Virus record (IMG/VR): IMGVR_UViG_3300037075_000004
Coordinates: 20,146-84,145 of that record
Reading direction: 5' to 3' (one strand)
From: a virus
Lineage: Duplodnaviria; Caudoviricetes
Length of the DNA: 64,000 nt
Positions 1 to 64,000 of this stretch are shown one piece after another. Made by a program: the position numbers and the translations under genes. The notes under the pieces are model-generated. The model was not told the origin of the DNA, did not search any database, and saw only the letters and a program-made list of their open reading frames with translations. How positions within the stretch are numbered: position 1 is the first letter of the stretch; every line of letters begins with the position of its first letter.

Positions 1-173
1 ATCCCATCAATCAGTTTAGGATAGCCTACTCTTTTAAGTGTTATCGTACCTTCGGGGTACATTTGGCGGAGTTCGCGAATACCTTTATCGTATTCCTCCG
101 CATAGACACACATCGGGTGGTTTGGGTTACCCAATGCGGTCATGTCTAGTTTCTGATAGTCGATTAACAACAT
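1..173 (-). CDS. 5' part of a hypothetical protein downstream of the capsid gene (runs off the window start)
   Basis: ATG at 173 opens MLLIDYQKLDMTALGNPNHPMCVYAEEYDKGIRELRQ..., with no stop to the window edge; A-rich leader and a TATCTTTG box at 198-205 (minus). Not in the ORF track. Confidence 0.7.
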   Translation of the reverse strand, partial: MLLIDYQKLDMTALGNPNHPMCVYAEEYDKGIRELRQMYPEGTITLKRVGYPKLIDG

Positions 174-219
174 TTCTGTTTCTGTTTTTGTTTGGTACAA
201 AGATACAGATAAAAAAAAT

Positions 220-237
220 ACCCTCATTTCTGAGGGT
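220..237 (-). terminator. intrinsic terminator
   Basis: Minus strand ACCCTCA-GAAA-TGAGGGT followed by a T run (plus 211-218 A run). Confidence 0.7.
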
Positions 238-325
238 TCATAGAATCATCCCAAACCTGGTAAATATTCTCTCGTTTAAAAATAATAAGATCGCCGTAAT
301 TATAATCTGGCATTCTACCCATCAT
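224..325 (-). CDS. 33-aa small ORF in its own promoter/terminator unit
   Basis: MMGRMPDYNYGDLIIFKRENIYQVWDDSMNPQK; TATCTTTG at 348-355 upstream; stop lies inside the terminator hairpin. Confidence 0.4.
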   Translation of the reverse strand: MMGRMPDYNYGDLIIFKRENIYQVWDDSMNPQK

Positions 326-384
326 AATATTTCCTACCTATCCTACACAAAGATAGAAACAATAATTGACATTTCAAAATAAAA

Positions 385-410
385 AAGAGGGAATCTTGCG
401 TATCCCTCTT
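385..410 (-). terminator. intrinsic terminator after the capsid gene
   Basis: AAGAGGGA (385-392) / TCCCTCTT (403-410) stem followed by a T run on minus, about 20 nt after the stop at 432. Confidence 0.75.
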
Positions 411-431
411 AAAATATTCAGAAATTAATTT

Positions 432-1901
432 CTATAACACATCGTCATTCTGAACCAATATCATCTGATTCCTTTTGAGAACGATGAGCATAAATTCGCT
501 CAACATCGTTCCTCTCACGTCATCAAACGTGTCCACAGAAATGTCCCCTCCGCCTGCACCAACATTTGCAACGCCTGGTATGACCTTGTTGATACGGGTA
601 CGGTTCTCTCCGTTGTAGTTCTTGTAGCCCAAAGCTAGGTTCTTCATCTTGAAGGTAGCAGCATCTTCGATATCGCCACGGATGGTCACTTCCACATCGG
701 GAACGATGAAGCCGAGACCTGTGAAGAAATCGTCGAAAGCTGTTGCACCGTAAGCTGTCGGGTCGCTAAGAGAGGGCAGTTCTTTTATTGTGGTGTAGAC
801 TCCGTTCTTGTTTATAGTACGGAAGGCTACATTAAGTTCTGTCCATTCTTTCATTAGGCGGGTTCCGCCTGCGAACTCTTTCAGGAAGTCAAGCCCTGCG
901 TTCTCGATCTGTTTGTACAGTTCACTACCGCAGAAGAAGGTAACATTCCTGTTGGCTATACCCTGAGATATAAGCAGAGGTTTGAGGTCATCGAAATCAG
1001 TATATCCATAGGCGGATGTGTAGTACTGTTTCATACCACCATCTACTAGGTGCTGAAGAAGACCCACCGTACCTGTAGGTGCGATGCTGTTGCTATCCCT
1101 GTCACTCTGGTTGAGTGCTGTAGCGGTAAGTGACTGTCCGATGAACAGTTCATCATTGATGTACTTACTCAGTAGGAAATCAGCTTCCATGGATGCCTTG
1201 GTGAAGATACCTGTTCCACCGCCACGCAGTTTCTCATAGTATCTCTCGTTGGACTGCTGACTACCGGTCATTGCCCAGTCGGCTTTCTTTGTTGAGGTAT
1301 AGAAATACCTTGTATAGAAGCCTGCTGATTTGGGTTTACCACTCTGGACGCCGTTGGGATAGTTACCTCCGGTTACCATCAGCTTAGTGGCTGTGGGGAT
1401 GGTCACATTAATCCTGTCAAGGATGTTTTTACCATAGAGAGTGTAGCTCTTTAGCACACCATCGGCAGCATCAACAGCCTGTACCTGCCATTCCGAAGGC
1501 ATTGTAGCCTTAACACCAGCATTAGTTATATACTTGGCGGGAACGACAACGATGTCATTTATTGACAGGTATGCGTTATCGGTTGTCCCACCAAACTCAG
1601 CGGCTGCCAAGTGAAGTGTCCATGCGGCACCTGCGGCTACTGCGCCAGAGGCACCAAAGGTCTCAACTGTCTTGACGAATGATCCTTCTTCAAACAATTT
1701 CTTTTGCGGGCCTGCAATCGGTACTATTGATCCGGTCATGTACAGGAACTCCAAGAGTCCTATCCCCGGGCCATACCTCTTCACGATCTCCCCCCATATC
1801 TGGGGTACTTGCATGTCTGTATCGTACAGCGATGCCCATACACTATTATACCCTGTATTTAGGGTGTTGCTTGTTACAGCGGGTTTACTTAAAGTCGACA
1901 T
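432..1901 (-). CDS. major capsid protein (putative)
   Basis: 489 aa; last gene of a terminase-portal-scaffold series and followed by a terminator; size and position match crAss-like head modules. Called from context, not from alignment. Confidence 0.75.
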   Translation of the reverse strand: MSTLSKPAVTSNTLNTGYNSVWASLYDTDMQVPQIWGEIVKRYGPGIGLLEFLYMTGSIVPIAGPQKKLFEEGSFVKTVETFGASGAVAAGAAWTLHLAAAEFGGTTDNAYLSINDIVVVPAKYITNAGVKATMPSEWQVQAVDAADGVLKSYTLYGKNILDRINVTIPTATKLMVTGGNYPNGVQSGKPKSAGFYTRYFYTSTKKADWAMTGSQQSNERYYEKLRGGGTGIFTKASMEADFLLSKYINDELFIGQSLTATALNQSDRDSNSIAPTGTVGLLQHLVDGGMKQYYTSAYGYTDFDDLKPLLISQGIANRNVTFFCGSELYKQIENAGLDFLKEFAGGTRLMKEWTELNVAFRTINKNGVYTTIKELPSLSDPTAYGATAFDDFFTGLGFIVPDVEVTIRGDIEDAATFKMKNLALGYKNYNGENRTRINKVIPGVANVGAGGGDISVDTFDDVRGTMLSEFMLIVLKRNQMILVQNDDVL

Positions 1902-1925
1902 TTTAAATTAAAAATAAGCGTTAGT

Positions 1926-3086
1926 TTATATTTCTCCATTTGCTAACGCTGCACTCAGGCTCTTGCCGGGAAGTTTCGGCTCGAGATCGTTGTCATCAGT
2001 GGCTGTGGTCGTATTGGGTTGTACGTCATTATGTAATTCTGCGTCTACTTTCTTTTGTACGGATGTCTGACCATGTTTTACTGCTATCTCCCATATCTTT
2101 GGCAGGTTTTCGTAAACCATGAAGGCGTTCCGCAGGTCTATTGCCGACTGTAGATTCTCCTCTGTCGGCTCCATCCCCGCATCTATAAAAGTAGCCTGAA
2201 ACATATCTCCAAGTTTTGACTTATAGTCTGAAGGAACATCGTAATCTCCTAACTCTGGTATTCTTTCGTCTTTAAATTTATCAAACTGCGAGAACTTAGC
2301 TTTAAGAGGTTCAGTCGCCTGTATCCTCTTTTGCAGGTCTTCCGCTTCCTTCGCTTGGCGTTCCTCGGCTGTCACCGTCTTCGGTAACTCGATTCCGCTT
2401 GTAAGGGATTTGATATTTGCTCTTGCACCTTTTGCATCTATGGCTATCTTGGTCTTGGCGATACTCGACCATTCTTCAGGTTTAGTCTCGGGATCAATAC
2501 CATATTTGTCCAAGAGGGCAACACGGATATCCGACTCGGCAAGAGTGGGTAAATCCATTTTCTGCTCCTTGATAAGTACATCCAAGTCCCCCATCTTACT
2601 CAAGTCCGACATTGCAATCTCCTGCAACACGAACGGGTCTTTATCGGGATACTTGTCAAGCAACTGCTGTGCGACATACGCACTACGCACCAGAGGTTTA
2701 GATAAAAATTCTGAGTTGCCAGCGTTTTTTATTTCCTCAATCTGTTGTTTGTAGGCTTCAATCTCCTTGGCATATGACTCTGCCTGTTTGACTTTAGGTT
2801 CATACTCAGCTATCTTTTGCTGAAGACCCAAGACATTCTTGACATCATCATCGCCTTTAAACGAAGTATTGAAGCGTTTATTGAAATCTTCAAAGAACTT
2901 ATCCGGTTGTGGTTCGCTAACTTTAGCGGGCTGTGCCGGTTCAGCCGGTGGTGTTACTACTGTGGGTTCCGTCACGGGTGCCTGTGCACTTGGCTCGGGT
3001 GCTGGTTCCACACTATTGGGTGTACTATCCACTCTTTGTTCGGGTGGTGTAGTAAACCGTTTTAAACCATCATCATTTCCTAACAT
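1926..3086 (-). CDS. capsid scaffolding-like protein
   Basis: 386 aa; Pro/Glu-rich disordered N-terminus (PAPEPSAQAPVTEP), acidic helical/coiled-coil body; directly upstream of the capsid gene. Confidence 0.6.
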   Translation of the reverse strand: MLGNDDGLKRFTTPPEQRVDSTPNSVEPAPEPSAQAPVTEPTVVTPPAEPAQPAKVSEPQPDKFFEDFNKRFNTSFKGDDDVKNVLGLQQKIAEYEPKVKQAESYAKEIEAYKQQIEEIKNAGNSEFLSKPLVRSAYVAQQLLDKYPDKDPFVLQEIAMSDLSKMGDLDVLIKEQKMDLPTLAESDIRVALLDKYGIDPETKPEEWSSIAKTKIAIDAKGARANIKSLTSGIELPKTVTAEERQAKEAEDLQKRIQATEPLKAKFSQFDKFKDERIPELGDYDVPSDYKSKLGDMFQATFIDAGMEPTEENLQSAIDLRNAFMVYENLPKIWEIAVKHGQTSVQKKVDAELHNDVQPNTTTATDDNDLEPKLPGKSLSAALANGEI

Positions 3087-3122
3087 ATGTTTCTGTTTCT
3101 TGTTTAGGGTACAAAGTTAACA

Positions 3123-3398
3123 CTATTTTTTATCTTGTTTTTGTCGCCTCTTTTCCCGAAGCACAAGGATGACGTTGCCGAGGGAGGCTCCAACAGCCGC
3201 AAAAAGTAAGTAATAGAAGTTGTGCGTATATTCGATCACCCCGACACCCGCACCCATCTGCAAGAGGAACGTCAGTATCGTTGTTGTTGCTATCTGTAGT
3301 CTGTTTAACGCTATGATGAACCATGAACTTAGAAAATCAAGTAATCCGAAACCTAATAAAATCAAAACTGCTATGCCAATGTGAAAGTTACTTTCCAT
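3123..3398 (-). CDS. small multi-pass membrane protein
   Basis: 91 aa, about three hydrophobic segments, basic C-terminus (REKRRQKQDKK). Confidence 0.65.
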   Translation of the reverse strand: MESNFHIGIAVLILLGFGLLDFLSSWFIIALNRLQIATTTILTFLLQMGAGVGVIEYTHNFYYLLFAAVGASLGNVILVLREKRRQKQDKK

Positions 3399-3420
3399 GG
3401 GCGGAGATATTAGTGAATAA

Positions 3421-3732
3421 TTATGGCGTTGTCATCGCACCCTGCCCTTCAGTATTAGAATTTGCGTTATTTGGTGTATTTAATGCGTTTTGCGCCCCCA
3501 ATGGCTCTTGCGGGGTATTACCTGCCGGAGAAGAGATCGTGCCTCCTGCGGCATTATTTGGCGTCACAGGGGGTGTGTTTTGCATATTCTGTATGCTCTG
3601 CACGCTCTCGAAGGCATGATAATTGGCTTTTGCCTGTGCAAACTTACCTATTAACTGCGGATCATCGAGTCCCATTGGGGAACTTGCGATGATATTTTGG
3701 AATATCTTGAGTTCGTCTGCTGCTGATAACAT
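3421..3732 (-). CDS. hypothetical protein (head module)
   Basis: 103 aa abutting the portal stop; N/P/T-rich tail. Confidence 0.65.
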   Translation of the reverse strand: MLSAADELKIFQNIIASSPMGLDDPQLIGKFAQAKANYHAFESVQSIQNMQNTPPVTPNNAAGGTISSPAGNTPQEPLGAQNALNTPNNANSNTEGQGAMTTP

Positions 3733-3734
3733 AT

Positions 3735-6104
3735 CTATGTGTTTGCTGGTTGTAACCCCTTTTCGGCATCTGCCGCCTGCTGTAGTTGTTTTAAGAATTG
3801 GTAATTATATTCTTTGGTGAGTAGTTGATCCTTACCCACCTGTCTCATCTGTTCTATAGCGGCCTTACCTTTATTCATGTTAGTATCGACGGCCATCTGA
3901 CCTTGCTGCTTGGACTGTTCTGCCTGTGCGTTAGCCTGTGCCTGCTGTTGTATAACTGCTGCCTGCTGTTGCTGTGCCTCCTGCTTATTCTTACTGATGA
4001 TATATCTCATCTGCTGTACCAATTCATACATATCCTCGCCCCTGTCGAGTGCAGTCTCGAAGAACATAGCATCTGGTAGGTCTATACCTGGTCTCTGCTC
4101 TCTCACATTCTGTAGTGCTATGCTTATCCATTCGAGGAACTTGGCCTTTTGTCTCTGATCGGGTTTGGCTTTTAGTGAGATACCATACTGTACACCCTCA
4201 TCTTCCATGGTGAGCATGGCATCCATGTCTGCCGGTGAAATGATCCCACCATAGGCTTCTCTCTGCCTGTCACTATTCCGTAGTCCAATCTGTATCCTAC
4301 GCATAAGACTTGTAGAGACACTCTGTTTTATCTCGAAGATAGCATCTAAGATAGGTTTAAGGACATTAGTTGTAACTTGCATGGCTATATCCTGATTACC
4401 TTTTGTGGGGTCTCCCGCAGGCGTGGCTATGCTGAGAAGATTTATGCCGGTCAGCTTCTCAAGTAGTGTGAACTGCATCTGCATGGCCTCCATGGTCTCC
4501 TGCACCCTCGCACCGAGTCCCCCGTCAAGAGGCGTCACCGGTGTGGCTGCCCCGCCAGAGTACATACCCGAGGGTGTATTAGCATAAGAATAGAGTAGTG
4601 TACCTGTCTGCCTGTACATCTTTAGTACCTCTGCCGGTTTAAGTTTCTGCCCGCCAAAGGTCACCTGTGCCAGCATAGAAGTGTTTATTGCCACTCCCCT
4701 CTCTATCATCATAGCGAGTGAGTTCTGCCATCTGAGGAATAGTTGAGAAATCTGATCTAAGATAGGTATAGCCCTTTTCATAATAGAAGGCTGAAGTAAC
4801 TGTTCTACATGGAAAGAGAGTTGTGGTTTGGATAGTCCTTCGCGGGATGCCATGGGCACAACACCATAATCAAAGACATAATCGGTATTGAGCACCCAGA
4901 AACACCTGCGGATGACCCTCTTATAGATCATCTTGACTTCCTGGCTCGCTCCGGCCTTCTTAGCTTCTTCGGTCAAGTCTCTTATCGGTGAGTCATATCG
5001 CAAATCTATGATACTGTCACGCCCTCTAAAGCTCCTATAATAAAGTTTCTTCTGTACATCTGTATCTATCCATTCTGTCTCAAAGATTGGTACTTTAAAC
5101 CCATCATATCTATAAGTACCTGTTGTAGGGTCTATTTCGGAATAGAAGTTCTGCCACCTGTCCCTTGGGTTACCGTATAGTGTGTAACAGGCTTTGGCGA
5201 GCGACTGCCACTGCGACTCAGGCACGAGAGGTAACTTATCCCGAAGGTTAGATATAGTCCAGTAACAGAAATATCCCACATATTCCGAATCACCATAGTC
5301 ATATTCATTGGAGAACTGCATGACGAGCCGTGCAGGGTCTACATACTTAACTTTCCATTTGTTATCTTCGGTATCGAAATAATCCCGAACCGCCCCATAG
5401 TTCAAAACTACTAAATCATCTACTACTTTCTTTCTTACTGTTCCATCCCAATCACTTATGTTCATAGAATGTCTCGTAAGTTTCTGCATGGCCTTTGCTA
5501 TGGCGAGCTTAAACCCATCCTGTGCCTCGAACATAGCCAATTCCTCTGGTGACTTGGGAAGTATCACATCCTCATCAACGGGTATTCCTGCGTTTCTTTT
5601 ATACTCGACCTGCCAGTCAGCATTCTTCGCCTCGCAGAGCTTTACATATTTTTGCTGCTCTTTTAGTTCCTGAGAATTAGAGTCTATGGTGTCACAGTAG
5701 ATGTCGTAGTCCAACTTATCGAACATGCCATGGATGGCATTCATGATAGCGGGCGCGGGTGAGACATTTTGCCACATAATATTCATCCATCCCTCCCTCT
5801 TGACCACTCGACCTACGGGCGTATCGTCGAAGACGGTAAAGTTAGTCTCTGCTCCGTCACTCAATCCATCGTTAAGAAGCCAACTTTTATACTGATTCAC
5901 ATCATTTTCCCCTCTACTATAATCTCGTACTATAGCAAAGTCCCTATAACCAGTTATGCCCCATGAAGTTTTATTGCGTAAAAATAAGGAATATATGGCT
6001 TGAGCATTTTTTCTATGGTAGACATCCCCCTTGAGGGCTGGATCAATATCACGCTGGGGGAATCCCCACTCCGAATTTGAATACTCTATAAGTACGGGAA
6101 TCAA
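3735..6104 (-). CDS. portal protein (putative)
   Basis: 789 aa between TerL and scaffold/capsid genes; Gln/Ala-rich coiled-coil C-terminus typical of P22-/crAss-like portals; TTG start. Confidence 0.75.
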   Translation of the reverse strand: MIPVLIEYSNSEWGFPQRDIDPALKGDVYHRKNAQAIYSLFLRNKTSWGITGYRDFAIVRDYSRGENDVNQYKSWLLNDGLSDGAETNFTVFDDTPVGRVVKREGWMNIMWQNVSPAPAIMNAIHGMFDKLDYDIYCDTIDSNSQELKEQQKYVKLCEAKNADWQVEYKRNAGIPVDEDVILPKSPEELAMFEAQDGFKLAIAKAMQKLTRHSMNISDWDGTVRKKVVDDLVVLNYGAVRDYFDTEDNKWKVKYVDPARLVMQFSNEYDYGDSEYVGYFCYWTISNLRDKLPLVPESQWQSLAKACYTLYGNPRDRWQNFYSEIDPTTGTYRYDGFKVPIFETEWIDTDVQKKLYYRSFRGRDSIIDLRYDSPIRDLTEEAKKAGASQEVKMIYKRVIRRCFWVLNTDYVFDYGVVPMASREGLSKPQLSFHVEQLLQPSIMKRAIPILDQISQLFLRWQNSLAMMIERGVAINTSMLAQVTFGGQKLKPAEVLKMYRQTGTLLYSYANTPSGMYSGGAATPVTPLDGGLGARVQETMEAMQMQFTLLEKLTGINLLSIATPAGDPTKGNQDIAMQVTTNVLKPILDAIFEIKQSVSTSLMRRIQIGLRNSDRQREAYGGIISPADMDAMLTMEDEGVQYGISLKAKPDQRQKAKFLEWISIALQNVREQRPGIDLPDAMFFETALDRGEDMYELVQQMRYIISKNKQEAQQQQAAVIQQQAQANAQAEQSKQQGQMAVDTNMNKGKAAIEQMRQVGKDQLLTKEYNYQFLKQLQQAADAEKGLQPANT

Positions 6105-6154
6105 TGTGGTAAACTTTTAAATTTATCACAAAGATACAGACTTTTATCTAAACT

Positions 6155-6928
6155 CTATTTGCCCCATCTAGCGATTCGGGCGTTTTGAATATGTTCAGGT
6201 GTTTGCTTTTTACCGGTCATGGCGTTACTTATTTTTGAACACTCTTCTTTGGGTCTATGTCTACCGGTCTTTTTCTCGCTTGCCGATTTTAAGGATGGAT
6301 GTGTATTTTTAGTAAATCCCTTAGACCATGGAATCCTTCCTTTTAATGCGTCACTTCTACGTCTACGTGTCTCTTCTGATTCGGGAATCCCATTAGCCCG
6401 TCTTGCTTTTTGTGCAATACTTAACGCCATTCTATGTTCTGCCGACTTTGGCTTACCTCTATTGCCCTTGCTGATTTTATTTTTAGTTTCTTGTGATAAA
6501 TGCTTACCAAGCATATTTTTATTCCCCATTGATCCCTTGCGTAATTTTTCTATCTTTTCCTCACTCGGATGCCCAAATTTCATCCCAAGGGGACTTCCCG
6601 GGGTAGGGAATATATTGAAATATGGTTTGTTAGTATCCCTATATTTATTAGCATCAATATAAAATTGTTCTCTGCCCAATAAATGTTTCTTAGACACAAA
6701 ATCTATTACTTCTACAATGGATATGACAAAATCATCCCATCCATATTTATCGAAATGTCTTTGTAATATTATATTGTCATGTCTGTGTCTTTCTAAATCT
6801 CTTTTGTGGGCACTCAATCTCTTGTGCCAATTATTTGTACTTCCAATATAAAGTCTATCGGGATGTACTTTTGATTCAAATTTATAAACACAACAAATTT
6901 TCATATTATTATGTATTATATATTCCAC
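6155..6928 (-). CDS. GIY-YIG homing endonuclease with NUMOD3 repeats
   Basis: CVYKF...LYIGST...KRLSAH...REQFYID, then repeated SxETKxKIS-type NUMOD3 motifs. Confidence 0.9.
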   Translation of the reverse strand: MEYIIHNNMKICCVYKFESKVHPDRLYIGSTNNWHKRLSAHKRDLERHRHDNIILQRHFDKYGWDDFVISIVEVIDFVSKKHLLGREQFYIDANKYRDTNKPYFNIFPTPGSPLGMKFGHPSEEKIEKLRKGSMGNKNMLGKHLSQETKNKISKGNRGKPKSAEHRMALSIAQKARRANGIPESEETRRRRSDALKGRIPWSKGFTKNTHPSLKSASEKKTGRHRPKEECSKISNAMTGKKQTPEHIQNARIARWGK

Positions 6929-6952
6929 AGATTTTAAGCACTTTAGCGGGAG

Positions 6953-7171
6953 TTAAAATGAGATATTCCCATATTCGCCGAGATGCCATTTCAATTTCCC
7001 ATCCAATTCCTTTATCTCCTTAGAATCACGCCTCTTAATAAACTCCTGTAAAAATTTTATAACATCTTCTGCACTAAACTGCCTTGTGGGGATATTACCA
7101 CATAAATAAAGTTCAATCCGTGCCTTGGGTTGATCTTTAATTGTTTTTATTCCAAAAATTGAAGTTGCCAT
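6953..7171 (-). CDS. hypothetical protein
   Basis: 72-aa ORF with a TACATTTG box upstream (about 7189-7196). Confidence 0.5.
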   Translation of the reverse strand: MATSIFGIKTIKDQPKARIELYLCGNIPTRQFSAEDVIKFLQEFIKRRDSKEIKELDGKLKWHLGEYGNISF

Positions 7172-7232
7172 ACTTTTTTATTTTCCCCAAATGTATGTTA
7201 TATTTGGGACATTTCCAAATATTTTCAGATAA

Positions 7233-9845
7233 TTATTTTTTCTCTCTTCCCTCTCTAGAATGGCGATCTATGTTAAGTATTTTTTGGATTTCTCGCGGTA
7301 CATATCCGCTTCCATCTAGGTCTATACTATTATCATTATTATTACCTCCAAAAAAGTCTCGATATCTGGACTTGCTCCCCAATAATGCGAATCCAAAGGC
7401 TGTTTTCAAATCTAAGTGGGTGAAACTTTCAACTCCCCTAAAAAGTTTGATTTCGTTTAGTAAGTCATCATGGTTCTCTACGTGACCTCTTAATTCAATA
7501 TAATCCTTATATTCCCTTATTAATTCCTGATGTGTTTCTTGTCCTGTCCACTTACCCGGGAGTTTCTTTGGTCTCCCATCTAAACCCAACTCATATAAGA
7601 AATATCCAGCATAACCTCGTTTAAATACATGAGATATGAACGCCTCTACGTTCCATTCAGGGAACATCATCGCACCAAAATACTGACATGCCATTATCAC
7701 ATCTTCAAAATATTCATCCTGCGTAGCGGGACGATAACTATAACTCAATATACATTTAAAACTATCCCATTCTTTTTTGGCCTTGCCGTGATCTATGGAA
7801 TCATCATATTCCCAAAGTATTGCTATACCTCCATTACTTTGGCGGGAATTAGACAAACTAAATCCTCTTTTGCTGTTAATTTTTGCCTCGGCCTCTCGCA
7901 TATTCCTGAAGGCATCTATACCACAAGTAAACCTCTGCCCGTTTATCGGGCGCCAAGATTTTACTATTCTCTGCCCTTGCCCATCCCAAACATCTATCAA
8001 TTCCCTCCGATTAGTCATTGCTTGTGGGATATCCATAGATAATCTGAACTTAGGCATATCGGGGTTGGTCTCCCACTTAACTTCTCCATCGGGATAACTA
8101 TCACGATAAAAGAATCCTACTTTATAAGGTGGTTTACCTAAAGACTTTAGGCGGTTTACCTCTCCAAGACGCTTGTCCACAATCTCAAGATTATATCCTA
8201 CATTCCCCGATGACCCGAGCCAACACTCCGCCCAAGAGAACGGACTCTTACGCCTTATACTGCGATATGTCTCAAGAGACTGTGGCGTGTTCTCAGCAAG
8301 TAGTGCGTCCCTCTCCTCCTGTAGCATCTGTCTCGCACCTTTCTTAGCAACTGCGAAGATGGCGTAGGGTGATAATTTTATCTGTCTCTCCGTGGGTGCC
8401 TCGATGACTGACTTGCCAAACCTGTCTATGAATCCCTCCATTCTCAGGTATGCCGGTATGAATATCCTTGCGAACCCCGAAACAGTCTGACCCTTGATGG
8501 GTACCCGCCTATAGAAATCACTCATCATACACATACGATAGTAAGGTGCCGAGTCGGACTCCATCTCCTCTACCGTGGACGGGTTCTTCACATATGCTCC
8601 TTTCAAAATGTTTATCCCCATACCCGTTGACATGGTGAATTTATTGACATTCCATCTCTCGAAGATGTTGATATTCAGATTACTGGATTTCCCCTGCTCG
8701 TCATTAAGCAGACCATTCAATCTATCGCCTTCATTCTTGAATAGTCCCCCTGAATCTGAGAATGTGATAGAGCTACCAAGTCCTCCCTGTACATAGACAT
8801 TCGGCGGCACATCAAGCCTCAGAACAGTTGGGCGCCTGTTGCCCTCCCACATTGGTTTAAGGCACATAGGCAGGGTATCGAAGGCCGGGAGTAGTTTCTT
8901 TTTGTAATGTATTTCTGCGTTATTGCCCTCGAAGGATATTATGGTGCTAAAGAATGAATAGTTTGTAGTAGAACCTTTAAGAATCTTATGTAATGCCTCA
9001 TGCGTTGCGCCGGTTCTACGGGTCTTTGGCTCGACATCACCGAAGAATAGTCGCCTGCCAAGGTCTATTATCTCGTACCCACCGTCTTTCTTTATTGCTC
9101 TGCCCGTTTCCTGATCTATGTCTTTAAATGTCTCAGTACAGTTCTCTAGGTACCATGCGAAGCAAAACTTTCGGCGGACATCATCTCTGTACTCGGGATA
9201 TGTCTCAGCTTCGGCAATATAGTAGAAGTTCAGAAAATCGAAGTAATCAGGGGGCAGAAATGTAGGTTCGCCATCGTTATAGAACCAGTACCCGTAAGTC
9301 CTGCACCACCATACCTTCTGTAACCATTTTATCTCCTCTTGCAGGTTTTCTTTTTCCTGTTCAAATATCTCCCAGAATTTAAGATAGAACTTGTAACCCT
9401 GTATGGTGTCCTGCCTGTTACGTTTCTCTATCTCATAGAGGTCATTTAAGGCTTTCTTTTCTATCTTTTTGAAGTTCTCCGGTACTTCGAGCCGTCTAAA
9501 GTACTGCTCATCCTCGGATAGTCCGTAGTTATCTATTTTCTTTAGATTCTTTGGCGGGGAGGGCATAGAGAAATATATTGGCGTCAAATCTTGGTCATTT
9601 TCATTAATTAATTCCCAGAGTCTCGTACCATCTTCCCTAAACTGGTACTCGGTGGGTTGCTCATCATTAATAAACTTGGGTAACTCCGGCTTATATCCCG
9701 CCTCATATGGGCTGAAACCCCATATATCCTCTTCGGCAATAAGGCTTACTATGTTCTCTGGCTTGAGTTGAAATTTCTTTTCTTCTTCCTGATATTCTTG
9801 CGATGACTCGAATGAAAGTTTGCCTTTCGTTTTTTTACGACCCAT
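7233..9845 (-). CDS. terL: terminase large subunit
   Basis: 870 aa; KTRRTGAT Walker-A-like motif, LLNDEQGK Walker B, nuclease region (CGID...SNGG...Y..RP...EDVIMACQYFG...EWN, DLKTAFG). Confidence 0.85.
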   Translation of the reverse strand: MGRKKTKGKLSFESSQEYQEEEKKFQLKPENIVSLIAEEDIWGFSPYEAGYKPELPKFINDEQPTEYQFREDGTRLWELINENDQDLTPIYFSMPSPPKNLKKIDNYGLSEDEQYFRRLEVPENFKKIEKKALNDLYEIEKRNRQDTIQGYKFYLKFWEIFEQEKENLQEEIKWLQKVWWCRTYGYWFYNDGEPTFLPPDYFDFLNFYYIAEAETYPEYRDDVRRKFCFAWYLENCTETFKDIDQETGRAIKKDGGYEIIDLGRRLFFGDVEPKTRRTGATHEALHKILKGSTTNYSFFSTIISFEGNNAEIHYKKKLLPAFDTLPMCLKPMWEGNRRPTVLRLDVPPNVYVQGGLGSSITFSDSGGLFKNEGDRLNGLLNDEQGKSSNLNINIFERWNVNKFTMSTGMGINILKGAYVKNPSTVEEMESDSAPYYRMCMMSDFYRRVPIKGQTVSGFARIFIPAYLRMEGFIDRFGKSVIEAPTERQIKLSPYAIFAVAKKGARQMLQEERDALLAENTPQSLETYRSIRRKSPFSWAECWLGSSGNVGYNLEIVDKRLGEVNRLKSLGKPPYKVGFFYRDSYPDGEVKWETNPDMPKFRLSMDIPQAMTNRRELIDVWDGQGQRIVKSWRPINGQRFTCGIDAFRNMREAEAKINSKRGFSLSNSRQSNGGIAILWEYDDSIDHGKAKKEWDSFKCILSYSYRPATQDEYFEDVIMACQYFGAMMFPEWNVEAFISHVFKRGYAGYFLYELGLDGRPKKLPGKWTGQETHQELIREYKDYIELRGHVENHDDLLNEIKLFRGVESFTHLDLKTAFGFALLGSKSRYRDFFGGNNNDNSIDLDGSGYVPREIQKILNIDRHSREGREKK

Positions 9846-9906
9846 GTTTCTGTGCTTGTTTGCACAAAGATAAGAAAAAAGAAGAAGTAGTCGTGATTAA
9901 TAATTA

Positions 9907-10251
9907 TTATTCTTGTTGATTTGTGGGTAACTCATATTGACAGAAGAAACTATCAACTGTTTTACCGCTAGCGTCTGTTATATAACAATCTGCCTTAGGC
10001 AAAATAAACAAGGTGTTTTTAAGTTCAAAATCTCCTGCAAGAATCAAAACATCGGAAACAACAAATAACTGCTGACTTGATGTTTCTAACATCTGTCCAA
10101 TACATCTTGCGTTTGGCGTATTCTTCTGTACCTTAGAGGCGATGTAATGATCGCTACTAAAATACTCTTTGTGTGTAATTGAATCGCCTGAAAAAAGATG
10201 AGTCCTGACTTGACCATCTAGGTCTGTTGTGATTACTTTAAGTGTTAACAT
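9907..10251 (-). CDS. hypothetical protein
   Basis: 114-aa ORF with promoter box at 10298-10305. Confidence 0.65.
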   Translation of the reverse strand: MLTLKVITTDLDGQVRTHLFSGDSITHKEYFSSDHYIASKVQKNTPNARCIGQMLETSSQQLFVVSDVLILAGDFELKNTLFILPKADCYITDASGKTVDSFFCQYELPTNQQE

Positions 10252-10318
10252 TTCTAATTCCTCCTAATTCTTCTTTTATAACTACTTCTTCTGAATACAA
10301 AGATAATAATAATAAAAA

Positions 10319-10340
10319 GACCCGCCACTTTGGGCGGGTC
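10319..10340 (-). terminator. intrinsic terminator
   Basis: GACCCGCC / GGCGGGTC stem followed by TTTTTATT on minus. Confidence 0.8.
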
Positions 10341-10367
10341 GAGCATGGGTTATTATCCCATCGGAAG

Positions 10368-10859
10368 TTACGCAACCAATGCGAGGATCGCCGCCAGAGT
10401 ATGACTTACTCTTAGTCTTACAACCTTAAATCCATCATCTTCTCTTATCCATATATAGGACTGTGTAGCGGAATAGCTATCTGGTACTGCACAGGCATAA
10501 GCTATCTGCCAGATGAAGAAAGTATGAGACGCAGTACTCTCGGTGGGGTCACCCTTGGGGTAGACATTCAGTGTTATATGGGTATGGGTCATTGCCGTGT
10601 CCATATGTACAATGATCTGTGCTGCCGAATGATCGGTCTCCATATAATTAGAATCGCACCTATGGTCAAACGGGTTATCAAAAAAATACATAGATGAGTG
10701 AGCATTTGTTATGGTCGAATGATCCCGTAACCCGTCAATACCGTTAGTGTTCAATAGGTAGCTTGTGCCATTGGTGGCATCCCTTACCCTTTTTTGTCCT
10801 TTTACCTGCCACTTATAGACTGTCGCTATAAAGAGGCTTGTTGATCTGTAATGTGCCAT
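10368..10859 (-). CDS. hypothetical protein, paralog of 10873-11451
   Basis: 163 aa; shares LFIxxVYxW, AQIIxxxDTA, ITLxxYP and IAY blocks with its neighbour. Confidence 0.75.
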   Translation of the reverse strand: MAHYRSTSLFIATVYKWQVKGQKRVRDATNGTSYLLNTNGIDGLRDHSTITNAHSSMYFFDNPFDHRCDSNYMETDHSAAQIIVHMDTAMTHTHITLNVYPKGDPTESTASHTFFIWQIAYACAVPDSYSATQSYIWIREDDGFKVVRLRVSHTLAAILALVA

Positions 10860-10872
10860 TACTCAGTCCTCC

Positions 10873-11451
10873 TTAGAATTCGAACTTCAGTTTCTCGGTG
10901 GTCTCGTCTTCAAATGCCGTCTCTACGGTACTGAAGGTCGTTGAGGTAGAACCACCCCTTACAAGATCAGGAACATCTTCCAATGCCAGGTTGGTCAGTA
11001 CCTCTACTCTCTTGAAACTCCCCTTGTCGTAAACAACCCAACATTTATGGGCGGGATCGGGATTGTATCTCTCAACATAAGCAATAGACGCCCATCCAAT
11101 AGTGGTGTCAACGGTGTCCCTTAATGGAAACTTTGGCGTGCCCCATGGGTTATTAAATGGATATATTGGCAGTGTGATTGCTGTGCTTGCTGGTGCGGTA
11201 TCGGAATATGTAATTATTTGTGCCACCGTCTTGTCACATACGATTCTTGACCATCGTTCCCTGCGATCTCCGATGTTATCGGAATAGAGGAACTCAGACC
11301 CGAGGGCATTAGTTTTCAGGTCTGTAATGAAATAAGGATTCAACACAAACTCACGAAAGCCGTGTTTGGAAATATCGAGTGGTGATACTCGATTCTTGCT
11401 ATCTCGTTGATCTTCCCAGAGATAGACCTTTGTAATAAAGAGAACGCTCAT
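10873..11451 (-). CDS. hypothetical protein, paralog of 10368-10859
   Basis: 192 aa; shared blocks as above; TACCTTTG box at 11501-11508. Confidence 0.75.
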   Translation of the reverse strand: MSVLFITKVYLWEDQRDSKNRVSPLDISKHGFREFVLNPYFITDLKTNALGSEFLYSDNIGDRRERWSRIVCDKTVAQIITYSDTAPASTAITLPIYPFNNPWGTPKFPLRDTVDTTIGWASIAYVERYNPDPAHKCWVVYDKGSFKRVEVLTNLALEDVPDLVRGGSTSTTFSTVETAFEDETTEKLKFEF

Positions 11452-11520
11452 TGTTTTTTACCTTTTTAGGATGAATACATAAAAAATTACAACTATCCCA
11501 CAAAGGTAAATATTTATTTT

Positions 11521-11751
11521 TTAATGATTAAATTCAATCTTTATTAATTTCCATCGGTGTTCCTTGTCGTGATGTTCCATGCCCATAATTCTATGTGCCA
11601 ATTCCAATCCTTCCCTGCCGTCAAAAGAATGATGCTTTAATAAAACAGAAAATTCATCATCTTTATCTAATGTAGGATGACATGGGCAATTTCTTTTGGC
11701 GGAATGTCTCCTTAAATCATTAACAGGGATTATATGGAATTCATCTTTCAT
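11521..11751 (-). CDS. small Cys/His protein
   Basis: 76 aa, H-x5-CPCHP...HH motif, possible metal binding. Confidence 0.6.
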   Translation of the reverse strand: MKDEFHIIPVNDLRRHSAKRNCPCHPTLDKDDEFSVLLKHHSFDGREGLELAHRIMGMEHHDKEHRWKLIKIEFNH

Positions 11752-12250
11752 TTTCCATTTCTTTTAATCTTAATCCCTTTTCTTCAGGGAAATTTAGACA
11801 AGCGAATTCACCAAAATATTTAATTGCTGCCCTATCGTAAGCATGTGCGGCATCTATTTCGTTATTGGACACGCCTAAATATATTTGTTTTCTTTTGAAT
11901 TTTATTTTCGCATAAAAATTATTACTACATGGACATTTGAATACTCCCTTGTATTTCCTAAGTAATTTCTTATTAAATGCATTTTGTTGTTGCGTGCAAT
12001 TCCTTAAATTATATCGTTGATTATTGAGAGAATTATGGTCTATGTGATCGACTTGCATACCCTTAGGGGTACTCATTATTAACCGATGCATGTAAATAAT
12101 ATTAGACTTCCCTTTTCTTTTAATATTCCTAACAGCAACAAATTGCCCCTTGGGTTGCCTGTGTGCTGACCATTTCCATTGGTTTAACCAATCGAAATCT
12201 GCATCATCCACAAGTGCAACTTGTTCTCTTGTCAACTTAATCTCTTTCAT
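11741..12250 (-). CDS. HNH endonuclease with AP2 DNA-binding domain
   Basis: MHRLIM...VDHIDHNSLNNQRYNLRNCT (HNH), then YKGV...IYLG...AAHAYDRAAIKYFGEFACLNFP (AP2). Confidence 0.92.
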   Translation of the reverse strand: MKEIKLTREQVALVDDADFDWLNQWKWSAHRQPKGQFVAVRNIKRKGKSNIIYMHRLIMSTPKGMQVDHIDHNSLNNQRYNLRNCTQQQNAFNKKLLRKYKGVFKCPCSNNFYAKIKFKRKQIYLGVSNNEIDAAHAYDRAAIKYFGEFACLNFPEEKGLRLKEMENER

Positions 12251-12402
12251 TAATCCATACTTTAAATTTCACCATACTATAAAAGGAGGAAGAGCGTATG
12301 GTTAACTCTTGTCGGCGGCAGCCATCTCCGCCTATCCTCCACAAAAATAGTTATTTTTTATGACTTCTTGCCGCAAATATTTGCTTAATTTACGACAAGT
12401 TA

Positions 12403-12846
12403 TCAATCTAAACCACTGGCAGGTAATTCATTATCAAGGAAATTTTGCCGAACCCCCTCCGCAAAATTATCACTGGGATGGAGTCGGATATTCCGACAAA
12501 CAATTCCATTACTAAATTCATAATAAACACTGTTTGGAACTTCGGGGTGGGGTGTGATTTTAACAACACTCACATGTTCTATTCTACCGTTTCCCATATC
12601 AAGATCAATTTCATCCCCCATATTAAGACTAGATTTCTTTTCTTTCTCAAAATGTTGATTTGCATTCATTTCATAAATATCTGCATCACAGAGTAGATCA
12701 AGTCCAACATTCTTTTTCAAAAGATTGTACTCTGCGAGAAGATCATCATAGGTCTTATACCCTCGATATTTGCCCGTATCAATTAATGAAAGCAGTTCAT
12801 CTCCAACTTTCATTATTCTAATCATATTATCTGTTAATTCTCTCAT
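12403..12846 (-). CDS. hypothetical protein
   Basis: 147-aa ORF, tightly packed with the upstream gene. Confidence 0.6.
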   Translation of the reverse strand: MRELTDNMIRIMKVGDELLSLIDTGKYRGYKTYDDLLAEYNLLKKNVGLDLLCDADIYEMNANQHFEKEKKSSLNMGDEIDLDMGNGRIEHVSVVKITPHPEVPNSVYYEFSNGIVCRNIRLHPSDNFAEGVRQNFLDNELPASGLD

Positions 12847-12847
12847 A

Positions 12848-13831
12848 TTATCTACTTATTAGCTTTCCTTCTCTTTTATTGCGTTTTCTTATACTTTGGA
12901 CGGCATCCCAATTTTGTCTTATCCATACCTGTGCTACCGATAGATTATGAGAAAAATTAAGATGGTTTAGGCATTCTTCCTTTAGCGGGTTGTCAAGCAT
13001 AGTATGGACAATCCAAAGTTTGTTCCACCAATGCCAATCTTCCCTTATCGACCGAACTTTAGATATATTGTCAATATTTATTCTCTGGAAAACATGGCCA
13101 ACCTTGATATTGGGATACATCATACATTTCCCCCCGTAAACTCTCGCCTTGAGACTCAGCATTGCCTCCAGGTGCCCCCACATCCTGAATCCCCGGAACT
13201 GCTCTCCCGCTACCGTGTCAAATCCGTGCATTCTCTCATAAAATTCCCTTGTGGTGAAGTAGAATGCACCATAGACAGCATCAATCTCATAAGGTTCATC
13301 TGATTTCTTATTAGCCCACCGACAGCCTATAATTTCTCTATAATTAGGGTCTTTTCTTAGTTCTGAATTCTTTGGCAGGTCGTCAACTGTCATCGTCCAT
13401 GTGATAGTTGCCCCGTATCTATGATATAATCCCTCTTGTGCGATGTCATAATTGCCCGGTTGGAGCCCTACGGAGCAAGCACACCCCATTTCATTCGATT
13501 TAAGGGCATTTTTAAGCGATTTAAGCCACTTTCCCCTCTCGGGGTATATATCAGCCCCACTTATGACGATAATGTCTCCTGACGCATCTTTCACGCATCG
13601 GTCAATGCCATATCCCACACCCCATCTTTTATCGGAATTTAGGATAATTGTGTTATGCCAAGGGATTTGTTCGTCTATGATGTACTTTGGCGAGCCGTCA
13701 TCATTCATGCTTCCGTCATTCCATATCACGATCTGCAAATCGGAGTGTTTCTGTCCGTAGGTAAGATTTTCTATGACATTCCAAAGACTTTTGTCATCTT
13801 CGTTGAGGCAAGGGATACAGACGGAAATCAT
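12848..13831 (-). CDS. GT-A glycosyltransferase resembling polypeptide GalNAc-transferases (GT2/GT27-like)
   Basis: ISVCIPCLNE, IVIWNDGS, SGAD, then YGAFYF...GFD...MWGHLEAMLSLKARVYGG...P...VGHVF. Confidence 0.8.
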   Translation of the reverse strand: MISVCIPCLNEDDKSLWNVIENLTYGQKHSDLQIVIWNDGSMNDDGSPKYIIDEQIPWHNTIILNSDKRWGVGYGIDRCVKDASGDIIVISGADIYPERGKWLKSLKNALKSNEMGCACSVGLQPGNYDIAQEGLYHRYGATITWTMTVDDLPKNSELRKDPNYREIIGCRWANKKSDEPYEIDAVYGAFYFTTREFYERMHGFDTVAGEQFRGFRMWGHLEAMLSLKARVYGGKCMMYPNIKVGHVFQRINIDNISKVRSIREDWHWWNKLWIVHTMLDNPLKEECLNHLNFSHNLSVAQVWIRQNWDAVQSIRKRNKREGKLISR

Positions 13832-14046
13832 GTGCCTACCTCCCTGATATTTTTTGGTCTAACTTGATATTCCTCTCCCTTGTTATCAATCACAACGCAC
13901 ATACCACCCTTGGTTATTCTATCTAATTTCAATGGCGTTTTATTATGGATAAACATCTTTAAATCTCCCCGCACCATCATGTCCCCATCTGGGGCTATAT
14001 AGACCATACTACCCACGGCTTGATTCACAAAATCCATTGTTTTCAT
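13828..14046 (-). CDS. hypothetical protein
   Basis: 72 aa, overlaps the next gene by 4 nt. Confidence 0.55.
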   Translation of the reverse strand: MKTMDFVNQAVGSMVYIAPDGDMMVRGDLKMFIHNKTPLKLDRITKGGMCVVIDNKGEEYQVRPKNIREVGT

Positions 14047-14076
14047 TTTCTTTCTATTATTGCAACAATATTTACT

Positions 14077-14304
14077 TTAGCGGGATTTGCCGACCTTTTT
14101 CCCTTTTTTCTCTAACTGATGATACCTATGCCATGTACTACTTGCATCGCTATCATAAAAGTACCCCCAACTACTCTGGGTAGCGAATTTGGTACCACAA
14201 TTCCGACATTCAATCCACGATTCGTGGGTGCAATCTCCATGACCATAATCATTTCTATAGTTGAGATATATCTCCCCTCCGCATAATACACAAGTCTCTT
14301 TCAT
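14077..14304 (-). CDS. small zinc-ribbon protein
   Basis: CVLCG...C...CRNCG pattern. Confidence 0.6.
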   Translation of the reverse strand: MKETCVLCGGEIYLNYRNDYGHGDCTHESWIECRNCGTKFATQSSWGYFYDSDASSTWHRYHQLEKKGKKVGKSR

Positions 14305-15104
14305 GTTTTCCTATTTAAGATTGCAACAATATTTTTCCGTTGAATACACCAATACAACTTATCATCAAATTTACTATTCCATGTCGTTCTTTCAAGAAGA
14401 AACGGAACCGATTTCCGATCAAACAAAACTAAATCTCCTATTTTTAGGTCTTTAAAATCAATAAGTTCTGGAAATCTATAGCGGGCATTAGGTTTGCCAA
14501 GATACCGCACAACACCTCTATCTTGATAGATTTTGTCTTCGCTTATCACATCGAGATCGGATAGCTTGGGTTTGGCAACTTGTGTGCAGAGGATATAGCC
14601 ATTTAGAGTGAAGATATCTTCCCTTCTATCTTCCACATATTTATCGGAATATGTAATAGGGTCTAATTTATAGTAATTTCGTGTTACGCCAATTAATCGC
14701 TTTGAAACGTAGATATCCTGATAATTTATCAATTTGTATTCTTCGCCTTCACAAACAAGAGTAAGAGAATTTAGAGCGTCGATTGGATTGGTAAAGATTA
14801 TATCTCCTTCCTGTAACTCTTGCGTGGTCTCCCAATCCATGCTTTTAGGGTCTTCGGGATTGAAATAAAGGCTCTTGGGGGTTTTATAGACTATGAGTGA
14901 AGTCTCCGCAAGATCGGCAACGTGCGAGCTTGTGTCCTTGCCATCCTCAGAAGCGTAGGTATTTTCATTATTAAATCCCACGACTATCCCTGCCTTTGTT
15001 TTCGCCCCCTCGTTGCTATAGTATGCCCGGCAGAGAACATGATTACTCAGCACCTCGCCATTGTCGAGTTCACTTCTCGATATCTCCTTCTTTGGGTTCT
15101 CCAT
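14301..15104 (-). CDS. tandem GroES-like co-chaperonin
   Basis: Two GroES-like halves: NHVLCR...KTKAGIVV...LQEGDIIF...EGEEYKLINYQDI and GYILC...GVVRYLG...LKIGDLVLF...IQRKNIVAI. Confidence 0.65.
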   Translation of the reverse strand: MENPKKEISRSELDNGEVLSNHVLCRAYYSNEGAKTKAGIVVGFNNENTYASEDGKDTSSHVADLAETSLIVYKTPKSLYFNPEDPKSMDWETTQELQEGDIIFTNPIDALNSLTLVCEGEEYKLINYQDIYVSKRLIGVTRNYYKLDPITYSDKYVEDRREDIFTLNGYILCTQVAKPKLSDLDVISEDKIYQDRGVVRYLGKPNARYRFPELIDFKDLKIGDLVLFDRKSVPFLLERTTWNSKFDDKLYWCIQRKNIVAILNRKT

Positions 15105-15294
15105 GAGGAATATTTCTAATTTTTACATTATAGGTTGTCATGGGAGATATAAGATGTTTTACTTCATCCCTTAGGACATCCAATTCTCGATCAGTGTCTA
15201 TTCTATCCCATTTCCCAAATAATCCAATTTTGTATTCAAGAAGCCAAAACTTTCCACCACTCAAAATAATCGGTTTAATTCTGTACTTTGTCAT
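15070..15294 (-). CDS. hypothetical protein
   Basis: 74-aa ORF in a packed operon. Confidence 0.5.
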   Translation of the reverse strand: MTKYRIKPIILSGGKFWLLEYKIGLFGKWDRIDTDRELDVLRDEVKHLISPMTTYNVKIRNIPHGEPKEGDIEK

Positions 15295-15565
15295 CTTTTT
15301 CTTTTTTCTTTTCTATAGGTCTGTAAAATAAATCTATCTTTAGCGGGCTATATCCTACCGTCATCCTCGACCCATCATCGTAATACACAAATATCCGATC
15401 CTTCGTTATCGCCATCGCCATCTTCTCAATAAGGGTAGTACCTCCCTTATGGGACGGTACAGGATTGCCCACCATGTAATATACATCATGGATGGTCAGT
15501 CCTCCTCTCTGCTCTCCTTTGATGAGAATGGCGTATAGTTCTTCTCGGACTTTGGCGGGACTCAT
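15275..15565 (-). CDS. hypothetical protein
   Basis: 96-aa ORF in a packed operon. Confidence 0.55.
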   Translation of the reverse strand: MSPAKVREELYAILIKGEQRGGLTIHDVYYMVGNPVPSHKGGTTLIEKMAMAITKDRIFVYYDDGSRMTVGYSPLKIDLFYRPIEKKKEKDDKVQN

Positions 15566-15728
15566 TGGATATATGCTATCGCACTAGTGTTGATAATGAT
15601 ATCTCCCCCTTCTTCATTACCTGAGTATATCCATTTAAGGTTTTCCTGTGCAGAGACGGCCTCCTTAATCTGCTCGAATAAGTCATCGGAAATTTTAATT
15701 TCCTGTTTGTTTTTTAATACTATCTTTT

Positions 15729-16415
15729 TCATAATGTGTCAAGTATTTGTTTTTCCTCATCTGATAATATGTCATAGAACTTTTGCGGGTCTTCCGCATC
15801 CTTTATCTTGCTCATCCAGAGCGTGATTTTGTTTAGTGACTCAAAATTTTTGACATCCACTACCATGCCATCCGCAATAGTCCTTGTTTTTATATAAGGC
15901 AGCATATTTTTTAGGCAGTCCCCATCCATTGCCCAACTGCGGTCTTTCGTCCATAGCTTACCAACCTTTTCGATAATCCTCCGGTTGATACATCTTCCTA
16001 CGCCCAATGGTTGAGTAGTTACAAACTTCCGCAGGTTCCCCCTGAACTTACCATCCCCGCCATAGAACCAAACTTCTGTTAGACATACAAGGTCTACCCC
16101 AAACTCCATCTTTGCTATCATGTTACGCATGAGTGCCGTGCTAAAGATATCATCACTTCCGCTCACCACCACATAATCTACTCCCTGTCCCATAAGATAG
16201 TCTACTCCTGTATTCCATTTGCGGGATGCCGGATGGTTATCTTGGGTGATATGGTGACAATGATAGGATTCCACGAGGTCTTTGTGTTCTGCATCCCCTA
16301 CCACAACAACGGGTATGAATATTTCTAATTGCTCTCGCAGGCGCTTAATAGAAGCCAACCAAAGCCTAAGAATCTGTGTTCTACGGTAACTGATGGTGAC
16401 GATCCCGAAGGTCAT
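15729..16415 (-). CDS. GT2-family glycosyltransferase
   Basis: IVTISYRR, KWNTG, VVSGSDD (DxD-like). Confidence 0.75.
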   Translation of the reverse strand: MTFGIVTISYRRTQILRLWLASIKRLREQLEIFIPVVVVGDAEHKDLVESYHCHHITQDNHPASRKWNTGVDYLMGQGVDYVVVSGSDDIFSTALMRNMIAKMEFGVDLVCLTEVWFYGGDGKFRGNLRKFVTTQPLGVGRCINRRIIEKVGKLWTKDRSWAMDGDCLKNMLPYIKTRTIADGMVVDVKNFESLNKITLWMSKIKDAEDPQKFYDILSDEEKQILDTL

Positions 16416-16416
16416 A

Positions 16417-16656
16417 TTATTTAATTCGTACTGCCGAAGTTATTTTATCATAATTCCCCTTTACTGTTACATATAAAATACTGTCGCCCTGCACCACAAT
16501 ATAACGCCATGATTCATCTGGAAGGGGGAACACCTTTGCGTTGGGAAATTTCTCGCAAACCGTTTGCATACATTTAGAATTATCCATATCATTACATGCC
16601 ATTAAAAACATAAATGATGCAACCGACAAGAGTACTAAGAAAATTTTAGTTTTCAT
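16417..16656 (-). CDS. small lipoprotein
   Basis: Basic N-terminus, hydrophobic core, lipobox-like LMAC. Confidence 0.6.
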   Translation of the reverse strand: MKTKIFLVLLSVASFMFLMACNDMDNSKCMQTVCEKFPNAKVFPLPDESWRYIVVQGDSILYVTVKGNYDKITSAVRIK

Positions 16657-16715
16657 AATTTTAAATTTTGATTACCCAACAAATGTAGAACATATTAATT
16701 TAAAAAACAAGTATT

Positions 16716-17165
16716 TTATGATTTATTTTTTGTTAAGTAATCTATAGCCTTATATAATATATCTACATTATCTTTCGCCCCACCTAAAAGAATATTACAT
16801 GTATGACAAAGTAATCCCCTTGTTTTTCCTGTATTGTGGTCGTGATCTACATGCAACATTCTTCTCTTTCCGATGGGATGTGCACCACATATAGCACAAC
16901 ACCCACATTGTTTATTGAATAGTTCATTATATTGGTTTAATGTCATCCCAAAATAGGTTTTAATCAGATGATATTCAAATCTCTTATCTGGGTTTTCCTT
17001 AATCCATTTTTTCCTATACTTAGAGGCTTCTTCTTTATGCGATTGATAATATGCCTTGGCATTAGCGTTTTTCTTTTCCTTAAATTTTTGATAGTATATC
17101 CTACTAAGAATCCTTATTCCCTCCATCTTTTCCTCTCTCGTAAAATATTTGCGTTTTCTCCCCAT
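16716..17165 (-). CDS. endonuclease VII-type (His-Me finger) nuclease
   Basis: CAICG...LHVDHDHNTGKTRGLLCHTCNILLG. Confidence 0.9.
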   Translation of the reverse strand: MGRKRKYFTREEKMEGIRILSRIYYQKFKEKKNANAKAYYQSHKEEASKYRKKWIKENPDKRFEYHLIKTYFGMTLNQYNELFNKQCGCCAICGAHPIGKRRMLHVDHDHNTGKTRGLLCHTCNILLGGAKDNVDILYKAIDYLTKNKS

Positions 17166-17379
17166 ATCTTATTATTATTTATAATTAATCGACAATTTCA
17201 GTACGCTACTTTTTGTTTTGGGGAAGAGCAAGGTATGAGAAAACCCCTTTTCGATGTCGGCAATGAATCCATGCTGTGGAGAGAAAGCCAACCCTACTTC
17301 GGGGTCTGTTTTTTCATCTATGTTTTTAAAACTCTTTTGCATGGACTCATTTTAACCATGCAAAGGTACAACTTATTTT

Positions 17380-17649
17380 TTAATCGAATAATTTTGCATT
17401 CATGGAGTCTATAATATCCTCCAAATCGTCTTTTAACTTTTGTGCTTGGCTTTTAAGGATTGTCACGGAATTATTATGCCACCCCTCCTTCTCTGCCTTG
17501 GGGTCTTCGTCTGGATTCCATCCCCATGAAAGTTTAATTATGGGTTCGCTATCTTCCTTTTTGCCGTTTTTTCTGCCCGTGTCCTTTACATTGATATTCC
17601 AAAATATATCATTGAAGTCCACTTTTACATAACCATCATTTTCTTCCAT
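17380..17649 (-). CDS. hypothetical protein
   Basis: 89-aa acidic ORF. Confidence 0.55.
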   Translation of the reverse strand: MEENDGYVKVDFNDIFWNINVKDTGRKNGKKEDSEPIIKLSWGWNPDEDPKAEKEGWHNNSVTILKSQAQKLKDDLEDIIDSMNAKLFD

Positions 17650-17665
17650 TTTATTTTATATAGGT

Positions 17666-18646
17666 TTAAATTGAATCTTTAGGCGGTTTTATGAATCCCA
17701 CTGGGTCTTCTTTTGTGTTCTTGAGCACTCTCGTACTGAGGATGCCCGATACCTCTTCAAATGCCTCATCATGCGAATATCCCAACACGAAAACCGACAA
17801 GAGATATTCTTTCAAGTGATCTATTGTAAACCCCTCCGTCTTATCCACAAGATCATTTACATTTATAGAACTCAGGTCGGCTCTTTGTAGCTTATGTTCT
17901 ATATAGTATCTCCGTGTCTCGGCATTGGGTTTGCCAACCTCATATCGCCTGTCGAATCTGCTCGGTCTGTTGGTTATCCTCTCCACGAGCTTTTCAGGGT
18001 AATTGGTGGTGGCTATGGTCACTATCCCATCACAACTTCCCACGCCATCAAGGAAGTTGAGTAACAATGTCTCAGACCATGAACCGTCCTTCCCCACAAA
18101 AGAATCTATATCCTCAAGTACTACTATAATTCTCTTGTCGGGTTCGATATCTTTGATGTGTGGCAATATCTTCATTGTCCAGTTTATCTGATCCTCGTTC
18201 TGCGGAATAAATACTACCCCATTATAGTTAGATATAAGTTCTTTGGCGAGCAACATAATCACAGACGACTTTCCACATCCGGCAATACCATAGAGCAAGA
18301 TACCTCTCTTGTAGACGCTCTTATATTTTGCATACTTATCCCGATTCTTCCAAAAAGACCGTACATCTGTTAGCACCCGATCAAGGATCGGCGTAGGCAA
18401 CACAAGTAACTCATCTATGTCAATATTTTTGCTTATAGGTATGCCCATGCTCATATCCGAATCCCATTCAGTATTGTACACGCCCGGAGGTAGTATGTGT
18501 GTTGTCGCCCCTATGGGTGCAAGTTTATTACCTTTATATAGCCATTGTACATATCCTGACTTTATTGCTGCAATATTGCTCCTATTCATTTCTGCTTCTT
18601 TCTTGACCGCCTCTTCTTTGGCTATTCTTTCTGGTTTTGATTCCAT
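17666..18646 (-). CDS. AAA+ ATPase
   Basis: GILLYGIAGCGKS, VVLEDID, LLNFLDG, IATTNYPE, RPSRFDR. Confidence 0.92.
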   Translation of the reverse strand: MESKPERIAKEEAVKKEAEMNRSNIAAIKSGYVQWLYKGNKLAPIGATTHILPPGVYNTEWDSDMSMGIPISKNIDIDELLVLPTPILDRVLTDVRSFWKNRDKYAKYKSVYKRGILLYGIAGCGKSSVIMLLAKELISNYNGVVFIPQNEDQINWTMKILPHIKDIEPDKRIIVVLEDIDSFVGKDGSWSETLLLNFLDGVGSCDGIVTIATTNYPEKLVERITNRPSRFDRRYEVGKPNAETRRYYIEHKLQRADLSSINVNDLVDKTEGFTIDHLKEYLLSVFVLGYSHDEAFEEVSGILSTRVLKNTKEDPVGFIKPPKDSI

Positions 18647-18647
18647 A

Positions 18648-19337
18648 TTATTTTATATAAGTTCTCATCACTTCTATGTGCTTAGAATAATCTCTTGTAG
18701 ATTTCCATATGGTCTCTCCTTTGGGCGGGATGTACTGTACATACTGTCCTGCGTTATGTTTTAAGACTACCATTGGCACGCCCTGGTCACTTGCCGTCTT
18801 GCTCAGATACACATCAGCCATGTTCTTGGAATGGAAATCACTAAGTGTGATATCCAATCTGTCAGTATGGAAACAGCAACATCCGCTTCCTATAAGGTTC
18901 ACAGGGACGTCCTCGCTGACAGTATTAAGACATCGGTATGCCCCCGCCCATCTGCGGAAGTCCGTCACGGGAGGAAGATAGGTGCGACCATGTAGACTCA
19001 CCAACCCGTTATACCTGTCGACCCCGCTAATGAGATAATCTATTGTACCTGGTAAGCATATCAAGTCATCATCCCATCCTATATAATAACCATCCTCGAC
19101 TTTTCCTACCATGGCGAACTTCTGAGCATCGCCCTGCTTATTGTCCGTTGACCACCAAAAAATATTAGAGTATTTATCTAAGAACTTTTGGGCGGTTACT
19201 TCACCATAGTTTAATGACACAAATATTTGATCTGCCTGCCCCACTAGAGAATCGAGTACTCTCTCCAAACTTTCGCTTCTTGACGATATGGTTGCTATGC
19301 CAACGGTTCTCATCTTTTTAGGTAATAATCGTACCAA
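18648..19337 (-). CDS. GT-A glycosyltransferase
   Basis: GIATISSR, YYIGWDDDL, GSGCCCF, MADV. Confidence 0.75.
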   Translation of the reverse strand: MVRLLPKKMRTVGIATISSRSESLERVLDSLVGQADQIFVSLNYGEVTAQKFLDKYSNIFWWSTDNKQGDAQKFAMVGKVEDGYYIGWDDDLICLPGTIDYLISGVDRYNGLVSLHGRTYLPPVTDFRRWAGAYRCLNTVSEDVPVNLIGSGCCCFHTDRLDITLSDFHSKNMADVYLSKTASDQGVPMVVLKHNAGQYVQYIPPKGETIWKSTRDYSKHIEVMRTYIK

Positions 19338-20284
19338 TATTGGATCATCTCTTCCATTGTCTGCTCAAACGTAAATTCGGGAGACCACCCCAAGATAACT
19401 CTTGCGCGCGAAGAGTCTCCCCTGAGATAAGGTAGCTCTTCAGGACGCAGAAAGATGGGGTTTTGAACTACATAATCTTTGTAATCTAACCCTAAGCAAC
19501 TAAATACATAGTCACACATTTCTCGCACGGAATGCGTCTCCCCTGTTGCTATCACAAAATCATCTGCCCTAACATGATTGAGTATAGCGTACATGGCCCG
19601 CACATAGTCCTTAGAGTTGCCGATGTCCCGATACGAATCCATATTACCTAGTTCGAGTTTAGTCTTTAGCCCAAGTTTTATTTCTACGGCAGTCTTAACA
19701 ATTTTCTGGCATACAAAATTAGACCCCCTGCGGAACCCGGAATGATTGAACAATATCCCCACACAGGCAAACAATCCGTACGCACGCCTGTAATGTCTCA
19801 CGAGATTTATGGATGCTACTTTAGAGATACCGTAGGGGCTAGTCGGAACGAATGGGGTAGTCTCTCTCTGATATTTGTCGTCATCTACTGACAATCCGAA
19901 GCACTCACTCGACCCGGCAAAGTAGAGGTGGGCATCGGGGGCATACTTACGATACGCCTCAAGTACATTCAATGTCCCCACAAAATTGGTCTGCATGACA
20001 AAGGTAGGCATGGAGAAGGAGATTTTTACGTGACTCATGGCTGCGAGGTGGAATATGTAATCAGGTTTAACTAATTCCATTACCTCGTTCACTGATATTG
20101 GGTCTGTCACATCTCCATAGTGGGTATGAATATTGTCTTTGACGGCATCGAGCCGATAGGCTTGGTTCTCTGCCACCGAATGCCTCCTGACAATCCCATG
20201 TACCTCGTGCCCTAACGAGAGCATATAGTCAGTCAGGTTAGCCCCATCCATCCCAGATATGCCCGTTATCAGTATTTTAGCCAT
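19310..20284 (-). CDS. gmd: GDP-mannose (or GDP-heptose) 4,6-dehydratase
   Basis: ILITGISGMDG, HLAAMSHVKISF, SSECFG, SPYGISK, FNHSG, LGNMDSYRDIG, EMIQY. Start moved from the track value (20368) to MAKIL at 20284. Confidence 0.93.
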   Translation of the reverse strand: MAKILITGISGMDGANLTDYMLSLGHEVHGIVRRHSVAENQAYRLDAVKDNIHTHYGDVTDPISVNEVMELVKPDYIFHLAAMSHVKISFSMPTFVMQTNFVGTLNVLEAYRKYAPDAHLYFAGSSECFGLSVDDDKYQRETTPFVPTSPYGISKVASINLVRHYRRAYGLFACVGILFNHSGFRRGSNFVCQKIVKTAVEIKLGLKTKLELGNMDSYRDIGNSKDYVRAMYAILNHVRADDFVIATGETHSVREMCDYVFSCLGLDYKDYVVQNPIFLRPEELPYLRGDSSRARVILGWSPEFTFEQTMEEMIQYWYDYYLKR

Positions 20285-20516
20285 TAACCACCTCCCTTGT
20301 TGATGGGTCTGCACCAAAATGTCTGCGGTAGACAGTACTCCCATCTCTTTCGTAAATCCATTCGTCACTTTGGACGAGATTCCTAGTCAGGGATTCCACC
20401 CATTTATCTCTCATATGCTTCATACCTTTTATAAATCCGTCTATCTCTGGCCCGGTTTCCTGCATCGTGCCGGTATAGACTTCGTTTTCAATTTCTTGAT
20501 CTGTCGGTGGTCTCAT
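20277..20516 (-). CDS. hypothetical protein
   Basis: 79 aa, overlaps both neighbours. Confidence 0.55.
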   Translation of the reverse strand: MRPPTDQEIENEVYTGTMQETGPEIDGFIKGMKHMRDKWVESLTRNLVQSDEWIYERDGSTVYRRHFGADPSTREVVNG

Positions 20517-21124
20517 AATATATGTTTAAAAACTGTCATCTTAGTTAAGTCTGGCCAATCTGTTATTACCCATTTCTTTGGCGGGGTTTCGATGGCCTCC
20601 GGTAATTTCCACAGACCCTTCTCTGCGGTCTCCGGGGGTAGATAATAGTGGTATCCGATAGAGTCGATGTTTTGCTCTCTCCACGGCACACCCGGCAATC
20701 TCCCATCATATGACATCTTCTTTAATTTTAGCCACGCATCCTCATCATCAAATAAGATCATCCCTCCCCGCCCGAGACTGAGATGCTTCTGAAACTGGAA
20801 GCTAACAGACATGAATGTACCGGAAATATAACTATTCTTTCTCCATAATACGGCAGCATCCGCCACCTTGTCCGTCAGAAAATAATAATCCTGCCAATCG
20901 TTATCCTCCCATATTAATCTGATATTCATCTTATAGGCAAGGAAGGGGATAGATAGGTATGTTCTATAGGGGACATATATCTCTTTTGCCCCAGTATATC
21001 TTAGTGATAGTTCTATCCCGTGCGTACATGAGTCCACCGCCACGGCATATGGCGCCCCAAAGAACTCAGCAATCTTCTCCTCAAAGAGTCTTACACTATT
21101 GTAATCTACCTTTCTTAGTTCCAT
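20513..21124 (-). CDS. DegT/DnrJ/EryC1/StrS PLP-dependent sugar aminotransferase (short form)
   Basis: FEEKIAEFFGAPYAVAVDSCTHG, DAA, SFQFQKHLSLGRGGMI, GYHYY; only 203 aa. Confidence 0.85.
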   Translation of the reverse strand: MELRKVDYNSVRLFEEKIAEFFGAPYAVAVDSCTHGIELSLRYTGAKEIYVPYRTYLSIPFLAYKMNIRLIWEDNDWQDYYFLTDKVADAAVLWRKNSYISGTFMSVSFQFQKHLSLGRGGMILFDDEDAWLKLKKMSYDGRLPGVPWREQNIDSIGYHYYLPPETAEKGLWKLPEAIETPPKKWVITDWPDLTKMTVFKHIL

Positions 21125-21882
21125 TATAGTCTGTGTACTTTAGTTATTGTATCTGAGAATATTATCGCAGCATTGGCGAGGTTGCTCACCCTGCACAAGA
21201 ACTGACATCCCTTACCGAGTAGTAGCATCTCGACAAACGCTTCCTCCCAAAGTAGGGGATTGGTAAAGTTCTTGACATGCATAGAATCGTCCTTAAACAC
21301 CTCCTTCTTCTCCCTGAACCTGCAATCGTAGTATACCACATTACCGAAAACCTTTCCTATTCTGTCTATCGACTCCATGTTGTCCGATGCCACAAATATT
21401 CTGTCGATATCTTCAGTTTGTAGTATCTCGCCTATCTTGGCAATGTAATCATCGGTACCGAACACCCCAAACTCAGGATGGTATAGGTTCATATCGGCAG
21501 TCCTCACATGCACAGAAAGGGTCTTTGATGTCATGTTCTCGCTATAGAACTTATCAACCTTATCGGTTATGTAACTTTTAACCTTTACCAGCCTCCTCAC
21601 ATCCTGCATCTTGGGGAATAGTGGAGATTTCTCTATCGGCCCCAAGCCTATGGTGTCTACCTTGCTATACGTTCCCGGGTTGTAGCAATGGAAGTCTACG
21701 AAACTATCATCCTTCCACTGATCGAATATCCAATCGAAAGGATTACCCTTTATGTTATCGTTCTGTGAAGTGTAATAAACGCCCTCCACCGCCTCGTTTT
21801 GATTGACAGCGTGGGGTAACATGAGCATAAACTGGCAATAGATACCCTTAAAGCCTCTCGGTAGTATCAAATTAATCTTCAT
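21124..21882 (-). CDS. NodZ/GT23-like fucosyltransferase-fold enzyme
   Basis: SVHVRTAD, IFVASDN, EAFVEMLLLGKG..F....SN. Confidence 0.7.
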   Translation of the reverse strand: MKINLILPRGFKGIYCQFMLMLPHAVNQNEAVEGVYYTSQNDNIKGNPFDWIFDQWKDDSFVDFHCYNPGTYSKVDTIGLGPIEKSPLFPKMQDVRRLVKVKSYITDKVDKFYSENMTSKTLSVHVRTADMNLYHPEFGVFGTDDYIAKIGEILQTEDIDRIFVASDNMESIDRIGKVFGNVVYYDCRFREKKEVFKDDSMHVKNFTNPLLWEEAFVEMLLLGKGCQFLCRVSNLANAAIIFSDTITKVHRL

Positions 21883-22396
21883 ATCCTAGTTCTTTAGCGA
21901 GTTCCATTATTTTAGTCCCGTCAATCTTCTTGACCAACTTGGCGGGGTTGCCTTTGTAAATCCCCCATTCCTCAGTATCTCCTATGAGCAGACTGCCCGC
22001 CGATAACAGCACGCCTTTTCTCAGTCTTGTCCCTGGTAGTACGATAGCGTTTGTCCCGATATTGGAGAACATCTCCATGATGACGGGTTTGATGATCTGC
22101 TTCCCCTTGAGGTGTGCCGGGATCATGGCACCAAACAGGCCACTATCATCGAACCTGTCGGAACCACATATTATTCGTGCTCCCGCCATGATATTATTGA
22201 ACCCGAGAGCCTGAAAGAATCCCTCATCCCCGCCAATGCAAGTAACATAAGGCGATATATGAACATAATTACCGATATTGAATGCCGTTGTACAGTAGAA
22301 TCCCCTGTCTATTGAACAGTGATTGCCCACTCTTGCAAGTTCGGGATGCTTAAAGTACACATCCACATCTATCCGTACATCGCTACCGCTTACCAT
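21872..22396 (-). CDS. hexapeptide-repeat O-acyltransferase
   Basis: VGNHCSID, IGNYVHIS, IGTNAIVLPG, GNPAKLVK. Confidence 0.85.
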   Translation of the reverse strand: MVSGSDVRIDVDVYFKHPELARVGNHCSIDRGFYCTTAFNIGNYVHISPYVTCIGGDEGFFQALGFNNIMAGARIICGSDRFDDSGLFGAMIPAHLKGKQIIKPVIMEMFSNIGTNAIVLPGTRLRKGVLLSAGSLLIGDTEEWGIYKGNPAKLVKKIDGTKIMELAKELGYED

Positions 22397-22398
22397 CG

Positions 22399-23199
22399 TT
22401 ATTTATTTTCTGCTAGTATCTCTGTTATCTTGGCCTTTAGCGTATCCCCGTAGGGGGTGAACTTGGATGCCCGGGCAAAGTTATCCTCTATAGCATCTAT
22501 TCTCTTGGCATAATCATCTTCTGTAAGTCCGTTACATACCGCTATCATCTCATCTACATTACGGCATTCATATATGCCGTCCATATTGAAGAAATCTCCA
22601 ATATTGGGAGTGCCGTAATGTATCGGTATCGTCTTCGACATGAAACAATCAACAATCTTCTCCGTGAAACAGTTTCTTATGCAGACATTCTCTATGGCGA
22701 TATGAAACTGAGAATCGAATAATGGTTCCTTACTACTCCCGAGGATCGGGTTATTGCTATAGTCGGCACCCTGATATCTCTTGTGGGAACTAAGATAAAA
22801 TGCCTTAGGGATGGATATCTCTCCCCGTCTTGCCCATAGTTCATGCCTCTTGGCATATCCCGGGAATCCCCTGTCGGCTTTCCCTCCTACGACTGTCGAC
22901 ACGCCAAAGGTATGCGTTCTCTGTTTGTTAGGATCAATCCATGTACTGAGCCCCATATAATATCTTGCCTTGGGGTTATTATCAAGTATCTCCTGATGGT
23001 AGGTCAGCACATAGTCATAAAACTCAGTATGCCCCATCACCTCGCCATTTAACTTCATGTTGGGTTCCTGTAATATGATTATGCGGATAGTCCCTTCTGG
23101 CGGGAAGTCCCGCTTAAAATGATCCACCAGTATCTCGATCTGTTTGTCGGTATCGAGATCAATCATTAGATTCCAGTTTGCCCTTACCGTTATGCTCAT
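22399..23199 (-). CDS. GT10-like (alpha-1,3-fucosyltransferase-fold) enzyme
   Basis: FHIAIEN...FTEKIVDCFMSKTIPIHYG. Confidence 0.8.
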   Translation of the reverse strand: MSITVRANWNLMIDLDTDKQIEILVDHFKRDFPPEGTIRIIILQEPNMKLNGEVMGHTEFYDYVLTYHQEILDNNPKARYYMGLSTWIDPNKQRTHTFGVSTVVGGKADRGFPGYAKRHELWARRGEISIPKAFYLSSHKRYQGADYSNNPILGSSKEPLFDSQFHIAIENVCIRNCFTEKIVDCFMSKTIPIHYGTPNIGDFFNMDGIYECRNVDEMIAVCNGLTEDDYAKRIDAIEDNFARASKFTPYGDTLKAKITEILAENK

Positions 23200-23612
23200 T
23201 CAATAAATGTTTTATCGTTTTCCTGCCCGAGATAGGGGCCGGTTTTAAATTCGAGGATTTTGCTCGGATCGCTAAGCACCTTATAGGTGTGACCGCCATA
23301 GAGAGTAAATGATGTATCCCCCTCATAAAGTATTGGTTCGGCTATGATAGTATCATCCAGATCATAAAGAATACACTTAACTCGTCCCTTAATGACGTGC
23401 CATGCTTCCTGTGCGATCTTATCGGCATAACTGACTTCATGTTCTATGTGCTTATGGGGTCGGAATGTCTTACCGGCATTATGACTCATGGCGGCACATT
23501 GCAGAAACCCGTTAACGGGTAATATGTCGATCCTCCCATCTTGGAAATCGTATAGTCTCCATACCACATGAAGGAGTAATCCTTCTTCCACTTTAGAATA
23601 TATCTTCTCCAT
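23196..23612 (-). CDS. WbuC-like cupin
   Basis: FRPHKH, QEAWHVIKG, GGHTY, LEFKTGPY. Confidence 0.75.
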   Translation of the reverse strand: MEKIYSKVEEGLLLHVVWRLYDFQDGRIDILPVNGFLQCAAMSHNAGKTFRPHKHIEHEVSYADKIAQEAWHVIKGRVKCILYDLDDTIIAEPILYEGDTSFTLYGGHTYKVLSDPSKILEFKTGPYLGQENDKTFIE

Positions 23613-24235
23613 TATTTTAAGTGTGCTACTAATATGTCATTGGGTACATCGTGATCTTCGTAAGAAAGTGTGTAGTTGGGATTTATCTTCAGCAGGGCGT
23701 CAATTATATCCTGCGAATAGAACCCGTAAAAGTTCTTACATGGGTACAGTTCGCATCTGCAAACGGGTTTGCCATCTAAAGGCTTGCTCCAACATCTCAT
23801 ATCATCTATCATTATCGTATGGGTATTAAGAGAATGTTTTTCTATCTGCATCAGTTCTATCATTAGCGGGGTGCAATATTTCCCGATAGCCGTATCACCC
23901 TTTGAGTAATGCCCATCAAGCCAGAATGTTATAGGTTCGCGAATATCCCTGATTACATATTTGAGCATCTTGCTTGAATCACCCTGATAAATCTTAACCT
24001 TCTTATTATCCCTGAATCGCTCCCGCGCCAAAGCACAATACTTCTCCGATAGTTCGATAGACATAACATTCTCAAATCCTGCATCCAGTGCAAGTTGCAC
24101 CGAATCCCCGATATAGGTACCTGTTTCTACGAAGTACTTATTTGGGTACTTGGCGAAAACATTCTCTTTTAATTTTTTATAGGTTACCTCCATCATTTCT
24201 TTAATTCGTGGCATTCCCATACCCAATCGTAGCAA
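23612..24235 (-). CDS. class I SAM methyltransferase
   Basis: FVETGTYIGD, SIELS, QGDS, FWLDGHYS, MIDD. Confidence 0.75.
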   Translation of the reverse strand: MLRLGMGMPRIKEMMEVTYKKLKENVFAKYPNKYFVETGTYIGDSVQLALDAGFENVMSIELSEKYCALARERFRDNKKVKIYQGDSSKMLKYVIRDIREPITFWLDGHYSKGDTAIGKYCTPLMIELMQIEKHSLNTHTIMIDDMRCWSKPLDGKPVCRCELYPCKNFYGFYSQDIIDALLKINPNYTLSYEDHDVPNDILVAHLK

Positions 24236-24801
24236 TAGACTTCATCATGTGTCTCAGACAGCCATTTGCGGATAATATTACGCTTAATCTCCGCGTTTTT
24301 AACCCAAGGATGAAACTGCATCTGAAGTCTCTTTATTTTAGTTATTTTATCATTTATTAAAAGTCTAAATAATATATCATATTCCATCCCTTCTATGTTG
24401 ATGTTGGCTAAATCAATTTTATCATAATCATCTATTTCATCATTTATATCAAGCAAAATCACTCCCTCTGTTTCGGTGGATTGGTATGCGTATCTTCGGG
24501 ATGAATCTTCGTTAGAAGCGAAGGGCGCCCCTTCTTCGATGTGGTCACTAAGACCATAATTATGACAATATAATTTAATATTACATAACGCTCTATTCTT
24601 CAAAATATCGTAATTTTTAGTCATGGGTTCATAAACATCCACCCAACACCCATATTTCTGATTAATAGCAATCGCCCAATCACCATGATATCCCCCAACC
24701 TCCCAAACATAAGAATCATTATTTAGCGGATGATCGAGCAATAATGTATTATCACCATCATCGGCACGCCATCTTTCAAGTTCCTTGCTATTATCTATCA
24801 T
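24193..24801 (-). CDS. FkbM-family methyltransferase
   Basis: WEVGGYHG, YEP, NINIEGMEY, LQMQFH. Confidence 0.8.
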   Translation of the reverse strand: MIDNSKELERWRADDGDNTLLLDHPLNNDSYVWEVGGYHGDWAIAINQKYGCWVDVYEPMTKNYDILKNRALCNIKLYCHNYGLSDHIEEGAPFASNEDSSRRYAYQSTETEGVILLDINDEIDDYDKIDLANINIEGMEYDILFRLLINDKITKIKRLQMQFHPWVKNAEIKRNIIRKWLSETHDEVYCYDWVWECHELKK

Positions 24802-25472
24802 ATCTTGCGTAAAAAGTCGTAATCAACATAAAATTTGAACACATCACTTATCCCTGCCCTCTGAAATGCCAAATTTGGGCTAAAACAGAAGGAATTAGAC
24901 ACTTTCTGTAGCCCAGCAAGGATTATGTCGTCTTGAGGCTCAAGTGGCTCTAATGCCTTTAAAACAGCGTTAAACACGGTATTTCTCAAGGCGAAGGCAT
25001 GGGTAGCGTAAGTATTGGTTATTTTTATCACATGATCTGATATCTTTGGCGGGTTTTCGCCATTGTGGTTGCCTCCGATCCATAGCATATCCCAGTTTTC
25101 GGGGACTTCCTTGCTCCACTCGGCAAACTTATTGTTAAAATCCTCCGCAAACTCCACGTCATCCTCCAATATCAGCACGCTATCGTAATTTCTCTCTACC
25201 GCCAGCTTAACTATCCCGATCTTGCTAAGACAGTTACCGACACTCCCCCTCGGAACCTTATAATTGAATGGTTCTATGAGATTGCCGTCCACAGCGGGGA
25301 ATCTCTCGACATCGAGTCCCCACTTGGCGAACTCTTTCTGTGACAGTTCCCACTTATCGAGGCACCCGTCAAGGTTCACACAGAAAATATGACTAAAAAA
25401 CTCATTCATCCTTCGTAAGTAATATACCATCAAGAATATACCATTGCGGATGTGACAATTTCCACCCGGCAA
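24798..25472 (-). CDS. GT25-family glycosyltransferase
   Basis: FCVNL, RFPAVDG, GNCLSK, LILEDD, THAFA; the real start may be MNEFF at about 25409. Confidence 0.82.
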   Translation of the reverse strand: MPGGNCHIRNGIFLMVYYLRRMNEFFSHIFCVNLDGCLDKWELSQKEFAKWGLDVERFPAVDGNLIEPFNYKVPRGSVGNCLSKIGIVKLAVERNYDSVLILEDDVEFAEDFNNKFAEWSKEVPENWDMLWIGGNHNGENPPKISDHVIKITNTYATHAFALRNTVFNAVLKALEPLEPQDDIILAGLQKVSNSFCFSPNLAFQRAGISDVFKFYVDYDFLRKI

Positions 25473-26052
25473 ACACCTCCTTCACCATTTCCTCCCAGTT
25501 TTCATGGCACCCGGGGTTCTCTATGAGAAAAACATACTCATTGGATGCTTTTTTCATGTTAGCGAGTGCATTGATAGCATTCTCGGTGCTCAGGTGCATA
25601 ACCACGGCCTGCGAGAACACAAAATCGAAAGTCCTGTCGGGTATTTCCTTCGTTATATCCATCACTTTCACGTTCTGATAGATATTATCTGGCAAGCTCA
25701 TGTACCACTTCCCTATGTCTATCTGACTCTGCGATATGTCGATGCCATACAATTCGGCCTTGGGTACTATTAATGGCAGGTTAGCAAGCTGATAGCACAT
25801 CCCACAACCCACCTCAAGGATACTTTGGGGTTGTAACAGATATAATAGAGCATAAAGTTCCCTAGAATTATTGTGGATATTACAACCCGCCCTAAAGGAA
25901 AGATCATCTCCCTTAATCAGATCATCGGGATTGACAAAAAAATCAAATGACTTATCCCGTAATACTTCTACTACTTGCCGGAGATAACTATCTCCCGTAT
26001 ATGTAACCCAATTCCAATCGTCTTTTTCTTTCATACCTTTATCCAGTGCCAC
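25402..26052 (-). CDS. class I SAM methyltransferase
   Basis: ILEVGCGMC, YGIDISQ, FDFVFSQAVVMHL. Confidence 0.82.
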   Translation of the reverse strand: MALDKGMKEKDDWNWVTYTGDSYLRQVVEVLRDKSFDFFVNPDDLIKGDDLSFRAGCNIHNNSRELYALLYLLQPQSILEVGCGMCYQLANLPLIVPKAELYGIDISQSQIDIGKWYMSLPDNIYQNVKVMDITKEIPDRTFDFVFSQAVVMHLSTENAINALANMKKASNEYVFLIENPGCHENWEEMVKEVFAGWKLSHPQWYILDGILLTKDE

Positions 26053-26825
26053 GGCACTATGTCTTTTGCTCTATTATTATCATCTCCAAACCATCTCTCG
26101 GGTGCAATCGTCCTTTTATCGACGTTCTGTCCGATCCAGGCCGCCCACCATGAGAATGAACTATTTGCAATTATATGATGAGTACACCTCGACTGTAAGA
26201 AAAGGCAAATATAATCAGTATCTTCGACAAATACAAACTTTTCCCCAATAAAATTTTCTCTGCACCAGGTCATGTCGTCACTTACCACGATATACCGTTC
26301 AATACCATAGGGTCGCAGGTACTCCATTGCCCGGTTATAGTAATCCATGTCACATGGCGGGTGTATATGGGCCAGTTGGACATAATTGCCCCTGCGTACA
26401 TGAATGGAACAGGTTGTACCCTTAAGTAAATCATCGTATTTTGAGAGTCTGGCGCTGATATCGTCCGATGGTTCCAACGATTTTAGTACAAAATCCCGGT
26501 AGTGTGCAAAATAACTCTCACTCTGGAAATATCCCACATATCTCGTATCGTCCTCGGCAATTATCCTCCTATATTCAAAAGGTACTCTTACTATTCTCTT
26601 TGGCGGGACTGCCCAATCCTGATTTTTTCTCAAGTCCAAATTCTTAAATATAGTGAGATATTCTCTTGCGTGCGTAGTCCATGCCGTCTGCCTACTCAAC
26701 ATCTCGATAAAATTATCAATGTCGGCATAATAAACATCCGTGCCTATTTCCTGCGCCATGACCTCTATGGTTGCAATCTGGAACATTTGATTCCCAATCC
26801 CGCCCATGAGTTCGATACTAAGCAT
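26031..26825 (-). CDS. GT11 alpha-1,2-fucosyltransferase-fold enzyme
   Basis: MGGIGNQMFQ, GYFQSE, SIHVRRGNY, VSDD, IIANSSFSWWAAW. Confidence 0.9.
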   Translation of the reverse strand: MLSIELMGGIGNQMFQIATIEVMAQEIGTDVYYADIDNFIEMLSRQTAWTTHAREYLTIFKNLDLRKNQDWAVPPKRIVRVPFEYRRIIAEDDTRYVGYFQSESYFAHYRDFVLKSLEPSDDISARLSKYDDLLKGTTCSIHVRRGNYVQLAHIHPPCDMDYYNRAMEYLRPYGIERYIVVSDDMTWCRENFIGEKFVFVEDTDYICLFLQSRCTHHIIANSSFSWWAAWIGQNVDKRTIAPERWFGDDNNRAKDIVPWHWIKV

Positions 26826-27693
26826 ACCTACTGATGAGTTGAAATTTATATTCTATGACACTTGTCTTGCTCTCCACGGGAAGTGCCTCAAATTCTTTCG
26901 CTATCCTCACCATATCTAGGAGATGAGGATTGGTGTTAACCGTTGACGGGTGACATAGATGAAATACTTCAACAACAGGATCGTCACACATCCCCACTTT
27001 CGTATACAACGATATTTTGTGCCAGAAGAACCTATCCTCTGGCGAGTATCCGACAAATAACTCCGGGTCATATCCCCCCACCGCAAAGAACAGTCGTCTT
27101 GATAATGTGATCGACCCTCCGGGGGCTTCGCCCTTAACGGTATATATTCCCTTGCTGTTTATATTTAGGTTATCGACATCCACCTTGCCCGATATTAAGT
27201 CCGGTGTGAGGCGGTGATCGCAATACAGCACCCGCCTTGCATTGAACGACTGTACTGCCGATGTCTCTTTTTTTTCTATATTATCTAATACTCCGTGGTA
27301 GAAATTCTTTTGAACAAGGCAATCGAGGTCATGGCATATTATCCACTTGCTCTTGGGAGTTACAAAAACCCCGATATTGAACGCCAGACACTTGTTGAAA
27401 GCCCCCTCATCCTGTATCCACACATAGTTAATCCCGTGCATGAGGCAGGTATTATAATGCCTCGCAACATTATCGTGCTCTACAACAGTCAGTTGGATGA
27501 GTAAACCCTTATCATCTGCACTCTTTAGTGAACAAAGTAGTGGTGAGAGAAAGTCCATCCTACCCCGTACCGGTACCACCACATTAATGTCGTAATACAG
27601 ATCATCGTTGTATAAGATATGAATGCTGGCATTCTTTAGCACACTATCGTAGTCTACTGCGTTATCCTTGATCTTTTGGAGTAGTTTATTCAT
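26818..27693 (-). CDS. GT2/GT7-like glycosyltransferase
   Basis: VVVPVRGR, FNKCLAFNIG, HDLD, GGYDPELFVGYSPEDRFF, FHLCH. Confidence 0.8.
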   Translation of the reverse strand: MNKLLQKIKDNAVDYDSVLKNASIHILYNDDLYYDINVVVPVRGRMDFLSPLLCSLKSADDKGLLIQLTVVEHDNVARHYNTCLMHGINYVWIQDEGAFNKCLAFNIGVFVTPKSKWIICHDLDCLVQKNFYHGVLDNIEKKETSAVQSFNARRVLYCDHRLTPDLISGKVDVDNLNINSKGIYTVKGEAPGGSITLSRRLFFAVGGYDPELFVGYSPEDRFFWHKISLYTKVGMCDDPVVEVFHLCHPSTVNTNPHLLDMVRIAKEFEALPVESKTSVIEYKFQLISRYA

Positions 27694-28217
27694 TTCTTCA
27701 GTTCTTTAACTACATAATGGAGTATCATGGAATGAATGCTCTCCACGGTTTCCATATCGTCAAGCGGAACATGGACATTAATATCGCATAGGTTCTTCAG
27801 TGTTCCCCCGTCAAAACCCGTAAGAGCCACAACCCTCAGTCCAAACTTTCTACATTTACTTGCCAGACTAAGAACATTGGCACTCTTGCCTGATCCGCTG
27901 AGAACCACCGCCAATGTCTTTTCCGTCACCCCCATCCTATCCGCTATATTTGTCAGTGCGCTACCGTAACTATCATCATTGGAATATGCAGTCAGTAGTC
28001 CCGTGTTATCAGTAAGACATATAGCTTTTATATGGCATCCTTTCATAAGGTCTTGTGCAAAATGAGATGCCGTAGCTGATGACCCTCCATTCCCCGCAAC
28101 AATTACATGGTCACTATCCCTTATTGCCTTGATAAACCCGTAAACCGATTCTGCATCTATTTGTTTTAACACAGCACCAAAATATCCGCTATAGTCCTGA
28201 AAATTCATCATTTGCAA
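27690..28217 (-). CDS. gmhA: phosphoheptose isomerase (SIS domain)
   Basis: AGNGGSSATASHFAQDL, AYSND, LSGSGKSANV, ALTGFDGG, ESIH. Confidence 0.88.
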   Translation of the reverse strand: MQMMNFQDYSGYFGAVLKQIDAESVYGFIKAIRDSDHVIVAGNGGSSATASHFAQDLMKGCHIKAICLTDNTGLLTAYSNDDSYGSALTNIADRMGVTEKTLAVVLSGSGKSANVLSLASKCRKFGLRVVALTGFDGGTLKNLCDINVHVPLDDMETVESIHSMILHYVVKELKK

Positions 28218-28869
28218 GTTTTAAGTCTTCTAATGTCCCAATGTCTCTTAGATAATCACTTATGAGATATACTCCCATATTGCCTATGTACATGGGTAAT
28301 AGGTCATATGCTATATCTTTGCCGGGGATGCTGTCAAGCACACCCCGCTCCATGACATACACTCCCGCATTGACATAATCAGACCTGGGTTCCTTGGGTT
28401 TCTCCTGAAAATCCACCACGGTTATCCCGTTATGTACGACAATACCCCTACCCATCACATCATCCATCTGTTTTGCCGACATTGTTATTGGGTAGGTATG
28501 TCCTCTGTGCCACCATAAAAGATCGGTCAGATCAAGGTTGGTTAATACATCCGCATAGGCTACAAAAAAATCCTCCCCGTTTTTAATAAACGACCTATTC
28601 TCCCGTAGTGTTCCTGCCGAACCAAGCAGAGATTCCTCATACACGATCTTGAACTGACATTTTCTCCAATGGGTAGCGAGATATCTTTCTACCTGGTCGG
28701 CATGATGATGGACATTCACGAGGACTTCCGTTACGCCATGTTTTTCAAATAGTTTACCCCACCAATAGAGAAGGGGTCTGCCTTGCACCGTGGCAAGACA
28801 TTTGGGTATTGTATCAGTCAGGGGTGCCAATCTCGTCCCGAGACCTGCCGCCAAGAGAAATGCTTTCAT
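28189..28869 (-). CDS. hddC: sugar-1-phosphate nucleotidyltransferase (HddC-like)
   Basis: LLAAGLGTRL.P.TDTIPK, LGSAG, YAD, FQEKP, VNAGVY, DIGT; sits between gmhA and the GHMP kinase. Confidence 0.75.
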   Translation of the reverse strand: MKAFLLAAGLGTRLAPLTDTIPKCLATVQGRPLLYWWGKLFEKHGVTEVLVNVHHHADQVERYLATHWRKCQFKIVYEESLLGSAGTLRENRSFIKNGEDFFVAYADVLTNLDLTDLLWWHRGHTYPITMSAKQMDDVMGRGIVVHNGITVVDFQEKPKEPRSDYVNAGVYVMERGVLDSIPGKDIAYDLLPMYIGNMGVYLISDYLRDIGTLEDLKLANDEFSGL

Positions 28870-29828
28870 TGGATATTAAATATTATTCTTGCTCCAAATG
28901 GATCAATAGAGAATGGTAGTTCTCGGTAATTTTTCATTGCCTCCTTAAATCGGTATTGCTCTTGTGGGGGCACATATGACAATAGGAATCCACCACCACC
29001 AGCACCACATATCTTACATCCCGTAGCACCGCCCGTGTATGCAATATCAATTATCCGATCTATCTCACCATTACTTATTCCCGTTGCGAGGGTTTGTTTA
29101 AGCACCCAACTCGAATGAATAATTTCACCAACCTTATCATAATCCATGGCGAGTATCGCATCATGGGCGTCTCGGGCATAGTCGGCCAATTTCCCAAGAA
29201 TACTTATATTTTTGTTTGTATCCCTATCTTGCTCCTCTAATATTTTGTTCCCGTCCCTCGTGATACCAGTAAAGTGCAAAAACAAATTATCCGCTATATC
29301 ATAGTGTTTAGCGGGAATAGGCAACGACAACACGCCAGAACTATTAAAATAAATATTCATAAAGCCGCCTATCGCACAAGTATATTGATCCTGCCTTCCT
29401 ATTGGTTTATCCAAGGTATCTATCTCTATCATACAGGCATCTTCGGCAAGTTCCTTTGGTGTCACATAAATCCCTTGATAGGCGAACATGGCCTGCAAGA
29501 GACCTATCGTGATGGCTGATGACGAACCGAGTCCGGTGCCCGCGGATGGGATATCAGCAAGTGTCGAAATCTCGACTCCCTTTTTTATCTCGGCATACTC
29601 CATACACGCCCTGATAATCTCATGCTTTATTTCGCTAACATCACTAACAATCTCGTGTTGGGTATAGTTAAGAACAACCAGATCATCGTATCGTTCCCTG
29701 ATGATGACATAGACATATTTGTTGATGGCGAAGGATACCACATATCCGTCATACTCTCGTGAATAGGCATCAAAGTCCGAGCCTCCTCCGGCCAGACTTA
29801 TTCTTAAAGGAACTTTTATTACTATCAA
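28866..29828 (-). CDS. hddA: GHMP sugar kinase (HddA-like heptose 7-phosphate kinase)
   Basis: PLRISLAGGGSD, GTGLGSSS, GRQDQY...GGF, KICGAGGGGF. Confidence 0.85.
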   Translation of the reverse strand: MIVIKVPLRISLAGGGSDFDAYSREYDGYVVSFAINKYVYVIIRERYDDLVVLNYTQHEIVSDVSEIKHEIIRACMEYAEIKKGVEISTLADIPSAGTGLGSSSAITIGLLQAMFAYQGIYVTPKELAEDACMIEIDTLDKPIGRQDQYTCAIGGFMNIYFNSSGVLSLPIPAKHYDIADNLFLHFTGITRDGNKILEEQDRDTNKNISILGKLADYARDAHDAILAMDYDKVGEIIHSSWVLKQTLATGISNGEIDRIIDIAYTGGATGCKICGAGGGGFLLSYVPPQEQYRFKEAMKNYRELPFSIDPFGARIIFNIQ

Positions 29829-30736
29829 TATCTTGGATTTTTACGCCATTTATAGGCAGATGAAATAATGTCTGATAGGCTTTTGCGGGGTTGCCACCCA
29901 ATAAGTTGTCTGGCATAATATGCGTTAGACACAAGCCATTCCATATCTCCATCCCTCCGCGGTTCGTGTGTCCTCGGTACTGCCAACCCCGTCTGATGCT
30001 CCACCTCCCTTATAATATCTAATACCGAATAACCACGCCCCATGCCAAGTTCTATGGTATCATTACTTTTTTTATCAAATGGCAATACCGATATAATGGC
30101 ATCGGTTATATCTTCCACATGAATATAATCTCTTATTGCTGTACCGTCCCCGGTGTCATAATCCATCCCGTAGATAATTAATTTATCTTTCTTCCCCATC
30201 GCCACGTCCAATACGGTCGGGATGAGGTGTGTCTCGTGCTCCCGAGATTCGCCATGCTTCTCCGTGGCACCCGCAACGCAGTAGAATCGGAAGATATAGT
30301 ATTGGATGCCGTATGCCCGGGCAAAGTCCCTAATCATATCTTCACATGCTCTTTTTGAGTTACCGTAGGGCGTATTGCTATCTATTGCCGCTGTTGATGC
30401 GAAAATGATTTTTTTAACCCCGCCATCTACCATCGCAGTCAAGAGGTGAAATGTACTTACAACATTATTATCATAATACTCTTGCGGGTCTTTAATAGAC
30501 TCCGGCACATTGGCTGAGGCCGCAAGATGAATCACGGTGTCTATGTCATAAGATTCAAAGAGGAACCGTGCGTCATCAACAACACACTCCTCGAATATTG
30601 CCCGCTCGTCTACCGCTTCCGCATGGCCGTCTCTCAAATCATCTATTACAACAACTTGATGTCCGGCATCGCAGAGTTTTTCAACTGCCACGCTGCCTAT
30701 ATATCCCGCTCCTCCAGTAACCGCTATCATACGCAA
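29825..30736 (-). CDS. galE: UDP-glucose 4-epimerase
   Basis: TGGAGYIGS, HLAA...V.ES, YYDNN, STAA, YGNSK, ETHLIP, DGTAIRDYIHV, RRDGD. Confidence 0.88.
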   Translation of the reverse strand: MRMIAVTGGAGYIGSVAVEKLCDAGHQVVVIDDLRDGHAEAVDERAIFEECVVDDARFLFESYDIDTVIHLAASANVPESIKDPQEYYDNNVVSTFHLLTAMVDGGVKKIIFASTAAIDSNTPYGNSKRACEDMIRDFARAYGIQYYIFRFYCVAGATEKHGESREHETHLIPTVLDVAMGKKDKLIIYGMDYDTGDGTAIRDYIHVEDITDAIISVLPFDKKSNDTIELGMGRGYSVLDIIREVEHQTGLAVPRTHEPRRDGDMEWLVSNAYYARQLIGWQPRKSLSDIISSAYKWRKNPRY

Positions 30737-31314
30737 AATCTATTATAATTTGTTACTATTGTTGAAACATCCGATCTTCTACAGGTATCACTCTGAAAAT
30801 CTGCTTGCGTACACACCATCGGATAAGTGCAGAAACAATTAAATTTAGGTTGTACCTCGTTCATCAGGAAAACGTCCCATTTCCCAATCCGGTATTCATC
30901 ATCGGCAGTAAGACAATATTCTAATGCACCGTTTTCTCTGACATTCCAGATCATTGCGTGAGTTGTTAGTGCTTTAGTAATCTTAAATAGATGAGGGGAA
31001 TACTGCTCTTGCGGGGCTTGGGGACTGCACCCGAGATACAGGATATCCCAATCCGAGGGTAGTTCGGTCATCGCCTCCGTTGCCACCGAAATATCCGTAA
31101 GAAACTTTATATCATCTTCGAAGATAGCTGATACCTCTTGGTTGGCAAATATTTTTACGAGACAACTCAGATGTGAATCTCGGCATCCCATCCAACCGAT
31201 TTTATTGATCTTGGCGGGATAGAGATATGCGTTGAGGTTTTGATTTTCTAATTCCGTCATCGCATGTTTCCGCCTTTCGGGTCTGTCGGTTCTGTTAATG
31301 AGATAAATCTGCAT
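30727..31314 (-). CDS. GT25-family glycosyltransferase
   Basis: YLIN...RPERR, GCRDSH, IFEDD, WDILYLG, TTHA. Confidence 0.82.
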   Translation of the reverse strand: MQIYLINRTDRPERRKHAMTELENQNLNAYLYPAKINKIGWMGCRDSHLSCLVKIFANQEVSAIFEDDIKFLTDISVATEAMTELPSDWDILYLGCSPQAPQEQYSPHLFKITKALTTHAMIWNVRENGALEYCLTADDEYRIGKWDVFLMNEVQPKFNCFCTYPMVCTQADFQSDTCRRSDVSTIVTNYNRFCV

Positions 31315-31331
31315 TCTTGTTTTCTATTCAG

Positions 31332-31379
31332 CAAATGTAAGAAGTCTTTTTGACTTTTCCAAATAATTTTGTACTTTTG
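31332..31379. promoter_or_regulatory. divergent pair of Bacteroidota-type -7 promoter boxes
   Basis: TACATTTG on minus (31332-31339) facing the glycan operon; TACTTTTG on plus (31372-31379) facing groES. Confidence 0.65.
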
Positions 31380-31402
31380 TTTCAAATAAAAACAAGAAAC
31401 AG

Positions 31403-31690
31403 ATGATAGAAGAAGGATTTATCTTAGCCACAAAAGTTTTAGTCAAGCCCGAGGAAATTAAGGAGTCTAAAAGCTCTGGGGGGATTTTATTGCCCGGGAA
31501 CCGTAAGGCATCCCACATCTCAGGAACCGTCATCAAGACAGGCACGGGGACTGATGCAGTAAAAATGGAGGCATCCGTGGGGGATCAGATATTTTTCTAT
31601 GAACGGTCAGCCCAACCTCTTATACTGGATGGGGAAGACTATCTGTTACTCGATTGCCGAGAGATTCTTTTCCGGCTCCCCGCTGGTTAG
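31403..31690 (+). CDS. groES: co-chaperonin GroES
   Basis: KVLVKP...KSSGGILLP...GTVIKTG...VGDQIFF...DGEDYLLL...IL. Confidence 0.88.
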   Translation: MIEEGFILATKVLVKPEEIKESKSSGGILLPGNRKASHISGTVIKTGTGTDAVKMEASVGDQIFFYERSAQPLILDGEDYLLLDCREILFRLPAG

Positions 31691-31927
31691 TTGTATTATC
31701 TCAGATTCTCTTTTAAGAACTTCTTTAAGAAGAGACATAGCTAATTTGAATCTCTCTTGCAGGGCTTGGTTGGGGTGCGTCCCCGCCTTAAGCAGTTCTG
31801 AGTCTTCGTGACTGATGCCCGCCAAGTCACTATCCTGCATGATCTTATTAAACTCAGTATGCTTTTTTATCCATTCAAGCTCTTTGCGGAGTTCCCGTAC
31901 CTTCTTTCTTCTCTGCTGTCTGTTCAT
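31646..31927 (-). CDS. hypothetical protein
   Basis: 93 aa, MNRQQRRK start; convergent overlap with groES. Confidence 0.55.
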   Translation of the reverse strand: MNRQQRRKKVRELRKELEWIKKHTEFNKIMQDSDLAGISHEDSELLKAGTHPNQALQERFKLAMSLLKEVLKRESEIIQLTSGEPEKNLSAIE

Positions 31928-31937
31928 AGATGTCTAT

Positions 31938-32720
31938 TCATAACCCACACAATCCATCACATTCCTCTATCATTTCGGGAAATAGACTCGGTGATTGTGA
32001 AAAATCAATATCTCTTAGGGGTTTTAGATGTTTAGATAGATACGCCCTCCGCCGCAATCCGGGATAATCACGGATGATATCATCAAATCCACATGCCTCT
32101 TCAAACTCATCGGGAAATTGTTTCTTGAATACCCTCCAATAGTTATCTGAGTGAAATGGGCATATAAGACAGGCACTTTTACCGGGTTCCCTCATGCTGG
32201 TTGATTTAAACCAATGGACTATCTCATCAATAGTAATTTTATAATCAACAAGTGGATAATAGTTATCAATATATTTAACATTGCTCTCCTTCATTCGCTC
32301 TCTCTCATCGAGAGATATGCCGATCCAAAGCCTAACCCTCTTTCCTCTTCTTAGTTCTTGTAATTTTCTACGCAGGGGTGCAATTTTATAGTCTCCTGTA
32401 CATTGTCGTGGTGTAATACCCCCATCGCCTGCCAGCCGTAGCGGTAGCATTGCTACTCTATCCCTTTTGCCATTTATTTTATCTGCCACGTCCTGCATTA
32501 AATTGCCGATAGACACAATCTCGATATAAAAATTATATTTATTCCATACATAAGGGCGCAACCACTCAAGATACTCATAAACATATTTTGGTTCGCATCC
32601 CGTATCTGAAAATATCGCAAAATCGGGTTTATATTCAAATTTCCCATCAAGCGCATTTAGAAGCATAAAGCTACTTTGTTTCCCCGCACCGAGAGATATT
32701 ACATTAAGTATGTCACTCAT
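31938..32720 (-). CDS. PAPS-reductase-like (adenine nucleotide alpha hydrolase) protein
   Basis: SLGAGKQSS, FSDTGCE, RQCT..YKIAP, IGISLDE, YPL, KSACLICPF. Confidence 0.8.
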   Translation of the reverse strand: MSDILNVISLGAGKQSSFMLLNALDGKFEYKPDFAIFSDTGCEPKYVYEYLEWLRPYVWNKYNFYIEIVSIGNLMQDVADKINGKRDRVAMLPLRLAGDGGITPRQCTGDYKIAPLRRKLQELRRGKRVRLWIGISLDERERMKESNVKYIDNYYPLVDYKITIDEIVHWFKSTSMREPGKSACLICPFHSDNYWRVFKKQFPDEFEEACGFDDIIRDYPGLRRRAYLSKHLKPLRDIDFSQSPSLFPEMIEECDGLCGL

Positions 32721-33051
32721 CTTCTAACATATATGTTTTTTTAGGAGTGGTAATAGATACCCTTGTTTGGCCCATAGCAAGACGCAATCTATCCGCTAAT
32801 ATAATAGCCCTTGCAATAATTACCATTTTTGTCCGTGGGAAACGTGGGTAATTAATATAACCCACAATAACTCCCGGTTCGTTACCATCAACATAACAAA
32901 ACTCGGTTGGTGTTATGGTAACGCAGTCTTTGATTTCGTTTACCCATTCATTGCATACCTTACGAACATCGTCAATGGAATGAATTTGGTCGGTATAGCC
33001 GACCCGAAGCCCAACCCAAATCTGCACATTAAATGATTTTTCTGTTTTCAT
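32713..33051 (-). CDS. hypothetical protein
   Basis: 112 aa; promoter box at 33056-33063. Confidence 0.65.
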   Translation of the reverse strand: MKTEKSFNVQIWVGLRVGYTDQIHSIDDVRKVCNEWVNEIKDCVTITPTEFCYVDGNEPGVIVGYINYPRFPRTKMVIIARAIILADRLRLAMGQTRVSITTPKKTYMLEDE

Positions 33052-33408
33052 ACCTCAAAGATAAAACTTAGTTCTGACATTTCCAAAGAAAAAGGAGACT
33101 TTTTTAGGGTCTCCTCCTTTCTGCTTCTGTTCCTGTTTTTAAAACCGCTGTCTAGCCCGTCTTGTTTTTAGCGTTTATCTGTCGTTGACTTATCAAATCA
33201 CTTTTCCGTTCTTCAATGCTTTTCTTTCTTTCTTAGTAGTAAGTTTTTAGCTCTTGCAGGCTCTCATCACACTTTTCTATTTCCTTATCTATGTATTCTT
33301 TCTTTGGGCGGAGTTCGTGGGTCTCGGGATTGTAAGTATTGACAGAATAACTCCCATTTCTTAATGGCCATGTAAAACTGGCACCCAAATCTTCAAAAAA
33401 TATTTCCC

Positions 33409-33762
33409 TCATCGTCTTTTACGTTTTGGTTTGACAGTTTTAGGAGGAGCAATAGCCGTGCCGAGGTCATCATGTGCGTCAATCTGTCGTTTCTCTTGCC
33501 CGCTAGAGTCATTTTTGTCAGCAAAGAGTCCTATCTGTTCTGTCTTTTCGGCAGTCTTGTCAGTTACGGGCTTTGTCCACCCCAATCTCCCCTCAAACCA
33601 TATCCTATGTACGGTCTCTATCACATCCCAATCACTTTCCTGTATCTCTGTCCTGTTTTTTATGCAGTCTAAGACTACCATACACCGCTCTGTGAACTTT
33701 GGCAGGAACTCATCCGAAAAATAAAGCTCTCTCTCTCCCGTCATCCAATCAATTTTCAGCAA
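33409..33762 (-). CDS. hypothetical protein
   Basis: 117 aa; the true start is probably MTGERE at about 33744. Confidence 0.55.
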   Translation of the reverse strand: MLKIDWMTGERELYFSDEFLPKFTERCMVVLDCIKNRTEIQESDWDVIETVHRIWFEGRLGWTKPVTDKTAEKTEQIGLFADKNDSSGQEKRQIDAHDDLGTAIAPPKTVKPKRKRR

Positions 33763-33887
33763 AGATAATATGAGAAAACGAGAAATGCAAATTTTTTAGT
33801 GATTATTTTTACTCTAGGCGATTTTTTCTGAACTTTTGTTTGGAAATGTCGAATCTTTCCCTTACTTTTGCATTCAAATCAGAAAAT

Positions 33888-34166
33888 ATGAGTAAGAAAG
33901 AATCGCCCAAGGGCACAATCTTCCGGTACCGTTCATACCTGGAAGTACTAGCAGATAGAATATTCGATACAAGACCAACAAGAAGAGAGATTTATAATAC
34001 TCTCTTTGGCGTGTTTCAGAAGGGAGCCACCGAAGGATGGCAACTCCGCCTAGAGCAATCGGTAAAATTTAAGGCAAAACGGGAAGAACACCGGGTACGA
34101 TCATTCAACATGGTTAAAGATCACATAGACAGTTTGATACATGAACCAATCCCACCGCAGGCATGA
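33888..34166 (+). CDS. hypothetical protein
   Basis: MSKKESPKG start lies downstream of the TACTTTTG box at 33863-33870. Confidence 0.55.
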   Translation: MSKKESPKGTIFRYRSYLEVLADRIFDTRPTRREIYNTLFGVFQKGATEGWQLRLEQSVKFKAKREEHRVRSFNMVKDHIDSLIHEPIPPQA

Positions 34167-35119
34167 TAAGTAGAGAAAAACTCGAAAAGATAGTAGCGGT
34201 ATACTTATCAGAAGGTAAGGAATCAGCACTTAAGCAATTTAACCTGACAGACGAAACCTTTAATCGCCACATGCGTGAGGCACGGAAGATTGGCATATCA
34301 ACCACCGATAGGGGCAAGATAATATCACAGATAGTACAGAATTACACCGATAGGGAACTCGAAGCGATAGCCAAGGGCGGAAGAATAGTCCCTGGGTATG
34401 GTAAGGTACCAGTAGTATCTTTTGAGGGCGAGAGAATACGGGTGGGTGCAATGACGGATACCCATATCGGCAGTATCCAGATGCCCCCCGAAAGAATGAA
34501 CCAAGCCTTTGATGAGTTTAAGAAAGCCAAAGTAGATTTTGTCGTCCATGCGGGCGATGTGACGGAAGGCATGAGCAATCGACCCGGGCATATCTACGAA
34601 CTAAGTGCTCTCGGTTACGACCAACAGAAGGCGCTCGCCATAGATATGTTTAAGCAATGGACAGATACTGATATCTACGCTATAGACGGCAACCATGACA
34701 GATGGTTTCTGAAGTCCAATGGAGCCAAGATAGTCAAGGATGTAGATGAGGCGATACCTAATTTCCACTTTATCGGACATGACGAAGGCAGTATATCTCT
34801 TAACGGCAAGGCTACCTTATGGCTCTGGCATGGCGAAGATGGCAACTCATACGCATTATCCTATAGGTTACAGAAGATTCTCGAGTCCCTGACGGGCGGG
34901 GAGAAACCCAATGCCATGATAGCGGGTCACACCCACAAGTATGTGGATATATTTGAACGCCATGTATTCTGTACCAGCGTTGGCTGTATGCAGTCACAGA
35001 CTCCATGGATGAGGTCTAAGCGCATAGCTGCTCATCCGGGCTTCGCAATCATAGATTATTGGGTGAATGATAAGGGTATCTGTAAGATGACGCATACCTG
35101 GCACCCGTTCTATTCATAA
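34163..35119 (+). CDS. calcineurin-like metallophosphoesterase
   Basis: DTHIG, HAGD, GNHD, WHGEDG, GHTH motifs; N-terminal HTH-like segment. Confidence 0.88.
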   Translation: MISREKLEKIVAVYLSEGKESALKQFNLTDETFNRHMREARKIGISTTDRGKIISQIVQNYTDRELEAIAKGGRIVPGYGKVPVVSFEGERIRVGAMTDTHIGSIQMPPERMNQAFDEFKKAKVDFVVHAGDVTEGMSNRPGHIYELSALGYDQQKALAIDMFKQWTDTDIYAIDGNHDRWFLKSNGAKIVKDVDEAIPNFHFIGHDEGSISLNGKATLWLWHGEDGNSYALSYRLQKILESLTGGEKPNAMIAGHTHKYVDIFERHVFCTSVGCMQSQTPWMRSKRIAAHPGFAIIDYWVNDKGICKMTHTWHPFYS

Positions 35120-35124
35120 TAAAG

Positions 35125-35143
35125 AAGGCGCCTAGAGCGCCTT
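35125..35143. terminator. hairpin between convergent genes
   Basis: AAGGCGC-CTAGA-GCGCCTT, A-rich on the left and T-rich on the right. Confidence 0.6.
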
Positions 35144-35421
35144 TAGTTTTCCCCGCTAACGAGAAGATCATCCGCTATCTCGTCTCCAAACATGATATCT
35201 TTAAACTCGTTATAGTTCATTGTTATCCTAAAGACATCTCCTGATACCAATCTTATCATTGTCTCGTCTGATTTAGTATAGGGATGGAAGGCTACTACAT
35301 GATTAGTATTTATAACTAACTCTTCGAGGGTGAGTTCTACTTTCTTTCCGCGGATTTTCCAATCCTCATCTTCGGGATCATAACCTTCGGGATACCAGTA
35401 TGCTTGTAGTTCGAGGAGCAT
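35143..35421 (-). CDS. hypothetical protein
   Basis: 92-aa acidic ORF. Confidence 0.6.
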   Translation of the reverse strand: MLLELQAYWYPEGYDPEDEDWKIRGKKVELTLEELVINTNHVVAFHPYTKSDETMIRLVSGDVFRITMNYNEFKDIMFGDEIADDLLVSGEN

Positions 35422-35438
35422 ATAGACAGTAACTTTTG

Positions 35439-35512
35439 TCGCGGCAGCGGGAGTCGAACCCGCTATCCCCAGATTAGTGTCTGAGATGATTAATCCGTTT
35501 CACTCTGCCACG
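35439..35512 (-). tRNA. atypical tRNA-like gene (non-7-nt anticodon loop; identity undetermined)
   Basis: Acceptor CGTGGCA/TGCCGCG+A, D arm GTGA/TCAT, anticodon arm CTCAG/CTGGG around ACACTAAT, T arm GCGGG-TTCGACT-CCCGC. Confidence 0.65.
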
Positions 35513-36102
35513 GTTGTTTTGGGGGTGATATCTTTTTACACATTACATTGAAGTTGTCAATTATTCAAGTAAGAGGTAACCAGGTCTCATGGTGCGCTAT
35601 ACTCTTATCACTGAGTGGACGCTCACAGTAGACGCCTGCCTGTCCTTTAGCATCCCCAATATCATCATTTAAAGAACTCTCAAAACCCGGCAAGGTGACT
35701 ATTGAAACTAATCCCAACTAAAGAACCTTTAACGAAATTACCCTGATTCACACTTGCCGGGCAAAACCTATAACTATGAAAACGAATGTAAAGGTAATAC
35801 ATATTTTTTACTTTTGCAAGTTTTAATGCCAAAATTTAAGTAAACATTAAAAATACCTTAATTTAAGTACTGTGAGTACCTATAATAGAAAATATTTAAT
35901 GAAATCTATTAGGAAATATGGAATATGTTTTTTACTTTTGCAGGTATTGATAAAAAATTGCTATCTTTGTATCAAGTAGTGATTAACGTATGAGACAATT
36001 AAAAACATAAGTTAACAAAATAGAGGCTCCCCTGGCGGATTCTCGTTCATACGATAATCGCTACAGCGCCAGGGAGGTGCCTCGCTTTAACACTGTAGCG
36101 TT

Positions 36103-36414
36103 ATGGCTAAAGACCCAGCATTCTTATTTTACCCGGGGGATTGGAACCTTGGAACAATGCACATGACTCTTATACAAAAGGGGGCATACATTGATTTGTT
36201 AATGCTTCAATTTGCGAGAGATAAATTTACTATAGCACATGCTCAGCATATGCTTAGTGGTAGCTTTGAGTTAGTATGGCCAATTTTGAAAGAAAAGTTT
36301 GAAACCGATGGTACTTTTTATTGGAATAAGAGGCTCAAAGAAGAGAAAGAAAAGCGGTCAAGGTTCACAGAATCAAGAAGAAACAATGCTCTCAAAGACA
36401 AAAAGAATATATGA
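36103..36414 (+). CDS. YdaU/DUF1376-like phage replication initiator, N-terminal domain (possibly truncated)
   Basis: MAKDPAFLFYPGDW...KGAYIDLL...NKRLKEE.EKR..F.ESRRNN; the expected HMENENE linker is found in another frame. Confidence 0.7.
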   Translation: MAKDPAFLFYPGDWNLGTMHMTLIQKGAYIDLLMLQFARDKFTIAHAQHMLSGSFELVWPILKEKFETDGTFYWNKRLKEEKEKRSRFTESRRNNALKDKKNI

Positions 36415-36445
36415 GCATATGTTATAGCATATGCATGGGCATATG
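36414..36445 (+). repeat. three RGCATATG repeats with 12-bp period (iteron-like)
   Basis: AGCATATG at 36414 and 36426, GGCATATG at 36438; a further AGCATATG at 36245. Confidence 0.6.
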
Positions 36446-36483
36446 GAAAATGAAAATGAAGATTATAAGGGGGTGAAATTATT

Positions 36484-36672
36484 ATGGATAATCTGAACGA
36501 AGACTTTGAGGAGGAATCCCGGCTAAGGGAACAAGAATTACTATCTTCTCCTATCAAATCTCTTAATTTTAAAGATATTTATAGAGTATTCTTAGAAACA
36601 GTTGAATATGGTAAGAAGGAAGACTTTGGGTGGCTTCAAAAATTAAAAGAATATGTCAAAAATGAACAATAA
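36484..36672 (+). CDS. hypothetical protein
   Basis: 62-aa acidic ORF. Confidence 0.5.
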   Translation: MDNLNEDFEEESRLREQELLSSPIKSLNFKDIYRVFLETVEYGKKEDFGWLQKLKEYVKNEQ

Positions 36673-37786
36673 GATAGTTTTATTAGACCTCTTTAGCGGG
36701 ATTGGCGGATTCTCTCTGGGCTTGGAACAGGCGGGATTTAAAATTACCAGACACTACTATTCAGAAATTGACAAACACGCTATAGCAATCTATAAATATC
36801 AATTTAAAAACTCAACTTATGCCGGATCAGTTACAGATTTGGACGGAAGAACAATTACCCGACCAAACATTATCACTTTCGGATCGCCTTGCCAAGATTT
36901 CAGCGTGGCTGGAAAACGAGCAGGGTTGGAAGGACAAAGAAGTAGTCTTATCGGGCAAGCCATACGACTTATTACCGAGTGCAAACCTAACCTTTTTATC
37001 TGGGAAAATGTTAAAGGAGTCTTTTCCTCAAACTCTGGCGAGGACTTTTGGGCAGTTATCCAAGCCCTTGCCAACATTGGGGGTTATAGACTTGAGTGGC
37101 AACTGCTTAATACAGCATGGTTTCTACCCCAAAATAGAGAGCGGATATACCTTATCGGACATCTTGCAGAATCCAAGCGAGGTTTCGGACAAGTATTTCC
37201 TTTCATCGAATGTAGTGGAGCGAATGATGGAAATACAAATACATTAACGGGTGTTCAAAAGGATAATCTCATAGTGTGTGATTGGCGTGATGATGAGGGA
37301 TTACGGATAAGGGATGATGGTAATTCACCCACAATAAACGCCAGAGCAAGAGAAGATAAATATGGAGTACCTATGGTTATTAGCCATTATGGTCACAAAA
37401 ATAAAGACCCGCAAGAGTCTGAAATATCTCCTACTCTTAAAGCTAATAGTCACGGACACGAACCAATGACTGTGCATAATATGTTACCACAAAGTGGCAA
37501 TCCCAGAGACGGAGGAACTGGGCATTTAACCAAAAATGATGGAACAACATACTGTCTTGATACTGGTAATACCAATGGGATAGAACAAAATAGACGTATC
37601 CGCAGACTAACTCCCATAGAATGTGAAAGATTACAAGGGTTTCCAGATGGATGGACTGAATATGGAAATTATGATGGTGTTGTTAAAAAAGTTGCCAACA
37701 CACAACGGTACAAGACTCTGGGTAATGCGATAACGGTTAGGGTAATGGAGGAAATAGGCAAAAAACTATTGAACCTCCTAAAGTAA
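36653..37786 (+). CDS. DNA cytosine-5 methyltransferase
   Basis: LDLFSGIGG, FGSPCQDFS, WENVKG, PQNRERIY, RRLTPIECERLQGFPD, YKTLGNA. Confidence 0.95.
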   Translation: MSKMNNKIVLLDLFSGIGGFSLGLEQAGFKITRHYYSEIDKHAIAIYKYQFKNSTYAGSVTDLDGRTITRPNIITFGSPCQDFSVAGKRAGLEGQRSSLIGQAIRLITECKPNLFIWENVKGVFSSNSGEDFWAVIQALANIGGYRLEWQLLNTAWFLPQNRERIYLIGHLAESKRGFGQVFPFIECSGANDGNTNTLTGVQKDNLIVCDWRDDEGLRIRDDGNSPTINARAREDKYGVPMVISHYGHKNKDPQESEISPTLKANSHGHEPMTVHNMLPQSGNPRDGGTGHLTKNDGTTYCLDTGNTNGIEQNRRIRRLTPIECERLQGFPDGWTEYGNYDGVVKKVANTQRYKTLGNAITVRVMEEIGKKLLNLLK

Positions 37787-37856
37787 ATATTTTCCCCTAA
37801 AAACTTGTTTTTCTCAATAATAGATTATATATTTGTCAAAATAACTTTAGTGGGCG

Positions 37857-38147
37857 ATGAAAAAGATAACAAAGAAACAGATCAGACAAATTAAGTGGGG
37901 CAATCATGCCGTGCTAATGGAATGTATAACCTTCCTATTGGACTCTTTTAACGAAGATATGTTCGGGGAGGGATATAAGAGTTGCCTGTCGGATATGAGC
38001 GTTCAAAGTCAACGTCTCGCAGGGTATATAATAAAACATACATCACAAACTTCTAAAGATAAAGAAAAACCCATTAAATTTTTTTATACCCCAGAAAACC
38101 TACAAGAGTTAATAGAAGAATATTTCAGAGAGGCATTAAATGAATAA
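37857..38147 (+). CDS. hypothetical protein
   Basis: 96 aa; TATATTTG box at 37828-37835. Confidence 0.6.
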   Translation: MKKITKKQIRQIKWGNHAVLMECITFLLDSFNEDMFGEGYKSCLSDMSVQSQRLAGYIIKHTSQTSKDKEKPIKFFYTPENLQELIEEYFREALNE

Positions 38148-38592
38148 CCAATCTACCATTACTGGCACTATCTTCGCCATAAACCGCAGGGAGGTGCCGG
38201 ACAAGAAGAATAAGAACAATGGCAAGCCGTGGTTGTTTACGAGCATAATAATCGAGACCGATCACCCAAACCGCCAGAGCAAGACCTTTCCTGAGTTTGA
38301 ACTGGGTACTAAGGCCACGCCCGATGACTACGCGGTAGGCGACCAGGTAGAGATCACTTATTATTTGGAAGGGGAAGAGAGGAGCTGGGACGGCAAGGAC
38401 GGGCAAAAGCAGACTAAAAACTTTACCAAGATAAAGGCTATGTACATAAAACATCCCGATACTAATACCATCAGCGAGGTAGGTAATGACACGGCAACAG
38501 ACAAGAGGAGAAAAGCGAAGGCCGACCAGAGTTATTCTAATCCCCTTCTTGACGGTATAGGAGAGGAAGAGGGAGGGGATGCACCTTTTTAA
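38140..38592 (+). CDS. DUF3127-like single-stranded DNA-binding protein
   Basis: OB-fold pattern (ITGTI...VGDQVEITYYLEG..W...FTKIKA), acidic tail ending DAPF. Confidence 0.7.
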   Translation: MNNQSTITGTIFAINRREVPDKKNKNNGKPWLFTSIIIETDHPNRQSKTFPEFELGTKATPDDYAVGDQVEITYYLEGEERSWDGKDGQKQTKNFTKIKAMYIKHPDTNTISEVGNDTATDKRRKAKADQSYSNPLLDGIGEEEGGDAPF

Positions 38593-38823
38593 ACCACTAA
38601 ACATGAGAATGGATATAACAATACAAGGCAGGCAGTCGGATATGAGGTGGGGTGACCAACAGCGCACCCGCAGGTGCCTCAGCGTCCTCCGCGCCATAGG
38701 CTTCGATATCAACTTAAATTTCACAGGGGTATCCGAAGATGACGACTCCGACTTTACGCGCCCCGCACTCGATGGTGAGTGCCCCATAACCGGTCGTAAA
38801 CGCCAACCTGCCGGCTATTCTCT

Positions 38824-38846
38824 GCCCCGATAAGGGGCTTTTTTAT
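38824..38846 (+). terminator. intrinsic terminator
   Basis: GCCCC-GATAA-GGGGC followed by TTTTTTATT. Confidence 0.75.
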
Positions 38847-39328
38847 TGTGGATTGCTATTTTTTTGCTCTATCCGCCCGTGTTTTCCCGCCTTTTGAGGC
38901 ATTTTCCACTAAACCTATGCGAAAATATTGCTATTTATAAGGTAATCTCCTCCCAAATATACAATAAGCACTAATCCTTATATATGCCAAATTTGCCACC
39001 AAAGATGCGATTTAAGACATTATGGTATTTAGGTGATGAATACCACCACAAACAAAAGATCGTGTCTGAAATCGCTTAATTATGCCCCCGAACGGGATAT
39101 AATACATATGGGGTGATATGAAACAAAAAGATATGCTGAGGGTGAACGATAATATTATGGGGCTATCGTTTATTTTCCCGGTCTTTTTTGTCGGACCCCG
39201 TACCCTGTCAAAAGAATTCTTTTTGATCCCTGGAACATAAAAAACAATGTATTTTGGCCTGTATGATCTAATAAAACAACAACACAAAGCGCTGATTTGC
39301 AGGGGTGTAAATACAATTTCATATAATA

Positions 39329-39356
39329 GGTTAACATAATAAATGTTATAAGCAAA
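39329..39356 (-). other. dif-like XerC/XerD recombination site
   Basis: Minus strand TTTGCTTATAA-CATTTA-TTATGTTAACC versus E. coli dif GGTGCGCATAA-TGTATA-TTATGTTAAAT (7/11 and 9/11 arm matches, 6-bp spacer). Confidence 0.65.
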
Positions 39357-39799
39357 CAAACTAATTGATTAGTTAAATGGTTTATTGTTAGCTTGTATTG
39401 TGCCTGGTTCGCGGGCTGCATGAGGGACAAAAACAGAAGCGAGTTAAAAAAACGACTAGCATAACATAATTCTATTTCATCTAGCATAAGCCAATACAAT
39501 CTAATAATATCAATCAATCTGCATTAATGTACTCTAATTGCCTTATTTGGCCGTTTGGTTGCGTTCTGCTGGATGATCCTGGCAATAATAGTATTATTCT
39601 ATCATTTATATATAGTAAGAGATTATAGGGTTTAGGAATAACTTTAGCGGGTTTTATGGTTTATATCAATGATTTGAGTGACATATATCACTTTTTTTCT
39701 TCTTTCTTGTCAATTTGGTGAAAACAGTTGTTAAAATATTTGTTTTAGCCGGTTTGAGTGTTGTATATTTGCTTCATAAACCAATTAAATGACAAACCA

Positions 39800-39901
39800 A
39801 TGAGAACACAGAGAACCAGTAAAGGATTTGCAGTACTAATTACTATTTATTTAGCTATTAGTGTGCTATATGTGATAATCAGTACTTTAGGCGGTTTTTG
39901 A
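39800..39901 (+). CDS. 33-aa single-TM peptide
   Basis: MRTQRTSKGFAVLITIYLAISVLYVIISTLGGF; directly after the TATATTTG box at 39764-39771. Confidence 0.45.
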   Translation: MRTQRTSKGFAVLITIYLAISVLYVIISTLGGF

Positions 39902-39926
39902 GTATTAACTATAAAAAATTAAGAAA

Positions 39927-40136
39927 ATGAAAAGATTTATTATTCATGCAGATCAGAAATTTGCAGTTTGGCAGGCAAATATATTTATTATTGATGCCGA
40001 AAACAAAGAGGACGCAATAAACAAACTTAAGGGAAACCCTTCTGAATATTGCGTTGATACTGAATCCCTGGTTAATACCGAGGAGTTTATCGAAACGGAT
40101 TTTAAAGAAAATTTTGAAATTGAGGAAGAAAAATAA
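39927..40136 (+). CDS. small acidic hypothetical protein (early region)
   Basis: 69 aa, A-rich leader. Confidence 0.6.
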   Translation: MKRFIIHADQKFAVWQANIFIIDAENKEDAINKLKGNPSEYCVDTESLVNTEEFIETDFKENFEIEEEK

Positions 40137-40206
40137 AATCCGTTATATTTTTCTGAGGCTTGTGACTGTAACAAATAATAACACAAACCATTTAATAAAT
40201 AAACCG

Positions 40207-40539
40207 ATGAAAACAATTAAAATTAAAACTATTGATGTGACCGCTTATGACTGGTTTGACAAAGTTAACGGTAATTCTTACTTTGCCGGAACAGTCTGTA
40301 TTAATTTTGGCATGAAAAACCAAGTTAATTTAACCATGCCTTTTCAATATGGTTACGGTTCGCATTATGAAACGAAAGCGATGAATACCTTAATTAAAGA
40401 AGGATTTATTAAAGACGCAGAATCTTATAACTCTGGCGGGGCTGAATCCTTGTGGCGCTATTGCGAACGCAAAGCAATAATTTACCGGCACGCAAAACAC
40501 GAGAATTGCAGGCAAAGAGATTTAAAGGCAATTAAATAA
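40207..40539 (+). CDS. hypothetical protein (early region)
   Basis: Likely start MKTIKIKTID at 40207, in frame with track ORF 40054-40539. Confidence 0.65.
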   Translation: MKTIKIKTIDVTAYDWFDKVNGNSYFAGTVCINFGMKNQVNLTMPFQYGYGSHYETKAMNTLIKEGFIKDAESYNSGGAESLWRYCERKAIIYRHAKHENCRQRDLKAIK

Positions 40540-40568
40540 TATTGGTTTGTTTTTATGGTTTGTTTTTT

Positions 40569-40600
40569 CTTTAGCGGGCTTGCAATATAACCCGCTAAAG
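40569..40600. repeat. inverted pair of the CTTTAGCGGG decamer
   Basis: CTTTAGCGGG (40569-40578), 12 nt, CCCGCTAAAG (40591-40600); intergenic. Confidence 0.9.
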
Positions 40601-40719
40601 ATTAACAAATTAACTTAAAATCTTAATACTATGTTACCATATATTTTAATATTATTTTGTTTCACTTGTTTAGTGATGATAATTTTACCAGTTATTAAAC
40701 CTTTTAATAAGACAAAACT

Positions 40720-41088
40720 ATGAAAACAGAATTTAAACACACAAAAGGAGAATGGAAAGTATTTATGGGTAACTATGGGACGTTTTGTTCTATTAATACC
40801 AGTACAACGTGTCGGGTTGCTGAAATACATGTACCTAAGAATATAAATGATAAACACTCTGGCCGGGCACCAATAAGCGAGGCAAGTGCAAACGCTTATT
40901 TAATAGCAGCCGCACCCGATCTATTAAATGCCTTAGATAATTTTATAGAGGCAATAGACGCAATAACCGGCAAAGAGGGGAGAAAATACATGGAAAGGGG
41001 ACGACTAGCCGCCTATGATAGCCTAAAGGCAAGTTTAACCTATAAGGTGGGTTTGAATGCAATAAATAAGGCACTAAACCTAAAATAA
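40720..41088 (+). CDS. hypothetical protein
   Basis: 122 aa; HTKGEW...ANAYLIAAAPDLL motif common in phage early proteins. Confidence 0.75.
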   Translation: MKTEFKHTKGEWKVFMGNYGTFCSINTSTTCRVAEIHVPKNINDKHSGRAPISEASANAYLIAAAPDLLNALDNFIEAIDAITGKEGRKYMERGRLAAYDSLKASLTYKVGLNAINKALNLK

Positions 41089-41437
41089 AGCGTTTTAAGA
41101 CATTATTGCCCGCTAGAGCTATAAACTACTAGCTAGTATATAAAACTGTCTTAAATCGAATAAAAAGGGCATTTCAGACCGTATTATTCACTAATATTGA
41201 TATTACTATGAAATATTCAAAACAATTCCGGCAAAAGTTTATAGATAAAGCCAATCCTGATATAATAATAGAAATAAATGAAGAAAATATGTTAGGGTTA
41301 AATATTAGCTTTAGCAGGTTTTACAGACTATACCAGGAAAAACACCGGCTAAAGTATGGGAAAGAACTAACTGCCGATTAAAAAGCAGAATATCGAGACT
41401 AAAAAGTAAATATTTATTAACTTAAAAAACAAAGAAA

Positions 41438-41620
41438 ATGAAGACAAAAACTGTAACAAAAACCGGATGGTGGACATTAAGTTGGAATCCGACAAGTGAC
41501 CCCGAAATAACAGAACTAGATGAGTGCACCCTTGAGCATATTGTGGAATGCATCAAACAGGGCTATAATAATGGCGAAATAATACAAGAAGAAACCATTT
41601 ACGTGGAGTGTAATTCATAA
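41438..41620 (+). CDS. hypothetical protein
   Basis: 60 aa, AAACAAAGAAAATG leader. Confidence 0.55.
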   Translation: MKTKTVTKTGWWTLSWNPTSDPEITELDECTLEHIVECIKQGYNNGEIIQEETIYVECNS

Positions 41621-41804
41621 AAGCCCGCTAAAGACTAAAAAGTAAACTCAAAAACTTAATTACGAAAACACAACTTTGTTCATTAGAAAAGAATTGCAGA
41701 CTTGCAACAATATGTTACATAATCTTATGTATTATAGGGTTAGTACTTTTGCGGGTGTGCTAGATTAAAAAGCATTTTATTATTAACCTATAAATTATGA
41801 AATT

Positions 41805-42020
41805 ATGAAAACAATCGTGGCATTGTGCCTATACTTCGCAGGGAAACAATTTGCAGTATCGGAATTTATTGATGAGGACACCATCACGGCCGGATATGGC
41901 AAATTGTCTGGTATTGGTGTGTTTAAATATCCACTCCCTCGGTGGGTAATTAAAAAACACTATCATACTACTTCCTGGGATACATATATGCACGACTATT
42001 TTATGGGCGATACCCACTAA
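41805..42020 (+). CDS. hypothetical protein
   Basis: 71-aa ORF. Confidence 0.5.
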   Translation: MKTIVALCLYFAGKQFAVSEFIDEDTITAGYGKLSGIGVFKYPLPRWVIKKHYHTTSWDTYMHDYFMGDTH

Positions 42021-42062
42021 AGTATAAATTCTATCTTTGTAACTATTCTAAATAAGAATAAT

Positions 42063-42329
42063 ATGAAAAAAGACTTTTTAGCATATATGGCATTCTTTAT
42101 GGCTCTAGCGGGGAATGGTATTAGTCCGTTTAGCTTAAGCAAAAAAGAAGAGTATCAACACTTGACCGATGATGAAAAACGGGATTTGGAGGAACGGGTA
42201 ATGGAAAAATACAAAAAAGTGATGATTAAAAAGGGCTTATCTGAATTTACTATTGATGGCATTACCGTACTAGCCTTAAACAGAAAAAACGCCCAAAGAA
42301 AAATTGATAAACTAAAATTAAGATTATGA
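42063..42329 (+). CDS. hypothetical protein
   Basis: 88 aa; TATCTTTG box at 42032-42039. Confidence 0.6.
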   Translation: MKKDFLAYMAFFMALAGNGISPFSLSKKEEYQHLTDDEKRDLEERVMEKYKKVMIKKGLSEFTIDGITVLALNRKNAQRKIDKLKLRL

Positions 42330-42769
42330 AGAGGATTTTATTAATGTGCATATTATGTACAGCCACTTTAGCGGGGCTTTGTCCTGAAAGAAAAGCGCTG
42401 TTCATTGAAAAATGTTATCCGATAGTGCATATATCTTATATCCGAATCGGGAGCCTCCTTAAAAAGCATAAAATATGGTACTCCGATATAGCGAAGGCGC
42501 AGATAAAACTCGAAACAGGGAGGTTAAAAAGCAAAATTTGTATAGAAAATAGAAACTTGTTTGGGATGAGATATGCCCCGCAAAGAAAGACTACGGCAAC
42601 CGGCCAAAGATATAACCATGCTATTTATAGTACATTTGAAAAATCTATTGAAGACTATAAACTTTGGCAAGCATTGTATTATAAAGGTGGGGATTATTAT
42701 ACTTTTCTATGCCGAATGGGATATGCACAAGACAGAAATTATATTAAAAAACTTCGGGCAATAAAATAA
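42326..42769 (+). CDS. glucosaminidase-domain peptidoglycan hydrolase with N-terminal hydrophobic leader
   Basis: AQIKLETG...NLFGMR...YSTFEKSIEDY...GYAQDRNYIKKL. Confidence 0.8.
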   Translation: MKRILLMCILCTATLAGLCPERKALFIEKCYPIVHISYIRIGSLLKKHKIWYSDIAKAQIKLETGRLKSKICIENRNLFGMRYAPQRKTTATGQRYNHAIYSTFEKSIEDYKLWQALYYKGGDYYTFLCRMGYAQDRNYIKKLRAIK

Positions 42770-42832
42770 TTAAGGAAACATTAGGAAATCTCAAAAACTT
42801 GATTTACATTTGAACCATTAAAAAACAAGATT

Positions 42833-43891
42833 ATGAAAACAAAGAAAGAGGAAGTGACCGTTGGCGTGAAGGGTTTTGATAAAGACCTAAAGTGCCGTGG
42901 CTTTCAATACGAGGAAGGGGAAACATACAAAACGGGCAAAAAACCAATCCGTTGTACCGAGAACGGTTTTCACTTTTGCGAGAACCCTATAGATGTATTT
43001 GGGTATTACCCGCCTTCCAATAGCAGATACCACGCCGTGGAGGGATTTGGAGAAAAAAGCACAGACGAAAGCGACAGCAAGATTGCGGTATCAAAAATCA
43101 AAATAGGCGCGGCAATAAGTCTTTTTGATATGATTAAATTGGGTGTCGAGTGCATCTTAAAAAGAGTTAATTTCAAGGATGCTGCGGCTACCAATACCGG
43201 CGACCGTAGTGCGGCTACCAATACCGGCGACCGTAGTGCAGCTACCAATACCGGCAGCCGTAGTGCGGCTACCAATACCGGCGACCAGAGTGCGGCTACC
43301 AATACCGGCTACCAGAGTGCGGCTACCAATACCGGCGACCAGAGTGCGGCTACCAATACCGGCGACCAGAGTGCGGCTACCAATACCGGCGACCAGAGTG
43401 CGGCTACCAATACCGGCTACCAGAGTGCGGCTACCAATACCGGCGACCAGAGTGCGGCTACCAATACCGGCGACCAGAGTGCGGCTACCAATACCGGCTA
43501 CCAGAGTGCGGCTACCAATACCGGCTACCAGAGTGCGGCTACCAATACCGGCTACCAGAGTGCGGCTACCAATACCGGCTACCAGAGTGCAGCTACCAAT
43601 ACCGGCTACCAGAGTGCAGCTACCAATACCGGCGACCAGAGTGCGGCTACCAATACCGGCTACCAGAGTGCAGCATCTGTTGAAGGCAAGGAATCCATTG
43701 CTTGTGGTTTAGGAATTGAAAATAAAGCTAAGGCATCTTTGGGATCGTGGATTGTTTTGACCGAATGGGGGCAGGGCGACAACGGGGGATGGCATATCAA
43801 ATCATTAAAATCTGCTAAAATTGATGGCAGGAAATTAAAGGCCGATGTTTGGTATGAATTGAAGAATGGTAAATTTGTTGAAGTTAAATAA
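42833..43891 (+). CDS. phage protein with SAATNTG(D/Y)Q nonapeptide repeats
   Basis: N-terminal KGFDKDLKCRGFQYE domain, 18 repeats, C-terminal IDG...KADVWYELKNG; TACATTTG box at 42805-42812. Confidence 0.85.
   Translation: MKTKKEEVTVGVKGFDKDLKCRGFQYEEGETYKTGKKPIRCTENGFHFCENPIDVFGYYPPSNSRYHAVEGFGEKSTDESDSKIAVSKIKIGAAISLFDMIKLGVECILKRVNFKDAAATNTGDRSAATNTGDRSAATNTGSRSAATNTGDQSAATNTGYQSAATNTGDQSAATNTGDQSAATNTGDQSAATNTGYQSAATNTGDQSAATNTGDQSAATNTGYQSAATNTGYQSAATNTGYQSAATNTGYQSAATNTGYQSAATNTGDQSAATNTGYQSAASVEGKESIACGLGIENKAKASLGSWIVLTEWGQGDNGGWHIKSLKSAKIDGRKLKADVWYELKNGKFVEVK
43181..43666 (+). repeat. 18 x 27-bp coding tandem repeat
   Basis: Unit AGTGCGGCTACCAATACCGGC(GAC/TAC)CAG, nearly identical at DNA level. 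Confidence 0.95.
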
Positions 43892-44052
43892 TCCTATTAT
43901 GATACCACAAAAACCATTTTCTGTACGAACCGAGGATTTAAAGATATTCCTTGAGAATCTAAGGGCTTTTGGCGGCTCGCTAAAGGAACCCTATCTCTGT
44001 GATAGTGCTCAAACATTATTAGATTATCTCTTTGGGGAGGAGCCAATAATGG

Positions 44053-44313
44053 ATGCATTTACAAAGTTTACCGAGAATAACATTAAATTTATGTGATATG
44101 GAGGATTTAATATATAAGGCTGTTGTGAATTGTGCTAATTATTTTACGACAACCGGAGGGTGGAAAACCGGACAAGTGTGGGAGGATTTTAGAACATACC
44201 GTCAAATGGCGGAAGATGTTGCAAAAGAGTTAACCACTATGGGCTATAAAATAGTCCCTGCCGAACCCCCGCAAGAGGATAAATCACTTTATGCTGACGA
44301 TCATGGAGAATGA
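44053..44313 (+). CDS. hypothetical protein
   Basis: Likely start MEDLIYKAVV at about 44098. Confidence 0.5.
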   Translation: MHLQSLPRITLNLCDMEDLIYKAVVNCANYFTTTGGWKTGQVWEDFRTYRQMAEDVAKELTTMGYKIVPAEPPQEDKSLYADDHGE

Positions 44314-44439
44314 TGAGGTAAAAGAAGTAAAGAGGGGCTGTGGTACCTTATTTATTTGGGTTGTAGCTCTTGCGGGTCTCTGTGCCGGATGCTATTGCTT
44401 TGCCTGGCTGATAATGAGTATCTTAAGCCTGATAATGAA

Positions 44440-44799
44440 ATGAAAGACCTACTGAAAGACGAGATCGCCGTTCTCCGTGGCATGTTACAACATCGCGAAA
44501 GATGGTATTTGGATATTTCTGTATCAGAAGAATGCGAAGAGCTTAAGGCGGTTGCCGAAAAAGCAAAAAGCAATGCAGATAAAAAACTATCATCTATGAG
44601 TGCCGGAGACCTGCTAAAGCACTATACCGAATGGTCTTCCAATCTACTCCCCGTAACAGTTATTAAAGGGGATGCGGATGAAAAGCATTATGACAATTTC
44701 CTTTCCGATCTTGCCTATCTTTTAGGGGAAAAATCCCTCAAGGGTAATGAAAAGAAACTATTTCAGGAATCATGTAACCTATTTATTAAATTTATATGA
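44440..44799 (+). CDS. hypothetical protein
   Basis: Likely start MKDLLKDE at 44440; the track's upstream extension overlaps a separate short TM ORF. Confidence 0.55.
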   Translation: MKDLLKDEIAVLRGMLQHRERWYLDISVSEECEELKAVAEKAKSNADKKLSSMSAGDLLKHYTEWSSNLLPVTVIKGDADEKHYDNFLSDLAYLLGEKSLKGNEKKLFQESCNLFIKFI

Positions 44800-45167
44800 G
44801 TTCTGATCTTCATATTAACTATTCATTCCATTTGCTTTTCCGAGCGCTCAAGAGTTCCCGCAAGAGACATAAGCTCACTATAAACATGATGTTAATTATC
44901 AATTCAGCATATCTTTATCAGAAATACCTTGGCACGGCCTTCAGTCAAAAAGCACTAACCGAGTTTACAACCTACTATCCCTATAACAAGATAGGCGCAT
45001 TAATGAAAGGACTGATAGAAAAAGAGTGTATCGAGGAATGCGAGGTGATAAACAAGCATAAATATTACCGACTCACGCCAAAGGGAATAGATATAGCAGA
45101 ACATATAAGCGAAGGATATGAAGAGTGTCTTATTAATTTCTGCAATAAGTACGGGGTAATTCTATGA
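44796..45167 (+). CDS. MarR-like winged-helix DNA-binding protein
   Basis: ...LIEKECIE...YYRLTPKGIDI wing motif. Confidence 0.6.
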   Translation: MSSDLHINYSFHLLFRALKSSRKRHKLTINMMLIINSAYLYQKYLGTAFSQKALTEFTTYYPYNKIGALMKGLIEKECIEECEVINKHKYYRLTPKGIDIAEHISEGYEECLINFCNKYGVIL

Positions 45168-45706
45168 AAATCTGTTCTGAACCTGGATGTGAGAGAGATT
45201 GCTTTGGCGGGTCGTATTGCCGATATCATCAATACCGGCGTCATATGCAGGGGGGAGATTTGCAAAATAAGCACAAAAAGAAGCGATCTGAGCCACTTTC
45301 TCGCAAAAGTAAGGTTAAGATACCGCCCGAGAGCAAAACTCGTTCTAAAGAAAGGATTTCCTACTTAAAACAGATAAAAATGTTTTGGGAGGAATCAGTA
45401 GATAATAAGACAGATTTCTGTTTCTTTTGCGGGGAACATATGGGAAAACGAGATAATGTCCACCATATGAAGGGCAGGATCGGGGATTATTACCTCGACA
45501 AAAATTGGTGGGTGAATTGCCACAACGAATGCCACCTGTCTTACCACCATCTTTCGGTAGACATACTTGAAAAGCAAAGCTGGTATGGCGATTTTTTGAC
45601 CCGACTAAAGCTAAAAGATGAAAATCTATGGGCTAAACAGGTTGAAAAGAAACTTAAAACCATAAATCCTCAGTTATTTGATTTGGATGAAGAAAATAAT
45701 GACTAA
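45164..45706 (+). CDS. HNH-type nuclease with N-terminal Cys/His finger
   Basis: CSEPGC...C.YH; CFFCG...VHH...NCHNECH. Confidence 0.65.
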   Translation: MKICSEPGCERDCFGGSYCRYHQYRRHMQGGDLQNKHKKKRSEPLSRKSKVKIPPESKTRSKERISYLKQIKMFWEESVDNKTDFCFFCGEHMGKRDNVHHMKGRIGDYYLDKNWWVNCHNECHLSYHHLSVDILEKQSWYGDFLTRLKLKDENLWAKQVEKKLKTINPQLFDLDEENND

Positions 45707-45763
45707 ATAATTTGCATATCTCAAAAACACTTCATACATTTACATCACTAAAAAACAAGAAAA

Positions 45764-46216
45764 ATGGCAAAGATTACAGGAATTGAAGAAAAAACCTATC
45801 AGGGAAAAGTAACCGGACACGTTATTACCCTCGATAATGGCACAACCGGCTATTTGGATGATAAAGGATCGGATGCGGTAATAGTAGGGGATAATGTTGA
45901 ATTTACCCTAACGGTTAAAAAAAATAAACAGAATAAGGATTACAACCTTTTGACGCTTAAAAAAGTGCAGCAAGGGACTCCGACCTCAACACCTCAAACT
46001 CTCCCGGGCCCCCCTAGGCCAGCACCTCATGTAGGCGGAGGCATAACAGCACTTGATGTGTTCCACGCCAAGCTCGAGATGAACAAAAGTATCTTTGAGG
46101 CCGTATTACAGCAGTTAGCCGATGGTAAGTTCGATGATGCACGGGCGAGCGAGAAGATGGAGTTCTACCGTAACTACTTCGAGAACGTGATAGATGTCCT
46201 CGCGAGAGCAAAATAA
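45764..46216 (+). CDS. OB-fold, SSB-like protein (putative)
   Basis: Beta-rich N-terminus (VGDNVEF), Pro-rich linker, helical C-terminus; lies among recombination genes. Confidence 0.45.
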   Translation: MAKITGIEEKTYQGKVTGHVITLDNGTTGYLDDKGSDAVIVGDNVEFTLTVKKNKQNKDYNLLTLKKVQQGTPTSTPQTLPGPPRPAPHVGGGITALDVFHAKLEMNKSIFEAVLQQLADGKFDDARASEKMEFYRNYFENVIDVLARAK

Positions 46217-46505
46217 CGAGAAATACCACTTATTAAAACTTTATTGGGGGCTGATATTGGAAGATGCCTGTGACAAATTGAATATACCGCCCACAAAAGA
46301 GAATAAAGAAAGATTACATGATTCCCATAAAAAGATATATAGTTGTGATTCTATCTCTGGCCGGCCCTACGAGTATATCAGCGAATTCATTACATATATT
46401 GTGGCCTGGTATGCCACAGAAATGGGAATCTTTTTGAGGACAAGCGGGGCCATGCCACCGGATATAGATGCAATGCCCCTCGAAGAATGTTGGGATTGGT
46501 TATAA
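46194..46505 (+). CDS. NinB-like recombination protein (tentative)
   Basis: LYWG...LH...K...S.S...SEFI..I.AW pattern. Confidence 0.4.
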   Translation: MSSREQNNEKYHLLKLYWGLILEDACDKLNIPPTKENKERLHDSHKKIYSCDSISGRPYEYISEFITYIVAWYATEMGIFLRTSGAMPPDIDAMPLEECWDWL

Positions 46506-46743
46506 AATGACAAAAGAAGAAATAAAACTACACCTTGGAAAGTATGTCCAGATCGCTTTTACATTATATAGCAGGAAACACAAAGTAACAACATGGTTTG
46601 AGCTTTACGGGCATATAATAAAAGTTGAGGACAAAAACATATTATTTAAAGATAATTTTCGTCACGAATTTATAGTGAGCAATACAAGGATAGTAAAGAT
46701 CGAAGCCCAGAAAAGGAGACGCAAACTAAAGAAAAAGAGATGA
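46506..46743 (+). CDS. hypothetical protein
   Basis: Likely start MTKEEIK at about 46506-46507. Confidence 0.5.
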
Positions 46744-46943
46744 AGAACTTCTTACTCGATAAAGAAAAAGACTTTGAACGGTTCAGTGCCAAGGTGCCAA
46801 GATCAGATACAAAATTGGAATTACTTTGCACGGCCAAGGACGAATACACGGTCTTTTTACATGACGGGGGGAATGTTTACGAAATGGGGGTATATAATAA
46901 GCAAGAATTGAAGACTCTATGGCTGATGCTCAGTTGCAAATAA
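46740..46943 (+). CDS. hypothetical protein
   Basis: 67 aa, overlaps neighbours. Confidence 0.5.
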   Translation: MKNFLLDKEKDFERFSAKVPRSDTKLELLCTAKDEYTVFLHDGGNVYEMGVYNKQELKTLWLMLSCK

Positions 46944-47296
46944 GGACAAATAAGACTACCGTGAGGGAGGAACTTGAGTATTGGAACGTGATTTATGTTC
47001 TAAGGAGGCTTAATGATTATTACCGTTACAAATTAAGATTTAAGGTCAATAAAGAATTACAGGGATTAGAAGCAAAGGACTTTGTAATGTTAGTAATGGA
47101 GAAGATCATTAGCGGGGATTATTCCTGGGAGAGATCATCCAAGTCTTCATTTATTGACTTTGTTTTTGATGTGGCCCGTGGAGAGATAAGCCATTTCAAT
47201 AGGGCAAATAAGAATAGGGAGTTTGTGAGCTTTGACGATATGGACGGACAAATGGTTGAATATTACAGATTACCAGATAACTATAACGGATTTTAA
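46919..47296 (+). CDS. sigma-70 region-2-like protein (truncated, tentative)
   Basis: EAKDFV...KI...W.....SFIDFVF.VAR...SHFNR...VSFD resembles ECF sigma region 2; no region 4. Confidence 0.4.
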   Translation: MADAQLQIRTNKTTVREELEYWNVIYVLRRLNDYYRYKLRFKVNKELQGLEAKDFVMLVMEKIISGDYSWERSSKSSFIDFVFDVARGEISHFNRANKNREFVSFDDMDGQMVEYYRLPDNYNGF

Positions 47297-47615
47297 ACTT
47301 AAAGTTATGAAAACAGTAATTATTATTGCATTGGCATTATCGCTTTTACAAGGAATAGGCGATTTCGCAAGAGATGAAGATAATAGTATTGAAAAGGCAA
47401 TCGCTCATTTAATCTATTTTCTTTATATGGCACTCGCTTTAGTATTTGCATGTATAATTAAAATTCACTAGTTATGAGAACCAAAGAAACTACGAAACAA
47501 CGGCACGCTGAGAGAAGTTTTAATATAAACGATGAACTCAGGAAGGAGTATGATATTGTCATGCTTGATGATCTTGATATAATAGATGAAGTAGCCTTAG
47601 CGGAGGTATTGGAAG

Positions 47616-48008
47616 ATGAAGACTAAATTACCTTTGGGGCGGGAGAAAGACCTGCATAAAGCAGTTTGTCAATATCTTCGGATGCAATATCCCAACGTTC
47701 TATTTAATTCGGATATGTCAGGGTTGCGCTTAACAATTGGCCAGGCGACGCAAGCAAAGAACATGCGATCCAACCAAGGATTCCCCGATATAATAGTCTA
47801 TGAATCGAACCACGCTTACAATGCTCTTTTTATTGAACTTAAAAGGGAGGGAGAAAGAATCCTTACTAAAGATGGGAGACCTGCAACTCCACACATAGCA
47901 GAACAATTAGAGGTTATTGCAATGTTAAACCAACGGGGTTATTACGCTTCAATCGCAGTGGGCTTCACAGCCGCAAAGAATTTAATAGATAGTTACCTAA
48001 GTGCATGA
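47616..48008 (+). CDS. VRR-NUC-type PD-(D/E)XK nuclease / resolvase
   Basis: EKDLH..V..YL...GFPDII...FIELK...Q......L...GY. Confidence 0.82.
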   Translation: MKTKLPLGREKDLHKAVCQYLRMQYPNVLFNSDMSGLRLTIGQATQAKNMRSNQGFPDIIVYESNHAYNALFIELKREGERILTKDGRPATPHIAEQLEVIAMLNQRGYYASIAVGFTAAKNLIDSYLSA

Positions 48009-48304
48009 CCCGCCCAAAGAAATCACTAAGTATCTCTGATCTTATAAATGGAGAGAAAATAGAAGTACCTTATGAAGAAGAAGTAGAAGATATATTAGCA
48101 GAGTTCTTTAGCGGGCGATACGATAACATGGCAAAAAAAATAGAGGCATTCGAGTTGGGACAATGGGGGGCATTCAAGTATATAAAAATTTACCTTTCAT
48201 CAGTGTTTTTGAAGGACTCCGCCCAGGGCCATTATGAAGATATATTAAGGATATTTGGTTATAAAAAAATGTTTGAAATTTACTATCATGGCGAAACGAG
48301 GTAG
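48005..48304 (+). CDS. hypothetical protein
   Basis: 99 aa, overlaps neighbours. Confidence 0.55.
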   Translation: MTRPKKSLSISDLINGEKIEVPYEEEVEDILAEFFSGRYDNMAKKIEAFELGQWGAFKYIKIYLSSVFLKDSAQGHYEDILRIFGYKKMFEIYYHGETR

Positions 48305-49250
48305 ACCTAAGAAGAAATTAGAGCAATTACTGTTCACGGGAGCAGTGATGAACATAGCACCCGATACTACTATCGAGCGTCTTAATCCCATGTTTTTTAG
48401 TCTTGATAAACTGAAGCATCAGCCCGAACCGCTCTATAGGATGGATTCGGTAAACAACAGGTATTACTACCGATTCGAGAATGAGGAGCCAGTATTCTAT
48501 ACATCAGTAACGACACTCATTAAGAATACTTTACCTACTTCACCATTTTTGATTAAATGGATGGTGGATAAAGGTGGTGATGCGGGTAAGGAAGAAGCAC
48601 TTTTGCGGGCGGCCTACGGGACGTTTCTACACTCACAATGTGCCGAATTACTAATCAGTGGCACTTATAATCTTGATGATCTGCCGAAAAAACTTGCTTT
48701 GTTTACGGCAAGCGAGAAGATTACTGCTGAGAAGGAATGGGAAGAGGAACTCAAGAAAGATATCTTGGCCTTTGCTCAGTTTATAATAGATAATGACGTC
48801 AAACCCCTTGCTATTGAGATATGTCTTTATCATCCTTTAGACGGCTATGCCGGGGCACTTGACCTTGTGGCTGAACTTACTTTTAACCGTAAGCGGATAA
48901 TGGCTATAATCGACCTCAAATCGGGTCGCAAGGGGTTTTATGAGAGTCACGAAGTCCAGCTTGGCGCCTATCGTGAGATGTGGAACATACATTTTCCTGA
49001 TACGCCTATTGAAATGGTATTTAACTGGCAGCCGAAGGCTTGGAAGAAAAAACCAACTTACAACTTACAGAACCAGACCAATTCTCAAAACATTCCCAAA
49101 TTACCGCATCTTGTGGCTCTCTCTAAGATTGTGGCCGACCAAAGGGAAGATACTATTACTTTCATATCAGGACAAATAAATGTACTCGAAGGTCTTGATA
49201 AAAATATCAAAGAGATGACATTTACGGAAATTGTAAAAAATAACAAATGA
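48288..49250 (+). CDS. PD-(D/E)XK exonuclease
   Basis: YTSVTTLI...GTFLH...E..LYH...YAGALD...IIDLKSG...QLGAY; likely start MAKRGRP at 48288. Confidence 0.8.
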   Translation: MAKRGRPKKKLEQLLFTGAVMNIAPDTTIERLNPMFFSLDKLKHQPEPLYRMDSVNNRYYYRFENEEPVFYTSVTTLIKNTLPTSPFLIKWMVDKGGDAGKEEALLRAAYGTFLHSQCAELLISGTYNLDDLPKKLALFTASEKITAEKEWEEELKKDILAFAQFIIDNDVKPLAIEICLYHPLDGYAGALDLVAELTFNRKRIMAIIDLKSGRKGFYESHEVQLGAYREMWNIHFPDTPIEMVFNWQPKAWKKKPTYNLQNQTNSQNIPKLPHLVALSKIVADQREDTITFISGQINVLEGLDKNIKEMTFTEIVKNNK

Positions 49251-49519
49251 TAATAGAACACGGAAGATGGAAATGCGATAGTTGCGGTAGATTTGTGTCC
49301 CCGTTGGGCATTTATTGGATTTGGACACCCTATGGCGGGAGCGCCGACCTTGAACCACCAGATGACGAATGGGTGTGCGACAAATGTTGGCAACAAATGG
49401 ATGCCCACAGTAAAGAAATTTTATATAGCGCAATGTGGCGTAAGCCATTTAGGGTAGAATATCGGATGGTTAATGATGAATTGGTTTTAATAAGAGAAAA
49501 TGAGCCGTCTACAATCTAA
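49247..49519 (+). CDS. small zinc-finger protein
   Basis: CDSCG...CDKC. Confidence 0.55.
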   Translation: MIIEHGRWKCDSCGRFVSPLGIYWIWTPYGGSADLEPPDDEWVCDKCWQQMDAHSKEILYSAMWRKPFRVEYRMVNDELVLIRENEPSTI

Positions 49520-50078
49520 TACCGAGGGATTCGAGTGGTATGACTCATTAGAAGATGCGAAGTCTGATGGCTTTAGCGTGGTTCGGGTTACGTCACTATT
49601 TTGTTTTTTTATGCTAAGGGGTCGATCAATGAATATTACCTTGGAAAATCTTATCCCGATCCCTAATCTTTATTACCTATACAAAGGCAAACCAGATGAT
49701 AAAAGCCCGGAAAGGTTCTATAAGAAAGAATATAGAGGATATAAGATAGAGGAATTGTATTTTTATAAGAACTCTGGCGGGGAATCGGATGCCATAGATA
49801 TCTTCCGTGCCAGATGCAAGAGTGGTGATGTATATTTACTCTTGGATGCCGACCAAAGAGATGAACTAAGTGCTATGTCAGTAAGATTATATAAGAGTCA
49901 CTTTAGCGGGGATGGCACAATACCATGGAAAGTATGGCTCGCCCTCGCAGAAAACGAGATAAGATATCAGGACTTTAAGAGAACGGGAGAGGGCACTACG
50001 GGCTTCAAGAGCCTATGTAAGTTGTTTGAGCAAGATAGCGAGAAGATTTGGAATAAATGTAAACCGCCTAAAGAATGA
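49500..50078 (+). CDS. hypothetical protein
   Basis: 192-aa ORF. Confidence 0.6.
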   Translation: MSRLQSNTEGFEWYDSLEDAKSDGFSVVRVTSLFCFFMLRGRSMNITLENLIPIPNLYYLYKGKPDDKSPERFYKKEYRGYKIEELYFYKNSGGESDAIDIFRARCKSGDVYLLLDADQRDELSAMSVRLYKSHFSGDGTIPWKVWLALAENEIRYQDFKRTGEGTTGFKSLCKLFEQDSEKIWNKCKPPKE

Positions 50079-50260
50079 AACATCGTTGGCTCATAGTAGT
50101 CGTAATAGTAGTAGTTTTATCTCTTACTGCTGTATCTATTGCTGTTAAGGATGTAGTACAGTATGTTATGAGGGGATTATGTGCTTTGGGCGGCATCTGT
50201 ATCGTGTTTTTCTTCTTCAAAGATGTGATATTTCAACCTAAAAAACCATATAAAAAATAA
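50075..50260 (+). CDS. small two-TM membrane protein
   Basis: 61 aa, two hydrophobic stretches, basic tail. Confidence 0.6.
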   Translation: MKHRWLIVVVIVVVLSLTAVSIAVKDVVQYVMRGLCALGGICIVFFFFKDVIFQPKKPYKK

Positions 50261-50279
50261 GTTGTACCTTTGTGCTTTA

Positions 50280-50407
50280 TTCGTTCATTCAGATATTCCT
50301 GTCTGACACGAGAAGGCAAAGGTAAAAGATAGTGGTGACAAAGTTCACCATAGACCCGCAAGGGCAAAAGCCGTGACTGCTCGTGTCTTTCACGGCTTTC
50401 CTATTTT
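50280..50407 (+). ncRNA. candidate small structured RNA
   Basis: TACCTTTG box at 50265-50272; stems TGGTGA/TCACCA, CCC-GCAA-GGG, GACACGAG/CTCGTGTC, and terminal AAAGCCGTGA/TCACGGCTTT; no convincing ORF. Confidence 0.5.
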
Positions 50408-50610
50408 AAATATGGAAGACACTTTCACACGAGGAATGTGCTTGGATCAGGTAAAACTTTTAGTCTGTTTTTCTTTGTGGGTTTCTTTTTCTCTTCTTTC
50501 TTTTCCCCGTTTTCTTTCTTCTCTTTTTCTAAGTATGACAGACGTGGCGGGGCACCCGCCTCTTAGAAGCATCCCTAAATTCTGACTATCTTTGTGGTAA
50601 ATAATTTTTA

Positions 50611-51108
50611 ATGTTATTTATCAACAATACAGGTTCAGTTTCCCGTATCGGATATATTTGCAAGATTGACCCTAAAAATCCCAATGCCATTGTTTATGTA
50701 TCAGCCAATGAGACTAATTGTATTGGTGTTGTTGCCTCATCTGTACCTAATAAAAGCAGGTGTGAGGTAATAACCTTTGGCCCCGCTAAAGTTGTGGTTA
50801 ATGGTAACATAAATAAAGGAGATACTTTAAGATCAAGATTATCTTCTGATGGATCGGCTAATGGAGTAGCATTCAGAGCTAATAGTTCTACACCACCGTT
50901 CTTACAAATAGGTACGGCACTCGAATCGGGAAGGGGACTGATTAAATGTAATATTGGTATTTATTACTTTGGCGGGGGAGGGTCTAACCCGGAAATAGAC
51001 ACTATAGACGGCGGTAATGCAAGTTCCGTGTATGCCATGATGGGAATGATGATGGAGATGCCCTCTGATAGTGATTTGGATATAGTTATAAATGGAGGCA
51101 ATTCATAG
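50611..51108 (+). CDS. DUF2190-like capsid cement/decoration protein (putative)
   Basis: IGVV...CEVITFG...V.GNI.KGD.L...G....IGTALE; TATCTTTG box at about 50588. Confidence 0.5.
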   Translation: MLFINNTGSVSRIGYICKIDPKNPNAIVYVSANETNCIGVVASSVPNKSRCEVITFGPAKVVVNGNINKGDTLRSRLSSDGSANGVAFRANSSTPPFLQIGTALESGRGLIKCNIGIYYFGGGGSNPEIDTIDGGNASSVYAMMGMMMEMPSDSDLDIVINGGNS

Positions 51109-52992
51109 ATGTCAACAAGAATACAGTTAAGGGGTGATATAGCGGCTAACTGGACAAGCGTGAATCCTGTTCTTGCAGAACGAGAAGTGGGTATAGAAAC
51201 AGACACGCATCAAATTAAGGTAGGGAATGGCGTTAGCACATGGAACGCCCTGCCTTATGGTGGCATACAAGGTGCTACCGGCCTTCAGGGATTATCAGGA
51301 ATACAAGGTTTGATAGGTGCCCAGGGAACTACAGGCAGTGGGGCACAAGGGACTACAGGCAGTCAAGGCGTACAAGGTGTTATAGGAGCAAGTGCGGTAG
51401 CGGGAGAGTTACCGAGTTCCTATGTGGAGATGACCACCCAAAGGACTACCACATCAGGATCACTTGCTGATATAACAGGAGCCTCCGTTACTATAACTAT
51501 TGCTGAAGCTGTTAATATAACAGCTTGGATGGCATGTGATCTCGAGGCGTCATCCGGTACTGGTGATATTGGTTTGGCAATCAATTTCAATGGTGTTGAC
51601 CATGACGAAGAGCAAGTTCATCTCGCCAGCACAGACAGGACGACCTGTACTATTGTACATCGCACCGATACACCTCTTGCACCGGGCACCTATACAGTCA
51701 AAGGTAGATTTAGGAGGATATCAGGTACGGGTACTATGGCCATCGACAGGGCAGATTTACTTGTTATGGCCATGCAAGGTGCTCAAGGCGTGCAGGGCAC
51801 TGCTGGGATACAGGGCGCTACAGGTAATCAAGGTACTTCTGGAACTAATGGTAATCAGGGTACTACTGGCTCCCAAGGAACAACAGGAGGCACGGGAAGC
51901 CAAGGAACAACAGGAGGCACGGGCAGTCAGGGAACAACGGGATCACAAGGAACCACAGGTGCGGGAACGCAAGGCGCAACGGGTAGTCAGGGCACATCAG
52001 GCACTAATGGCTCACAGGGTACCACGGGGTCTCAAGGTATAACTGGAACGGGCAGCCAGGGTACAACTGGTAGTCAAGGTACTTCTGGGACTAATGGGTC
52101 GCAAGGTACAACAGGATCACAAGGTACAACTGGTACTGGCAATCAGGGCACCACAGGAAGTCAAGGGACATCGGGTACGAATGGGTCTCAAGGAACAACA
52201 GGTAGTCAAGGAACTACAGGTACGGGCAACCAAGGAACAACTGGTTCTCAAGGCACTACCGGCACCCAGGGTACTACGGGGACACAGGGGACGACAGGTT
52301 TACAAGGGACTACGGGATCGGGGTCTCAGGGTACAACTGGTAGCCAAGGCACTACGGGCACACAAGGCACCACTGGTAGTCAAGGAACTACGGGTGCACA
52401 AGGAACAACGGGCACCGGCAACCAAGGTACTACTGGAACACAAGGAGCTACTGGTACACAAGGGACAACCGGAGGCACTGGTGGTACTGGGTCTCAAGGA
52501 ACAACGGGGTCTACTGGATCACAAGGTTCGACGGGATCGCAAGGAACGGCAGGAGGGGCTATAACAACAGTTAAACTCACTGGTGACCTTACTTCGAGTA
52601 CAGTCACTACTCTTGCAGATGCAACAGGATTACTCTTTGCCTTAACTTCCGGCAATTATTATCAGTTCAGGTTCCATGTCATATATCAATCAGCAGCCAC
52701 CACAACGGGGATAAGAATTGGACTAACCTTTGGGGCTGTAACAACAATGGGAGCTAATGTGGTTCTTCTAAACTCTAACGTATCATCAACATTGATAGGA
52801 AGAATTACTGCATCAGGAGATTCTACAACAGGCCCGGGGACACCAGTGGCGGCAGCAAACTATATTGCCGAAATGGAAGGGAGTATTCTCGCTAATGCAA
52901 ATGAAAATCTTCAAGTCCGATTTGCGAGCGAAGTAGCGGGTTCTGGTGTGACCGTTAAACGTGGAACAAACGGACTTTTATTTACCCTTTAA
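51109..52992 (+). CDS. collagen-like virion fibre with Mtd-N-like N-terminus
   Basis: RIQLRGD.AANW...NPVLA..E.GIETDT...K.GNG...W..LPY, then long G-x-Q-G-T-T Gly-X-Y repeats. Confidence 0.85.
   Translation: MSTRIQLRGDIAANWTSVNPVLAEREVGIETDTHQIKVGNGVSTWNALPYGGIQGATGLQGLSGIQGLIGAQGTTGSGAQGTTGSQGVQGVIGASAVAGELPSSYVEMTTQRTTTSGSLADITGASVTITIAEAVNITAWMACDLEASSGTGDIGLAINFNGVDHDEEQVHLASTDRTTCTIVHRTDTPLAPGTYTVKGRFRRISGTGTMAIDRADLLVMAMQGAQGVQGTAGIQGATGNQGTSGTNGNQGTTGSQGTTGGTGSQGTTGGTGSQGTTGSQGTTGAGTQGATGSQGTSGTNGSQGTTGSQGITGTGSQGTTGSQGTSGTNGSQGTTGSQGTTGTGNQGTTGSQGTSGTNGSQGTTGSQGTTGTGNQGTTGSQGTTGTQGTTGTQGTTGLQGTTGSGSQGTTGSQGTTGTQGTTGSQGTTGAQGTTGTGNQGTTGTQGATGTQGTTGGTGGTGSQGTTGSTGSQGSTGSQGTAGGAITTVKLTGDLTSSTVTTLADATGLLFALTSGNYYQFRFHVIYQSAATTTGIRIGLTFGAVTTMGANVVLLNSNVSSTLIGRITASGDSTTGPGTPVAAANYIAEMEGSILANANENLQVRFASEVAGSGVTVKRGTNGLLFTL
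51778..52560 (+). repeat. Gly-X-Y (GSQGTT-type) coding repeat region
   Basis: About 260 aa made almost only of G, T, Q, S, A and N; no proline; DNA units diverge at synonymous positions. Confidence 0.9.
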
Positions 52993-53052
52993 AAATCTTA
53001 CTAAATATTTGTTTATTACAATATAAATATTTATATTTGTAAAAAACAAGAT

Positions 53053-53631
53053 ATGAGAATATCCTTAGCGGTCATTACCCGTGGTGAGATACATATAGAA
53101 ACAGCACTATCCTTGATGCATTTACTCAAGGCCACCCCGCATGAGTTCCATATGAACTTTCATAAAGGTACCTATGTACAGGAGATGCGTAACCAATGTC
53201 TTAAAGATGCAAGATCGGTAGATGCAGATTATCTTTTTTTTGTCGATAGTGATGTGGTATTCCCCCCTGATGGGTTAAATAAGCTATTATCGTGTGATAA
53301 AGATATCATTGGCGGGATGTATAACATGAAGTCCGTCCCGCTAAAGACTACTATTAAGCCATGTGATGAGAACGGGGACAGGGTTCTGGTGGAAGAAGTG
53401 AATGTCCCCACAGACAAGATATTCCGTGTCTATGGACTCCCCACGGGCTTCATGCTCATACGTCTTGCCGCTATCAAAAGACTTGAAAATCCCTTCGATT
53501 TTGACAGGAAAGTGCCCGATGAACTGATTGGGGAGGATATTAACTTCTGTATTCATTGTAAGGAGATAGGGTTGGAGATTTGGTGCGATCCCACCATCCC
53601 CATAGGTCATATAGGTTATTATCTATACTAA
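53053..53631 (+). CDS. GT2-like glycosyltransferase
   Basis: RNQC...DYLFFVDSD...KDIIGG.Y...TGFMLI...GEDINFC...GHIG. Confidence 0.82.
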   Translation: MRISLAVITRGEIHIETALSLMHLLKATPHEFHMNFHKGTYVQEMRNQCLKDARSVDADYLFFVDSDVVFPPDGLNKLLSCDKDIIGGMYNMKSVPLKTTIKPCDENGDRVLVEEVNVPTDKIFRVYGLPTGFMLIRLAAIKRLENPFDFDRKVPDELIGEDINFCIHCKEIGLEIWCDPTIPIGHIGYYLY

Positions 53632-55292
53632 TGGTAGGGGGACTCGCAAAAGATATCTTAAACATAGGAGGTAGTATTTACCCCCTGTTGATATCATCCG
53701 AAGAAACCAAGGGGACAAGTACCATTAACCCATCCGTCTTTAATGATAATGGAAAACTAATCGTTAACCTGCGCCACATCCAATACACCTTATGGCATAC
53801 AAGAAGTATTTATGAGAACCGCTATGGCCCACTTGTATATATCAATCCCGAGAATGATATCACGCTAAAGACGGTTAATTACTTAGGCGAATGGCCCGAT
53901 GGTAACTTTAGACGGGTCGACACATCTGATTTTGATACCAAACCGATGTGGGAGTTTATCGGTCTCGAAGATGCAAGAGTTGTGAGATGGGATGGTAAGT
54001 TATATCTATCGGGTGTGCGGAGAGATGTCAAACCCGATGGCGAGGGGAGGATAGAACTTAGTGAGATTATTGACAGTAAGGAAGTGTCTCGCACCCGGAT
54101 ACAACCACCCTCTCTTACTTATTGTGAAAAGAACTGGATGCCAATAAATGACATGCCATTCCATTATGTCAAGTGGTGTAATCCGACAGAGATAGTGCGT
54201 GTTGATGGAGATAAATCAACTACTGTCTTTACGGGTACTCCATTTTATATCGAGCATGATCTCAGGGGTGGTGGCAACGTAATCACTATAGGGGATAACC
54301 GGATGGCTATCGTGCATCAGTCTATCCTATGGAAAAACCGCCAAGGGAAGAAAGAAGCTAATTACTATCATCTCTTTTTAATATGGGATAAAGAATGGAA
54401 CATCCTCAAGATATCAGAACCGTTCAACTTCCTGACAGGAACCATTGAGTTTAGTTGCGGTCTTGCGTCATTAGATAATAAGATTATCGTTACATTCGGG
54501 TTTGAGGATGATGCCGCCTATCTAATTGAGATACCTACGGATTGGTTAATGGATTGGATATATGGTAGCCGAGCTATAGATATTAAGAGAAAGCCATTCC
54601 TTAACTATGGCGATATTTCGGATGAGTTTAAACTTCATTCTTATAAGGAAATTTTCGTAGAACATATTTATGAGAAGTTTGCGGATATCAAGAAAGGTGA
54701 TGTTGTATTAGATATCGGGGCGAACATAGGCGCATTCGCTTACAGCATTTACGATAACGAACCATCAGTTATCTACTGCGTAGAGCCATCTGCCGAGATA
54801 GTGCGGATTATGAAAGATAATCTAAAGGGGAAGCGTAATATCAATATCATCCAGAAGGCGATATGGTACAATAATGATGAAAATACTGATATCAAAAGCA
54901 ATAAACTTGACATCTACAGCCATGTCGGGGATACCATACCTGCAATAACATTCAAACAATTAATCAGCGAATGTGGCATAACGCATGTAGATTTTATGAA
55001 GATAGACTGCGAGGGTGGCGAGTATGCAATATTTTCAGAAGAAAACTATGAGTGGATAAGCCGCAACGTGAGCCATATAGCAGGAGAATGGCACCTTGGA
55101 AGGTTCCTTACGGAGTTTAAGCGGTTCAGAGACATCTATCTTACCGGTAACGAGTATAGAGTTATTGAAGGCTATCATATAAACTATCAAAACGAGATAT
55201 CAGACAAGATGCACGACGATATTTTTCTTGATGAATATGTGAACGCTCATGGTATTAATGCACAACTCTTGATATATATCAACTATGAATAG
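53631..55292 (+). CDS. GH130-like beta-propeller fused to FkbM methyltransferase
   Basis: NPSVF...GLEDARVV...EKNWMP...IEFSCGL; C-terminal VLDIGANIG...VEP...MKIDCEGGE; likely start at 53631 (TAATG overlap). Confidence 0.75.
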   Translation: MVGGLAKDILNIGGSIYPLLISSEETKGTSTINPSVFNDNGKLIVNLRHIQYTLWHTRSIYENRYGPLVYINPENDITLKTVNYLGEWPDGNFRRVDTSDFDTKPMWEFIGLEDARVVRWDGKLYLSGVRRDVKPDGEGRIELSEIIDSKEVSRTRIQPPSLTYCEKNWMPINDMPFHYVKWCNPTEIVRVDGDKSTTVFTGTPFYIEHDLRGGGNVITIGDNRMAIVHQSILWKNRQGKKEANYYHLFLIWDKEWNILKISEPFNFLTGTIEFSCGLASLDNKIIVTFGFEDDAAYLIEIPTDWLMDWIYGSRAIDIKRKPFLNYGDISDEFKLHSYKEIFVEHIYEKFADIKKGDVVLDIGANIGAFAYSIYDNEPSVIYCVEPSAEIVRIMKDNLKGKRNINIIQKAIWYNNDENTDIKSNKLDIYSHVGDTIPAITFKQLISECGITHVDFMKIDCEGGEYAIFSEENYEWISRNVSHIAGEWHLGRFLTEFKRFRDIYLTGNEYRVIEGYHINYQNEISDKMHDDIFLDEYVNAHGINAQLLIYINYE

Positions 55293-56520
55293 AGAACTGC
55301 TTGCATTTGTACACGATCCCCGTAATCCACAGGCAACATATGAACTGGCCTCGTGGTATTATCAGAAAGGTCATACGGCATCAGCACTCGCCTTCTATCT
55401 TCGCACAGTAGAGACTTCCAAGGACGACATACTTACTTACGAATGTTTATGTTTGGTGGGACTTTGCCTACTGAAGCAAGGAGATAGGTTATACCACGCC
55501 AAGGGAGCATTCCTACATGCCATCAACCTACTACCGATGCGCCCCGAAGCATATCACTTGATGAGCAGAACCTGCGAATGGAATAAGGAATGGCAGGATG
55601 CTTATACTTGGGCTAATTTAGGACTCCTGCAAGAAGTTGATATTGATCCTATTGTGGGATTGGAATATTATGGCAGGCAGGCGTTACTCTTTGAGAAGGC
55701 CGTAAGCGGATGGTGGATAAACAGGACAGATGAATGTCTGCTCATCCTTGTAGACCTGCAAAAGAACTACAAATTACCACTTAATATATCGGTGCTTGTT
55801 GAGCAGAATATAGCAAGTGTGTCCATGATAAGGGTGGGTACGGTAAACTACACTCCGCTCAGGCATGATGCCTTCAAGTATAAGTTCTCAGGTATCAGTG
55901 ATATTTACAATAACTATTCCCAGGCGATGCAGGATATGTTCGTACTATCAGTACTTAACGGGAAACGGAATGGCACTTATCTTGAAGTAGGAAGTAACGA
56001 CCCGTTTTATTTGTCAAATACCGCACTTCTTGAGAAGGATTTTGGATGGATGGGGGTGTCGATAGATATAAACAGGGATATGGTGGAGTCTTTTCGGCGC
56101 CAAAGGACTAATGTGTGCCTGCATGAAGACGCACTAAAAGCTGATTGGTACACGATATTGCAGAAGAATAATATGCCCGGCGATATAGACTACTTGCAAG
56201 TTGATTGTGACCCGCCAGAGAATAGTCTAAGCATCTTGTTTAATATACCATTTGACGACTATAGGTTCGGTGTTATCACTTTTGAGCATGATTATTACAC
56301 CCGTCCCGAGTCTGCCGTAAGGGCAAGGAGCAGGAATTTCTTGAGGCTATTAGGATATAAATTGATTGTTGCCAATGCCTCCGTTGGTGACCATCACGCT
56401 TTTGAGGATTGGTGGGTACATCCAGATTTGGTAGATAATAGCGTGGTAAACAGCATGATAGTGTCTGATAAGGATTTTGTGGATATTGATTCTTATTTCT
56501 TCGATCGCCCGCTAAAATAA
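55285..56520 (+). CDS. TPR-containing FkbM-type methyltransferase
   Basis: N-terminal TPRs (A.YELA..Y, P.RPEAY), then SQAMQD.FV...GTYLEVGS...SNT..LE...W.G...IDYLQVD, FEDWW. Confidence 0.8.
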   Translation: MNRELLAFVHDPRNPQATYELASWYYQKGHTASALAFYLRTVETSKDDILTYECLCLVGLCLLKQGDRLYHAKGAFLHAINLLPMRPEAYHLMSRTCEWNKEWQDAYTWANLGLLQEVDIDPIVGLEYYGRQALLFEKAVSGWWINRTDECLLILVDLQKNYKLPLNISVLVEQNIASVSMIRVGTVNYTPLRHDAFKYKFSGISDIYNNYSQAMQDMFVLSVLNGKRNGTYLEVGSNDPFYLSNTALLEKDFGWMGVSIDINRDMVESFRRQRTNVCLHEDALKADWYTILQKNNMPGDIDYLQVDCDPPENSLSILFNIPFDDYRFGVITFEHDYYTRPESAVRARSRNFLRLLGYKLIVANASVGDHHAFEDWWVHPDLVDNSVVNSMIVSDKDFVDIDSYFFDRPLK

Positions 56521-56812
56521 AAATATGTCTCGTTTTTCTTGGAAATCCCAAATATTCGTTTTAAATTTGGTGTGTACTAACATAAAATGAAATGAAAGAT
56601 AGGATACAGGGTGCAATACAAACGCCATTTAAACACAATGGTTGTATTATGAGTGGCAGTAGGCTTAATTTAAAATGGCTACAATTTAAACGATTATTTA
56701 TATCCCCAAGAATTCTATCTAAAAACTAATACAAGTAAGTAAAGGGTGGGAAACCATAGATTCTGTCGTGGTTTACGGCTAAATCGCCCGCTAAAGCAAC
56801 AAATCAATAACC

Positions 56813-57949
56813 ATGAACGAAACATTTGAAAAGGTAGTTATTCGCTCAGAAGCGGATTTACCAAAAACAGGAGAAAAATACTTTGTTGGTCTGAAAAATG
56901 GAAGAAGGGACTGTTATGCCTTTATGGATTGTGGGGATATAGAAGAGTGGATGGAAATGATTGACTGGTATCTTCGTCCTATTGTTGCCTCTCAGTTTCG
57001 CCCCTCTGCTCCGAGCAAAGATAAAATAATTGACCTTTGTGAAAGAGCATGGCAAGGCGCATTGAATAAACATAATGATCCCATGAATGCCCCAGGCTTT
57101 ACTTTATGGATGAAACAGAACATTTCAGAACTCACAGCGGTTGAGCCGGGAGAGAAAGACATGAGTAATTGTAAACTTGATATTTGCCTTTACCCGAAAC
57201 AAAACTGTCAGCTGTGTGATAATTATAAACCGGGAGATGGCGAAGTGTTTTATATTGGAGAACCCGATAAACCGAAACATTCAATAAAGGCTAAAGCATC
57301 ATCGATCCATCCCGATCCTGCCGAGGGCGAAGATGAGAAGCTTCGTACTCCTTCCAAAACAAATCTTAATGCTGCTGCTGTTGGTTTTACGGGACAGATA
57401 ATTAACACAACCGGTGGACAGGAATGGCAGCCCTCCCCCGATAAGCCTGTAAGCAATGCCGGGATGCCAAACGAGGAAGAAATAAAAGGACAAATAATTG
57501 CAATTTTACATAATCATGGTATTAACATAACTGTAATAAACGAAGAAGATTATGATGCTATTGTCTCAGAAATCGCAATATTTAAGTCTCACCTTCCTGC
57601 TAACCATGCAGGCAATAAGATCGAGCAATCCTCTCCGATAGACATATCAGATGAAGAGATTGAAAAATGGGCAGAAAATGAAATTAAATTACCAGACAAA
57701 GGTAAAATAGAACAACAATTTATTCCAATATTAGATTTTATTAATTCTATTATTATTTGTTATAGAACGGGATTACGAGAGGGTGCAAAATGGTATCGTT
57801 CCGAGATCAAGATAAAACTAAGAAATGAATTGGTGAAGTTTGCAAGATATGAAGATGATAAAACTGGACTGTCAAAGTATTTTCCATTAAACAATGATGA
57901 TAACATAAATAAGTTTGTCAATGAGTATCTCAAACAAAACAAGGAATAA
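56813..57949 (+). CDS. hypothetical mosaic protein
   Basis: 378 aa, patchwork of short domains and low-complexity linkers. Confidence 0.6.
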   Translation: MNETFEKVVIRSEADLPKTGEKYFVGLKNGRRDCYAFMDCGDIEEWMEMIDWYLRPIVASQFRPSAPSKDKIIDLCERAWQGALNKHNDPMNAPGFTLWMKQNISELTAVEPGEKDMSNCKLDICLYPKQNCQLCDNYKPGDGEVFYIGEPDKPKHSIKAKASSIHPDPAEGEDEKLRTPSKTNLNAAAVGFTGQIINTTGGQEWQPSPDKPVSNAGMPNEEEIKGQIIAILHNHGINITVINEEDYDAIVSEIAIFKSHLPANHAGNKIEQSSPIDISDEEIEKWAENEIKLPDKGKIEQQFIPILDFINSIIICYRTGLREGAKWYRSEIKIKLRNELVKFARYEDDKTGLSKYFPLNNDDNINKFVNEYLKQNKE

Positions 57950-58072
57950 TCACCTGCCCTGTCTGTGATAGGGTTTTATTCTCTCGTGCTTATTAGGGCA
58001 TTTGGCGTGCACCCCGGGTCGTTTGATTCGGGGTTTGCGTTGATATTTATGGGCACTCGGATTCTTGGTCAT

Positions 58073-58798
58073 CTAAAACTGGAAAAGATCGTAGCTCAGT
58101 CCAAATCCTATGAAAGGATCACCCTTTATATTGCCGGATATCTCCCATCCCCACCCAATTTCCGCCCCGATGCCCCATCGTTTTTTCTTCTGCGAATCCG
58201 ACTTATATGACTGCACGCTAATGGTATTGATATAAGTGTTTGGGGTTGTGACTGCTACAATGTTTGCCTTGGTTTGTTTACTGTAGCCGGTTATCACATT
58301 TACCGGCACATCCATACTTAGTTTGACCCCCAATAGCCCATCTTTATCAAAACTACCATTAAGAGATAGCCACTGATCTTTCTTAGAGAAGTTGAATGGT
58401 AATATAATGGCCTTGGTCGGGTTGGCTTTCTGAATTGTATCATGTATCACAATCACCTGTCCGTTATGAGGTACACTGAGAAGTGTGTCTATCTTGAATT
58501 TTAGTTTGGTGATCTCGGCGAGGTTCTTAATATTTAGCTCTCGCAGGTCTTTGTTCCGTAATCCTGCTTCTTCTAGTGCCTGTTTCTGTGAGACTATTTC
58601 CTGCTTTTTCTCAAAAATGGTCACAGAATCACCCGCAATCTTAGCCTTATATGTCAATATCTCGTTTTTGGCACTTTTAAGGTCATTTAAGGCACTCTTC
58701 TTGCCAGACGACCCAAGATACCACCCGGCAAAGAAAATGGCACAGATCAATCCAATGATGCCTAAAATTAGAAATTTACTGGACAGTTTGATTGACAT
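58073..58798 (-). CDS. lysis-cassette envelope protein (spanin-like)
   Basis: N-terminal TM, coiled coil, C-terminal amphipathic beta strands ending FQF; downstream of holin-like gene and endolysin. Confidence 0.55.
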   Translation of the reverse strand: MSIKLSSKFLILGIIGLICAIFFAGWYLGSSGKKSALNDLKSAKNEILTYKAKIAGDSVTIFEKKQEIVSQKQALEEAGLRNKDLRELNIKNLAEITKLKFKIDTLLSVPHNGQVIVIHDTIQKANPTKAIILPFNFSKKDQWLSLNGSFDKDGLLGVKLSMDVPVNVITGYSKQTKANIVAVTTPNTYINTISVQSYKSDSQKKKRWGIGAEIGWGWEISGNIKGDPFIGFGLSYDLFQF

Positions 58799-59027
58799 CT
58801 TTCGCCTCCATAGGTTTCTGGCCTAATTTTAGTCCTATAAACACTGCCGAACTAGCGGTGAAAAACGCCACCCCTTCCCCTACTGCCCATTTGAGCAGTA
58901 TAAAGCCTATTGTAGTCATTACGATAGACCATATTATGCCTATCACGAAGACTACCCTTGTCGAACTCTTCGTCCCGTTTGCTTCCTGAAAAAAATCTGC
59001 CGCCATATTAATTAAATTTACACCCAT
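58776..59027 (-). CDS. holin-like membrane protein
   Basis: 83 aa, two TMs after an SSTRV motif; adjacent to endolysin. Confidence 0.6.
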   Translation of the reverse strand: MGVNLINMAADFFQEANGTKSSTRVVFVIGIIWSIVMTTIGFILLKWAVGEGVAFFTASSAVFIGLKLGQKPMEAKDVNQTVQ

Positions 59028-59502
59028 CTACTCTTGCGAGCCATCCCTTAAGAAAAACTCGTAAAGTGGGCTTATTTTGTGCTAAAGTTACATAAAATAA
59101 TTTCCGTCGTTTCTTATACTCTTCGACTATATCGTCCTCAAAAGAACTTATGGCATTTGTAGTTATCTGCCCTATATAACCATCATCTATTGTACCTACC
59201 ATCCGCTGAAGCAATTTTATAGCGGTTCTCAAACCAACATTTACGGACATATCAAATAAATCCAAGATTAAATCAGGATTAGTTAGTAATTCAAAGTCTC
59301 CCTTTAGCCAGTAGTCCTGATAGTATATGTCTATCGCACGTTCCTTGGTGAGATTTCTTATGTCGAGTAGTGGGTATGATCGTTGCGAAACGCCCCAACG
59401 GGTGAGGCCGCCGGGATCAGACGGGTTCTCCACAATGGCGTCTCCGCCCTCATTCCGAAGGACGACTTCTATTACTCGGTTGAATATTTCTGGATATTCC
59501 AT
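59008..59502 (-). CDS. endolysin, glycoside hydrolase family 108
   Basis: NEGG...DPGGLTRWGV...Y..DYW...FD..VN.G...LQ..VG..DDG.IG...FLKGW.AR. Confidence 0.92.
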   Translation of the reverse strand: MEYPEIFNRVIEVVLRNEGGDAIVENPSDPGGLTRWGVSQRSYPLLDIRNLTKERAIDIYYQDYWLKGDFELLTNPDLILDLFDMSVNVGLRTAIKLLQRMVGTIDDGYIGQITTNAISSFEDDIVEEYKKRRKLFYVTLAQNKPTLRVFLKGWLARVDGCKFN

Positions 59503-59671
59503 CTTTCTTGTTTCTTTTAGTTAATGCAATCTTTAGCGGGCGTGGACACACCTCCGGGGGGATGGGCACGCAAATCCCGCTACCGTCCAAATCTGCGTCA
59601 GGATGTGGGCAGTCTTCTATATTTTCGCAGTAGTTACAAGCCTCGAAAGGGTAATCTACTTTACGCATCAT
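59450..59671 (-). CDS. small Cys-rich hypothetical protein
   Basis: CNYC...CPHP...C...CP; overlaps the endolysin start. Confidence 0.4.
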   Translation of the reverse strand: MMRKVDYPFEACNYCENIEDCPHPDADLDGSGICVPIPPEVCPRPLKIALTKRNKKDGISRNIQPSNRSRPSE

Positions 59672-59889
59672 TTTTTGATGAATTTAACATCAACAAGCCA
59701 TACAAGCACAACAAATGCCACACCAGCAAGGAATGAATATACTTCTTTGAAGTCCTTGTGGGGTATCAGAGCAAAACCAAGTAGTACTATGGCGGGGATC
59801 ACCCACCATTTGAAATACTTTTTAACAAAGGCCAGTGCTGCCTTGAGACCGGCCAGAGCTTTTGCTAAAAATGCTTTAATCTTTTCCAT
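59668..59889 (-). CDS. small membrane protein (holin-like)
   Basis: 73 aa, two TMs. Confidence 0.55.
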   Translation of the reverse strand: MEKIKAFLAKALAGLKAALAFVKKYFKWWVIPAIVLLGFALIPHKDFKEVYSFLAGVAFVVLVWLVDVKFIKK

Positions 59890-59894
59890 GTTTT

Positions 59895-60257
59895 TTAATT
59901 ATGATTATTATCATGTTCTGCAAGTAGTTTCTGCATCCTTGCCTCTAATTTTTTTATCCTCGTATCGTGTTCCTTGAGTTCAATCTGAATATTAGTTATT
60001 ATATCCTGAATCCTTTTTATAACCTTATTTTGCTCGTCAATCTTTTTGAATATCTTGGTGTTCTGCTCATCTATCAATTCCCGTACCACGCCAATAATTA
60101 TAGTGGCATGTTCGTCATAGGTTTTAGTGATAAATTCTTGTATTACTTCGTCCTGCCGGTCGAAACAGCGCTTCATAAAAAGTTGATCTGCGGGGGTGAA
60201 GGACATCTCCTTGCGGGCATCGTCTGACATTGGTATGTCACGGTAGTTATCGCTCAT
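59895..60257 (-). CDS. coiled-coil hypothetical protein
   Basis: 120 aa, heptad pattern in C-terminal half. Confidence 0.6.
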   Translation of the reverse strand: MSDNYRDIPMSDDARKEMSFTPADQLFMKRCFDRQDEVIQEFITKTYDEHATIIIGVVRELIDEQNTKIFKKIDEQNKVIKRIQDIITNIQIELKEHDTRIKKLEARMQKLLAEHDNNHN

Positions 60258-60291
60258 TTTATCTTCTTTATTTGAATGTTTATGTTTTTCT

Positions 60292-60711
60292 TTACTTCCT
60301 CTGCGTTTGCGCTATCGGCCGAATACTGTTGTTTTTTTTTGACTCAAAGGCATTCATCCAATTAAGAATATCATCTTTTGTTGCTGTGTTAATGATATGC
60401 TTGCCTAACTGTGTCTTTATTACCCCCACCGTGCCCGCTAAAGAGTTTATATCTTCTTTAGTCTGCCTCTGGTCAAATTTTATCTCTAATAACTGTATCC
60501 CAAAAGAATCTATCTTGGTCATAATCTCCTTCTGCTGTGTGATGATCTGCTCTTGCTTGGCCTCCTTATTATTCTTTTCCAGTATCTTCTTGTCGTGCTT
60601 GGCGATCACGAAAGTGGCACCGCTCGCTAAAGCTAAGAACACAGGGATAATCTTAATAATTATACTCAAGTCATTTATCCAAGTTAATATCTTTTGGAAT
60701 GTTATCTTCAT
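60292..60711 (-). CDS. TM plus coiled-coil protein
   Basis: 139 aa, one N-terminal TM. Confidence 0.6.
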   Translation of the reverse strand: MKITFQKILTWINDLSIIIKIIPVFLALASGATFVIAKHDKKILEKNNKEAKQEQIITQQKEIMTKIDSFGIQLLEIKFDQRQTKEDINSLAGTVGVIKTQLGKHIINTATKDDILNWMNAFESKKNNSIRPIAQTQRK

Positions 60712-60736
60712 ATTGTTGAGTTTAGAACCTTAGTCA

Positions 60737-62860
60737 CTATTTAAGTCTTACAACACCTATTGAATAATCTAATGTCGGCGGACATAATTCAGTTATATCT
60801 ACCCCGGCACTCCATGTAGCCAAATTGTCATTTGAAATTGAATATCGGGTCCTATAAGTAGAAGGAACGCCAAGAGTCCCTAAGTACAGGTAATATAATA
60901 TCCATGAATTTCCGCCGGTATTAAATATTGAATAACTTTCCGTCATACCAAGTCCCGCCCAGTCTCCTGTCTGTGTTATTGTCCAGTCATTTCCGGCAGT
61001 CCAGGGATCATGGGTACACCGAGCTAAACACATATAATGTGCATAATTAAACAGCATGTAGTAAACCCCGCCTATTAATACAACAGATTCATTGTATAGC
61101 GAATTTGCAGCACCATAACTAAAGAAATTAAAAGGTGTGCTCCATGTTGAAAAATCTGCTGCTGTGGGGTGTGTTTCAAACACTCTACACGGGTTGCTTG
61201 TTGAATCAAATAAAATATAATGAATATTATGATAATCCGATGGATCGTTGTTATCTACAAAAAAATCTCCCTGTCCACCATAAGGACTTGCAAATGCCGT
61301 TACATACGTCCAATCAAGACCGTTATAAGAAACAGCCACACCAATACTGTTTTCAGTAGGCTTTTCATGTGTCATTAACCAGTTTATCTCGCCTACCTGT
61401 GGAGTAATATTATTGTTACACTTATCTTTAACAAGTGGCAGGACTTTTGCATTCCCAAAATTTGTTGTCGGCCTACCTGTGTAAGTTACTTCATTTACAT
61501 AATGGAACTTCCCGTTATATGCGGGAGACTGTAGTAGATGAACAACATTGCTCCCATAGGTACTGCCAATCCCCATTGCATAATAGTCTCCCGACTTAAA
61601 CGGGAACCTGAGGCTTGCATTATTTTGTATTTCAGTAGTTGCTACCACTACATCCGAATCACTTAGTGCCGTAGAATAAACCCTTAGTTCTTTAATCCAG
61701 TCAGCGTTATAATAATATCCACCGCTACACGTTAATCCGAGATAAGTATGTCCGCTGTTTGTTAAATCATTACTCCCGACGGGAGTTGTATCTGTACCGG
61801 GAGAATTTTTCAAAACCCCATCAATAAAAACTCTAAATCCGGTTATATTGTTTCTCTTTACTGTTGCTGCAAAAACATAATTTGTTGGTTCGGCTTCGTT
61901 TATTTCATACCATACATAAACACCCGCTGTTCGTATCTGATAATTAAGTTTATTGTTGTTAAGTGCAAAACTAAATCCCGGAACACCTCCCATAGAACCA
62001 TTGGCAAATATGGCATGGTTCCCGCTATTATTCGTTCCTTTCTTTACATTGACCATAACAGTCTGGTCTCCTGTTCCTATTGCCAATGCGCCTGCGCCAA
62101 AGTCAACAGTCCCGTTGCTTATCAATTTCACACCATTTGTTTGGAATGCTAATTGTACTCCATTGGGCTGTATTGTCCCGTTTGGGCTACCATTGGCGAC
62201 ATCATAAACAGTAGTCATATTGATCCCGTCACCAAACATTACATACAATGCTCTCAGTGTATGCCAATATGCAGGTGCTTTCCCCCACTTCTCATTCGGA
62301 TATTTAAGTTTCAAAGGTGCATTTAAAGATAATACGCTGTCGGCCTTTGCTAATGTTAACCAAGGTTTTGCCCTTGTGCCATCACCGGTAGTGTCATTCC
62401 CATTAAATACATCAACAAAACTGTAACTCCCAACATTATTCGTAACTGCCTGTGTTTGGTTCCTTGGCACGTAATTAATGACAAGGGGATTACCATAAAT
62501 TACCTCTGTAGTTAACGTCAGGGTGAGTACACTACCGCTCCAAAAGTGACTATAAATTGTAAAGCCTGCAATAGTAAAATCATTTGCAACAGCAGTATTC
62601 GGACTACTAAAAGTAAGCACAACTTTTGTCGGTGCAACATCTTCAACCGTTGCTGAAATTAGTGTCCTCCAGTACAACTGAATATCGACGGAACTAATAT
62701 TCATCCAATCCACCCCTTCCGTCCCCGCAAATCCCGTTGCCGTTAATGTCTTATCGGTAAGAAGGTAACCACCAACAATATTCCTCCGAACTTTTGTTGT
62801 GCCGTCCGATAATTGGTTCCATGCCCCGTAATGCCCTTCTGTATAATCTCTATGACTCAT
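60737..62860 (-). CDS. multidomain tail/receptor-binding protein (LamG-like plus glycosidase-like propeller)
   Basis: GNDTTGDGTRAKPWLTLAKA motif, LamG-type FRVFIDGV...IKELRVYS.ALS, and a C-terminal propeller-like region. Confidence 0.65.
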   Translation of the reverse strand: MSHRDYTEGHYGAWNQLSDGTTKVRRNIVGGYLLTDKTLTATGFAGTEGVDWMNISSVDIQLYWRTLISATVEDVAPTKVVLTFSSPNTAVANDFTIAGFTIYSHFWSGSVLTLTLTTEVIYGNPLVINYVPRNQTQAVTNNVGSYSFVDVFNGNDTTGDGTRAKPWLTLAKADSVLSLNAPLKLKYPNEKWGKAPAYWHTLRALYVMFGDGINMTTVYDVANGSPNGTIQPNGVQLAFQTNGVKLISNGTVDFGAGALAIGTGDQTVMVNVKKGTNNSGNHAIFANGSMGGVPGFSFALNNNKLNYQIRTAGVYVWYEINEAEPTNYVFAATVKRNNITGFRVFIDGVLKNSPGTDTTPVGSNDLTNSGHTYLGLTCSGGYYYNADWIKELRVYSTALSDSDVVVATTEIQNNASLRFPFKSGDYYAMGIGSTYGSNVVHLLQSPAYNGKFHYVNEVTYTGRPTTNFGNAKVLPLVKDKCNNNITPQVGEINWLMTHEKPTENSIGVAVSYNGLDWTYVTAFASPYGGQGDFFVDNNDPSDYHNIHYILFDSTSNPCRVFETHPTAADFSTWSTPFNFFSYGAANSLYNESVVLIGGVYYMLFNYAHYMCLARCTHDPWTAGNDWTITQTGDWAGLGMTESYSIFNTGGNSWILYYLYLGTLGVPSTYRTRYSISNDNLATWSAGVDITELCPPTLDYSIGVVRLK

Positions 62861-64000
62861 TTTATCACTCCAATTTTGCCGCCCGATACTCCTATTTTAG
62901 CACCACTCTTCCCTGGTGAATAGATCGGTGTTTTGAATTGAATATCTATCCCGTATGCGGTACCAACACTGTTTGTTGCAAACGCTCTCATGTGATATGT
63001 GGTATTGGCACTTAACCCTGTTAGTGTTGCACTAAATGATCCCGTTGTACCCGCTATATGAACATGACTGTTCGCTGTTGTCGGGTTGGCTGATGTACCC
63101 CAGCAAATACCCCTGTCTGTTATAGTCGCCCCACCATCAGATGTTATATTACCTCCCGATGTGCCATTTCTTATTGTGTAAGGAGATACAAGATTTGAAT
63201 AAATGGTAGCCAGATAATCAACCTCGGGATCGGGTGCTACTCCCGTTATGACCCATGCCCAATCAACGCCCATATCGGGTACGGCACTCATCCCTTTGTA
63301 TACTCCGGCACCAATGAGATCAGAACCACCGGCAAGATGCCCAAACGATAACGTGGGCAGTTCTCCGTTTACGCCCCTCGGCCCGGCAAAGCCCGTTGTG
63401 TCAAGACTCACAAAGTCTGCATCCGTCACGGTAACCGTATCTGTATATACCCATCCCGGCCAACTTGGATCACCGGTTTTCTGTGTAGCATCCCAGTTAT
63501 TATGACTTTCGGGATATATCGAAGGACGATATATTGCTGCTTCGTAATCTATATTTTGGTAGGCTATGTTATTATAAAATTCAGAAGTACGGGGACGATA
63601 GGAATAATTTACATCACTGATAAATCCATATCTGTTATGATAGGAGAAATTGTTTACAAATAATGAGTTGTTCCTGTGGTAGGGTACATAATTGAGGTCA
63701 TAAAATCCAGCTCCCTTACAATTAACTGCCAAACAGTTTTTGATTATCCGCCAGTGACCCGTCCATGCACTGTCTGTTCTCCCCTGTGCGTAAATGACCG
63801 TTGCGGTGATCTTGAAACCATTCTTCTCCATATCGCCAAGATCATTATATTTTGTGCTGGGATTAGACCAGTTTGAATTATTCTCCACAACCATTGTCCC
63901 GCCAATATCATTACCATCATCCGAGAAATTCCAGAAACGGCATTCCTTGACAAGAAAATAAGCATTGGGTAGCGTATGAAGGGTATCATATTGAGTTGCC
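62857..64000 (-). CDS. pectate-lyase-like beta-helix tail protein with C-terminal FN3 (5' end outside window)
   Basis: The frame stays open from 63894 to the window end; Asn-ladder repeats, NNWD...GELP...HL..GSDLIGAG, then ITDRGICW...YHMRAFATN..GTAYG. Confidence 0.7.
   Translation of the reverse strand, partial: ATQYDTLHTLPNAYFLVKECRFWNFSDDGNDIGGTMVVENNSNWSNPSTKYNDLGDMEKNGFKITATVIYAQGRTDSAWTGHWRIIKNCLAVNCKGAGFYDLNYVPYHRNNSLFVNNFSYHNRYGFISDVNYSYRPRTSEFYNNIAYQNIDYEAAIYRPSIYPESHNNWDATQKTGDPSWPGWVYTDTVTVTDADFVSLDTTGFAGPRGVNGELPTLSFGHLAGGSDLIGAGVYKGMSAVPDMGVDWAWVITGVAPDPEVDYLATIYSNLVSPYTIRNGTSGGNITSDGGATITDRGICWGTSANPTTANSHVHIAGTTGSFSATLTGLSANTTYHMRAFATNSVGTAYGIDIQFKTPIYSPGKSGAKIGVSGGKIGVIK

Follow-up and report, generated by a model that had tools for sequence, protein, structure and literature searches.

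The genome of the uncultured phage analysed here carries a dispersed decamer, CTYTDGCGGG (C-T-[T/C]-T-[A/G/T]-GCGGG), that is enriched, selected at the level of DNA, close to saturation and polar with respect to the genome strand; it is restricted to a single clade, in which the word is conserved while its positions turn over. We tentatively favour a Chi-like reading, in which the word is a polar cis-signal of additive effect and its reader, possibly encoded by the phage, is an enzyme that tracks along phage DNA. The window, the whole 64,000-nucleotide stretch that was analysed, contains 18 matches to CTTTAGCGGG (12 plus, 6 minus), where dinucleotide shuffles of the window give 0.11 on average and never more than 1, and 33 matches to CTTTNGCGGG (26 plus, 7 minus), for which 0.28 would be expected. 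These numbers bear out the preliminary description of this DNA, which had counted 18 exact copies and about 26 plus and 7 minus, and every coordinate and strand that it listed is exact. C never occurs at position 5 but is also accepted at position 3, so the consensus becomes CTYTDGCGGG, with an information content of ~17 bits. The window holds 47 of these copies, 33 plus and 14 minus, and the complete genome unit of 84,029 bp holds 58 (40 plus, 18 minus), or ~1 per 1.4 kb. An unbiased k-mer scan returned this word as the top dispersed 10-mer, its sole rival being a 27-bp tandem repeat within one ORF. Shuffling synonymous codons within each gene leaves 12.1 +/- 1.4 copies compared with the 58 observed, and ~11 of those 12.1 are the intergenic ones that the shuffle does not change; for the whole genome the codon-aware null expects ~1 genic copy where there are 47. 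This confirms that the over-representation is real and stronger than first reported.

Several observations indicate that the selection acts on DNA. Four fifths of the copies are genic, and the earlier remark that they occupy different reading frames holds but is not the whole picture, as 36 of the 47 genic copies fall in a single phase per orientation in which word positions 1, 4, 7 and 10 are codon third positions. Among 85 protein positions at which the word is synonymously accessible, 47 (55%) spell it, with an occupancy of 67% in the plus orientation and 39% in the minus. Word-compatible peptides are themselves in excess (85 vs 53.5 +/- 6.8 when residues are shuffled within each protein), orthologues encode the same peptides with codons other than those of the word copies, and genes of the glycan island also bear the word, though several are without an orthologue in other carriers. 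The word is near-saturating and behaves as if additive, written in by selection where coding permits; it is a cis-acting DNA signal and not an RNA or protein feature.

In the first part of the window, plus-strand copies are CTTTTGCGGG at 1701..1710 (antisense in a minus-strand gene), CTTTAGCGGG at 2921..2930 and CTCTTGCGGG at 3505..3514, followed by two minus-strand copies lying sense in the portal gene, CTCTGGCGGG at 4551..4560 and CTTTGGCGGG at 4650..4659. Plus-strand copies continue with CTTTAGCGGG at 6941..6950 (intergenic), CTTTGGCGGG antisense in terL at 7837..7846, where the orthologue has the same peptide in other codons, and at 9549..9558, CTTTAGCGGG at 12980..12989, 14075..14084 (intergenic) and 15338..15347, CTTTGGCGGG at 15550..15559 and CTTTTGCGGG at 15780..15789. 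The glycan island holds CTTTGGCGGG at 20576..20585, 25044..25053 and 26598..26607 and CTTTTGCGGG at 29880..29889, all plus, and two plus copies of CTCTTGCGGG lie at 30479..30488 and 31006..31015, the latter being the final plus copy of a 28.8-kb stretch with 19 plus copies and 0 minus. Beyond it are CTCTAGCGGG at 33499..33508 (minus), CTTTAGCGGG at 36691..36700 (plus, sense in a C5-methyltransferase gene) and CTCTTGCGGG at 37408..37417 (minus). In the second part, plus copies outside the genes and clusters discussed below are CTCTTGCGGG at 44367..44376, CTTTAGCGGG at 48106..48115 and 49901..49910, CTTTTGCGGG at 48600..48609 in the exonuclease gene, CTCTGGCGGG at 49772..49781 and CTTTGGCGGG at 50967..50976; minus copies are CTCTTGCGGG at 44268..44277, CTTTAGCGGG at 50782..50791, 53337..53346 and 60434..60443, and CTCTGGCGGG at 56211..56220.

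The strand bias along the complete genome (40:18, binomial p=0.005) and its presence under both minus- and plus-strand genes (plus:minus 21:7 and 12:7, homogeneity p=0.52) are as the preliminary description had proposed, while the two gene blocks differ in their sense/antisense ratio (p=0.015). Word orientation tracks the strand of the genome and not that of the gene. The same word or the dialect CTATAGCGGG occurs with the same polarity in four full-length relatives (TerL 48-71% identical), and in relatives as far out as 48% TerL identity one or the other ranks first among k-mers. Pooling the five genomes, which have a G+C of 37 to 43%, gives occupancies of 84/228 vs 50/248 (p=6.5e-5), and 17 related short contigs hold 16 copies antisense to terL/portal and 5 in the sense direction, where the reversed-word control has 0; the polarity is conserved across the clade. 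Copies in relatives sit at non-orthologous positions, only 1 of 27 mapped sites being orthologous, which supports conservation of the word itself among related phages, with turnover of single positions. The word is absent from more distant relatives and from Cellulophaga phage phi46:3.

Such a pattern is characteristic of signals that a DNA-handling machine reads, bacterial Chi sites being an example. In the Chi-like model, an enzyme tracking phage DNA from a free end, perhaps an AddAB/RecBCD-class helicase-nuclease or a comparable motor, would read a correctly oriented copy on one strand. Each copy would switch or attenuate the enzyme, and every further copy would add a little protection, or recombinogenicity, to the replicating or packaging concatemer. 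We infer both the tracking-enzyme identity of the reader and the events after recognition. A six-frame genome search, in which positive controls responded, gave no match to Prim-Pol, Toprim_2, DnaB_C or DNA_pol_A; with no recognisable primase, helicase or polymerase of its own, the phage relies on the host to replicate, which would expose it to the host's end-processing nucleases. We counted for the Chi-like reading the DNA-level selection, the saturation, the conserved genome-tied polarity, the conservation of the word, the precedent of Chi-rich phages and the dependence on host replication together with the AddAB of Bacteroides, and against it the lack of host enrichment, the broad host group implied by five divergent phages, the ~31% of opposite copies, the ~17-bit length and the phage's own nucleases.

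The host search bears on who the reader might be. A host Chi is necessarily frequent on the host chromosome, and a Bacteroidota chromosome with the same replichore-skewed motif had been expected; in none of 401 Bacteroidota genomes, sampled evenly, is the 10-mer enriched (each has <=26 copies, as a rule no more than of the reversed control), nor is the 7-nt core in any of 41. Of the options first offered, a Chi-like, translocase- or packaging-orienting, or protein-binding site, the general class of a polar, selected DNA signal is supported, but the expected host-chromosome motif did not show in the sampled genomes. Because no sampled chromosome carries the word, the reader may be phage-encoded or phage-modified and not an unmodified host Chi system.

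The main candidate for a phage-encoded reader is a 180-aa zinc-finger and HNH-type nuclease (45164..45706, plus) kept in all five word-carrying genomes. Two plus-strand copies lie within its gene, CTTTGGCGGG at 45202..45211 in the zinc-finger coding part, the sole copy orthologously placed in a relative (G001), and CTTTTGCGGG at 45424..45433, which encodes its CxxC. It is possible, though we consider it rather unlikely, that the word is instead the recognition or nicking site of a phage-encoded nuclease, with this protein the candidate, giving strand-specific interruptions in virion or replicating DNA like those of phage T5. The only close orthologues found in IMG/VR are those of the four other carriers. 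The protein combines a C-x4-C-x9-C-x2-H finger, which is invariant, with an HH..GR.GDYY.D..H block; its relatives match Pfam HNH, LHH and Zf_WRKY19. Structural matches of its predicted model are almost all HNH nucleases, with a nicking endonuclease, Gme HNH, at the top (Z 6.5; 79 aligned residues, rmsd 3.2) followed by McrA and phage GVE2 HNH, but the Z-scores are middling (<8) and confidence in the model is moderate (mean pLDDT 72). One-strand nicking would suit a word that is asymmetric and prefers one strand, and close opposite nicks would break the DNA; yet 31% of copies have the opposite orientation, and in one inverted pair the two copies are 22 nt apart. Against it, the family has 983 representatives, presumably most in word-free phages, with distant homologues in two word-free genomes (G415, G416). 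Phage T5 can do without its nicks, and on that precedent selection that adds nick sites almost to saturation would be hard to explain.

We regard it as improbable that a host outside the sample has this word as its own chromosomal Chi, or as another polar signal of the KOPS kind, and that the phage accumulated it to use or evade host machinery, just as lambdoid phage LLS has accumulated the Chi of E. coli. The sample is 401 genomes from a very large phylum, but divergent phages share the word, and because five of them (TerL to 48%) imply a broad host group, the sample should have touched some of the hosts and is less likely to have missed them. The commonest variant contains AGCGG, B. subtilis Chi as cited in the preliminary description, which had noted this core as common to Bacillus and Staphylococcus Chi; the likeness is a resemblance and only that, as positions 1-4 equal the AGCGG-like part in information and constraint, and nearly half of CTTTDGCGGG copies have G or T instead of A at position 5. 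The pattern does match published Chi-rich phages (PMC12315714), and Bacteroides has AddAB with a Chi sequence not known as of 2010 (PMC2887965).

A binding site for a phage transcription or packaging factor appears similarly improbable, whether for a winged-helix protein acting as a directional, stoperator-like block to RNA polymerase or for a small terminase with many oriented pac-like sites. Kept in all carriers are a 123-aa protein with weak winged-helix matches to EarA and Sso10a (44796..45167, plus), the first gene of a conserved cassette (44796-46505) and itself bearing CTCTTGCGGG at 44857..44866 (minus), and two small genes just upstream of terL (10368..11451, minus; 163 and 192 aa), which may supply the small terminase. 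The 11 of 58 copies that are intergenic are an excess, as ~5% of the genome falls outside permissive ORF calls. They include a cluster at 39.6-42.4 kb and copies directly after stop or before start codons. In that cluster are CTTTAGCGGG at 39642..39651 (plus, intergenic, preceded by ATTATAGGGTTTAG), CTCTGGCGGG at 40431..40440 (plus), the inverted CTTTAGCGGG pair at 40569..40600 (40569 plus, 40591 minus), which with its 12-nt spacer makes a hairpin of 10-bp stem close behind ORF 40054-40539, CTCTAGCGGG at 41109..41118 (minus, intergenic, 21 nt past an ORF end), CTTTAGCGGG at 41624..41633 (minus, intergenic, abutting the preceding stop codon), CTTTTGCGGG at 41746..41755 (plus, intergenic, preceded by ATTATAGGGTTAG), CTCTAGCGGG at 42103..42112 (plus) and CTTTAGCGGG at 42366..42375 (plus). 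Elsewhere, CTTTAGCGGG at 56787..56796 (minus) is intergenic with an ATG 16 nt further on, and at 59531..59540 (plus) it lies in the divergent intergenic region adjoining the endolysin gene. The lowest occupancy (7/24) is that of sense-oriented positions in late genes, as if the word hindered one-way transcription. However, four fifths of copies are genic, and stoperators flip with gene direction whereas this word does not; the two terL-adjacent proteins gave no family match, which leaves the putative small terminase without an assignment. We know of no regulator requiring >50 sites at saturation and of no precedent for multiple pac sites of this kind. A phage primase site starting lagging-strand fragments seems very improbable. 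The density is within the Okazaki fragment range and the strand bias could mirror the lagging-strand template, but no primase domain was matched in the six-frame search and spacing is random-like (CV 0.90 vs 0.98 under random placement), with minus copies clustered (CV 1.37).

To our knowledge the ~17-bit word is longer than any known Chi, and the published Chi-rich phages are without recombination modules, unlike this phage, which encodes a PD-(D/E)XK exonuclease and a VRR-NUC-like nuclease. Copies in the opposite orientation (~31%) are more frequent here than in phages LLS or MD8, orientation here being the strand of the genome record and not relative to physical ends. In pattern the word is like the Chi sites of these published Chi-rich phages, which number 23 in LLS, one per 1.86 kb, with 20 actively oriented and clustered toward one end, and which in MD8 stand at 32 vs 0 by orientation (PMC12315714).

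A recount placed every copy of the polar decamer exactly where the preliminary description had listed it, and variation at single positions defines its consensus as C-T-[T/C]-T-[A/G/T]-G-C-G-G-G, with C never found at position 5. Matches to this consensus (strict copies) number 47 in the window, 33 on the plus and 14 on the minus strand. The window spans bases 20146-84145 of a single 84,145-bp contig. The two ends of this contig overlap by 116 bp with one mismatch, and the genome unit is therefore a circular assembly of 84,029 bp, which carries 58 strict copies (40:18, plus to minus) where fewer than one is expected, or 71 (49:22) when the minor variants with CATT and CTAT are included. This amounts to one word per 1.45 kb, and no conserved flanks were found around the phage copies. 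An unbiased k-mer scan bore out the enrichment first noticed by eye, ranking the word as the top dispersed 10-mer; its sole competitor was a tandem repeat in one gene. That second k-mer, GTGCGGCTACCAATA, was set aside because its copies, all on one strand, belong to a 27-bp repeat within ORF 42833-43891. The same scan of Cellulophaga phage phi46:3 as a negative control found no comparable k-mer, and the enrichment is thus not a generic property of phage genomes. A full-text literature search for the word returned primers only.

The 27-bp unit, which encodes a nine-residue repeat, is present in about 18 head-to-tail copies at window 43186-43680, inside this 352-aa, plus-strand ORF. No other k-mers of the genome are as strand-biased as those it yields. 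In the relative G001, both contig ends have a tandem repeat of another kind, with a 12-bp unit. Two copies of the word lie 22 nt apart on opposite strands as an inverted pair. At 40569-40600, directly 3' of ORF 40054-40539, the two form a perfect hairpin with a 10-bp stem and a 12-nt loop, preceded but not followed by a T-run and not conserved in G001. Intergenic copies at 39622-39651 and 41729-41755 have a common upstream extension, ATTATAGGGTT(T)AG...TA(A)-word, which suggests, from sequence likeness, that some copies may form part of a more extended regulatory element in this AT-rich region of small genes (39.6-42.4 kb).

The enrichment withstood a codon-aware null. Synonymous shuffling within genes left 12.1 ± 1.4 copies compared with the 58 observed, and about 11 of those remaining are the intergenic copies that the shuffle leaves untouched. 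Among the 47 of 58 copies that are intragenic, 36 fall in one phase per orientation, with word positions 1, 4, 7 and 10 at codon third positions; this is the phase in which the word is most easily created without changing the protein. The word is spelled at 47 of the 85 protein positions able to do so, and many of the unoccupied positions lie one or two mismatches away from it. Compatible peptides are themselves raised (85 vs 53.5 ± 6.8 when residues are shuffled within proteins). When orthologues were compared with those of an 85-kb relative, 1 of 27 mapped sites was common to both, and several orthologue pairs have an identical peptide with the word-spelling codons in this genome only. The phage also has a large nucleotide-sugar and glycosyltransferase island, which carries the word though several of its genes have no orthologue in other word-carrying phages. 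The codon shuffle and the same-peptide orthologues with other codons rule out a protein-motif or codon-usage artefact: the signal resides in the DNA, not in the proteins. Selection is evidently responsible for the accumulation of copies, and the pressure is unusually strong, with half of the accessible positions filled and the proteins shifted toward compatible peptides.

The plus-strand bias described at the outset extends along the complete genome (40:18) and is the same in both gene blocks, so that the orientation of the word follows the genome strand and not the gene strand. Genes are on the minus strand from ~58 kb of the window, around the circle, to ~33.7 kb, and on the plus strand at 33.8-58 kb. 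Copies in minus-strand genes are 21 plus and 7 minus, those in plus-strand genes 12 plus and 7 minus; the two blocks are homogeneous by genome strand (p=0.52) and differ in their sense/antisense ratio (p=0.015). The plus bias is not predicted by local base composition, and after controlling for coding potential the occupancy is 67% on plus vs 39% on minus (p=0.015). Overall polarity is 69% in the dominant orientation, and one stretch of 28.8 kb (4.65-33.5 kb) has 19 plus copies and no minus copy. Minus copies are somewhat concentrated at 50.7-60.5 kb (5 vs 2), in numbers too small to carry weight, and no symmetric flip of polarity was seen along the genome at these small copy numbers. Spacing is random-like, with a CV of 0.90 that does not differ from random placement. 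A search for genome-end or origin features at 31-40 kb gave nothing telling. At 5.2 kb, the longest interval of the genome devoid of the word falls outside the window, in a minus-strand ORF of 2,095 aa among the tail genes (genome 2530-8817, L023:2530-8817), which has no Pfam match and is kept in all carriers at 22-38% identity.

The phage is tailed, with genes for a large terminase and a portal, for a collagen-like tail fibre and an endolysin, and for a C5-cytosine methyltransferase besides several nucleases. By TerL its closest cultured relatives are Cellulophaga and Flavobacterium phages, at only ~24% identity, and TerL homologues at E<=1e-20 number 213. Full-length relatives were retrieved from IMG/VR via a divergent TerL alignment, and in four of them the word or a dialect of it is kept together with its polarity. 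Strict copies number 14 in G001 (TerL 71%), 12 in G410 (65%), 17 in G411 (52%) and 37 in G412 (48%), with counts of 0-2 for the reversed control word; there are none in G413 (44%, a fragment), G414 (32%) or G415-G417 (~30%). Unbiased scans rank CTTTAGCGGG first in G001 and G412, and the dialect CTATAGCGGG first in G410. Accessible positions are occupied at 50% in this genome, 32% in G412, 21% in G410, 19% in G411 and 15% in G001, and at 1 of 83 in the non-carrier G414. Pooled over carriers oriented with terL on the minus strand, occupancy is 84/228 on plus vs 50/248 on minus (p=6.5e-5). In 17 non-redundant short contigs of relatives (94.8 kb) we found 21 word copies vs 0 of the reversed word, and 16 of the 21 are antisense to terL/portal, as in this phage. 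The word is a clade-wide property confined to one phage clade. A k-mer search for alternative words found none in the non-carriers G413, G414 and G415, and in the distant, word-free G416 (L205-L208) the only such word, CGAAAGCG(AC), is modest and shows a strand bias: CGAAAGCG occurs in 12 copies (10:2) and CGAAAGCGAC in 6 (6:0). Some TerL homologues of the clade (P0008, P0025, P0028 and P0070) are ~1,190 aa long and have precomputed matches to PF05204, PF05203 and PF14528, which we take to be homing-endonuclease/intein families; an intein appears to be inserted in these terminases.

Shine-Dalgarno sequences precede only 13 of 119 genes, and TAnnTTTG boxes lie upstream of 22 of 119 compared with ~4% expected; both fit a Bacteroidota-type host. 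No Rfam families and no tRNAs were found in the window. The expectation that the same motif would mark a Bacteroidota chromosome did not hold for the genomes sampled. In 401 genomes drawn evenly across the phylum and counted against the reversed-word control, the 10-mer was enriched in none, with at most 26 copies per genome, usually no more than the control, vs ~240 per Mb in the phage. The 7-nt core TDGCGGG was likewise not enriched in 41 genomes (0.37-1.8 times control).

Scanning all species genomes for the inverted-pair form gave many matches, most of them to a GTAG-headed palindromic element in Chloroflexota, Planctomycetota and Acidobacteriota MAGs that holds the 10-mer within a hairpin. 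This REP/REPIN-like element, GTTCGTAGTGACC(C)G-CTTTAGCGGG-loop-CCCGCTAAAG-CGG(G)TCACTACGAAC (loci L030-L149, e.g. L031:5786-5815), is common to Ca. Trichofilum aggregatum (Chloroflexota), in which the 10-mer occurs 363 times, and to MAGs of Gemmataceae and other Planctomycetota; a variant in Pyrinomonadaceae MAGs has different flanks. The likeness lies in an identical 10-mer arranged as inverted pairs. In the element, however, the 10-mer sits in a GTAG-headed hairpin (CCCGC-TTTA-GCGGG) in other phyla at 53-65% G+C, whereas the phage copies have neither a complementary upstream arm nor conserved flanks. We rejected a link, as the phage copies lack the GTAG and palindromic-stem context, and the 10-mer common to both is most likely a coincidence.

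Proteins that might recognise the word were sifted by gene presence and absence among the carriers. An HNH-AP2 endonuclease (11741-12250, minus strand) was initially attractive for its AP2/ERF and I-HmuI matches, but two carriers, G410 and G412, lack it and the non-carrier G414 has it. It joins an I-HmuI-like HNH nuclease to a DNA-binding domain of AP2/ERF type, which clearly matches plant AP2 domains whose structures were determined on DNA, and the gene for this fusion sits elsewhere in the G001 genome, as expected of a mobile homing endonuclease. The C5-methyltransferase, a PAPS-reductase-like protein and a DUF1376 protein were discarded as readers, each being missing from most carriers. The non-structural genes present in all carriers are a four-gene cassette (44796-46505), two small genes adjoining terL (10368-11451) and a 108-aa gene (33840-34166). 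In the cassette, a 123-aa protein (44796-45167) has weak winged-helix matches, and a 180-aa protein (45164-45706), which we call ZnF-HNH, combines an invariant C-x4-C-x9-C-x2-H finger with an HNH-like block; the cassette also encodes proteins of 150 and 103 aa. The AlphaFold model of ZnF-HNH has a mean pLDDT of 72, and its best structural matches are HNH nucleases, all with middling scores; the top one, the Gme HNH nicking endonuclease, aligns over 79 residues at Z 6.5 and rmsd 3.2. Relatives of ZnF-HNH match Pfam HNH, LHH and Zf_WRKY19. Close orthologues in IMG/VR occur in carriers only. The family is large (983 representatives) and distant homologues are found in two word-free phages, for which reasons we regard ZnF-HNH as a candidate reader, no more. 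Its N-terminal zinc-finger module is repeated in tandem 6 and 10 times in P0263 and P0265 (300 and 484 aa), which may be DNA-reading finger arrays. The phage also encodes a PD-(D/E)XK exonuclease, a VRR-NUC-like nuclease and a Metallophos/SbcD-like protein; no annealing protein, nuclease inhibitor or FtsK-like motor was recognised among its genes.

The signature is additive, near-saturating and polar, and the word is conserved while its positions turn over. By analogy, such a signature is that of a cis-signal which a machine would recognise time after time as it travels along DNA. Its best-documented analogue is Chi in Chi-rich phages, and for this reason we tentatively prefer a Chi-like mode of action, while holding it short of probable. 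In E. coli phage LLS, 20 of the 23 Chi sites (one per 1.86 kb) are in the active orientation, clustered toward one end, Pseudomonas phage MD8 has 32 vs 0 by orientation, and such phages are without a recombination module of their own (Genome Res 2025, PMC12315714). Bacteroides has AddAB, and its Chi sequence was not known as of 2010 (PMC2887965). Here too a short asymmetric word lies far above chance at similar density (1.86 kb in LLS vs 1.45 kb), and one orientation dominates whatever the gene direction, with long single-orientation runs. Their word, however, is the known Chi of the host and abundant on its chromosome, whereas ours is enriched in none of the sampled candidate hosts; it is also longer (10 nt, two degenerate positions) and weaker in overall polarity, and this phage, unlike those, has its own nucleases. 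We stop short of assigning the word to the Chi family, since abundance on the host chromosome, which defines that family, was not seen in the genomes searched.

The conserved ZnF-HNH, a predicted nuclease, might instead nick one strand at the word, a possibility we consider somewhat unlikely. In T5 and the phiKMV- and tf-like Pseudomonas phages, nicks fall on one strand at few sites, and we know of no selection toward saturation described for them. They resemble the present case in an asymmetric consensus dispersed in genes and spacers with a preferred strand, and a phage-encoded HNH-type nuclease is available here as candidate enzyme; the difference is that 18 of 58 copies (31%) are on the other strand, including the inverted pair. 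That the word is the true Chi of an unsampled host is doubtful. Several divergent phages have the same word, which makes a missed host group less likely. A similarly doubtful reading is that a transcription factor or a packaging factor binds at the copies. A known parallel is the stoperators of mycobacteriophage L5 and other cluster A phages, with ~30 copies of an asymmetric 13-bp site read in an orientation-dependent manner by a phage-encoded protein. They too are many asymmetric sites spread over a phage genome, but stoperators are intergenic and aligned with transcription, hence flip between genome arms, whereas four fifths of the word copies (47/58) are intragenic and their orientation ignores gene direction. 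Primase recognition sites are very improbable, as six-frame searches of the genome found no Prim-Pol, Toprim_2 primase, DnaB_C helicase or family-A polymerase (DNA_pol_A) with controls positive, and the irregular spacing also argues against them.

The Chi-like reading and strand-specific nicking both overlap with a further proposal, which we put forward as possible rather than probable: a word-and-reader system owned by the virus, in which a phage-encoded protein would recognise the word as a polar 'self' mark not present in the host. Candidate readers are ZnF-HNH, the neighbouring winged-helix-like protein and the terL-adjacent small proteins. The mark could silence a nuclease, help to load or orient the motor for packaging, or set the sites of strand-specific nicks. 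If true, such a system would be a viral analogue of Chi or KOPS and, with a phage-encoded reader, a new kind of viral self-marking. If the reader is instead host AddAB, the word would be the first Chi known from a Bacteroidota lineage and would allow hosts to be assigned to these phages computationally. Either way it is a simple, testable handle, since copies can be added or removed synonymously.

Two families of chromosomal words offer a further comparison. KOPS (E. coli GGGNAGGG) orients FtsK and SRS (B. subtilis GAGAAGGG) orients SpoIIIE; both are polar words that a winged-helix domain reads on duplex DNA and that direct a translocase. The phage word is likewise polar with a G-rich part, and the carriers all have a conserved winged-helix-like protein. 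KOPS, however, are words of the host chromosome whose polarity flips at the origin and dif; no comparable convergence is evident among the few copies in the phage, and an FtsK-like motor was not identified. The uptake sequences DUS (Neisseria) and USS (Pasteurellaceae) are chromosome words of competent hosts with little strand polarity, whereas the phage word is polar, confined to a phage clade and not enriched in the 401 Bacteroidota genomes. The likeness is that of a word of 9-12 nt which pressure on the DNA itself has placed in genes, roughly once per kb, with lineage dialects (CTATAGCGGG in G410) and one inverted pair forming a hairpin. Chi, KOPS, the uptake sequences and other polar words of genomes are among the few cases of genome-wide selection on DNA itself, and each of those known has, to our knowledge, led to a DNA-handling machine.
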